This document shows positions 1 to 39,691 of a DNA stretch of 39,691 bases, one piece after another. The position numbers and the translations under genes are program-made. The notes beneath the pieces were generated by a model. It did not search any database. It saw nothing but the letters and a program-made list of their open reading frames with translations, and was not told the DNA's origin. Origin of the DNA: Candidatus Ornithomonoglobus sp. (lineage in GTDB: Bacteria > Bacillota > Clostridia > UBA1381); assembly GCA_051874315.1 (NCBI GenBank), contig JBJEFT010000113.1, positions 1 through 39,691 of the forward strand. Reading direction: 5' to 3'. Position 1 is the first letter of the stretch; each line of letters begins with the position of its first letter.

Positions 1-151
1 AAAGATATTAAATTAAATATGGTAGGCGGAGGGCATTAGCCCTCCATCTCCCGTTGCACCGTTCATACGTATCTCGTATACTTGGTGATAACAAATAATT
101 GACTACATTCATTCCACATTGTCTGTACAATCCTAACTATATGTTTGCCAC

Positions 152-168
152 TATATATATATATATAT
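152..168. repeat. (TA)n dinucleotide microsatellite, about 8.5 units, in non-coding DNA
   Basis: Direct read: tatatatatatatatat at 152-168. Confidence 0.9.
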
Positions 169-230
169 CTTCATCTGTCATGTTGCATTTCAAATTCTTA
201 TTTAGCCTTATATCCATGCCCGACACACAT

Positions 231-264
231 AAAAACGGCACCCAAGCCATAGCCTGAGTACCGT
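231..264 (-). terminator. Candidate intrinsic terminator downstream of the GH43 gene
   Basis: On the minus strand there is a 7-bp stem, ACGGUAC...GUGCCGU, with one G-U pair. It is followed by UUUUU (A-run 231-235 on the plus strand). It lies about 90 nt past the stop at 356. The loop is long (16 nt), so confidence is modest. Confidence 0.35.
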
Positions 265-355
265 CTGCATACTCAATATTCATCAACCCATCCGAAACAC
301 CTTCTGTGTTACAGCTGCATCTCTATGTAGGACTTTTTGTATTTCTCAGACATTT

Positions 356-1315
356 TTATGTAAGAGAACTTCCTAATCTGATCGGCTCTTGTATTCCTTC
401 AAGCGTTGCTTTGACAGGCATGATATATCCGTTTTCGTCAAAATACAGTCTGTCAATGCACACCTCTCTATGGTTGCCCGCGGCGGAATTGCGGCTTGTA
501 ATATGCCCGTAACGTTCAAGGTTTACACGATGATAACAGATATACCACTCGTCTGTTCCGGGAATATTAAGCACACTGTGATGTCCCGTTCCTCTGATGC
601 GACTGTCGTTTGTGTTGTTCATCGACAATATTACGGTGTCGCCCTCTATAGGACCCCAAGGTGATTTTGCCGTACCGTAATGCACCTCATAGGTTGGCTC
701 GCCTGTATCGTTTTCCGACCACATAAAATGATATATCCCGTTTCTTTTTATAACATATGCAGCCTCGCGGAAATGCGGCGGTGTGATTTTCTTAATCTCA
801 CCCTTAAGACTTATCATATCCTCATTCAGCTCGCATACCATAAGATCTGTATTTCCCCAGTAAATATATATTTTCCCGTCATCGTCCGTTAATATTGACG
901 GGTCAATCATATGCTCACCCACTCCGGTTACATTCTTGTCAATAAGCGGCGCGCCGCTGTCTTTAAATTTACCTGCCGGAGTGTCGCATACGGCAACACC
1001 GATGCTTTTTCTTGTATCGTCCTTCATTTCGCCGCTGAAATACAGATAGTATTTTCCATTCTTTTCCGCTATAGCCGGTGCCCACGCGTAAACGCCTTTT
1101 GTCCACACCGCGTCCTTAAGCTCAAATATTACTCCCTCATCGCGCCAATTCACTAAATCCTCTGATGAGAAAGCATGAAAAAGAGTGGAATTCCATCCTA
1201 CTCCACCGTCTGTTGTGGGATAAATATAGAACCTTCCGTTAAAGCAGGCAATCTCGGGGTCGGCATAGAACCCGTCAATTATCGGATTGCCGTTTTTTAT
1301 TTTATTTTCTTCCAT
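356..1315 (-). CDS. Glycoside hydrolase family 43 (beta-xylosidase / alpha-L-arabinofuranosidase type), probably cytoplasmic
   Basis: 319-aa ORF with ATG at 1315, an AGGAGA RBS upstream and a TAA stop. GH43 five-bladed propeller hallmarks are present: NPIIDGFYADPE at the N-terminus, YAWAPAI, and REAAYVIKRNGIYHFMWS. No signal peptide. Confidence 0.9.
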   Translation of the reverse strand: MEENKIKNGNPIIDGFYADPEIACFNGRFYIYPTTDGGVGWNSTLFHAFSSEDLVNWRDEGVIFELKDAVWTKGVYAWAPAIAEKNGKYYLYFSGEMKDDTRKSIGVAVCDTPAGKFKDSGAPLIDKNVTGVGEHMIDPSILTDDDGKIYIYWGNTDLMVCELNEDMISLKGEIKKITPPHFREAAYVIKRNGIYHFMWSENDTGEPTYEVHYGTAKSPWGPIEGDTVILSMNNTNDSRIRGTGHHSVLNIPGTDEWYICYHRVNLERYGHITSRNSAAGNHREVCIDRLYFDENGYIMPVKATLEGIQEPIRLGSSLT

Positions 1316-1361
1316 AAGATGTATCTCCTGTCCATTTTATATTATAATGAATAATTATAAG

Positions 1362-1396
1362 CATACGAGCGCAGTCCGTCAGTCCGCGCTCGTATG
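1362..1396 (-). terminator. Perfect 11-bp inverted repeat; candidate terminator or regulatory hairpin between two genes
   Basis: CATACGAGCGC-N13-GCGCTCGTATG. On the minus strand it is followed by U-rich CUUAUAAUUAUU. It sits between the stop at 1546 and the start at 1315. Confidence 0.4.
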
Positions 1397-1489
1397 ATGA
1401 ATCTGTTTTGCTTCAGATAAGCGATATCTTCAGCAAAAAGTAATAATCCCTTGTTCAAATTGTCCGCCATCCCTCCTTTATATATATAT

Positions 1490-1513
1490 AAACCCGGTCC
1501 GCATGGGTTTTTT
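1490..1513. terminator. Short hairpin flanked by a (TA)6 tract and a T-run; possible bidirectional terminator after the 1546 stop
   Basis: AAACCC-N9-GGGTTT followed by TTT on the plus strand. On the minus strand an A-run precedes it and UAUAUAUA follows. The stem is only 6 bp. Confidence 0.3.
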
Positions 1514-1545
1514 CACGATAAATACTCTGCGCCGCTTATATCGAC

Positions 1546-4500
1546 TTACTCCACGATCACCTTAACAGATACATTTAAGTATTCGGACTTAACCTGTTCT
1601 CCTCTCGGAATATTCAATACAGGCTCACCTTTAGCATTAAAATGAACTCGCTTGGCTGTTGTTGTTCTGTTAGTGCCTTTGCTGCCCCAGTGATAAATCA
1701 GAACAGCATCACCGTTTTCATCTGTTGTAAAGCTGCTGTGTCCCGGTCCGGGCTCCGCAGCATTCCATGCTGTCGCAAGGAGCGGATAGCCCTTTGCCGT
1801 CCAGTCTGATGGATTTAACGGATCACCATTTTCCTTCAACGACAGAAGCTTTATAGCATATGTCGGATTGCAGCCGTTTGTCGCTACAGTCATATACAGT
1901 CTGCCGTTATGCTTGATGGCAAACGGTCCCTCGTCAACCTCCGTAGGCGTACGCTCCCAGCCGTATACGGGCTTTGAAACAGACTGTATATCACTTGTGA
2001 CCTTAGTGAAATCCGACGGATCAAATTCCGCAATATAAATATCAGCACTGCCCATTATGTCACTGACAACGCGATGCGACCAAGAATAGTACCACTTATC
2101 ATTATAGTTAAAACAGGTCATGTCAAGCGTTATTCCATTGTCAATCAGATAATTGGTTCCATCCTTCTTTTTTATTCTTACAGGCTCTGACCAATCAGAC
2201 GCCTTTAACGGATTGCCGTTATCTTTAAGCATCATAACATGACTCTGAACATTATACCACCGATGACCTATTGCAGTCAAGATAATAAGCTGTCCGTTAA
2301 CATTATGAATTTCCGGCGCCCATACGAGATCACCATCTGCTGTGACCGCATAAATCTCATGATCCTCGGCGCTTGCAATGCCCTCTATACTGTCTGCCGT
2401 ACGGATATTTATAACTGTCTGCTGCCCATTGTCGCGGGTGGATACAAAATAATATGTTCCGTCCATGTTCAACATACACGGATCGGCTCTCTTCGGAATC
2501 ATATTGCTCGGATAGTCTTTCGTTTGTATCGTGCCGCTGATTATGTATTCTCCCTCACTCGAAGAGTCAAAATCCGCCGCGTCCCATACAACATTGTAGT
2601 CAGCGACTGAACCGTCATTATAAAGAGCCGTTACCCGTTCAGGAAGCGTCAGTGTTCCGTTTACCGGTATTGTAATATCATCAAGCTTCTTAACGCCTAT
2701 ATTCTCCGGCGCATTGAGGCTTGCTATAAGCATTTCATACTCCGTTTTAGTAATTGCTATCGAATTTGTTCCTTTGGCTATCGCTATGTTCGACTCCGGA
2801 CGAATATATTTGGAATCAGAAATCCGTGTGTCTGATATATTCTCGAAATCCGCAGCAGTACCGCATTTTCGTTCTCCGTCTGCGTTTGTCCATGATATCT
2901 TATATACGCTGCCGTCATAATCGCATCGGAGCTGTGACACCGCTGTTGTGTCAAGCTGTAAGTATCCCGAAAGCTCAAAGTCTGTCAAATTCTCCGAGGT
3001 GTAAACTACCGCCGTTCCGTCCGTTTCGTCCGCCGCGTTAGCTGCATCAGCTCTTGCTGCTATCACTCCCCAGCCGCCGTCCTTTAAACGGAAAAGGTAC
3101 GGGTCTATGAATATTTTTGGAATGCCTGTTACTGTTTCAGTGTAATCCGCCTCTGCAAACAGCACACCTATTCCCATATTCAGCGGATTGTATGTTTTTC
3201 CGCCATCGTCGGAAACAGCAAGATGAAGGCTGTTTCCTATAGCCGGCGCGGCAACTCCTGTATATTCCGTTCCGTTCGTTACATAGCTTAAAAGTCTATA
3301 TTCGGAAACAGTGTATTCCACAGAATTTACCGCCGGTATCACAGTATCTTTTTTCCAACACATAACCTTCAATTTATAAATCCTTTCAGGATTAACCGAA
3401 AAGCTGTCCTTGAGAGAGTTTTTCTTAACAGCTTGAAGTATGCCATTACCGTCATAAAGCGCGGTATAGGTATCACATTCGCCTATATCTGCGGGCAAAT
3501 CAATATCATAGGATATTATGTTTCTCTCGCTGTCCGCCGTTATGTCCACATATAATCCACCTGTTACCGTTGCCTCATAGCTGCGTGTAAGCGTTGTGCT
3601 GCCGAATTTAATCGTGGCTGTAAGAGTGACATTTTCCTCTCCCTCGGCAGGACACGACACCTTTCCGTCCGATGATATAACAGACTCGTTTGAACTTGCC
3701 CATGTAATCGAATATCCGTCCTTTTCCTCTGTGGGCGTGGGAAGCTCTAAATCCTTCCTTACATTGTCAAGCCTTCCGAGATTTATACTCGGAGCAAAAT
3801 CATATACCTCAATATCATTAAACGCACCCTTGGCATATTCCCCGCTTCCCCAGTTTGCCTTTCCAAAATATGTCACTATGTCATCGCCTGTTCCGAGGAT
3901 TGTGGAAAGAAGATGATCTTCTCCCGATGTCTTATAGTCCTTGCTTCCCGCAAAACATCCGTCAATATAAAGCTCCGCCGTATAGCCGTCAATGATATAT
4001 GTTACCTCATGCCAGCTGTTAAAGGATGTGTCCGCAGTTATCGTCGGTGTTCCCGAATTGTCTCTGTACCGTTCCGCTACGGTGTTTCCGTTAGTGCCTC
4101 TGCAAAATATTCCCGTATAGCTCCGGCGGCTGTTGTTCTGAGCGCCGTCGCTCCATGAGGTATAGAAATACCATCCGTTTGTAGTAGTCGGCTGCTCCAT
4201 TTTTACATTCATATTAATGACTGCCTTATCCGTACCTCTCAGAAGCGGCGTGCCGTCCGACCTTGCCGCGGAAATATACGATGAGCTGCCGTCAAATACG
4301 GCTGCCTTGCTGCCGTCATTTCCTGTTGTATATTCATTGATTCCATAGGCTGTTGCGATACCTTTCTTAGCAGTTGTCGTTTCATCGTTGAAATCAACGG
4401 CAAACAATAAATGCTTGTTTGAGGTATCGATTTCCGGCTTTTGCTTGGAAGCTGTGTAAATCCGCAGCTGTCCGAAATATTGCTTTGCTTTAACTTCTAT

Positions 4501-6588
4501 CGAACCTATGCCGTTGAAGTTACCCGAATAATACTCGGTGCTTAACAGCTCCTCATTAATATATGTCTTTACCGTATAGTAATCGCCCGTATAATTATCG
4601 ACTGTTCCCTCTGCGTTTTCCATTATAATTGTGCATATATCGTGCTGAGCATAGATGGAATGTCCCACATTATCTCTGTCTGACCTGTCTCCGCTTTCAG
4701 TTTTCAAATAGTTTGAAAGTCTCTTTACACCATACGTGTCTTTGACGCTCCCTCCGTATGACCGTTCTCCGTGACCAACCCACAAGCCGTCCGAGCCCGG
4801 AGCGTAGCAATAGCCGATTATGCCCTTTCCATCTATATCACGGATAATATTATCTCCGCCGGAATTGGCAGCCATATCAAATTGAACTGTAACCCATTCG
4901 CTGCCAACGCCGTATCCGTCGCCCATTACTGATTTTCCGTTAATGCCTAAATAATGATAATCATTATTATCAAGACTTTTATCATCCGGCAGCGTCCATG
5001 TGGGCGGATATTCGGGATAAGAGTCCGATATATCAAATGATTTGTCGACTTCGCTTGTATACGGTGACAAATCAGCCTTTTCAGCTTTTATATATGCCTC
5101 GTTTACTCTATCATACTCCTCCTGCGTAAGAGGTACAATCCCGCCGTGCTTTGAGTTCGTACGCATTTTAAAATTACTCGTAATTCTTGTGAACGTGAAA
5201 TCACCTCCGCCGTTTAAGTCCGCAACTGTAGTCGGGAAAAAACCTATGTTTTTGTTCGGCTCGTTGTATCCGTCAAGCATCAGACAATACTTAGCTCCGA
5301 AGTTTTCCGCGTCATCCTTGTTATATTTAAACCAGCCTGGGCCCTCCGTGCCCAAAAATGTATTATCCGAAAGATTGGTACGGACTCTTTCGAATTTACC
5401 AAGCGGATAGTCGGCAACATCCATAAACACTCTTGTCGGGGAAACCTCCTCGTACTTCGTAACTCTGTAAAATCTTCCGTCGCTTCCCTTAATCATGGTT
5501 GTGTCAATAAAGCTCTTGCTAGTACCCTCGTCCACACCGTCCGTCGCCGTCGGCAGGACATATCTTTGCTGCGGTGTGAAGGAGTAGAAATCTCTTGTTT
5601 TTGAATAGTATACAACCTTTTTGCTGTAGCTTTCACTCTCCTGATTAATATCGTGTCCAGACCAGTACACTATGTATTCACCCGTCAGCTCATCGTAAAT
5701 TGTCTCCGGTGCCCATGCACAGCCTGTGTAATCATCGGCAATCTTAACCATTCTCTGCTCCGACCAGTTTACAAGGTCGTCCGTTTCCCAGACCATGATA
5801 TACTTGCTGCCTCGTTTTGCATAGTCGTCCCATGTCTTACCGCTTTCAAAGCAGTTAAGATCGGTTGCGATTAGATAAAATCTGTCACCCTCGGGTGTAC
5901 GGATTATATAATGATCACGAGTGCTTCCTGTTCCCAGGGTTGAGGTCAGAACAGGCCTGTTGCTGTTTAAATCGGTCCAGTTACGACCGTCGTCCGATGA
6001 TGCAAAATATACCTGCTGTCCGTTCGCATCCTTTGGCGGCTCTATGAACGATGCGTAGAGGTAGCCCTTGAAATCTCCGTCCTCATCCATCTCGGCATAG
6101 CTTTTTTCCGGAGCAGCTTTTACTGTTACAACAAATTGTTTTGTATATTCCTGTCCATTACCCGCCACGCTTGCGGTAAGCGTTACCTGTACATCCTCTG
6201 CCTGCCTTGTTACGACGCCTGCGGGAATTTCAGTATAGTTTTCTCCGTATCTTTCTTTATCCTCGGCTGAAAATTCCTCTGCTTCGGTATTTATCACATC
6301 CGGCATACTTGAAGTCCATGTGATTGCCTGTCCGTCAATCTCCTGAGGCAGCGTGATATTGCCCGCAATTTTATACCCATGCGCTGTATACGGCAAAGTA
6401 AGACTTTCAAGCGGACTGTCAAAAAGTCCGTCTGTCATATCATCGCCCCCCTCCTCGTCCATCAATTCATCAGACAGGTATGCGGTGCAGTCCCCGTTTC
6501 CGTCAGCGCTTGCGGGCACCGCCGCAAAGCCGCTCGCTGAAAGCGTTGCCGAGCTGATCAATAAGCTTATAATTCTTTTAAATTTCAC
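1546..6588 (-). CDS. Secreted 1,680-aa multi-modular enzyme. Order: signal peptide, short Ig-like module, GH43 propeller, unassigned beta-sandwich, LamG-like, short Ig-like, internal copy of the shared ~80-aa module, unassigned ~170 aa, Big_4-like, second GH43
   Basis: The ORF-track ORF is 1546..6681. The start is placed at GTG 6588 because AAGGGAGGAAGC lies 3 nt upstream and the product then begins VKFKRIISLLISSATLSASGFAAVPASA, a signal peptide. First GH43 motifs: TRDHYIIR, GCAWAPETIYDE, LGTEGPGWF. Second GH43: ADPCMLNMDGTYYF, VWAPEIH, VDEGPFAIKHNGRLYM. LamG-like: LLFAVDFND...FDGSSSYIS...WHEVTYIIDGYTAELYIDG. Confidence 0.9.
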   Translation of the reverse strand: MKFKRIISLLISSATLSASGFAAVPASADGNGDCTAYLSDELMDEEGGDDMTDGLFDSPLESLTLPYTAHGYKIAGNITLPQEIDGQAITWTSSMPDVINTEAEEFSAEDKERYGENYTEIPAGVVTRQAEDVQVTLTASVAGNGQEYTKQFVVTVKAAPEKSYAEMDEDGDFKGYLYASFIEPPKDANGQQVYFASSDDGRNWTDLNSNRPVLTSTLGTGSTRDHYIIRTPEGDRFYLIATDLNCFESGKTWDDYAKRGSKYIMVWETDDLVNWSEQRMVKIADDYTGCAWAPETIYDELTGEYIVYWSGHDINQESESYSKKVVYYSKTRDFYSFTPQQRYVLPTATDGVDEGTSKSFIDTTMIKGSDGRFYRVTKYEEVSPTRVFMDVADYPLGKFERVRTNLSDNTFLGTEGPGWFKYNKDDAENFGAKYCLMLDGYNEPNKNIGFFPTTVADLNGGGDFTFTRITSNFKMRTNSKHGGIVPLTQEEYDRVNEAYIKAEKADLSPYTSEVDKSFDISDSYPEYPPTWTLPDDKSLDNNDYHYLGINGKSVMGDGYGVGSEWVTVQFDMAANSGGDNIIRDIDGKGIIGYCYAPGSDGLWVGHGERSYGGSVKDTYGVKRLSNYLKTESGDRSDRDNVGHSIYAQHDICTIIMENAEGTVDNYTGDYYTVKTYINEELLSTEYYSGNFNGIGSIEVKAKQYFGQLRIYTASKQKPEIDTSNKHLLFAVDFNDETTTAKKGIATAYGINEYTTGNDGSKAAVFDGSSSYISAARSDGTPLLRGTDKAVINMNVKMEQPTTTNGWYFYTSWSDGAQNNSRRSYTGIFCRGTNGNTVAERYRDNSGTPTITADTSFNSWHEVTYIIDGYTAELYIDGCFAGSKDYKTSGEDHLLSTILGTGDDIVTYFGKANWGSGEYAKGAFNDIEVYDFAPSINLGRLDNVRKDLELPTPTEEKDGYSITWASSNESVISSDGKVSCPAEGEENVTLTATIKFGSTTLTRSYEATVTGGLYVDITADSERNIISYDIDLPADIGECDTYTALYDGNGILQAVKKNSLKDSFSVNPERIYKLKVMCWKKDTVIPAVNSVEYTVSEYRLLSYVTNGTEYTGVAAPAIGNSLHLAVSDDGGKTYNPLNMGIGVLFAEADYTETVTGIPKIFIDPYLFRLKDGGWGVIAARADAANAADETDGTAVVYTSENLTDFELSGYLQLDTTAVSQLRCDYDGSVYKISWTNADGERKCGTAADFENISDTRISDSKYIRPESNIAIAKGTNSIAITKTEYEMLIASLNAPENIGVKKLDDITIPVNGTLTLPERVTALYNDGSVADYNVVWDAADFDSSSEGEYIISGTIQTKDYPSNMIPKRADPCMLNMDGTYYFVSTRDNGQQTVINIRTADSIEGIASAEDHEIYAVTADGDLVWAPEIHNVNGQLIILTAIGHRWYNVQSHVMMLKDNGNPLKASDWSEPVRIKKKDGTNYLIDNGITLDMTCFNYNDKWYYSWSHRVVSDIMGSADIYIAEFDPSDFTKVTSDIQSVSKPVYGWERTPTEVDEGPFAIKHNGRLYMTVATNGCNPTYAIKLLSLKENGDPLNPSDWTAKGYPLLATAWNAAEPGPGHSSFTTDENGDAVLIYHWGSKGTNRTTTAKRVHFNAKGEPVLNIPRGEQVKSEYLNVSVKVIVE
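3307..3555 (-). other. Shared ~80-aa module, copy M1; the only internal copy
   Basis: LYVDITADSERNIISYDIDLPADIGECDTYTALYDGNGILQAVKKNSLKDSFSVNPERIYKLKVMCWKKDTVIPAVNSVEYTV. It aligns with the C-termini of five other proteins in the window. Confidence 0.8.
3556..6420 (-). repeat. Copy A of a ~2.85-kb duplicated coding cassette (Ig-like, GH43, beta-sandwich, LamG, Ig-like)
   Basis: The translation is collinear with 12590..15430 and about two-thirds identical by eye. An example is ADDYTGCAWAPETIYDELTGEYIVYWSGHDIN versus ADDNTGCAWAPETIYDELTGEYIVYWSGHDIN. Some DNA stretches, such as 5650-5720 versus 14680-14750, are clearly alignable. Confidence 0.85.
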
Positions 6589-6624
6589 AAAGCTTCCTCC
6601 CTTTTTATCAATTTCTCTAATACT

Positions 6625-6653
6625 ATTATAGTAGTTATAGCCGTTAAATCCAA
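6625..6653 (-). promoter_or_regulatory. Sigma-A-type promoter of the 1546..6588 gene
   Basis: Minus strand: TTGGAT (6653-6648), 17-nt spacer, TATAAT (6630-6625). It lies about 35 nt upstream of the RBS. Confidence 0.7.
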
Positions 6654-6687
6654 GATACATTTTTAATGTGAGATGAACCAATTTTAA
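6654..6687 (-). promoter_or_regulatory. Bipartite direct-repeat operator abutting the -35 box (site A)
   Basis: Minus strand: TTAAAATTGGTTC-atctcaca-TTAAAAATGTATC, immediately followed by the -35 box TTGGAT. The same layout occurs at three other promoters. Confidence 0.6.
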
Positions 6688-6710
6688 TTAATTGCAAATA
6701 ATATACCGAC

Positions 6711-6745
6711 AAAAAACGGAGAGGTCTGCATCTCAGACCTCTCCG
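6711..6745 (-). terminator. Rho-independent terminator after the PL11 gene
   Basis: Minus strand: 12-bp perfect stem CGGAGAGGTCTG / CAGACCTCTCCG with a 5-nt loop, then UUUUUU (A-run 6711-6716 on the plus strand). Confidence 0.9.
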
Positions 6746-6747
6746 GC

Positions 6748-6770
6748 TTATATTATATTATATTATATTA
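6748..6770. repeat. (TATTA)n pentanucleotide repeat, about 4.5 units, overlapping the PL11 stop codon
   Basis: Direct read: tta-tatta-tatta-tatta-tatta. Confidence 0.85.
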
Positions 6771-9700
6771 TTGAACACCTATTGCGCTCATCTCGGTTAT
6801 TTCGCAAGGCTCGTTATCAAGCAGTTCAAGCTTGATTGAGTCAACATATTTCGGCACGGAGAATATAAATGTCTGAGCATCATCGCTGCCGTCGCTTGTC
6901 GCTTCAATTACATTCTGCCAGCCGTCACGGTTTGAAGGATCCTTTTGATCCTCCTCAGGAATATCATAGCGTGTATAAATCCTGAACGGATGCTCTTTGC
7001 CGTCCGCGAACTTGATTATAACCGCGCTTATCGGATTTTTATCCGTCCGCATCATTATTATGCCCCTGCCGTCCGACTTCCATGAGGTGTCATAGTTAAG
7101 GTCGCACGCGGCCCGCCCGTCGCCTGTGTCGGTATATACCTGTGTCACGCCAGCCTGCGTGCCGGTCATTTTCTCGCCGTTTACATATGCCTTGTCGCCC
7201 TTCGGCTGCAATGCCCTTGATGTTTTAATTGTTTCCAATATCGCATCAGCGTCTGTCGTTGCCTCAACATCGCTTATTACAATAACTCCGTTATCGTTCC
7301 ATTCAACCTTTTTATTGAGAGCTTCAGCCGCCATTCTGAGCGGTATAAAGGTTCTGTCACTCTTTATCTCAGGAGCCGCATCCATCGTTTTTGCCGCTCC
7401 GTTTACGGTGTAATCCTCGCTTCCTATTGTCATTATAATATCGGCATCAGGACTCTGAATTTTCACTGCTCTCGTTTGCTCGTCCCATGTAACATACGCG
7501 CCGAACGCCTCGGATATAAAGCGTATCGGAACCATCGTCCTATCATTGTCAATATACGGCGCAAGTGTGTTATCGCCGTCAATATAGTACGGCGCGCCGT
7601 CTATGAGCGCCTTGGGATAACCTATCGCAAGCTCCACTACTGCTCCTGTATAAAGGTCTGATATATTCCATTCTTTTTTTGCAAGGTCGGGGTTTCTTAT
7701 CTCGTTTCCATCCTCATCAACAACATAAATCTGCGGCACAGGTATCGACTTTGTATCGTAACCCAAGCAGTAATCAACATGAGTCGGCTGATTATAGCCT
7801 ACATTCTGAACAGCTGCAGAGTTTCTGTACTGGTTGTCTGACATAAGCGTGGGTATTCTGTACCCTGTCGGAATTGTGGTAGTGTAAATTCTAAGCTCCG
7901 AGTTATCGAGAGTCGGGTATACTACCTCCTCTCGCCAGTCGCCTATAATATCGGCGGCAAGCGACGGATTTGACTTTGCCGCATTGTTTGAATGGCACTC
8001 TGTCGCTGAGAATATATCCTCAACCTTATAAGTATACGGATTGTATTTTGAAATATTTATACCGTCAAGAACCTCGCGTCCCGTATCGCCGTCCCACCAC
8101 GCCAGGAAATTCGCAGGTATGCTGTAATTATCTGTTATAAGCTCGCCGTCAGCTGCAATAAGCAGACCGATTGACGACCAGCTTTCCGCGCCCGCATGAG
8201 TCGGGTCTATATCATCGCAGCCGCCGCGTCCTACATCAAGAGCGGTTTTGGGCGATGACCATAAAATCTCGCCTGTGCGCGCGTCCTTCATCTCGTGACC
8301 GTACGTTCCGCCCTCGTGAACTGTGAAAATCTCAAGTCCCGGACGGTCGGGAACCAAGTCGCCCATATGCTGCGCGTCACCGTGGTATAATTCATTATCG
8401 GTATACAGCGGTGTTCCGTTATCATCAAATGTCTCCGAACCGAATATTATCTCATCCTTACCGTCATAGTCTACATCCGCAACGCATAAGGAGTGGTTGC
8501 CCTTACCGATATATTTTTTTGCCTCATCAGCGTCCAAGAAATCGGTATCAAAAATCCAGTCGTTTACTATTTTATTGTCCCTCACGCTGTATGCCGCAAG
8601 AACTGTTTTCGCATAATAGCCTCTCGCGAACATCATTGACGGTGTTTTTCCGTCCTCATAGAACACGCACGCATTATACCGCTCGGAGCGGTTGCCCCAG
8701 TTATCGCCCCATGAATTTATGTCCCATTTCACACCGTTGCGCTCGCCAACGGACTGCGGATAATAATCAGTCGTGTCAATAACCGCGCCGGTTTCGCCGT
8801 CAAACAGAGTTAAGTAGAGAGGGCCGCTTAAATTCTTGCCGTTAATATCGCGCCAGTCCTTTGTTCCGTCGCCTATTACCGTGCCATCTCCGGCAACCGT
8901 CCCGTCAGCAGTGCGCATAGCAACCTCGCCCTTGCCGTCATTATTGAAGTCCGCACATAAGAACTGAGTGTCGTGTGCGCCGCTCCGAACATTTATTCCC
9001 AGATCAATTCTCCACAGCTTTGTTCCGTCAAGCTTGTACGCGTCAAAGATTGTGCTGCCGGTCGCACCTAAATGAGAACTGTCGCGTGAGTTTGTCGGAT
9101 CCCATTTCAATATTATTTCAAACTCTCCGTCTCCGTCAAGATCGGCTGCAGAGCAGTCGTTGGCGTTATAGCTGTAGGTTTGCTCTTGTCCGTCGGGAAG
9201 AATTACCGTTCCGCCCTTTGGCACATCAAGCTTGATACCGATATAGTCGTTGTTAAGCAGCGCGGCTTCATCGCAGCGAATGCCTTCCTCTCCGTTTATA
9301 ACAGGGGCAACACTGTACTTATCCCCCGCACTCGCATCACAGTCTATGTAATTTGTCGTATTAAGCGGCTCAGCATTCAGCTTTTCACCGTTTTTATAGA
9401 GATTATACATAGTGTCCGCGCTCTCTGTTCCGAGCCAGCGCCACGAAATAAAGCCGTATGCTTCTGTTGAAGCAGCTACAAGTCCCCTGTCGAGATTTTC
9501 CATGCGTCTTTGGACATCAGGGCGGCTGTCTATAAGCCTTTGTGTTTCGCTTCCGTCAGAAATGTCTTTATAAACAGTAAGCTGCTCCGGCTCCGGAGGA
9601 ACATCACCTATTTCAGCATACTCCGCGTCAGCCGTATCTTTCAAAAGTTCCTCACCCAAGGCTGTTATGACAATGTTATCAACATACGCGAACGCGCCGG

Positions 9701-10346
9701 GATCTGTCTGGTACGGAGTGTATCCAATACGTGTTATCGGTTCTTTTACATCCGAGTACGCGTAGCCGCCGCCCTCGGTCTCAATATATACCGCACCGTC
9801 CTTGTAGACGGTCATGGTATTATTTTTCCATTCAAGCTTAAAATTATGCCATTCCTTCTTTATGGAAGCATACTCACCGTCCTTTGTAAATTTTTTCTCA
9901 TCATTTACAAGTCCCTCCGTAACTGACGACGCGCCGCTGTCCGGGAAGAAGTATATACCTGTTATGCCGTTTCCGAACCTATCCGTTGTACCGGTATAGA
10001 AAGCATAGCGGAAGCCCTGCGACATTCCGTACCAGTCAAAAGCCACAGTCCATTCGTCCTTCATTGTGTACTTTCCGTTTTCATAATCATAAAGGTACGA
10101 TGACGGAATGTCTATATACGGATTTCTTCCTTTAACTATGTCGTTACCTCTGTTTGTATCAAACCCGTTGAGATAAAAGATATTTCCCTTGTCCGCGCCC
10201 GTAGGATCGGAAATAACCTCAATGCCGCCGGAGCCGCCGTAAATGCTCATAGGCGAGGAGTCCTCGGCAGATGCCGGCAGTGCGGCTGCCATGCCCGAAA
10301 GCATGGAAGCCGCTGCCGTTAGACTTATTAACTTTTTGAACTTCAT
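6768..10346 (-). CDS. Secreted polysaccharide lyase family 11 (rhamnogalacturonan lyase, YesW/YesX-like) with an N-terminal LamG-like domain and C-terminal copper-amine-oxidase-N-like and discoidin/F5-8-type-C-like domains
   Basis: 1,192 aa with ATG at 10346, an AAGGAGGAA RBS and a TAA stop. Signal peptide: MKFKKLISLTAAASMLSGMAAALPASA. PL11 hallmarks: RRMENLDRGLVAA...FISWRWLGTE, DLDGDGEFEIILKWDPTNSRDSS, and repeated DxDxDG propeller calcium sites. Stalk-like domain: DRTMVPIRFISEAFGAYVTWDE...DRTFIPLRMAAEALNKKVEWND. Confidence 0.85.
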   Translation of the reverse strand: MKFKKLISLTAAASMLSGMAAALPASAEDSSPMSIYGGSGGIEVISDPTGADKGNIFYLNGFDTNRGNDIVKGRNPYIDIPSSYLYDYENGKYTMKDEWTVAFDWYGMSQGFRYAFYTGTTDRFGNGITGIYFFPDSGASSVTEGLVNDEKKFTKDGEYASIKKEWHNFKLEWKNNTMTVYKDGAVYIETEGGGYAYSDVKEPITRIGYTPYQTDPGAFAYVDNIVITALGEELLKDTADAEYAEIGDVPPEPEQLTVYKDISDGSETQRLIDSRPDVQRRMENLDRGLVAASTEAYGFISWRWLGTESADTMYNLYKNGEKLNAEPLNTTNYIDCDASAGDKYSVAPVINGEEGIRCDEAALLNNDYIGIKLDVPKGGTVILPDGQEQTYSYNANDCSAADLDGDGEFEIILKWDPTNSRDSSHLGATGSTIFDAYKLDGTKLWRIDLGINVRSGAHDTQFLCADFNNDGKGEVAMRTADGTVAGDGTVIGDGTKDWRDINGKNLSGPLYLTLFDGETGAVIDTTDYYPQSVGERNGVKWDINSWGDNWGNRSERYNACVFYEDGKTPSMMFARGYYAKTVLAAYSVRDNKIVNDWIFDTDFLDADEAKKYIGKGNHSLCVADVDYDGKDEIIFGSETFDDNGTPLYTDNELYHGDAQHMGDLVPDRPGLEIFTVHEGGTYGHEMKDARTGEILWSSPKTALDVGRGGCDDIDPTHAGAESWSSIGLLIAADGELITDNYSIPANFLAWWDGDTGREVLDGINISKYNPYTYKVEDIFSATECHSNNAAKSNPSLAADIIGDWREEVVYPTLDNSELRIYTTTIPTGYRIPTLMSDNQYRNSAAVQNVGYNQPTHVDYCLGYDTKSIPVPQIYVVDEDGNEIRNPDLAKKEWNISDLYTGAVVELAIGYPKALIDGAPYYIDGDNTLAPYIDNDRTMVPIRFISEAFGAYVTWDEQTRAVKIQSPDADIIMTIGSEDYTVNGAAKTMDAAPEIKSDRTFIPLRMAAEALNKKVEWNDNGVIVISDVEATTDADAILETIKTSRALQPKGDKAYVNGEKMTGTQAGVTQVYTDTGDGRAACDLNYDTSWKSDGRGIIMMRTDKNPISAVIIKFADGKEHPFRIYTRYDIPEEDQKDPSNRDGWQNVIEATSDGSDDAQTFIFSVPKYVDSIKLELLDNEPCEITEMSAIGVQ

Positions 10347-10371
10347 AATTCATTCCTCCTTATGAAAATTC

Positions 10372-13300
10372 TTAATTTATGACTTTTTCAATAACAGCTT
10401 GCGCCGGGTTCATTTTATCCTTTTCCCATACCATGAATTTAACTATATAGTTTTTATCCGGATTAATTGTCACCGTTTCACTCATTGCATTTTTACTAAC
10501 CTGCATCAGAGCACCGTCCTCGTCATAAACAACTGTGTACACGTCATACAGCTCGCTGTCGAATGAATCTCCGCCTGTAAGCTCGTATATGATCGAATCC
10601 TCGTTTACTTCAAACCTCGTTACAGAAATGAGTCTGTCCTCGATTTCACCGCTTGTGTGTATACGCAATACGGCAAATGTATTTGACGGAACGGTGTAAT
10701 CGCCGCCGTTTACAAAGCTTATATCAGATTTAACGGGACTGATATTATCCGGATCTGAAATGCTGTTCACATCCGCCTTACTCTCGCCCGTGAGTATCTC
10801 TTGAGCTGCCGTTCCGCTCAGCTTAAATGCGTCAGATACGGAAATACTCGTTCTTAAATCATTCTCGTACGGATTTACAAGCTTTACAATAATATCTCCG
10901 CTTTCCTTGTCATATGATACAGTCTGATAGATTTTGTCCATACCTGTAACAGCTGATGTTCGGAGAGTGAAGTCACCGTTGTTATTCGAATACATACTCT
11001 GTACATAATAATTCGGAGTAGCATAGCTTACCATATCGTCAAACCATATTAAATCGGGTGCCCATTGATTATATCCGATTCTTGACAGCAGCGGAGCGTA
11101 GCTCGCCATGTATACGACATCCGCGTTTCTTTCAAGACCCGTCATATAAGCAGCTTCAGCTATCGCACTTTCAAGATTGTTCTTCTTTACCGCATCGTTT
11201 GAAAGTGATGAATGCGCGGCATATTCTCCGGCAAACACCTTTGTGCCTCTGTCATAATTATCATAGCGCGTGTCATTTTCAAGGAACCACTGCGGGCTCA
11301 TATAATAATGCTCGTCAACCGCATATGTAAAGCTGCTGTTCTCAGCCTGCTTTTCTCTTATCCAATTCCATGCCGTGTCGAACCCTGTGCCGCTCGCGCT
11401 CGGTCCTGATGTAGAAATCAATCTGATATCGGGATATACCTTATGGATTTCCTTCTCAAACGCTTCATAGCGTTCGAACCATTTGTTATCTCCGATTACC
11501 CACTGCTCGTTTCCTATGCCTATCATCGTAAGATTAAACGGCTCGCTGTGTCCCATTTCGGCTCTTAGACTGCCCCATTTTGTGGTCGTGTCACCGTTTG
11601 CAAATTCAACGAGATCGAGAGCATCCTGAATGTACTCGTAAAACTCCTCAGTATATGAGCCGTCCTCATTATACATCTCTACCGCGGAGCCGTATCTTCC
11701 GCCCTGATACTCGCACGGAATACCTACGCTCAGTACAGGCAGCGGGTCGCAGCCGAGATATTCGCATAACTCAAAATATTCATAGAAGCCCAGTCCCAAA
11801 GTCTGATTGTAGTTCGGATAAGCCGTATCAGCGGCCCATCTGTTCCAGTTCTGTACTCTTTCCTCCACCGGTCCTACTGAACTCTTCCACTGATAGCGGT
11901 CTGTAAGATCATATCCCTCTACAACGCAGCCGCCGGGAAATCTTAAAAATCCCGGATTTATCGCTTTGAGCTTTTCCGCAAGGTCACGTCTGAACACACC
12001 GCTCAGCGCATCCGACGGCATTACGGATATCATATCAAAGTCAACCTTGCCCTCGTTGCTTAGCTCAACGATAAAGTCACTGTATCGAACCGAATTCTGC
12101 GCGGTCAGTTCCTTCTCATATTTAGTCCACTTATCCGTTACGCTGTCTGCTATAATGCCCTCAAAGCCGGTTACTCCGTTCTTTTCGGTTTTTACGCTTA
12201 CCGCTCCGTTGTATCCGGAAGCCTTTGCGTAAAATGACACCTTGTATTTTTTATCCTTTTCAATGTACATTCCCCTATACGCCTGATTTTTAAAGGAGCT
12301 TCCTGTAAATTCAAGATATGTAGGGTTCTTTTCATTTAACGGACTGTCCTTCTTATAGTCCATAGTTCCGTTTACCGCGCTCCATGCGTAGCCCGGATTT
12401 TCCGCTACCTCTTTGCCTTTCGATACCGTTGTTGATATCTGCTCAAAGGAACGGTTTTCAATCATTTCCGCGTACAGTCCTCCGTCAGCGGCATAATTGA
12501 TATCCTCAAAGAACAGGCCATACATATTATCCTGTATATCAACACCCTTATTCTCCGAAATATTCAATTTGAGGTCATAATAGTTTGTGCCTCTTACAAC
12601 CGCGTCAAATCTGCGGGTTAATACAGTATTGCCGAAGGTAATGGTTGCGGTAAGAGTTACGTCCTTCTTTCCGTCTGACGGCCGCGTTACCTTACCCGTC
12701 TCAGAAATCACATCCGGATCCGAGCTTTCCCAGGTAATTGTATATCCGTCAGCATCTTCAATTGCTGTGGGCAGCGCCAGATCTTCCTTAACATCGCTCA
12801 AATCTCCGAGCTGTATACTCGGTCCGAAATCGTAAACCGCTATATCGTCGAACATACCCTTTGCGTATTCTCCGCTTCCCCAGTTCGCTTTTCCGAAATA
12901 GGTTACTATGTTATCGCCGTTTCCGAGGATTGTAGAAAGTGTATGGTCCTCGCCTGAGGCTGCATAGTCCGCGCTTCCGGCATATGTGCCGTCAATATAA
13001 AGCTCCGCTGTGTAATTGTCAATTATATATGTGATTTCATGCCAGCGGTCAAATGAAGTGTTTGCGGTTATTGTAGGTGTGCCGGAATTGTTTCTGTACC
13101 GCTCCGCAACCGTTTTACCATCCGAGCCGCATAAAATTCCGGTATAGCTGCGGCTTCTGTTACTCTGCGCTGCGTCGTTCCATGCCGTATAGAAATACCA
13201 GCCGTTCGTTGCACCCTTTTCCAATTTGGCACGCATGGTAATTACGGCTTTATCCATTCCCCTAAGCAGCGGCGTGCCGTCGGTGTTGGCCGCTGAAATA

Positions 13301-16300
13301 TATGCCGTGCTGCCGTCAAGCACAGCCGCCTGACTGCCGTCGTCTCCGGCAGCATACTCGATATTGCCGCAGCCTGTCGCTTTACCCTTAAGCGCGTTTG
13401 TCGATTTATCATTGAAGTCTACAGCAAATATTAAATGCTCATTTTCAGCATCAATATCCGGTCTTTTCTCAGGCTTGCTGTATATACTCAGCTGTCCGTA
13501 ATACTGTTTATTATTACTTTCAATCGCGCCTACGCCGTTTCTGTGTCCCGAATAGTATTCCGTGCTTACAGGAACTCCGCCTATATAGGTTTCAACGGTA
13601 TAGTAGTCGCCCGTATACGAGTCAACCGTTCCTGTTTCGTTCTTTATAATAATTGTGCATATCTCGTGCTGCGTATATGTTCTGTGTCCGGTATTATCCT
13701 TGTCCGAGCCGTCAGATACTTCTGTTTTCAAATAATTCGGCAGTCTGCTCACACCGTATGCATCCCTTACAGTACCGCCGAAGCTTCTTTCTCCGTGTCC
13801 TACCCAGAATCCGTCGCTGCCCGGCGCATAGCAGTATCCGATTATGGCATTTCCGGCAATGTCGCGTATGATGTTATCGCCGCCGGAATTTGACGCCATA
13901 TCAAACTGAATCGCCGTCCACTCTCTTCCCGCGCCGTAGCCGCCGCCCATTGTCATGCCGCCGTTTATTCCCAGATAGTGATAAGTATCATTATCAAGGC
14001 TCTTATCGCTCGGCAGCGTCCAGCCGTCGGGATAATTCGGATATGACTGAGCTATATCGAACACCTTATTATTTGCATTTATATACTCTGATAAATCAAC
14101 CGCCTGACTTATCGGGTATGCCTCTGTCAGCGCGTTGTATTCGTCCTGAGTAATAGGAATTATTCCGCCGTGCTTGGCATATGAGCGCATTTTGAAGCCG
14201 CTTGTTACTCTTGTAAAATCGAACTGTTCCTGACCGTTCAAATCATCAATGGTGTTCGGAAAAAATCCCACACCCGCATTTGGAGCTCTGTAGCCGTCAA
14301 GCATCAGACAGTATTTAGCTCCCAACTTCTCTGCGTCATCCTTATTGAATTTAAACCACCCCGGTCCCTCTGTGCCGAGGAAAGTATTATTGCCGAGGTT
14401 TGTATTCGCTCTTGTAAACGCTCCGAGAGGATGATCCGCAACATCCATAAACACGCGGGTCGGAGAAACATCCTCATATTTTGTAACGCGGTAAAATTTA
14501 CCGTCGCTTCCCTCAATCATGGACGTATCAATAAAGCTGTCGCTTGTTCCGACTTCCGTACCATCGGTTTCGGCAGGGATTACAAATCTCTTTTGCGGGG
14601 TGAACGAATAAAAATCACGGGTTTTTGAATAATATACCACCTTTTTGCCGTAGCTCTCGCTGCTCTCATTGATATCATGTCCCGACCAGTACACGATATA
14701 TTCACCCGTCAGTTCATCGTAAATTGTCTCCGGCGCCCACGCGCAGCCGGTATTATCATCCGCGATCTGCACCATCCTTTGTTTTGACCAGTGCACAAGA
14801 TCGTCCGACTCCCATATCATCAGACTCTTGCTGCCATTTGTCGAAAAATCACCCCATCTTCCTGAGGTCGCGTCAAGGTCGGTCGCAAGCAAATAGAATT
14901 TATCTCCTTCGGGCGAACGCACCAAATAGTGATCGCGCAGACCGTATGTTCCCATTGACGAGGTTAAAACTGCTTTGTTGTAGTTAATGTCAAACCAGTT
15001 CAAGCCATCGTCAGATACCGCGAAAAATGTCTGCTGATAATTTCTCGACACCGCCGGCTCAATGAACGAAGCGTAAAGATACGCTTTAAAGTCGCCGTCC
15101 TCTTCCATTTCCTTATAGGTCTTTTCCGACTTCGCTTTTACGGTAACGGGATATTCTTTTGAATATGTCACACCGTCCGCCTCTATGGAAGCCGTGAGTA
15201 TGATTTTTGTATCCTCGTTCGGTCTGTTTACAACGCCAGCCGGAATTGATGTGTAGTTTTCGCCGTACTCAGCCTTTTCCTCTGCCGTAAATTCCTTTTG
15301 CTCCGTACTGATTACAGATTCATCGCTCGATTGCCATACAATCACATTTCCGTCAAGCTCCTCCGGCAGTGTAATATTGCCCGAAATCTTATAGCCGTAA
15401 TCTGTGTACGGCAGCTTTAACCCGTCAAGCGGATTATCGGAGAATTTGTTCGACAAGTCAATATATCCGTATTCGTCAAAAAGCTTTTGCAGCTCACTTT
15501 CTGAAATCGGAATTACGTAGCCGTGGCGAGGTGTGAAATCATAATCGATTAAAACTTCCTCTGCACCTCTTCCGCCGATCTGCTTATAATTTACAAAATC
15601 CGTTGTTTCAAACACGAGATAACCTGTGCCGAATGCGTCGCCGTCGGCGCAGTAAATCCACTTGTCCTCGTTATTAAGCTTGAAAATATTTGAACCCTCA
15701 GACCTGTACGAAGTAAACGGGGACGCGCCTTGATAAATACCCTCGCCGTCCTCCGAAAGCTCGGTATATGTGCCGTCAATAGTTTCGCATGCCGCGACGC
15801 GAACTCCGTCAAAATACATAAGATAACGGTCATTTATTTCATCATAAATAATATCTCCGTCAATCGCACCTGCCGCACGGTAATCTCCGTTTTCTTCACC
15901 TGTAAGCATAAATTCCGGCTCTGTATATGTATCGGCGTCCATCAAATCAGTGGCAAAATGCTTATACATAATCGTTCCGAGCTCGCCTGCCGTGGAAGCA
16001 TTCATAATCGCCAGATAAATCATATATGCGCCCTTAGTACCGTCGCCGTTATCATGCTCCGGACACCAGATAATCTGCGGAGCCCATGCGCGATTGCAAT
16101 CGGCAAATCCATCAAAATTCTTGTAGTCAATCAGAATTTCATCGTCAATATTTATTAAATCCTTTGTTTTATAAATTGCGATAGTGGATTGACTCGCCCA
16201 GCCCTTAGCGGAGTTCATATCTGTTACAACTATATAAAAATAGCCGTCCGGTCCCTCATATATAAACGGGTCTCTGAGATGCTTTGTTCCCAAGGTTGAG

Positions 16301-16515
16301 GTAAAAGTCGGCTCTCCGCCGTTGAGCGCTCTGAAATTATATCCGTCACGGCTTACACCGTAGCACAGCGCCTCTTCACGATTGTCGCGAAAATACGCAA
16401 AGAGATACGCTGTGTCCTCTTCATCCGCCGCATTATCCGGCTGCGCAAGAACCGGAACCGCCGGTGCCATTACTGCCGAGCTAAGGACGGCGCATAACAA
16501 TCTTTTCAGCTTCAT
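10372..16515 (-). CDS. Secreted 2,047-aa triple-catalytic enzyme. Order: GH43, Ig-like, GH43, beta-sandwich, LamG, Ig-like, GH51 alpha-L-arabinofuranosidase, shared C-terminal module
   Basis: The start is placed at ATG 16515, with AGGAGAG 8 nt upstream; the ORF-track GTG at 16524 lies within the Shine-Dalgarno region (its first base is the terminal G of AGGAGAG). Signal peptide: MKLKRLLCAVLSSAVMAPAVPVLA. First GH43: LRDPFIYEG, RAWAPQIIW, YRSEGSNIFK. Second GH43: LRDHYLVR, GCAWAPETIYDE, GTEGPGWF. GH51: GLFFEDINYAADGGLYAEMIENRSFE, FLRFPGGC, IGIGNEQW, FAGEYAAH. Confidence 0.9.
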   Translation of the reverse strand: MKLKRLLCAVLSSAVMAPAVPVLAQPDNAADEEDTAYLFAYFRDNREEALCYGVSRDGYNFRALNGGEPTFTSTLGTKHLRDPFIYEGPDGYFYIVVTDMNSAKGWASQSTIAIYKTKDLINIDDEILIDYKNFDGFADCNRAWAPQIIWCPEHDNGDGTKGAYMIYLAIMNASTAGELGTIMYKHFATDLMDADTYTEPEFMLTGEENGDYRAAGAIDGDIIYDEINDRYLMYFDGVRVAACETIDGTYTELSEDGEGIYQGASPFTSYRSEGSNIFKLNNEDKWIYCADGDAFGTGYLVFETTDFVNYKQIGGRGAEEVLIDYDFTPRHGYVIPISESELQKLFDEYGYIDLSNKFSDNPLDGLKLPYTDYGYKISGNITLPEELDGNVIVWQSSDESVISTEQKEFTAEEKAEYGENYTSIPAGVVNRPNEDTKIILTASIEADGVTYSKEYPVTVKAKSEKTYKEMEEDGDFKAYLYASFIEPAVSRNYQQTFFAVSDDGLNWFDINYNKAVLTSSMGTYGLRDHYLVRSPEGDKFYLLATDLDATSGRWGDFSTNGSKSLMIWESDDLVHWSKQRMVQIADDNTGCAWAPETIYDELTGEYIVYWSGHDINESSESYGKKVVYYSKTRDFYSFTPQKRFVIPAETDGTEVGTSDSFIDTSMIEGSDGKFYRVTKYEDVSPTRVFMDVADHPLGAFTRANTNLGNNTFLGTEGPGWFKFNKDDAEKLGAKYCLMLDGYRAPNAGVGFFPNTIDDLNGQEQFDFTRVTSGFKMRSYAKHGGIIPITQDEYNALTEAYPISQAVDLSEYINANNKVFDIAQSYPNYPDGWTLPSDKSLDNDTYHYLGINGGMTMGGGYGAGREWTAIQFDMASNSGGDNIIRDIAGNAIIGYCYAPGSDGFWVGHGERSFGGTVRDAYGVSRLPNYLKTEVSDGSDKDNTGHRTYTQHEICTIIIKNETGTVDSYTGDYYTVETYIGGVPVSTEYYSGHRNGVGAIESNNKQYYGQLSIYSKPEKRPDIDAENEHLIFAVDFNDKSTNALKGKATGCGNIEYAAGDDGSQAAVLDGSTAYISAANTDGTPLLRGMDKAVITMRAKLEKGATNGWYFYTAWNDAAQSNRSRSYTGILCGSDGKTVAERYRNNSGTPTITANTSFDRWHEITYIIDNYTAELYIDGTYAGSADYAASGEDHTLSTILGNGDNIVTYFGKANWGSGEYAKGMFDDIAVYDFGPSIQLGDLSDVKEDLALPTAIEDADGYTITWESSDPDVISETGKVTRPSDGKKDVTLTATITFGNTVLTRRFDAVVRGTNYYDLKLNISENKGVDIQDNMYGLFFEDINYAADGGLYAEMIENRSFEQISTTVSKGKEVAENPGYAWSAVNGTMDYKKDSPLNEKNPTYLEFTGSSFKNQAYRGMYIEKDKKYKVSFYAKASGYNGAVSVKTEKNGVTGFEGIIADSVTDKWTKYEKELTAQNSVRYSDFIVELSNEGKVDFDMISVMPSDALSGVFRRDLAEKLKAINPGFLRFPGGCVVEGYDLTDRYQWKSSVGPVEERVQNWNRWAADTAYPNYNQTLGLGFYEYFELCEYLGCDPLPVLSVGIPCEYQGGRYGSAVEMYNEDGSYTEEFYEYIQDALDLVEFANGDTTTKWGSLRAEMGHSEPFNLTMIGIGNEQWVIGDNKWFERYEAFEKEIHKVYPDIRLISTSGPSASGTGFDTAWNWIREKQAENSSFTYAVDEHYYMSPQWFLENDTRYDNYDRGTKVFAGEYAAHSSLSNDAVKKNNLESAIAEAAYMTGLERNADVVYMASYAPLLSRIGYNQWAPDLIWFDDMVSYATPNYYVQSMYSNNNGDFTLRTSAVTGMDKIYQTVSYDKESGDIIVKLVNPYENDLRTSISVSDAFKLSGTAAQEILTGESKADVNSISDPDNISPVKSDISFVNGGDYTVPSNTFAVLRIHTSGEIEDRLISVTRFEVNEDSIIYELTGGDSFDSELYDVYTVVYDEDGALMQVSKNAMSETVTINPDKNYIVKFMVWEKDKMNPAQAVIEKVIN
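10375..10632 (-). other. Shared ~80-aa C-terminal module, copy M2
   Basis: ...SIIYELTGGDSFDSELYDVYTVVYDEDGALMQVSKNAMSETVTINPDKNYIVKFMVWEKDKMNPAQAVIEKVIN, followed by the stop. Confidence 0.8.
12590..15430 (-). repeat. Copy B of the ~2.85-kb duplicated coding cassette
   Basis: Collinear paralogue of 3556..6420; see that feature. Confidence 0.85.
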
Positions 16516-16583
16516 AGAATACACTCTCCTATCTTATTTTAAATACTAAATGTTCCTCTTATCATTTTCTTATATATTCCTAT

Positions 16584-16626
16584 AGAAAATGCGGCTGCCG
16601 TGTTTTAATATAATTATGGCAGCCGC
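16584..16626 (-). terminator. Intrinsic terminator after the GH30 gene
   Basis: 9-bp stem GCGGCTGCC / GGCAGCCGC with an AT-rich loop. It is followed on the minus strand by AUUUUCU. Confidence 0.7.
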
Positions 16627-16642
16627 TTATTTCTGTCCTTGA

Positions 16643-19600
16643 TTACGGCTTTAGCTTTGTTTCACAGGGGGTGACAGAAGTCATACCGTTCATTGAATTC
16701 CATACCATGATTTTGAATTCGGAAATTCTTTCATCAGCGTCAAATTCCGATATTACCTCACTATTCTCCGCGGGAATTATTTTTACCGAAACACATTCTC
16801 CCGATTCCGAGTATGCAGCAGCAATAACAACACTGTCCGGCTCAATATTATTTAAAGCGGTAGATAATGTATACTTGCCGTTGTTTACCGTTATTTCCGT
16901 TTCGGTCGACGGCTCGTCGGGCACGCTCGGCGCGTCCGGATATTCCCAGTCACCGCCTACAACCGTTACCGCCCAGAGCTGATTAGCCGCGCCGGTATAG
17001 GCTTTCTGCGTTACAAGATAGCTTTTAGCTGCGTCCTCCGCATTTTCGCCGAGCGCGGTAAGCGCAAGACCGCTGTTTCGGTTTATAATCTTATAATAGG
17101 CGGTTCTGCCGCGGTACTCTACAAACTCCGGAGCCCACATCTGATCCGGCGCACCGGTGTTATCATACTGTGAAATTGTGGCATTCTCTTCTTTGGAACC
17201 ACCCCATACACACAGAACCAGATCACTTCTGAAGTTTTGTAAATAGTAATACTGTGTATCGCCGTCCTTTTCCGCTTCAGAAAGGCTCCATGTCTGATAG
17301 CTTTCGCCCTGATTGGTTGTAGTATTTACAACCGCGCCGTTGTTATAGCCTTCGCATGAGAGCAGAAAATTTGTTTCAAGATTTGTAAGCTTAATGTCGG
17401 TTGTTTCCGCAACCACCTTTTCCTCTGTCGCGTCCGGAGTGTTTTCATATGTTCCGTCAAGCTTGAAGGTGTTTATTGAATGTGCGGGCACAGTTACATC
17501 AAAAGCCTCGTTGTTCACTATAACGGTCACAGCCTTTGCAGCTGCTGTTGAGTTCTTCACATTAAGAACGATTTCGCCGTCCGTGTTCTGGAAGCCTATC
17601 GCTCTTAAATCCTGTACATATCCTTTTACCGATCCTTCACCGAGATTGCTGCCCTCTACCTTAATTCTTCTTGCTCCCGCCTTTATATTTGAGCTGAAAT
17701 GCTTTGTAATATAATAGCTTGGTCTGTACTGAATATTTGTTCCGTCAACCGTTATAGGCGCGTTCTGTTTCCATCCGCCGCCGTTATTTCCGCCTCTGCT
17801 GTCAAGAATCATATTCCACAGGAAATACTGGCTTATGCCCGCGTCAAGAAATTCCTTGAAGCAGTCGAACTGTTCCTCGGCGTACTGCCAGTTATTAAGT
17901 CCGTTTCCGCACTTTGTTTCGGACTGAACAAGCTTCATGCTTTTATCCGTCATATGAATCTGAGTCGCAAGCGGAGCGCCCCACCACTGGAAGCATACCG
18001 CGTCTATAAGCTTGCTTGTTTTTTCATCCTTTAACGTGGGCATAGCCAAGGATTTGTTGGAATCGGTAAATGTTCCGAGCCACAGCCCAACATCCTTACC
18101 GTTTTCCTCGTTATACGCCTTAACCGCGTCCGCAAGATAATCTCTTAAGAATACATTAAGCTGCTCGCCTGTCCATAAGCAGGACGGATAAGCCGTAGCC
18201 ATTGTCGGCTCGTTCTGCGGTGTTACCGCGTGAATATCAATTCCCAAAGCCGAGTACGCCTCAAGGTACTTGACAAAATATTTTGCATATGATGCAAAAT
18301 TCTCAGGCGTGTCTTCAATGGTATTATTCGGTGATGCGTATCCTGTAAGCTGATTGTTAGTCTTCATCCATGACGGAGGTGACCACGGTGATGAGAACAG
18401 CTGTAAATCAGGAACATAATCCATTGCCGCTTTAATATACGGAATAAGATACAGATTATCGCGTTCTATGCTGAAATCCTTCAGCTCGTAATCATCAACC
18501 GTTTCATCATAGGTATACTGAATAACACCGTAATCGCTTGAACCGATGGGCGTTCTGCCTGCCGTAAAATTAAGCGAGTCTTCGTCTGTGCCGAAAAGTC
18601 TTCGCACAACCTCTTTTTTCTGCTCCTCTGACAACGAACCCATTGTGTACCAGCCTGCCTCGTTAAAGCAGCCGCCCCACGGATGATCGTCCATTGTCTG
18701 ATAACGCGTATTCTGATCAACTGCTATATAGTTTTCTGCTTCCGTTTTTATTGTTTCGATATCCTCAGATGTTACTTCGCGCGTTTCTATCGTGCCGCGG
18801 TTCGCCCACCGATCCGATTCCGTTGTCGATGTCCATTTCGCGCCTATAACAGTGTAGCCGCCGTTTTCAACAGTGAGGAGCTTTGACGCGTCCTCGCAGA
18901 CCTTTTCCGCATCCGCGCCGTCATTTGCATAAAGTGAAGCTGTCAAGGTGTATTCACCGTCCTTTGTTATAGTAAAGCTGCCCGCTCCTTCAGTCTTTGT
19001 TTCTATATCGCCGTCTGCATCCGAGAGAGTTACCTTCAGCACCATACCCTCGCCGCAGGTATACATAACGCTGTATGTAATAATGTTGTTCTCCGCTTCA
19101 GCCGTAACGCCTGTAATTGAATAATTGTCATCATACTTGCTGCCGTAATTAAAATCACCTAACATTTCAACAGGCTCCCACAACTGATTGTCATCGCCCG
19201 TCCAAACCTCCTGAGTGAGATCGTCGCCGGCGGTAAGAACAAGTTTGCTGTTTTTGTTGAGGATTTTATAATAGGTATTTCCGTCCTTTTCTACCTCAAC
19301 AAAACGCCAGAACTGATTCGTGGAATTATCAGCTGTCCACTGCACCGGCTTCGCTCCTGCAGCTATTGTTCCTCCCATCATACCTATAGCTTTGCCGCTG
19401 TTCTCATTCACGATATAATACCAGCCCTCCTCAGCAGATTCGCCCAAACGCATTCTCCACTGCTGTGACGCTTTGTTCTCCTCCGTATCTGCAGCTATTA
19501 CCGTATTTCCGTTATCTGTTCCCTCATCTGTTACATCAAGCACCATACCGCTTGAAACTGACCTCCACTGCACGAGAGTAAGCGGTGAAAGGTCAACATA

Positions 19601-20095
19601 GTCTATATATGTTGCGTTATCCCTTGTATTAGCCACCGCAAATTCAAGCTTTAGATACTCGCAGCCCTCCGGAACCTGATTTTGGAATTTATACTCAGGT
19701 GATACCTTCGTCTTCCAGTCGTAAGCTACATCTGAAATCATCTCGTCAACTAACAGCGTGCCTTCCGCGTCCAAGTCCGGCGTTTCAACCGCGCTGAGCT
19801 TTATCTCCAGACTTCCGCCGCACTGGGCAAAGGTTACGGACGCGCATCCCATTTTACTCAGATTTTCGTCCTTGACTATAATCGCAGCCGGTTCCGAATC
19901 CACAATTTTAATCTGCGGGGAATTGTTTGAACCGTCCGTCTGATCCTTCACAATTCCCCTGCCTGCTTCACGGTATTCCGCTGTTAAATGATGCCTTGAT
20001 GTCTCTCCCTCCGCCGCCGACACTATCGGCATGCTCGCCGCGCTGCCTATGAGCATTACTGCTCCCGTAACAGCGGCTGTAATTCTTTTAAACAT
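16643..20095 (-). CDS. Secreted GH30 glycoside hydrolase flanked by two ricin-B (CBM13-like) lectin domains, ending in the shared C-terminal module. It is a candidate beta-1,6-galactanase, judged from locus context only
   Basis: 1,150 aa with an AGGAGGG RBS and signal peptide MFKRITAAVTGAVMLIGSAASMPIVSA. GH30 motifs: FSSPWSPPSWMKTN, VTPQNEP (acid/base), LVQSETKCG. Ricin QxW repeats: QQWRM, NQFWRF, NQLWEP, and later YQTWSL, DQMWAP, NQLWAV. Confidence 0.85.
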   Translation of the reverse strand: MFKRITAAVTGAVMLIGSAASMPIVSAAEGETSRHHLTAEYREAGRGIVKDQTDGSNNSPQIKIVDSEPAAIIVKDENLSKMGCASVTFAQCGGSLEIKLSAVETPDLDAEGTLLVDEMISDVAYDWKTKVSPEYKFQNQVPEGCEYLKLEFAVANTRDNATYIDYVDLSPLTLVQWRSVSSGMVLDVTDEGTDNGNTVIAADTEENKASQQWRMRLGESAEEGWYYIVNENSGKAIGMMGGTIAAGAKPVQWTADNSTNQFWRFVEVEKDGNTYYKILNKNSKLVLTAGDDLTQEVWTGDDNQLWEPVEMLGDFNYGSKYDDNYSITGVTAEAENNIITYSVMYTCGEGMVLKVTLSDADGDIETKTEGAGSFTITKDGEYTLTASLYANDGADAEKVCEDASKLLTVENGGYTVIGAKWTSTTESDRWANRGTIETREVTSEDIETIKTEAENYIAVDQNTRYQTMDDHPWGGCFNEAGWYTMGSLSEEQKKEVVRRLFGTDEDSLNFTAGRTPIGSSDYGVIQYTYDETVDDYELKDFSIERDNLYLIPYIKAAMDYVPDLQLFSSPWSPPSWMKTNNQLTGYASPNNTIEDTPENFASYAKYFVKYLEAYSALGIDIHAVTPQNEPTMATAYPSCLWTGEQLNVFLRDYLADAVKAYNEENGKDVGLWLGTFTDSNKSLAMPTLKDEKTSKLIDAVCFQWWGAPLATQIHMTDKSMKLVQSETKCGNGLNNWQYAEEQFDCFKEFLDAGISQYFLWNMILDSRGGNNGGGWKQNAPITVDGTNIQYRPSYYITKHFSSNIKAGARRIKVEGSNLGEGSVKGYVQDLRAIGFQNTDGEIVLNVKNSTAAAKAVTVIVNNEAFDVTVPAHSINTFKLDGTYENTPDATEEKVVAETTDIKLTNLETNFLLSCEGYNNGAVVNTTTNQGESYQTWSLSEAEKDGDTQYYYLQNFRSDLVLCVWGGSKEENATISQYDNTGAPDQMWAPEFVEYRGRTAYYKIINRNSGLALTALGENAEDAAKSYLVTQKAYTGAANQLWAVTVVGGDWEYPDAPSVPDEPSTETEITVNNGKYTLSTALNNIEPDSVVIAAAYSESGECVSVKIIPAENSEVISEFDADERISEFKIMVWNSMNGMTSVTPCETKLKP
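16646..16894 (-). other. Shared ~80-aa C-terminal module, copy M3 (most divergent)
   Basis: ITVNNGKYTLSTALNNIEPDSVVIAAAYSESGECVSVKIIPAENSEVISEFDADERISEFKIMVWNSMNGMTSVTPCETKLKP, followed by the stop. Confidence 0.7.
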
Positions 20096-20147
20096 AAGAA
20101 ACCCTCCTATTCATTTGTCAGATACATGACTGTTTTTTGCTATATTT

Positions 20148-20176
20148 ATTATACAACATTATTTCCGATTTTTTAA
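20148..20176 (-). promoter_or_regulatory. Promoter of the GH30 gene
   Basis: Minus strand: TTAAAA (weak -35), 17-nt spacer, TATAAT (20153-20148). It lies about 45 nt upstream of the RBS. Confidence 0.55.
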
Positions 20177-20210
20177 TACACTGTTTTAATATAGAACGAA
20201 CCGATTTTAA
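20177..20210 (-). promoter_or_regulatory. Bipartite direct-repeat operator abutting the -35 box (site B)
   Basis: Minus strand: TTAAAATCGGTTC-gttctata-TTAAAACAGTGTA, then the -35 box. Confidence 0.6.
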
Positions 20211-20231
20211 TATTATGCATGGCATTATTAT

Positions 20232-20265
20232 ATAAAAGAAAACAGTGCCGCGTTATACGGCACTG
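20232..20265 (-). terminator. Rho-independent terminator after the 20302 stop
   Basis: Minus strand: CAGTGCCG-uauaacg-CGGCACUG, followed by UUUUCUUUUAU. Confidence 0.85.
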
Positions 20266-20301
20266 CTGCTTATGTTTTATCTATTTCCCGCTTTTTTTGT
20301 T

Positions 20302-23300
20302 TTAATTATTATTTATAGCTGTTTCAATTACGGTACTTGCAGGATACATCATACCTTTTTCCCAGGTCATAACTTTTACCTTTGCTGTGTCTTCTGTGAT
20401 TTCTATGCTGCCCGACAATTGATTTTTTATTAATTTCAACAGCACACCATCACCATTATATATTGCGGTATACACATCATAATTTGAAATATTTTCGCTT
20501 GCGGAATATTCGTAGGTAAGTATATTTCCGTCAGCTTCACATCTCACTATCTCTATAAGCTTTGAATAATCAGCAGTTACAGCCTCTGTACTTAAAGCAT
20601 TATCATATATCACAATATTATCATAATACGCATCGGCATACTTATCCTTGCTCCACGGCGAGAAGCTGAATCGAATTACCTCAGCGTTTACATCTGACAT
20701 TCTGTATCCGCTGAGCACACCGTAAAGCTTTTTATCTATATACACCTTTGCGGTTCCGTCTGATACCGAAATATCAACATGATGCCAGCTGCCATGAATT
20801 TCAGAAGTCTGCTTCAAAATTTTATTTTCCGTAGATGTGTTTTTGCTTGATAAAAGCAAATATTCACCCAGCTTTACTCCAAAGTAATTTATACCCGAGG
20901 AATTGCTTGAACCGTCGCCGATATAGAAGTTGAAATAGTTTCCTTTCGTATTGTTATTAACGTCAAACGAAACCGTATACCGTTCCAGAGTATTGCCTTG
21001 CTCGTCTTTTGGCGCATTTATCTCCATATATGTACCGCTGCTGCCATTCGTATGCAATGTCCGGCTTCCTATATTTTCATCTGTTATAAGCTCACATTCA
21101 CCATTAAATACCGCATTGATATTATCAAGACTTTCTTCCTCAAAATCATACTGAGTAATCACATCAGCATTGTTAGAGAACGGCGGTAAATCCACTTCAA
21201 AATCGACCTCGCCATATTCATCCATAAGCATTTGCAGCTGAGTTTCCGAAATAGGAATAACATAGCCGTGACGCGGGGTAAAATCAAATGTATAGTCTAC
21301 ATTTTGTGTAAGCGGAGTAAAGGTTTCAAAATCTGTTGTTTCCGACAATCTGTATCCGTTTCCCCACGATGTACCGTCAGCCCCTATAATCCACTTATTT
21401 CTTCCAAGAATTCTATATGCATTTGAACCTTCGATTGCCGAAATATCAAACACAGTCTTGTCTTCTATTACCTTGAATACCCCGTCAGGCTTATCGCATT
21501 CGGCTATTCTGGTACCGGCAAAGAACATAAGATAGCGATTATTTAAATTGTCGTATATAATATCACCGTCAATGGCTCCGCCGCTTTCAATAAACCTGCC
21601 GTCGCTTGCACCCTCAAGCATCAATTCCGGCGCTGTATATTTAGATGCGTCCATAAGGTCGGTCGTAAAGCTATGATACATTACACATCCGATATTATCA
21701 TCGGTTGAAGTCGATGCCAATGAAAGATATATCATATATGCGCCTTTGGTACCATCCTCATTTTCATGCTCCGGACACCATATGACTTGAGGAGCCCATG
21801 CGTGGTACATATCATCCCATCCGTCAAACTGCTTGTAATCAAACAGTATGCTGTCTACCATATGTATAAGGTCATAAGTCTTATATATTACAATTGTTGA
21901 ATTGGGAGTTGATGTTCCCCACAAATCAGTGGCAACAATATAATAGTATCCGTCCTGACCTTTAAATACAAACGGGTCACGAAGATGAGTGGAACCAAGT
22001 TCGGACTCAAATACCGGTTCTCCGCCGTTAAGTGCTTTGAAGTTATATCCGTCGCGGCTCACTCCGTAGCACAATCTTTCATCATCCCGCTGCCCTGCAG
22101 GTTTGCGGAAATACGCGAACAGATATGCGCTGTCGGATTCGTCAGGCATCGGCGTAGGTATCGGAGACGGTGTGGGAGGCTCTGTATTGCCGTTTACGAT
22201 TACACGCTGTTTTATATATCTATCATCACAATACACTCCGTCGGGAACATTTATATATCCCGTTACGGTATATACTCCCTCCCGGTACGTCTTAACTCCG
22301 TCTGCATTTAGCCAGTTTACTTCAAGGTCATATTCTTTTCCGCTTTCAGCTTTTCCCTTGACTGTATTCGGCAGTACAAGCTCCCTTCCCGCGTCCATTT
22401 CTATTACAGGAACATCGGCCACATCGTTAACAACTATAAGCGGATTGCTTGAAATTTCGCGCAGCTCGAAGTCTGTTGCACAATACCATTTTGGTATTTG
22501 CAGCCAATAACAGTTAAATAAGAAATAATCCGCGCCATCGCCGCTGTTTATAACAGCTTCATAATTCCTGGCATTGCCGCCTGTATTCTGCATATCTCCG
22601 TTATTGCACGAAAGATAACCCGTACCGCAAAAATTAAGGCTCTGATTTGCTGCATAGGTTTTAGGAATATAGAAGTTATCGCCTTCATCCATATCTATTG
22701 CGCCATATCTTACAGCGGCATTACCACCGGACGTCCATCCCTTATATTTAAAATAATAGTCTGTGTTTTCTTTTATAGGAACGTAGGCAAGAAGCGAATG
22801 TGTGCCGTTCCATGCACATTTACGCCATTCCTCCCCGGTTGCATCATCTACGTTATCTACCAGATATGTCCCCGTATTGTTTTTGCCGTAATAGAACGGT
22901 GTTCTTTCCGCAGGTTCATATACTCCGGTAGTAAATATTCCGCTTTCCGTAAGTTGAATAAGATTTTCCGTGGTTCCGTCTTTATTTATTTTAGGCATTG
23001 CATAATTATCAGCGGTAGGGTGTCCGGATTCATTTGTTCCGGTATACCACTGTTCCATATCTTTTCCGCTGTTATCCGCAAAATCTCCGTTTTTAAACAA
23101 GTTCTCACCGGTTATTTTATAGCACTTGCCATTAATCCATACATATTCGTTATCGTCAGAAACAGTCTTATAATCACTCTCTGAGCTATCGGAAAACTCT
23201 GCAGATATTACAGTGTCCCGAGTTACAGTGAATGCAGCACTGTATACTTTATTATCCTCTGTGGTAACACTGCCGGTGACATCCTCTCCGTTTATGGTAA

Positions 23301-23979
23301 CATTCTCTACCATGCCGTTTGGAATCATATATACCGTTACGATATCGCCTTTTTGCGCAACTGTTTTATCCGTATAAATATATCCGTTTGCAGTCGCTGA
23401 TGACTTTACTGTGAAGCCCTCGTCATTGAGCGGTGAGTCTGCTGTCGCAGGCTCGATTATAAACTTATCGAAATTAGGAGTATAATTTACAAGCTCATTT
23501 GTGCCGGGTTCTGATTTGCTTCCGCCCCATTTAACATGCCAGCTGTCATCATTGTAAATCCTTATCTTATTTTCGCCTGCTTTGAGTTCAATCGGAATTG
23601 ACTTCTCAAGGAAGGTATCATCGGAAAATGAATTCGGAAAAAAGTATCGCTTTGCATTCTCTTTGTCTCCGTTGACTTCAAATGTGGCATACTTGTCTAT
23701 AATTTTTATATTATACGAATGGGTGCCGCAAAGATCATTATTGGACTGGAAAACGCGCATCTTGTACAGTCCGTCGCGCGGAACAGCCGCAGTGATTTCA
23801 AGATAATTATTCTCTCTTGCATCTCCCGAACCCGGCATATCCGCAACATATGTTTTATCGCCCGAAACCGCTGTCGTGAAATTGCCCGTTCCGCTTTCTG
23901 CTTCAACAGTTACCGCATTGTCCTCAGCCGCTCTGAATATTTCCATATAATCAACTGCTGTGTCAGATGTAGTATCCAC
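20302..23979 (-). CDS. C-terminal ~1,225-1,267 codons of an interrupted giant enzyme. Order: CBM35/6-like, InlB-B-repeat-like Ig, CBM4_9-like, Big_4-like, PT linker, GH43, LamG-like, shared C-terminal module
   Basis: There is no signal peptide and no RBS at the ORF-track GTG start. The frame is open upstream for 42 more codons, up to the TAG at 24106-24108, and continues the CBM begun in the upstream ORF. GH43 motifs: LRDPFVFKG, HAWAPQVIW, AIEGSNAYR. This GH43 is paralogous to the N-terminal GH43 of the 10372 gene. PT linker: TEPPTPSPIPTPMP. Confidence 0.75.
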   Translation of the reverse strand: MDTTSDTAVDYMEIFRAAEDNAVTVEAESGTGNFTTAVSGDKTYVADMPGSGDARENNYLEITAAVPRDGLYKMRVFQSNNDLCGTHSYNIKIIDKYATFEVNGDKENAKRYFFPNSFSDDTFLEKSIPIELKAGENKIRIYNDDSWHVKWGGSKSEPGTNELVNYTPNFDKFIIEPATADSPLNDEGFTVKSSATANGYIYTDKTVAQKGDIVTVYMIPNGMVENVTINGEDVTGSVTTEDNKVYSAAFTVTRDTVISAEFSDSSESDYKTVSDDNEYVWINGKCYKITGENLFKNGDFADNSGKDMEQWYTGTNESGHPTADNYAMPKINKDGTTENLIQLTESGIFTTGVYEPAERTPFYYGKNNTGTYLVDNVDDATGEEWRKCAWNGTHSLLAYVPIKENTDYYFKYKGWTSGGNAAVRYGAIDMDEGDNFYIPKTYAANQSLNFCGTGYLSCNNGDMQNTGGNARNYEAVINSGDGADYFLFNCYWLQIPKWYCATDFELREISSNPLIVVNDVADVPVIEMDAGRELVLPNTVKGKAESGKEYDLEVNWLNADGVKTYREGVYTVTGYINVPDGVYCDDRYIKQRVIVNGNTEPPTPSPIPTPMPDESDSAYLFAYFRKPAGQRDDERLCYGVSRDGYNFKALNGGEPVFESELGSTHLRDPFVFKGQDGYYYIVATDLWGTSTPNSTIVIYKTYDLIHMVDSILFDYKQFDGWDDMYHAWAPQVIWCPEHENEDGTKGAYMIYLSLASTSTDDNIGCVMYHSFTTDLMDASKYTAPELMLEGASDGRFIESGGAIDGDIIYDNLNNRYLMFFAGTRIAECDKPDGVFKVIEDKTVFDISAIEGSNAYRILGRNKWIIGADGTSWGNGYRLSETTDFETFTPLTQNVDYTFDFTPRHGYVIPISETQLQMLMDEYGEVDFEVDLPPFSNNADVITQYDFEEESLDNINAVFNGECELITDENIGSRTLHTNGSSGTYMEINAPKDEQGNTLERYTVSFDVNNNTKGNYFNFYIGDGSSNSSGINYFGVKLGEYLLLSSKNTSTENKILKQTSEIHGSWHHVDISVSDGTAKVYIDKKLYGVLSGYRMSDVNAEVIRFSFSPWSKDKYADAYYDNIVIYDNALSTEAVTADYSKLIEIVRCEADGNILTYEYSASENISNYDVYTAIYNGDGVLLKLIKNQLSGSIEITEDTAKVKVMTWEKGMMYPASTVIETAINNN
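20305..20559 (-). other. Shared ~80-aa C-terminal module, copy M4
   Basis: ...NILTYEYSASENISNYDVYTAIYNGDGVLLKLIKNQLSGSIEITEDTAKVKVMTWEKGMMYPASTVIETAINNN, followed by the stop. Confidence 0.8.
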
Positions 23980-24105
23980 ATCAATTATATTTATACCCTT
24001 TTTTAAGTATATGGTTGTATGTGCCTCTTGCCATGTATCGCACTTTTCAAGAGGAATATCGGTAAGATGATTTGTATATGTGATATTAGTATTATCCAGA
24101 TACAG

Positions 24106-24108
24106 CTA
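24106..24108 (-). other. In-frame TAG codon interrupting an otherwise continuous ~1,964-codon reading frame
   Basis: Minus strand: GAC GGA ACG CTG TAG CTG TAT CTG GAT AAT = D G T L * L Y L D N. This falls in the middle of a CBM35-like domain. Confidence 0.95.
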
Positions 24109-26196
24109 CAGCGTTCCGTCACTGTCAGACATATACCGATAATTAATATTATACATACCGCTTTCCTCGACGTCAGCTACAAAGCGTATTCCACCGCCGT
24201 TTTCAACCTTCGACTTATTAAGTCCCGTAACATATCCGCTGCCGCTGAAATCCTGCAGGCTGTTTTCTGTCGCAGCTTTTTCGGTATTATTAAATTCATT
24301 AAAATCAGCCTGCTCCGCTTCATATATCTTATGGAACACCGGCAGTTTTTCGCCGTAGGCTCCGGCATTGGAAACAACTAAAGCGTCATGAAAAGCACCG
24401 CCTTCACCGTTATATTTCAGAGCAATCTTATGCCTGCCTTTTGATAAATCCGCATATTTAGTTACCATACTCTCCATAGAATAGAATAACGTATTTGGAA
24501 GCTCTATTATTTCTTCTTCTCCATCAATTATCAATTTCTGAGTAATATTTAACGGTTTATGTCTGTTTGCATTATTTCTTGCAGATCCAACGCCGTTTCC
24601 GTATAGGAAGTCAAGCTTATATTTTCCGTCATATGGTATCTCAATGGTATATTCAATTCCCTCTCCGTCTTCATCAATACCTCCGACTCTCTGACGCCCC
24701 GAACAATAATAGCTCGGAGCTTCAAGCGGGGAATATTGATCGTCTACGATGAGATTACCGAAAAACTGTGCCTTTTCAGCTTCGTATTCCGCCCGGTAGC
24801 TGTCCGTTATAGGGGTCACTTCTTCTTCTGTTTCCGTTATCGTTACATAATAGGCTGTTGAAAAAAGAGTGTTTTCAAGCTTTATTGTTACCTTGCCGTC
24901 CTTTACCGGAAATGTTCCCTCCATAATCGTCACTGTATCTGTCGCAGCACCGTGATACCCTGTAAAATATGATGCTTCAACCTTTACATGAACAAAGTCA
25001 TCGTCGCTGAAGATTCCTGTTTTATCAACATTTCTCAGATTAATTTCAGCGCCTCCGTCAACGCCGCCGCAAAGCACAGATGCACTGCGTTTATTTTCGT
25101 CTATAGTCGCCATTCCGTAAAAACCGTCATAGGTTGTATTGCTTTGAGTTACAGAAAGCGTCTTGCCCGTCATGTCTCCATACTTCTTGTAGACCCACCA
25201 TGCACCATTGCCCTCATTGGCGCTTGCCGCAAGGTCATTAAGATTATTTGCCTGATGCCAGAATGGGAGACAGCCATAGACCTCATTGTCCTCCAAGCGT
25301 GAAATCCAGTTTACCAGTCTGCCCGGTACACCGCAATCCGAAAAGTCCGCATATTCGTTTATTACAACCTGCTTTTCCTCTACCCCTGCTGCCGCTGCTG
25401 CTTTACGATACTGTTCTATTGATGTTTCTCCCGCGTTCACGTCCAAGTGACTTAGATCCCTCGTATCAAGCTCATGCCAGGTTATAACATCCGGCAAGCA
25501 GTTGTTATCTCTGCAAAAGCATAAATAACCGTACATTTCATCATATGAAGGGTTATACGAATGATTCGGACCTACAATTGCAGCAGCCGGATCGCCCGCT
25601 TTTATGGCTTCATAATAGATTTTCCATGCTTCATTATAATTTCGTGTAATTTCACCTGTAGTCTCGTTCTTTACATTGATAGGAGTGCTTTCATTTATAG
25701 GTATGTATTGAAGCATCTTATCAATATCCGGAAATTTTTCGCGCATTTTATCTTTCCACTCAACTACCGCAGGGCATATAACGTTTGTAAGCACATCCGC
25801 ATAATCGTGCGCCTCCGCTGTAACACCAAACACTCCGTAGTAATTGGAATTATACATCTGCACCTGCTGTCCGCCGGCCTCAAAAAATTCTTCGGCAACA
25901 TCAAGAGCGTCGCCATACGGATGTTCTGTGCCGAGAGCGCCTTTTGTAGCCAAAACCTTTGGCTTTAACGGTGTCAATGTATTTACATCAGGAACGCCTT
26001 CATTTGAAATACCGTATAAGAATCCTGCGGCTCCATGAACTACACTATGCTTTTCGTCAGCCATATCTACCGTAATTGAAGGTGTATTATTTATTGCTTC
26101 CGCAGTATTGAACAACGATTCGATTCCTGTAAAACCTGATATAAATAGGGCTGCCGACAGTGCCAATGGCATCACTCGCTTTAATTTCTTTTTCAT
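24106..26196 (-). CDS. N-terminal 696 codons of the interrupted giant enzyme. Order: signal peptide, clan GH-A-like TIM barrel (GH39-like, family not assignable by eye), CBM35/6-like, first half of a second CBM35-like
   Basis: GAGGGAGAAG RBS and signal peptide MKKKLKRVMPLALSAALFISGF. Candidate catalytic Glu residues are in YIPINEST (E169) and VVINEYADF (E281), 112 residues apart as in clan GH-A. CBM motifs: YEAEKAQFFGN..., YEAEQADFNEF...SGSGYVTG. Confidence 0.8.
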   Translation of the reverse strand: MKKKLKRVMPLALSAALFISGFTGIESLFNTAEAINNTPSITVDMADEKHSVVHGAAGFLYGISNEGVPDVNTLTPLKPKVLATKGALGTEHPYGDALDVAEEFFEAGGQQVQMYNSNYYGVFGVTAEAHDYADVLTNVICPAVVEWKDKMREKFPDIDKMLQYIPINESTPINVKNETTGEITRNYNEAWKIYYEAIKAGDPAAAIVGPNHSYNPSYDEMYGYLCFCRDNNCLPDVITWHELDTRDLSHLDVNAGETSIEQYRKAAAAAGVEEKQVVINEYADFSDCGVPGRLVNWISRLEDNEVYGCLPFWHQANNLNDLAASANEGNGAWWVYKKYGDMTGKTLSVTQSNTTYDGFYGMATIDENKRSASVLCGGVDGGAEINLRNVDKTGIFSDDDFVHVKVEASYFTGYHGAATDTVTIMEGTFPVKDGKVTIKLENTLFSTAYYVTITETEEEVTPITDSYRAEYEAEKAQFFGNLIVDDQYSPLEAPSYYCSGRQRVGGIDEDGEGIEYTIEIPYDGKYKLDFLYGNGVGSARNNANRHKPLNITQKLIIDGEEEIIELPNTLFYSMESMVTKYADLSKGRHKIALKYNGEGGAFHDALVVSNAGAYGEKLPVFHKIYEAEQADFNEFNNTEKAATENSLQDFSGSGYVTGLNKSKVENGGGIRFVADVEESGMYNINYRYMSDSDGTL

Positions 26197-26288
26197 CTTA
26201 ACTTCTCCCTCATATAATAAGTGTAATAGTTTTTAGAGTTCCTCTCCAAGAAACGTAAAATAATTTATTGTATCCAAAAGCGTGAACC

Positions 26289-29200
26289 CTATTGAATTTC
26301 TTGTACAATCGGATCGTATTTTGTTTTCATATCCGTCCAGAAGAATACTTTTACCGTATATTTTTCGTCTTCGGTTATTATAAATTCACCTGCGGATTCG
26401 TTCATCTTCACTTCAAGCAATACGCCGTCCTTATCGTAGAGAGCAACATACATATCGCAGTCCGCATTTTCTCCGTATTCCGAAGTATATAAAAGCCTGC
26501 TTGGCGATGATGTTATTTCTACCGTTTCCGGCAAGGTCCTTTCAGACTGATTTCCACCCATATTCTCGGGATCATCCGTTGTTGTATACATTCTCCTGTA
26601 CGGAACGGTGCAGCTCTCCTCATCATATGCCGCAAGCCTTATGGAGATAATGTTAAGGCCTGTCGATGCATCGGTCTGCGTGCTGCCAAGAACCGCCTCA
26701 CGCGGAATTTCAATCAGCTTATTTGCAAAACCGCCCTTGCCGTCCTTTACCTCCATATAGTCATTGCCGTCTATTACAAGCTCCGTATCTCCGGCAAATA
26801 TCTTAAATTTGACATCATATGTTTTTGAGCCGCAGGTAACTGTGCTGTCGGTATCGAAATATCTTATTATGAGATAATTCTTTTCAGCATTTTTATCAAC
26901 AAGCATATTATATTTGAAGAAGCCGCCCTCGCCGAACGCATATCGGTATTGCCCGTTATTATCCGCCCCCTGTACCGAATGGCTGCGGAACTCCGTTGTC
27001 TCCTCCGTGCTCTGTATCATTCCGTGACCAAGCTCCGACTGCTGACCGTCCGGGTCAACATAGTCAAGCTGAACATTGCTGAGGTTTATACCATAGTCGT
27101 CAATAGCTGTGTCAATATCAAAATAGATATTGTGATAATTATGCGTAATATCTATAAACGGAACAAGCTCCACGTCCCTGCCGGTAGAATTCTTATCCGC
27201 CGCAAGAGTGAATTTAAGCGTTCCCGATCCGCCTGTTTTTGATACATATTCCGTTATATCGTCAGTTGTTTTTATACCCTTGCCGTCAGAGGTTCTGAGT
27301 ACAGGATACGCAACCTGCTGACAGGCGGTGTTTCTTTCCTCCCAGATATACTCATATGACGGCTTAATCGTACCGTTAAGCTTTGCCGCGAGAACCATAG
27401 GACCGTATTCGTACGCTACCTTTACATTATCACGCGATTTATACAGGCTCACGCCCATGGGAATTGTAAGCTCTATTACATCGCCGTTCTTAATACCGTT
27501 AAGCGTTATGTATTCACCGCCGTCCGATACTGCCTTACGCTCATTATTAACGGCTGCGGTCATCTGCTTATTCTGATCGCTGAGCCATCCGGGCGCACGC
27601 AGCTTAACATTCCCTGTCTTATCTCCGCCGGTGACGGTTATTTTAACCGTTTCCTCGTATGGATAATTTGTTTCCACATTAAAGGTCATACCCTTGCCCG
27701 CCCATGTATATGTTCCGGGCATATAAAGGTTTACATACAAATCGTCATTGTCCTCGAAATATGTCACGCGCGTATATCTGCCCGGATTTTCCATGCCTGT
27801 ACCCGTGCAGCACCACCACGCGTTATACTTCTGCTCATAAATCCTGTGAGTGCCCTGCACCATGGATACAAAATACATCTTTGCGCCGGTTTCAGGCTCC
27901 TGCTGACCGAGAACATGATTATACAGAGCGCGCTCGTACCAGTCCATATACTCGCTTCTGTGCTCCCACGAGAATAAATGCTCCGTAAGACGCATCATAT
28001 TATAGGTATTGCAGCTTTCGCATGATTTAACACCCAATTCCTCCGTTCCCACAGGCTGGAAATACTCGCCCAGGGAGTTTCCGCCTATAGCGTAGCAGCG
28101 CTCATAGTTTACATTCCTCCAGAAATTCTCGCAGGCGGTTCTGTAATCGGCATAGGCAGCGGTGTCCTGCTCATAAAGCTCAGCCGCTCCGACGAATTTC
28201 GGTATCTGAGTATTGGCATGCTTACCGCTGAGCGACGCAGTGTTGTTCGTCTTTAACGGGTCGATAATAGAATCATGGGTAAAACGGCGCGATGTGTTTT
28301 TATACAGCTCATCACCCGTAATCTCATACATTCTCGCAAAAATCTCGTTTATGCCGCCGTATTCAATATTAAGCACGCTCTGCATCTGCGTATCGCTAAG
28401 CCCCGCCGTGCCGGCTGCCGCCCAGTCAGACAGCTTTTTGAGCACACCGTATGCCTTGAACGCAAGCTCCGGCTCAGCATAATCGTACACATCAAGAAGT
28501 CCCTGATATACCTTGTGGATATTATACCACGGCACCCAGTATTTGCCCAGCCAGCTTCCGTTTCCGGCGAAGCAGTTTATAAACGGTATCTCGTCGCAGC
28601 CGCCTATATATTCTTTATTAACGGTAGCCGTCCAGCCGGTGGGTATATCCGTGTTCTGCAGCTCGTCAAGCTTATCAATCACATACTCCATTTTATCGTG
28701 AATATTACGCGGAGTAACCGTTATATCCCCCTTTTCCGCAGGAGCGGTATCCGAGGTGTCATTTCCGTTTAAGGACGCGGCTGGAAGCGCAATAGCTTCA
28801 TTATTCTTTAAATCATTGTAGAACACTGCCGCTGATGACAGCCAATGTCCCATCTGCTGTCCGGCAAGAGTATTGTGAGGAACATTATTCGCCTTCCACG
28901 CTCCGAGAGCCTCCCAGCCGCCGTAGCGTTTAACCCTGTCGCCGGCCTTTTTATCACCGTTCTTAACAGCCTCGTCATCAGCTTCGTAGGTAAGCGTCAG
29001 TCCGTGAACCTCATATGACGGAGCTACAAGCCGCGGCAGGTCAATGCCCATGATATATCCCAGACCCACGCGTTCGCTTTCATCAAGACGGCTGCCGTTC
29101 TTCAGTTTAATCTGAGAGGAATCGGCATAATCTGACGCGCTTACAATTTCACGCTCGCATTCCGCTATAACATCTCCGTTCCTTTTAAGTGCTGATTTTA

Positions 29201-31436
29201 CCGTGACGCGCCCGTATGCCTTAAGCGGCAGTCTTACGCCCGCAGTTTTGCCTCCAAGCGACCGAACCTCCTCCGATGTGAGGGTTTTGCTCAGCTCCCC
29301 GCCGATAAGCGTACCCTGATCATCATACGCGCCGACGGTTATCGTCAGATCATCCTCTCCCGCGGTTTCTTTCGCCGTGATATTATAAAGTGCGTCGGCA
29401 TATTCAATGCCCGTATTCTTAACAAAGTTTATAGCTGTTCCCACGGAATAGTTCGGATCCTTTGACGCGCTGATAATGCGGACATTAGCCGTTATACCTA
29501 TCTCTGTTCCGTAAATATCGGCAGTACCGTGAACCGTATAATCGCCCTCAACGCTGCCGTCGGGTATTTCCGACTCGCTCCAGGTCACAGACGCGCAGGA
29601 GGTAATGCCGTTTTCAAATATAACATTCACTCTGTCCGGCAGAATTACAGCCGAGCTTACTCCGAATGTCAGATTGGGATTTTCAACAGACTTTATCGCC
29701 TGCATTGTATTCATCATTTCCGTTTTAACCTCTTCAGCTGTAAGCGCGTAGTTGTATATTGCTATTTCATCAACTGCGCCCCTGTATACGGGATCGCGCG
29801 GATACTGTGATTTTCCTATATAATTCTTCTCCGAATTGCGCAGCCCATACATTCTCGAATTAATCGAGCCTGTTCCGGCTTCCCTGCCGTTTATATATAT
29901 TTTTGCCGTTTTATTCTCAAGAGTAACGGTAACATACGACCAGCTGTTTCTTTCAAGCAGTCTTGTACCGTATACAATCTCCTCGTTTCCTCCGTCATGC
30001 TTTACCGCAAGGCGCGGAGCGCCGTTGCCCTGGTTGAGCGTAAGGAATATATAATTACTCTCGTTTGAGCCGAAATCGAACAGACGCTCCCATGTTCCCA
30101 ACTCCGACGGATTTATCCACGCGGAAAATGTAAAGCTGTCGCGCAGCGGAAAGGAATCAAGCGCGGCATAACCGCCCGTAAAATCAACGGCGTTATTCTT
30201 CTGCCCGATCGTAATCCCGCTGTCGCCGAAATAGCCGATACCGCTTTCATTTTTATCGTCCATGGTGAAAGAAAGCAGCTTTTGCTTATCCTCAAATTCT
30301 GCCGTTACCATGACGTCCTCCGACGGCATTGTGAACTCAAAGGTGTTGCTGCCCGTCATATTTTCAAAAAAGCTTGAGCCGTTCACTTGCATATCAACCA
30401 GAACCTTATCCTCCGGCACTGTTACTGACGCTGTGATTTTCTCTCCCGGTGATGCGGCTGTTTTGTTTAAGGTAACATTGTCTCCGCCGGCAATATTATA
30501 GCTTAACGTACCGAGAACCGTGGCGATATATTCCCGTTCAAGCGCCCTGTCGCCGTAGCTTATAGTGGCGGTCAGAGTTACCTCTGTTGTTTCCTCCTGT
30601 CTCGTTACCGTTCCGTTATCAGTTATGACCGATGGATCTGAGCTTTCCCATGTGATTGTGTAACCCTCACCCCCAGACTGAGTAAGCTGTATATCCTCTG
30701 TCACAGCTGATAAATCGCCAAGCTCTATCGATGGCGCGAACGAGTAAACCGAAACACTGTCTATAAGACCCTGAAACAGCTCCCTGTCATTCCATGCCGA
30801 TCTCCCGACATAAAATATCTGCTCGTCACTGTCGCCGAGAATAGTCTGCAGCTCTCGCCCGCTGTATTCTCTCGTTCCTATCAGTTTGTTATTAATATAC
30901 AAGTCCGTGTGATCCCTTGCAATAACAACATCTATATTCTGCCAGTCCGCCGAACCCTGAGTTTTTATTTTCTCACTGTCGTTACCGTCGTTGTAAACCC
31001 ATCTCTCGTAATTTATCGTGTTGCCGCCGTCATAATACATACCGGTGTATATGCGGTATCTGCCGTTAGGCACACCGCTGTTGGGCGCGGCATAAAAGAA
31101 CCAGCTGTTTATATTATGCGTTTCGTTTTTTGTTCGCATTGAAACGGTAATCTCATCCTCACCCTTCAGAAGAGGAGTTCCGTCCTCTTTTGTAAGATTG
31201 AAATAAGCTGAGCTTCCGTCAAAACGCGCTGCATAATTACCGTCGTCAGTCGGTTCATAGGTAATGTTTCCGAACGCTTCAAGCTTACCCTTTTCGACCA
31301 TTGCTCCGTCGCTGCTGAAGCATGCCGAGAACAATACAGGGGAATTGTCAGGGGTATTGTCAGCTGAAACTCCCACGAACGCGGACGATACTACAGCGGC
31401 GGATAACACTATGCTCATACATTTCTTTGCCTTCAT
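26289..31436 (-). CDS. Secreted 1,715-aa enzyme. Order: LamG-like, Ig-like modules, second LamG-like, Big_4-like, GH127/GH146-type (DUF1680) beta-L-arabinofuranosidase, beta-sandwich, shared C-terminal module
   Basis: AAAGGAGGA RBS, signal peptide MKAKKCMSIVLSAAVVSSAFVGVSA, and a TAG stop. GH127/146 hallmarks: HANTQIPKF, SCESCNTYNM, WWCCTGTGMENPGRY (Cys-rich zinc/catalytic motif), YVNLYMPG. Confidence 0.85.
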   Translation of the reverse strand: MKAKKCMSIVLSAAVVSSAFVGVSADNTPDNSPVLFSACFSSDGAMVEKGKLEAFGNITYEPTDDGNYAARFDGSSAYFNLTKEDGTPLLKGEDEITVSMRTKNETHNINSWFFYAAPNSGVPNGRYRIYTGMYYDGGNTINYERWVYNDGNDSEKIKTQGSADWQNIDVVIARDHTDLYINNKLIGTREYSGRELQTILGDSDEQIFYVGRSAWNDRELFQGLIDSVSVYSFAPSIELGDLSAVTEDIQLTQSGGEGYTITWESSDPSVITDNGTVTRQEETTEVTLTATISYGDRALEREYIATVLGTLSYNIAGGDNVTLNKTAASPGEKITASVTVPEDKVLVDMQVNGSSFFENMTGSNTFEFTMPSEDVMVTAEFEDKQKLLSFTMDDKNESGIGYFGDSGITIGQKNNAVDFTGGYAALDSFPLRDSFTFSAWINPSELGTWERLFDFGSNESNYIFLTLNQGNGAPRLAVKHDGGNEEIVYGTRLLERNSWSYVTVTLENKTAKIYINGREAGTGSINSRMYGLRNSEKNYIGKSQYPRDPVYRGAVDEIAIYNYALTAEEVKTEMMNTMQAIKSVENPNLTFGVSSAVILPDRVNVIFENGITSCASVTWSESEIPDGSVEGDYTVHGTADIYGTEIGITANVRIISASKDPNYSVGTAINFVKNTGIEYADALYNITAKETAGEDDLTITVGAYDDQGTLIGGELSKTLTSEEVRSLGGKTAGVRLPLKAYGRVTVKSALKRNGDVIAECEREIVSASDYADSSQIKLKNGSRLDESERVGLGYIMGIDLPRLVAPSYEVHGLTLTYEADDEAVKNGDKKAGDRVKRYGGWEALGAWKANNVPHNTLAGQQMGHWLSSAAVFYNDLKNNEAIALPAASLNGNDTSDTAPAEKGDITVTPRNIHDKMEYVIDKLDELQNTDIPTGWTATVNKEYIGGCDEIPFINCFAGNGSWLGKYWVPWYNIHKVYQGLLDVYDYAEPELAFKAYGVLKKLSDWAAAGTAGLSDTQMQSVLNIEYGGINEIFARMYEITGDELYKNTSRRFTHDSIIDPLKTNNTASLSGKHANTQIPKFVGAAELYEQDTAAYADYRTACENFWRNVNYERCYAIGGNSLGEYFQPVGTEELGVKSCESCNTYNMMRLTEHLFSWEHRSEYMDWYERALYNHVLGQQEPETGAKMYFVSMVQGTHRIYEQKYNAWWCCTGTGMENPGRYTRVTYFEDNDDLYVNLYMPGTYTWAGKGMTFNVETNYPYEETVKITVTGGDKTGNVKLRAPGWLSDQNKQMTAAVNNERKAVSDGGEYITLNGIKNGDVIELTIPMGVSLYKSRDNVKVAYEYGPMVLAAKLNGTIKPSYEYIWEERNTACQQVAYPVLRTSDGKGIKTTDDITEYVSKTGGSGTLKFTLAADKNSTGRDVELVPFIDITHNYHNIYFDIDTAIDDYGINLSNVQLDYVDPDGQQSELGHGMIQSTEETTEFRSHSVQGADNNGQYRYAFGEGGFFKYNMLVDKNAEKNYLIIRYFDTDSTVTCGSKTYDVKFKIFAGDTELVIDGNDYMEVKDGKGGFANKLIEIPREAVLGSTQTDASTGLNIISIRLAAYDEESCTVPYRRMYTTTDDPENMGGNQSERTLPETVEITSSPSRLLYTSEYGENADCDMYVALYDKDGVLLEVKMNESAGEFIITEDEKYTVKVFFWTDMKTKYDPIVQEIQ
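26292..26522 (-). other. Shared ~80-aa C-terminal module, copy M5
   Basis: VEITSSPSRLLYTSEYGENADCDMYVALYDKDGVLLEVKMNESAGEFIITEDEKYTVKVFFWTDMKTKYDPIVQEIQ, followed by the stop. Confidence 0.8.
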
Positions 31437-31530
31437 AAGTAAATCCTCCTTTTTATTGTTTTTATTAATTATATTTAATTATTTACTTGTAAAATCTGTT
31501 CAGCTTCTGTCAACACTTGCGCCGTATCGT

Positions 31531-33264
31531 TTAATCAGCATTTTTCAGCTCGTCAAGCACAGGTCTGTCCAAAAATTCCGCCAGCGGCTTTTCCGCCGGA
31601 TATAAATCTAAAATCACAAGCTCATTGCGTCCCTTTGTAAGAACACCTGCCGGCACATATAAGGTCTGCTGAGGTCCTATGCTTCGGTATCTTCCGAGAT
31701 TAAAGCCGTTTATCACGGCAAAGCCATGCGTAAAGCCGCTCGGCCTTAAAAATGTGTCGCAAGGCTCATCAATGATAAATTCGGCTCTGTATATTATCGG
31801 CTGCGGATATGACACGCCTTCCGAAAGCGGCGGTATTTTATCCATTTCAAAGCAGTGTATATCGTAGACTTCTATCTCTTGTCCGCCGATTTTCACATTG
31901 CTTAGCAGTCCTTTTCTGTCAAATATGCGCTGTCCGTAGTTTACACGCCCCAGGTTTTCTACCAGTATTGTAAGACGTTTCGCGCCGGATATAAATATCG
32001 GCGCGTAATCCGTTCCACGCTCATGAACGCCTATATACCGACCGTCAGCATAGAGCATAACGCGGTCACGCCGCTTGCCTATATCGATTTCACCGCTCAT
32101 ACCGTCTATGTCAGCCTCATACATTATGTATCCGTAGCTCTGTGAGCATTCCTCCATGCTTCTTACAGGACTGTTTTTATATGCTCTGCCTAATACATCT
32201 TTGTTATCAAACAATCCCGAAGCGATGAATTCTGTTACAGCAGGATATGCCCTTGTACCCGTATCGTCACTCGTTTCTCCGTCTCCTGTGAGCATTTGCT
32301 TTATCAGCTCATACTGACGCGTGGATGCGCCGTATTCTGTGAGTGCGGCACCGTAGTCATAGCTTGTGATACACGGCTCAAAGTGCGGATTGCAGTTGGA
32401 GCCGTTCATAAACCCGAAATTAGTTCCGCCGCTGAACATATATATGCTGAAATGTCCGCCCTGCTCGATTATCCGCTTAAGCTCATCAACGACGCTTTGC
32501 GGCTCACGCGTGTGGTGCACAACGCCCCACTGGTCAAACCAGCCGTTCCAGAACTCCATGCAGCATTTCGGCTCACCCGGTCTCAGCAGCTCAAGCTTTT
32601 CGAATGCCTCGTCCGAATGTGACCCGAAATTGGCAGTCATAAGCACGCCGTCTATAGAGCCGTTTTCAAGACAATCATTCCATGTTCCGTCCGAGGTGAA
32701 CAGCAGCACATCATCCGCGCCCAGCTCATGATACATTTTCCGCAGCTTTTTAAGGTATTCCGCGTCTGGTCTGCCGAATCCGCCGAACTCGTTCTCAATC
32801 TGCATAGCGATTATTCCGCCGCCGTTTGAAAGGAAATGCGGACGGCATATGTCCATCACCCATGAGAGATACCGGCGCACACATTCAAGATACGGCGCAT
32901 TGTCGCGTCTTAGCTCAATGCCTTCAATATTCATCAGCCACGGTGGAAATCCGCCCATTTCCCATTCCGCGCATATGTACGGACCGGGACGTATTATGAC
33001 ATACAGTCCCAGAGTCTCCGCAATTTCTATAAACCGCTCAAAATCCGCCGTTCCCTCGCTTATAAATTTGCCGCGCTCCGGCTCCTGAATATTCCATGCG
33101 ATATATGTTTCAACGGTATTTAACCCGCATTCCTTCAGCTTTATAAGCCTGCGCTCCCAGTCTGACGGGTGGATACGAAAATAATGCACCGCGCCCGCGC
33201 GTATATAAAATTCACTGCCGTTCATAAACAGTTTATCGCCTTGTATTATTAATTTTCCGCTCAT
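31531..33264 (-). CDS. GH35 beta-galactosidase, probably cytoplasmic
   Basis: 577 aa with no signal peptide. GH35 hallmarks: AVHYFRIHPSDWERRL, LNTVETYIAWNIQEP, IIRPGPYICAEWEMGGFPPWL, QIENEFG (acid/base), CMEFWNGWFDQWG (nucleophile). Confidence 0.92.
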   Translation of the reverse strand: MSGKLIIQGDKLFMNGSEFYIRAGAVHYFRIHPSDWERRLIKLKECGLNTVETYIAWNIQEPERGKFISEGTADFERFIEIAETLGLYVIIRPGPYICAEWEMGGFPPWLMNIEGIELRRDNAPYLECVRRYLSWVMDICRPHFLSNGGGIIAMQIENEFGGFGRPDAEYLKKLRKMYHELGADDVLLFTSDGTWNDCLENGSIDGVLMTANFGSHSDEAFEKLELLRPGEPKCCMEFWNGWFDQWGVVHHTREPQSVVDELKRIIEQGGHFSIYMFSGGTNFGFMNGSNCNPHFEPCITSYDYGAALTEYGASTRQYELIKQMLTGDGETSDDTGTRAYPAVTEFIASGLFDNKDVLGRAYKNSPVRSMEECSQSYGYIMYEADIDGMSGEIDIGKRRDRVMLYADGRYIGVHERGTDYAPIFISGAKRLTILVENLGRVNYGQRIFDRKGLLSNVKIGGQEIEVYDIHCFEMDKIPPLSEGVSYPQPIIYRAEFIIDEPCDTFLRPSGFTHGFAVINGFNLGRYRSIGPQQTLYVPAGVLTKGRNELVILDLYPAEKPLAEFLDRPVLDELKNAD

Positions 33265-33298
33265 AGTCCGATTCGCTCCTATCCGATAAATAAATTCT

Positions 33299-33320
33299 GA
33301 ACGGGCAAAAACGCCCGTTC
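33299..33320 (-). promoter_or_regulatory. 8-bp stem-loop in the GH35 5' leader
   Basis: Minus strand: GAACGGGC-guuuuu-GCCCGUUC. It lies between the predicted promoter and the RBS. There is no clear U-tract, so it is not called a terminator. Confidence 0.4.
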
Positions 33321-33377
33321 GCAGTTTAAAAGAAGAGAGAAATGTAATTTGACAATTATTTTATTACTGTCACTATT

Positions 33378-33405
33378 ATTATATCATTAGGGCTGATTAT
33401 ATCAA
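33378..33405 (-). promoter_or_regulatory. Sigma-A-type promoter of the GH35 gene, probably driving the GH35-GH127-downstream operon
   Basis: Minus strand: TTGATA (33405-33400), 16-nt spacer, TATAAT (33383-33378). Confidence 0.65.
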
Positions 33406-33439
33406 TATACTATTTTAAACTCTGCTGAACCGATTTTAA
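33406..33439 (-). promoter_or_regulatory. Bipartite direct-repeat operator abutting the -35 box (site C)
   Basis: Minus strand: TTAAAATCGGTTC-agcagagt-TTAAAATAGTATA, then the -35 box TTGATA. Confidence 0.6.
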
Positions 33440-33506
33440 GTTTCCTGTTTTTTAGCCGCAGAATTTCCGCGCCCGCAATACGCGGTGCGGCAGCATCGTC
33501 CGCACG

Positions 33507-33538
33507 AAAAAACAGCGCAAGCACTGCGCTGTTTTTTT
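33507..33538. terminator. Bidirectional rho-independent terminator; ends the 381-aa / 56-aa operon
   Basis: AAAAAA-CAGCGCA-agcac-TGCGCTG-TTTTTTT. The A-run and T-run flank the stem, so the element works on either strand. Confidence 0.85.
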
Positions 33539-33592
33539 GCATATAGTCCCTTTCCGGCAGGGGAGTCTCTCTCTAATGACAAAGAGATGAGA

Positions 33593-33763
33593 TTACCATG
33601 TAAACATCATGATTTTCTCCGCTTCTACGTTTTGATCTGTAAGCATTTTTTTCGCTGCTGCTGCCGCCTGTATTCCCTGCTGCTCTGTGCCGCTTGTTGT
33701 CACTATGTTTACAGAGCCAAATCTGTAGACGCTGATTTGCGGACTTATAAATGTCTTTTTCAT
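33593..33763 (-). CDS. Small 56-aa protein of unknown function, co-transcribed with the upstream secreted repeat protein
   Basis: The start is placed at ATG 33763, with GGAGGTG 7 nt upstream; the ORF-track start at 33784 overlaps the upstream gene. Product: MKKTFISPQISVYRFGSVNIVTTSGTEQQGIQAAAAAKKMLTDQNVEAEKIMMFTW. There is no signal peptide and no Cys. A terminator follows. Confidence 0.55.
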   Translation of the reverse strand: MKKTFISPQISVYRFGSVNIVTTSGTEQQGIQAAAAAKKMLTDQNVEAEKIMMFTW

Positions 33764-33780
33764 ATATTCACACCTCCGAA

Positions 33781-34926
33781 TCATTCTACCGTCGCTGTCG
33801 CAATAGCGTTACTGTCATCCAATCCGTTTACAACAAGACCGAATAATGCTGTCGCCGAATCGCCGTCAAGAGTTATTGTTCCTACATTGTAGCTTTCTGT
33901 TGTCTTTGGCTCTTCACTGCCGCTTGTTATAGTCCACGAAATCGTGCTGAATGTTCCCTTACCGCTTACCGTGGTCTTAAACGCAGTAGCTGTTGTTTCT
34001 GCATAATCCTCTGTACCGGAGAATGCACCTATATTTTCTACATCAGCAGTCAATGTTTCTGCTTCCTTCTCCGCATATATAAGCGTTACACTGTTAATAT
34101 ATGTTTCCTGCGTTTCATCGATAATGGTTAAGCTCTTTACACCTGTTTCAGTGCTGTTTATAACAATTTCATTATCATAACTATTCCAGTTACTCCTACC
34201 TTCATGAGAACATGAGCCGATTTCAGCTTCGCCAATTTTTGCTGTAAATTTTTCTTGGTATTTTGAAGCTGCATTAATAACAATAGCAGAAAGGTTTGTC
34301 ATATCAGCATCAAATGTAAGTGTCGCTTGTGTACCATTATTAATATGTCTTAACTGCTTTTGATCTCCATTTTTATCGCCGCTAAATGTGATGGATTTTG
34401 ATATATTGCCATCAGCATCAAACAAACTTAAGCTATAACTGTTGCTGTATACCAGAGTAACACTGTTAATATACGTTTCCGTCGTTGTATCTTCAATAGT
34501 TACTGCTTTATCGCCGATTTCTGTAGTTGTTACCGGAATTTCTACATCATAATCATTCCAATTATTTCTTCCGCCTTGAGATACCGTTCCAATTACACTA
34601 TCACCTATTTTAACACTATAGACTTCAGAATTTCTTGTTGCACCGTTAACAACAATCTTTTCAAGCGTTGTCACATTTGCTGTAAAACTCATTGATAATG
34701 TTTTTTCATCACCCTTATATATCAACTGTGGCCTTCCATTGTTTTGAAAATCTCCATTCCAATTAAGACTATCCAAAGCATCGGACTCTGCTTGATTAAA
34801 AAGAGTCACTTGCGCTTCTGTTTTCTGAGCCTCAGCTGCACCTGCCGAAACCGACATCGCTGTAAATGTTGATACCGATACCGCCGCTGCTAAAAATAGC
34901 GACACAATTTTTTTTAGTTTTAACAT
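33781..34926 (-). CDS. Secreted 381-aa non-catalytic protein with two tandem ~124-aa CBM-like repeats and a distinct C-terminal domain; function unknown
   Basis: GAGGAG RBS, signal peptide MLKLKKIVSLFLAAAVSVSTFTAMSVSAGAAEA, and a TGA stop. The repeats end ...GGRNNWNDYDVEIPV...KAVTIEDTTTETYINSVTLVYS and ...EGRSNWNSYDNEIVI...KSLTIIDETQETYINSVTLIYA. Confidence 0.85.
   Translation of the reverse strand: MLKLKKIVSLFLAAAVSVSTFTAMSVSAGAAEAQKTEAQVTLFNQAESDALDSLNWNGDFQNNGRPQLIYKGDEKTLSMSFTANVTTLEKIVVNGATRNSEVYSVKIGDSVIGTVSQGGRNNWNDYDVEIPVTTTEIGDKAVTIEDTTTETYINSVTLVYSNSYSLSLFDADGNISKSITFSGDKNGDQKQLRHINNGTQATLTFDADMTNLSAIVINAASKYQEKFTAKIGEAEIGSCSHEGRSNWNSYDNEIVINSTETGVKSLTIIDETQETYINSVTLIYAEKEAETLTADVENIGAFSGTEDYAETTATAFKTTVSGKGTFSTISWTITSGSEEPKTTESYNVGTITLDGDSATALFGLVVNGLDDSNAIATATVE
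34075..34820 (-). repeat. Intragenic tandem duplication, 2 x ~372 nt, encoding the two CBM-like repeats
   Basis: The period is 372 nt. It is measured between the two ETYINSVTL(V/I)Y-encoding segments, near 34447 and 34075. Confidence 0.75.
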
Positions 34927-35019
34927 TTTGAAAATCTCCTCTCTTTTAATCCCATTCTCAGGGAATTTATCAGAGTAAACGGTTCGTCCGTGCCATTACT
35001 CTAAATTTGTTTTATATCT

Positions 35020-35048
35020 ATTGTACATCCTCTTCTCCCAAGTTTCAA
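35020..35048 (-). promoter_or_regulatory. Sigma-A-type promoter of the 381-aa gene
   Basis: Minus strand: TTGAAA (35048-35043), 17-nt spacer, TACAAT (35025-35020). Confidence 0.65.
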
Positions 35049-35082
35049 GATACGATTTTAATGTATCTTGAACTTTTTTTCG
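35049..35082 (-). promoter_or_regulatory. Bipartite operator (site D, distal half degenerate). It also forms a 10-bp palindrome with a T-run on the plus strand
   Basis: Minus strand: cgAAAAaaaGTTC-aagataca-TTAAAATCGTATC, then the -35 box TTGAAA. Plus strand: TTCAAGATAC-gattttaat-GTATCTTGAA-CTTTTTTT. Confidence 0.5.
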
Positions 35083-35097
35083 TTTATATAAAAATCT

Positions 35098-35126
35098 TTG
35101 ACATTTGTATTGAAATATGTTACAAT
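35098..35126 (+). promoter_or_regulatory. Sigma-A-type promoter of the AraC-family regulator gene
   Basis: TTGACA (35098-35103), 17-nt spacer, TACAAT (35121-35126). It lies 20 nt upstream of the GAGGAGGA RBS. Confidence 0.75.
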
Positions 35127-35160
35127 TATATAGGAAATTAAATTTGAGGAGGATATTCTT

Positions 35161-36045
35161 ATGGAGGACTGCGCATTATATTTTGATGATGAATTTTTAG
35201 AGCACTATAACGGCACATATATTGAACATACTTCTGTAACGCACGAAATGCAGCCGGCAAAATGTTCTCAGATGATTTTAGTGTATGTTGCGCACGGCAG
35301 CGGCGAATTTACCACTAAAAATTCAAAGAAAAAATTGGAGGAGGGGGATATTATTCTTATTAATCCTGACCTTACATATCGTATCGTCTCCGACAAAGCC
35401 GACCATTCCATAAGTATGTATGTCTGCGTATTTGACAAAAAAAAGCTCCCCTACAGCTATGAAAAAATCACCAAGCCGTTCCGTGAGCTTTCTCACTTTG
35501 TAAACTACAAACATGAATACATCTATGTCCATGACACTCCGCATTATGATATAAGAAATCTTATGGTTAGTCTTATTGATGAGTTTTCATATGCTCAGCA
35601 GGGCTATGATTACCTCATACGCTGCCGCCTTGTAACCACACTTATAAGCGTATTCCGGCTTTACGCCGCTTTAAAAACCAAAAAAATCCCTCAGAATGAT
35701 AACCATATTGTCGGGTATATGTATAATTACGCAAATCGTCATCTGTACCGCCACACCTCTTTGCAGGAGGTAGCAGATATGCTGAGCTTCGCTCCGCAGT
35801 ATATCTGCACGGTATTTAAAAATACCACGGGACTTACGTTCACGCAGTATATAAATAATCTTCGAGTTGAGAAAATCCGCGACTCGCTTGAGCATACCGA
35901 CCGCCCGATATATATGATTATGGATGATTTTGATTTTTCACCCCGGTATCTTAACAGGCTTTTTAAAAAACATACAGGATATAATTTACAGGAATATAAA
36001 AACAAGTTTAATTATAAAGTAAACAATCCGCTTTATCCGAAGTAA
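35161..36045 (+). CDS. AraC/XylS-family transcriptional regulator (N-terminal cupin-like sensor, C-terminal double HTH)
   Basis: 294 aa, and the only plus-strand gene in the window. The C-terminus, LQEVADMLSFAPQYICTVFKNTTGLTFTQYINNLRVEKIRDSL...FDFSPRYLNRLFKKHTGYNLQEYKNKF, is a typical HTH_AraC pair. The N-terminus has a cupin-like GDIILINPD segment. Confidence 0.92.
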   Translation: MEDCALYFDDEFLEHYNGTYIEHTSVTHEMQPAKCSQMILVYVAHGSGEFTTKNSKKKLEEGDIILINPDLTYRIVSDKADHSISMYVCVFDKKKLPYSYEKITKPFRELSHFVNYKHEYIYVHDTPHYDIRNLMVSLIDEFSYAQQGYDYLIRCRLVTTLISVFRLYAALKTKKIPQNDNHIVGYMYNYANRHLYRHTSLQEVADMLSFAPQYICTVFKNTTGLTFTQYINNLRVEKIRDSLEHTDRPIYMIMDDFDFSPRYLNRLFKKHTGYNLQEYKNKFNYKVNNPLYPK

Positions 36046-36052
36046 CACTGAA

Positions 36053-36094
36053 ACAGCCGATGAGATTTAATTTACCATCGGCTGTTCTTTTTTA
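36053..36094 (+). terminator. Rho-independent terminator after the AraC gene, convergent with the GH31 gene
   Basis: ACAGCCGATG-N13-CATCGGCTGT followed by TCTTTTTTAT. An A-run upstream gives it partial function on the minus strand for GH31. Confidence 0.85.
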
Positions 36095-36137
36095 TCGTAT
36101 TTGCGATTATCAAATTTTTGAACAATATCCATAAGCT

Positions 36138-38093
36138 TTACGCCTGCATGAATATGTCTATAACCTCAGCACCTTTCTTTATAAATACTATAATTTCATC
36201 AATCGCCGCTTTCATGCAGTATTTCCGTCCGCCGTGAAAAGCCTGCCTGTCCCTTGCAAAGATCCATTCCCCCGCGGGAAGATATACTTCTCTTTCCGTC
36301 TGTCCCTGATTTACTATCGGCGCGAAAATAATATCATCTCCGAACATATACTGTTCGCCTGTCTTATAGCACTCCTCATCACAAGGATAATCATAGAACA
36401 TCGGGCGCATAACGGGAACCCCCTGCTCTGAGGCAATCCTCAGATGCTTTTCCGTGTACGGACGCAGTCTTTCGCGCAGCCCGACAAGCGCCTTCAGTAT
36501 TTCAAACACCTCGCCGCCGAAGCTCCACAGCTCATTCTCTCCCCCTGTCGGCTCGATTATATCCCGCGTTCTGTCATGTCCGTTGCGGCTGCCATGCAGT
36601 CTTGTAACAGGGCAGAACACACCGTACTGGAACCATCTCACAATCAGCTCACGGAAGTAATCAGAATTTATATCTCCGCCGTAAAAGCCCCCTATATCGG
36701 TCGTCCACCACGGTATGCCGCACATAGCCATATTAAGCCCCGACTTCACCTGCGATGCAAGACTTTTAAAAGTTGACGGAATGTCGCCCGACCACACAAG
36801 TGTTCCGAATTTCTGCGCGCCGATATATGCACACCGCGAAAGAGTTACTATATCATCTCTGCCTATTTCCTTCATTCCGTCATATGCAAGCTTGGCATAG
36901 TAATACGGATATATGAGTCCAACCTCGTCTCCCCTGCCCTCAAAGAGAATAAGATTATCAAAATGCTCGGGGTGGATTTCCGGCTCCGCCTCATCAAACC
37001 ACAATGCATCCACGCCGTTGTCTATGTAATTCTTCTTCAGTTTATCCCATACAAAGCTTCTTGTTTCGGGATTGGTCGGGTCAATCAGAGCCTGCGGTCC
37101 GTAAAAATCAAACAGCTTGTTGGTTCCGTTCACCGTTCTTATGAGCATATTGTTATCAAGCATTTCGCGGTAGTTTTCGCTATGATTATTTATTGTAGGC
37201 CACACCGATACCATAAGCTTCACGCCCATGTCATGCAGTTCGTCCGCCATCGCTTTTGGATTTGGCCAGTATTTCGGGTCAAACCTGTAATCGCCCTGTT
37301 CCGTCCAATGGAAGTAGTCGATTACAATCACAGACAGCGGTATTCCCAGCTCCTTATACCGTCTTGCAATGCTTAACACCTCATCCTGCGTTTCGTAACG
37401 CAGACGGCTCTGCCACAGACCTGTCGCCCAATGCGGCATAACAGGCGCATGACCTGTTAAATCCGCAAGCGTGCCGCTCACCTCGCGCGGCGTGCCGCCC
37501 ATTACAACATAGTCAAGCTGCCCGGTGCAATCGCTTGTCCATCTTGTGCGGTTATTTGCCAATTCACATCGTCCGGTCGAGGGCATATTCCATAAAAAAC
37601 CGTAGCCCAGTGACGAATATACAAACGGAATTACGCATTTCGCATTTACATGCCGTAAATCTATTGTACAGCCCTTTAAATCAAAGCAGTCCGTAGCCTC
37701 ATGTCCGAGACCGTAAAAGTGTTCGTTTTCATTCGGCTCAAAGGTGACGCGCGCCTTCCATAAGCCGCTTGCGATATTCCTGTAATTTCTTATCTGCGCA
37801 CCAAATGTAAGCTCCGGCTTTTCCTCTATTATTTTCCTGCCGCGATAATAATAAACGACTTTTCCGTTATTATAAATTTCCGCTCTCATATCACCTGTTT
37901 CAAGAATAGCGCGGTTATTCTCAATACGCGCGGATGCCGCCTCATTCTGCGGCATAAGCGTCCGGTTAATATTCTCTATGCAGCAGTTGGGCGACGCTTG
38001 AAAACGTATGCTGTTTCTCCCACATGCCGACAGGCGCACAATTTCGCCCTGACATATAAAATATATTTCATTGTTTTCTATTTTAAAGTCCAT
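36138..38093 (-). CDS. GH31 glycoside hydrolase (alpha-xylosidase / alpha-glucosidase / alpha-galactosidase type), probably cytoplasmic
   Basis: The start is placed at ATG 38093, with AAGGAG upstream; the ORF-track GTG at 38129 has no RBS. GH31 motifs: IVIDYFHW, VDALWFDEAEPE (W-x-D nucleophile motif), LVWSGDIPSTF, WTTDIGGF. No signal peptide. Confidence 0.88.
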   Translation of the reverse strand: MDFKIENNEIYFICQGEIVRLSACGRNSIRFQASPNCCIENINRTLMPQNEAASARIENNRAILETGDMRAEIYNNGKVVYYYRGRKIIEEKPELTFGAQIRNYRNIASGLWKARVTFEPNENEHFYGLGHEATDCFDLKGCTIDLRHVNAKCVIPFVYSSLGYGFLWNMPSTGRCELANNRTRWTSDCTGQLDYVVMGGTPREVSGTLADLTGHAPVMPHWATGLWQSRLRYETQDEVLSIARRYKELGIPLSVIVIDYFHWTEQGDYRFDPKYWPNPKAMADELHDMGVKLMVSVWPTINNHSENYREMLDNNMLIRTVNGTNKLFDFYGPQALIDPTNPETRSFVWDKLKKNYIDNGVDALWFDEAEPEIHPEHFDNLILFEGRGDEVGLIYPYYYAKLAYDGMKEIGRDDIVTLSRCAYIGAQKFGTLVWSGDIPSTFKSLASQVKSGLNMAMCGIPWWTTDIGGFYGGDINSDYFRELIVRWFQYGVFCPVTRLHGSRNGHDRTRDIIEPTGGENELWSFGGEVFEILKALVGLRERLRPYTEKHLRIASEQGVPVMRPMFYDYPCDEECYKTGEQYMFGDDIIFAPIVNQGQTEREVYLPAGEWIFARDRQAFHGGRKYCMKAAIDEIIVFIKKGAEVIDIFMQA

Positions 38094-38137
38094 GATATTA
38101 CCTTGCTCCTTGTGAGATATTATGGTCACTTACGGTT

Positions 38138-39691
38138 TTATGACAAATTTTCAATTTCTACAATCTGTGCGTCGGAGCTTGGCTTCATATTGTCCCATAT
38201 CATAAGTTTTACAGTATATTTACCTTTTCCGGGAAGCTCAAAGCTATCCTGCATGTCATTTAGTTTGAGCGAAACAAGTTTGCCTCCATCATCATAAAGC
38301 GCTACATATATGTTATAGTCGGTTTTACCGCTGACCGAATACTCAACCTTTCCATCCTTCAAAACAGCATTAAGTACAATCGGCAGTGATTGATTGTACA
38401 GCTCTCTCACCTCATCCGCAGTGAATTCCTTATCACTTATAAGCAAATCGTCCGCTGTTCCTTTTAAAGCGTCTGCAGTCCAGAAGGTTGCTCCCATATA
38501 CAGAGATGCCTTATCCGTGGCAAGCATATTGCTGAACTCGCCAATCTTTTCATCATTTACATACAGCGTGCCTACACCGTTCTTTTCAGTATAGGTGTAC
38601 ATTGCCCATTCACCGGCACTGGAATTTTCAGCTTTTATTACCTGATTCCATTTTTGCGATGAGCCATTGTGCTGCCAAACCGTCGCTTTACCTCCCGGCA
38701 CTGTTATACCAACCCAGTGCTGACTATTTTTATCTCCCATATTTTTGAAGAATATTGTAGTCATACCACTTTGACTATCAGCCTTTACCCAAGCCGACAC
38801 AGTAAATTCTCTTCCGACTATTCCAAGGTCAAGCCCATAGCTGCCGTTAAAGGCAACTCCTTTGCCATCCCTGCCCTCTGAATATACAATGCTGCCTCCT
38901 TCAGCAAGAGCTGATGTCACAGTTTCAAGCGTTTTGCTTCCGTCTTCGCTTACCGAATTATTCTCAAAAAGATAAGTTCCCCACATCGGAGCAGGCTTTA
39001 GCTTCATTTGCTTTATAGCATTTTCTATATTATTGCAGGACTTGTTGACGGCGCTTTGACTTGTTCTGTCAGCCGCCTGTATTGCTGCCCTTAACTCGCT
39101 GACTGTTTCATCGGTATATTCTTCCGTCATATATTGCGCCGCTTCACTTATAAGTCTGTCAAGATATGAAGCGTCAATTTCTTCTCCTGTTGTTTCGCTG
39201 ACTATACTTATTTCCTCACCTGTATAATTAAGCGGAGCTATTGAAACAGTGTCTATTTCAGGAGCTGTTGAATTGACAAGCGAGCTGATCTGATATGAAT
39301 TATCGTTATAAATTCTTACGGTATTTTCTCCCGCACTAAGTCTTACGGGTATATCCATCGTTCTGAAAACATCCCAGCTCAAAGTATTTCTGAAATATAC
39401 GGTTTCAGGCTCATTGTCGTTTATCTGTATCTGAGCATACCGCTCAACAAGGTCCAAATTGTACGGATGGACATATTCACTGCCGCCGTCTGTCATCATA
39501 ACAGGCGCGGGCTCATCGTTAGCATATCTTATCGCAAGATTATACAGTCCGCCGGACGACACATTCACCTTGAACTCAGCATAATTATCCTTTGCCTCGC
39601 CGCCTCTTTCGCTGCTCTGACCAACTCCAAGCTCGCTTATAACCATGCCGCTTTCAGCGTATTCATTTTCCTTATAAAACGGAACATAGCC
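38138..39691 (-). CDS. 5'-truncated (runs off the window) secreted-type protein. Order: CBM35/6-like, FIVAR-like helical segment, LamG-like, shared C-terminal module
   Basis: The frame stays open from 39646 to the window edge (...GYVPFYKENEYAESG-MVISELG...), so the ORF-track Met is internal. CBM: GGLYNLAIRYANDE...AGENTVRIYNDN. LamG: FNGSYGLDLG...WAMYTYTEKNGVGTLYVNDEKIG. Confidence 0.85.
   Translation of the reverse strand, partial: GYVPFYKENEYAESGMVISELGVGQSSERGGEAKDNYAEFKVNVSSGGLYNLAIRYANDEPAPVMMTDGGSEYVHPYNLDLVERYAQIQINDNEPETVYFRNTLSWDVFRTMDIPVRLSAGENTVRIYNDNSYQISSLVNSTAPEIDTVSIAPLNYTGEEISIVSETTGEEIDASYLDRLISEAAQYMTEEYTDETVSELRAAIQAADRTSQSAVNKSCNNIENAIKQMKLKPAPMWGTYLFENNSVSEDGSKTLETVTSALAEGGSIVYSEGRDGKGVAFNGSYGLDLGIVGREFTVSAWVKADSQSGMTTIFFKNMGDKNSQHWVGITVPGGKATVWQHNGSSQKWNQVIKAENSSAGEWAMYTYTEKNGVGTLYVNDEKIGEFSNMLATDKASLYMGATFWTADALKGTADDLLISDKEFTADEVRELYNQSLPIVLNAVLKDGKVEYSVSGKTDYNIYVALYDDGGKLVSLKLNDMQDSFELPGKGKYTVKLMIWDNMKPSSDAQIVEIENLS
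38141..38380 (-). other. Shared ~80-aa C-terminal module, copy M6
   Basis: IVLNAVLKDGKVEYSVSGKTDYNIYVALYDDGGKLVSLKLNDMQDSFELPGKGKYTVKLMIWDNMKPSSDAQIVEIENLS, followed by the stop. Confidence 0.8.

Follow-up and report, generated by a model that had tools for sequence, protein, structure and literature searches.

Direct-repeat operators abutting four promoters of a Clostridia CAZyme cluster and their probable recognition by the adjacent AraC-family regulator

Four sites sharing one bipartite direct-repeat architecture lie flush against predicted promoters in a cluster of CAZyme genes, and from their sequence we consider them probably to be promoter-proximal (class II-like) activator operators of the AraC/XylS-family regulator encoded beside them. 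The window, meaning the whole stretch of DNA analysed, comprises 39,691 nt (contig JBJEFT010000113.1, positions 1-39,691, forward strand), and its features are listed in Table 1. An earlier note had proposed that the sites are the operator of this regulator and mark a local CAZyme regulon, which is supported by loci of regulator orthologues, by a GH35 locus found independently and by the domain make-up of the regulator.

Table 1. Operator sites, predicted promoters, genes and transcription units in the window
Feature	Coordinates	Strand	Details
Site A	6654-6687	(-)	TTAAAATTGGTTC-N8-TTAAAAATGTATC; PWM 30.4 bits
Site B	20177-20210	(-)	TTAAAATCGGTTC-N8-TTAAAACAGTGTA; PWM 34.8 bits
Site C	33406-33439	(-)	TTAAAATCGGTTC-N8-TTAAAATAGTATA; PWM 36.4 bits
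Site D	35049-35082	(-)	proximal TTAAAATCGTATC (35049-35061), strong; distal CGAAAAAAAGTTC (35070-35082), degenerate
Promoter A	6625-6653	(-)	-35 TTGGAT, spacer 17 nt, -10 TATAAT
Promoter B	20148-20176	(-)	-35 TTAAAA, spacer 17 nt, -10 TATAAT
Promoter C	33378-33405	(-)	-35 TTGATA, spacer 16 nt, -10 TATAAT with TG; 11/12 matches
Promoter D	35020-35048	(-)	-35 TTGAAA (35043-35048), spacer 17 nt, -10 TACAAT (35020-35025)
AraC/XylS-family regulator gene	35161-36045	(+)	294 aa; cupin-type N-terminal domain, C-terminal double helix-turn-helix (HTH) domain
Regulator's own promoter	35098-35126	(+)	TTGACA-17-TACAAT, extended -10 TG
First target gene of promoter D	33781-34926	(-)	secreted 381-aa protein, two internal repeats
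Probable transcription unit of promoter C	20302-33264	(-)	Pfam; extent inferred
GH35 gene, promoter C unit	31531-33264	(-)
GH127 gene, promoter C unit	26289-31436	(-)
CBM-containing protein gene, promoter C unit	24106-26196	(-)
LamG protein gene, promoter C unit	20302-23979	(-)
Terminator closing promoter C unit	20241-20267
Transcription unit of promoter B	6768-20095	(-)	Pfam
GH30 gene, promoter B unit	16643-20095	(-)	with ricin domains
GH51-like arabinofuranosidase gene	10372-16524	(-)	candidate read-through gene of promoter B
RGL11 lyase gene	6768-10346	(-)	candidate read-through gene of promoter B
Terminator closing promoter B unit	6717-6745
Target of promoter A	1546-6588	(-)	large secreted GH43 protein; Pfam

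All four sites were found exactly where the earlier note had placed them, on the minus strand and in intergenic DNA. Each consists of two 13-bp half-sites that are direct repeats of one another, their starts exactly 21 bp apart both in the four window sites (4/4) and in the orthologue sites described below (8/8). The final base of the proximal half-site directly precedes the -35 hexamer at every window site, and the spacers between -35 and -10 agree with those claimed. Taking window and orthologue sites together (12/12), the proximal box abuts the -35 hexamer of a predicted promoter and is followed by TATAAT or TACAAT after 16-17 nt. The operator consensus is TTAAAATnGGTTC-N8-TTAAAATnGTnnA, abutting the -35 box and extending from about -36 to -69, with half-site self-similarity peaking at a 21-bp offset (column correlation, r = 0.74-0.78). 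Information content is 0.7-2.0 bits per position in the boxes and ~0.1 bits at spacer positions 14-18, with G invariant at position 30 and also conserved at 9-10 and 20. As the boxes are conserved but the spacer is not, the likeness of the sites does not come from recently duplicated DNA. The distal half-site of site D scores 0.5 bits in a leave-one-out comparison against 10-19 bits for all others (site D proximal, 13.7), and is weakly motif-like, ranking in the top ~1.2% of intergenic 13-mers. Site D is the one nearest the regulator, and both its degenerate distal half and a 10-bp inverted repeat that it contains (35044-35072) count against the activator-operator reading.

The motif is in excess of chance and fixed in its register to promoters, the opposite of the background-frequency, register-free pattern against which the earlier note had set its proposal. 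With up to three mismatches, the bipartite pattern matched four times in the window against 0.27 expected, a count reached in none of 100 shuffles, and the half-site pattern matched nine times against 0.49 expected. A position weight matrix (PWM) recovered just these four sites within the window (27-36 bits), where the next best match scored 14.0 bits and the maximum in shuffled windows was 15.3. Over 1.75 million positions scanned in unrelated DNA, the sole match to reach 15 bits was an unrelated 21-bp tandem array. Furthermore, all three window sites matching the core pattern TTAAAATnGGTTC-N8-TTAAAA have a promoter in register, a feature seen at 0/119 unrelated matches to this core in metagenomes.

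All promoters discussed here are consensus matches predicted from sequence. A consensus promoter scan independently picked out promoters B, C and D, and missed promoter A because its -35 box (3/6) is below the scan threshold. Across the 12 sites, target -35 boxes agreed with TTGACA at 3.8/6 positions on average and the -10 boxes were near-perfect, whereas the regulators' own promoters averaged 5.7/6 in the -35 box and carried an extended -10. This pairing of weak target -35 boxes with near-consensus regulator promoters fits activator dependence of the targets.

The AraC-family gene is, as had been claimed, the sole regulator in the window, among 13 large ORFs. Its membership of the AraC/XylS family is evident from the double-HTH C-terminal domain of ~100 aa (HTH_18 PF12833, 2.3e-13, 50.7 bits against a cut-off of 33.6; HTH_AraC PF00165, 7.9e-11) together with the N-terminal cupin domain. 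The latter is a weak match above threshold (AraC_binding PF02311, 1e-6, 29 bits against a cut-off of 21.1, residues 19-89 only), and is also annotated in most regulator orthologues. Sequence matches in the PDB were to AraC-type DNA-binding domains only, such as MarA 1BL0. The regulator is not an orthologue of a characterised AraC-family protein, all 16 NCBIfam equivalog matches being far below their cut-offs (in bits, AryK 75/850, AraC 49/208, MelR 35/253, RhaS 32/288). Its orthologous group comprises only 24 representative clusters at E<=1e-30 and is marked by a conserved, distinctive C-terminal tail, KFNYKVNNPLYPK.

Comparison of orthologous loci, a check that the earlier note had suggested, showed the same operator architecture beside the regulator in six of seven independent lineages, as co-occurrence at locus level (L001, L002, L003, L004-6, L007-9 and L012; regulator identity 39-78%). 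The orthologue sites have the same orientation, toward the target gene, and the same register relative to a TTG-type -35 and a TATAAT -10 at a divergent CAZyme promoter, and L007 has the operator in two copies. By chance, 1.9 kb of AT-rich intergenic DNA would hold the pattern ~0.07 times, and in the closer lineages the PWM built from the four window sites alone finds the orthologue sites at 19-26 bits. No operator site was present at L010, where the regulator (42% identity) lies beside an alpha/beta hydrolase gene. Neither the locus nor close relatives of its lineage were found in the species-representative genome collection. Approached independently from the target side, one GH35 orthologue locus, L145, carries a site in register that scores 25.3 bits, and three other GH35 orthologue loci had none.

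L145 has a single AraC gene within 10 kb, a non-orthologue (25% identity), and a good site lacking an orthologous regulator at that distance is what would be seen if the operators were real and bound by a factor encoded outside the window, such as a further AraC-type paralogue or a response regulator whose output domain is AraC-type, the adjacent regulator being a mere neighbour. Such a factor also has room in that our analysis covers this contig of the source genome, and AraC-type two-component regulators are common in CAZyme loci of Clostridia (PMC8579813). We nevertheless judge it unlikely, as the site adjoins orthologues of this regulator in the six lineages while the targets vary among them (GH35, GH127, GH43, large secreted proteins), hence the regulator is the common element across lineages.

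Binding by the adjacent regulator as a repressor or dual regulator, occluding the -35 region without inducer, is similarly improbable. Some AraC-family proteins do repress or act both ways, a proximal half-site directly against the -35 box makes steric interference possible, and the near-perfect TATAAT boxes make some basal activity plausible. However, over the 12 sites the target -35 boxes are poor throughout, beside near-consensus regulator promoters, a pattern typical of promoters that depend on an activator. In comparable regulons, sites lying upstream of the promoter elements are taken to be activating (PMC8579813).

The absence of any specific operator, with the motif a generic AT-rich (UP-element-like) feature, a chance occurrence or the product of recent copying of promoter segments inside the cluster, is largely ruled out by the chance controls, conservation and register and is very improbable: the boxes are A/T-rich, lie upstream of -35 as UP elements do and show a minor self-similarity peak at an 11-bp offset (r = 0.52), but they hold an invariant G-T at fixed positions, are missing from the strong regulator promoters of the same intergenic regions, are kept across lineages whose regulators share only 39-60% identity, find no in-register promoter at unrelated core matches and flank spacer positions whose lack of conservation speaks against copying. 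A UP element is a contact site for alpha-CTD, an A/T tract that stays between about -40 and -60 and lacks specific G/C positions; the motif, reaching about -69 with fixed G positions, was rejected as one.

If the sites are activator operators of the adjacent regulator, as we favour, the protein would dimerise through its cupin N-terminal domain, and the double-HTH domain of each monomer would read one half-site of about 13-15 bp. Each half-site would offer two elements, TTAAAAT and, roughly one helical turn on, G(G/T)nT(C/A), and the pair would be read as direct repeats spaced by 21 bp, or two helical turns. Because the proximal half-site abuts the -35 box, the bound protein would be able to contact RNA polymerase at promoters with a poor -35. 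The inducing signal is probably some sugar or oligosaccharide freed from arabinogalactan or pectin side chains, upon which the regulator would turn on at least four transcription units, whose predicted products are GH43, GH30, GH35 and GH127 enzymes, an arabinofuranosidase, a rhamnogalacturonan (RG) lyase and a secreted CBM-like protein.

The extents of these units are predictions. No operator site or strong terminator was found between the genes of the promoter C unit. Downstream of promoter B, a weak hairpin follows the GH30 gene (after 16643), and transcription possibly reads through it into the arabinofuranosidase and RGL11 genes. The earlier remark about genes lacking an equivalent site was borne out, none being present upstream of 16524 or 26196. 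At promoter A, the GH43 gene likely starts at an in-frame GTG at 6588, which a GGAGG ribosome-binding site precedes, and not at the TTG at 6681 of the ORF list. The secreted protein downstream of promoter D had no match in Pfam, NCBIfam or PDB, and, on our own reading of its sequence, its two repeats look like carbohydrate-binding modules of a CBM6/35-like kind. Stable CU-tract-plus-hairpin leaders precede GH35 genes.

One part of the earlier proposal was not supported. Site D had been placed 16 nt from the -35 box of the regulator, as a geometry that would allow autoregulation. The measured gap, taken from the distal half-site, is 15 nt, and across six loci it varies (8, 8, 10, 15, 20 and 21 bp). 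A similarly strong regulator promoter is found in six of seven orthologue loci, and with gaps of 8-21 bp and such near-consensus promoters the geometry gives autoregulation no support. The araC-araBAD locus is an example of an autoregulated divergent AraC-type locus; assignment to a fixed-geometry locus of this type was rejected, as the operator position relative to the regulator promoter is not constant.

The arrangement resembles that of E. coli AraC at araI (I1-I2), XylS at Pm and MelR at pmelAB, where two direct-repeat half-sites lie 21 bp apart, the promoter-proximal half-site reaches the -35 region and sugar-catabolic or related promoters are activated. The family and domain plan, a ligand-binding/dimerisation domain plus a double-HTH domain, are shared. 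Our sites differ however, in that the half-site sequence (TTAAAATnGGTTC / TTAAAATnGTnnA) is unrelated, the regulator is non-orthologous and the proximal site abuts the -35 hexamer with no visible overlap; a distant looping site like araO2 was not found here. In the marbox of MarA, SoxS and Rob, one double-HTH domain reads two elements, about one helical turn apart, in a site that is some 20 bp long. The half-site described here has a like two-element layout (TTAAAAT + GKnTM), and MarA 1BL0 is among the solved structures closest to the regulator by sequence. MarA-type proteins, however, are monomers at a single asymmetric site, whereas here the sites are tandem and the regulator has an N-terminal cupin domain.

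Published comparative genomics of AraC-family sugar regulons in Firmicutes, Clostridia-class organisms included, places operators upstream of the promoter elements, as direct or tandem repeats with a periodicity of 21 bp, and takes them to be activating, the predicted regulators including RhaR groups in Bacillales and Enterococcus and PecR, HemR, XylQ and AxgR in Caldicellulosiruptor (PMC3870299, PMC8579813). Our locus is alike in having a local regulator beside CAZyme/sugar genes and 21-bp repeat operators. It differs in that the regulator belongs to a different orthologous group, and in that the targets are mostly very large secreted multidomain CAZymes where those regulons hold transporters and cytoplasmic enzymes. 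A matching motif was not found in the text or supplements of either study (PMC3870299, PMC8579813).

A broader reading would join three proposals, which we think rather doubtful in combination. The regulators with the KFNYKVNNPLYPK tail may form an undescribed small clade of AraC-family activators, serving as the local master switch of CAZyme clusters for arabinogalactan/pectin side chains in a poorly sampled group of uncultured Clostridia. The CU-tract-plus-hairpin leaders before GH35 genes may be attenuators or translational switches, a second level of control, and the inverted repeat at site D may be a second operator or an insulator.

The proposed system is a well-supported but textbook-type sugar-gene switch, of an operator class already described for Firmicutes, and leaves the understanding of how AraC-family regulators work unchanged. 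What it provides is a concrete model, open to testing, of the regulon behind a large cluster of arabinogalactan/pectin-degrading enzymes from an uncultured lineage of Clostridia, naming the regulator, the operator consensus, four promoters and the likely limits of the operons. Searching related metagenome-assembled genomes for the motif can reveal co-regulated CAZymes, and the motif could serve in building inducible expression parts.

The four two-box sites of the earlier note, each with 13-bp half-sites (boxes) whose starts lie 21 bp apart and a proximal box abutting the −35 hexamer, are present in the sequence exactly as first written. They belong to a 39.7-kb, contig-length cluster of minus-strand carbohydrate-active enzyme genes in which an AraC-family gene is the sole regulator among the large open reading frames of the window. 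All four are intergenic (4/4) and share the strand of the cluster's coding sequences (4/4), and each is preceded either by a terminator or by the divergently transcribed regulator gene. The motif is far commoner than chance permits, with four bipartite matches in the window against 0.27 expected and nine half-site matches against 0.49 expected. A position weight matrix (PWM) returned exactly these four sites at 27–36 bits (next best 14.0, shuffled maximum 15.3). No weaker site scored above background before other window genes, and scanning the window upheld the earlier report of no site upstream of 16524 or 26196.

Coordinates and composition of features in the window and in compared loci (site entries: distal box; spacer; proximal box; −35; gap; −10)
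Feature	Positions	Strand	Detail
GH43	356-1315	-	
GH43, large	1546-6588	-	probable target of promoter A
Site A	6654-6687	-	TTAAAATTGGTTC; ATCTCACA; TTAAAAATGTATC; TTGGAT; 17 nt; TATAAT
Terminator	6717-6745		bounds probable transcription unit
PL11-type rhamnogalacturonan lyase	6768-10346	-	
GH51-like alpha-L-arabinofuranosidase	10372-16524	-	
GH30	16643-20095	-	with ricin domains
Site B	20177-20210	-	TTAAAATCGGTTC; GTTCTATA; TTAAAACAGTGTA; TTAAAA; 17 nt; TATAAT
Terminator	20241-20267		bounds probable transcription unit
Two LamG/CBM proteins	20302-23979, 24106-26196	-	
GH127	26289-31436	-	
GH35	31531-33264	-	
GH35 leader	33265-33372	-	hairpin z −2.5
Site C	33406-33439	-	TTAAAATCGGTTC; AGCAGAGT; TTAAAATAGTATA; TTGATA; 16 nt; TATAAT
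Secreted 381-aa protein	33781-34926	-	no family match
Inverted repeat in site D	35044-35072		TTCAAGATAC-N9-GTATCTTGAA
Site D	35049-35082	-	CGAAAAAAAGTTC; AAGATACA; TTAAAATCGTATC; TTGAAA; 17 nt; TACAAT
AraC-family regulator	35161-36045	+	294 aa
GH31	36138-38129		
LamG protein	38138-39646		
L001 GH35 leader	233-315		hairpin z −4.4
L145 GH35 leader	9860-10000		hairpin z −5.6
L007 tandem modules	955-1153		also in L008, L009
L013, L018, L020 repeat	4046-4108, 7321-7383, 4950-5012		TTAAAATAGTGTT-N8-TTAAAATTGTTGC, TTGTTn, 17 nt, TATAAT
L119 tandem array	837-1037		unit CCTGCAAGTTTAAAATAGSTT

The mechanically called reading frame of the large GH43 (1546–6681) has a TTG start inside site A; its true start is likely the in-frame GTG at 6588, 8 nt past GGAGG, giving an N-terminus (VKFKRII) resembling that of the GH30 (MFKRI). 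The 381-aa protein, for which Pfam, NCBIfam and PDB sequence searches gave no match, contains two internal repeats of ~130 aa with a CBM6/35-type sugar-binding look by eye. Its gene is directly divergent from the regulator in the window and is missing in the closest orthologue locus, L001, where GH35 adjoins the regulator. For the GH35 protein the closest named relatives come from Clostridia MAGs (Candidatus Ornithomonoglobus, Oscillospiraceae) at 58–59% identity, with the best database match overall at 67%, and the window locus did not appear when 185,579 species-representative genomes were scanned for the pattern, though three window sites fit it. The source thus belongs to a poorly sampled Clostridia lineage.

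As a control for the A/T-rich composition of the boxes, public metagenome contigs were scanned for the core TTAAAATnGGTTC-N8-TTAAAA, giving at least 119 unrelated matches. None of the 119 listed had a −35/−10 pair at the fixed offset or at shifted offsets, and all appear to be chance matches rather than further sites, whereas all three window sites fitting this core have a promoter in register (3/3); hence the register is not a by-product of A/T-rich boxes. Over 1.75 million positions of unrelated DNA, 15 bits was reached only in L119, an unrelated metagenome contig with ~8–9 tandem copies of a 21-bp, iteron-like unit, which matched owing to its 21-bp period only.

A broader motif class was also considered, as a full-architecture scan of the species-representative genomes gave 12 matches, seven of them in Clostridia MAGs with a TTG-type −35 upstream of sugar-related-looking genes. 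This reading was rejected because every match fails at the unforced positions, scoring −0.4 to −18.7 bits where true sites score +7 to +15, and no regulator homologue was found within the match loci. Three Ruminococcaceae/Eubacteriales MAGs (L013, L018, L020) share a near-identical direct repeat upstream of an orthologous 823-aa gene, with no AraC gene in the surrounding 4 kb. Because its unforced positions differ from those of the window motif, this repeat probably serves a different regulator as operator.

Independent comparative evidence supports the proposal that the sites are the predicted binding operator of the adjacent AraC-family regulator. Relatives of this regulator are few, with 10 in a word-indexed search and 24 clusters at E ≤ 1e-30 when 1.84 billion representatives were searched exhaustively, against 28,205 generic AraC-family matches. 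Contigs of nine homologues were compared, and wherever the contig holds the upstream region (only 83 bp in L011) the regulator and a degradative gene are transcribed divergently: GH35 (L001), GH127 (L002), a 1360-aa protein (L003), GH43 (L004–6), a secreted protein that is GH43-like by eye (L007–9), a gene with no family assigned (L012) and an alpha/beta hydrolase (L010). A loose pattern (T[TC]AAAA start, fixed 34-bp frame, T[TG][GA]NNN, 16–18 nt spacer, TANNNT), expected by chance 0.07 times in 1.9 kb of AT-rich intergenic sequence, was matched at the divergent promoter in L001, L002, L003, L004–6, L007–9 and L012, always pointing toward the target gene. The same architecture thus occurs in six of seven independent regulator lineages; L010 (42% identity) had no site by this pattern. 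The proximal boxes, which the pattern leaves unspecified, are nonetheless related (TTAAAATAGTGAA, TTAAAAACGTGTA, TTCATTTCGTGCA, TTCATATAGTACA, TTAAAATAGTGAC, TGAATATAGTGCA, TCAATATGGTTTA), and all seven have G-T at positions 9–10.

In L007–L009, two whole operator-promoter modules stand in tandem, 165 bp apart, between regulator and target. After the upstream module, and ahead of the second, come a ribosome-binding site, an ATG and an intrinsic terminator (CAGCGGCACG...CGTGCCGCTTTTT); the intervening segment looks like a short transcript, leader peptide or deleted-gene remnant.

Searching from the target side gave four GH35 orthologue loci. One of them, L145 (66% identity), carries a site in register, TTAAAATCGTTCC-N8-TTAAAATAGGATA abutting TTGCAG with 17 nt to TATAAT (25.3 bits), upstream of a GH35-GH43 operon; no site was found in L147, L148 or L149. 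In L145 an AraC gene lies 4.5 kb from the site; it was rejected as an orthologue, with 25% identity over the DNA-binding domain only. Scored with a PWM from the four window sites only, L001 reached 23 bits, L002 19, L007a 26, L145 23, L007b 13, L004 10, L012 3 and L003 −4, a signal that decays with divergence, as expected. Leave-one-out scores were 8 to 32 bits.

The consensus of 11–12 sites is TTAAAATaGGTTc (distal) and TTAAAATaGTgtA (proximal). Box positions carry 0.7–2.0 bits, spacer positions 14–18 are essentially free (~0.1 bits), G30 and T31 are invariant, and positions 19–20 (A, G) just ahead of the proximal box are also conserved. Such position-specific conservation argues against recently copied promoter DNA. 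Resemblance between boxes peaks at a 21-bp offset (r = 0.74–0.78), with a lesser peak at 11 bp, and within each half-site the two recognition elements TTAAAAT and GKnTM are separated by roughly one helical turn. Double-HTH AraC-type domains read two elements at about this distance, as in the MarA-DNA structure, and the half-site layout would suit such a domain.

Across the twelve target promoters only the TTG of the −35 is kept (mean 3.8/6 matches to TTGACA) and the −10 is near-perfect. The regulators' own promoters in the same intergenic regions have a mean −35 match of 5.7/6 and an extended −10, with TTGACA/TTGACC/TTGACT, a 17–18 nt spacer and TG-n-TAnAAT in 6/7 loci. Judged from sequence, this contrast resembles the usual picture of activator-dependent targets beside a constitutively expressed regulator. 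The possible autoregulation suggested earlier gains no geometric support, since the gap from distal box to the regulator's −35 varies (8, 8, 10, 15, 20 and 21 bp).

Site D is atypical, with a distal box of 0.5 bits, and contains a perfect 10-bp inverted repeat covering the −35 box of promoter D, followed on the plus strand by a T-run (CTTTTTTT) just upstream of the regulator promoter. A repeat of such length arose in only 18 of 2000 shuffles, and repeats in the orthologue sites do not exceed 6 bp. The site D repeat could serve as a second operator, act as an insulator terminator for the plus strand, or be due to chance. Downstream of the operator, GH35 5′ leaders carry a CU-rich tract (TCTCTCTT...), then a highly stable hairpin and U-rich sequence. 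The folds obtained for the window and L145 leaders pair the CU tract with purine-rich sequence close to the ribosome-binding site, and no Rfam family matched the long leaders at gathering threshold. Such a leader may act by attenuation, as a translational switch, or through a hairpin that stabilises the mRNA.

The regulator has C-terminal HTH_18 and HTH_AraC matches and an AraC_binding cupin match at residues 19–89. Its scores are far short of all NCBIfam equivalog cut-offs (e.g. 49 vs 208 bits for AraC), and it matches solved structures via the DNA-binding domain only. Beyond the second HTH, a C-terminal tail (KFNYKVNNPLYPK, the last 13 codons) is almost invariant in orthologues to ~40% identity and absent from more distant AraC proteins in the same alignment. 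The window operators have the same layout as classical AraC I1-I2, XylS and MelR sites, hence this is a new orthologous group with a new motif in a well-known kind of system. At Caldicellulosiruptor CAZyme loci, AraC-family regulators are associated with “tandem repeats with large spacers” upstream of promoter elements, taken as activator sites (PMC8579813). No matching AraC site was found in the Caldicellulosiruptor regulon supplements, and a literature search with the motif string gave no informative match.

We infer the following for binding, direction of regulation, effector and operon extents. A dimeric, sugar-responsive AraC-family activator would bind the two direct-repeat half-sites, at approximately −36 to −48 and −57 to −69, and switch on the four sigma-A-type promoters of the cluster. 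Promoter D would serve the 381-aa gene, promoter C GH35, GH127 and the next two genes, promoter B GH30, from which transcription may run on into the arabinofuranosidase and rhamnogalacturonan lyase genes, and promoter A the large GH43 gene. Given the enzyme set of the window and the targets at orthologue loci (GH35, GH127, GH43), the inducer would probably derive from the breakdown of arabinogalactan or pectin side chains.
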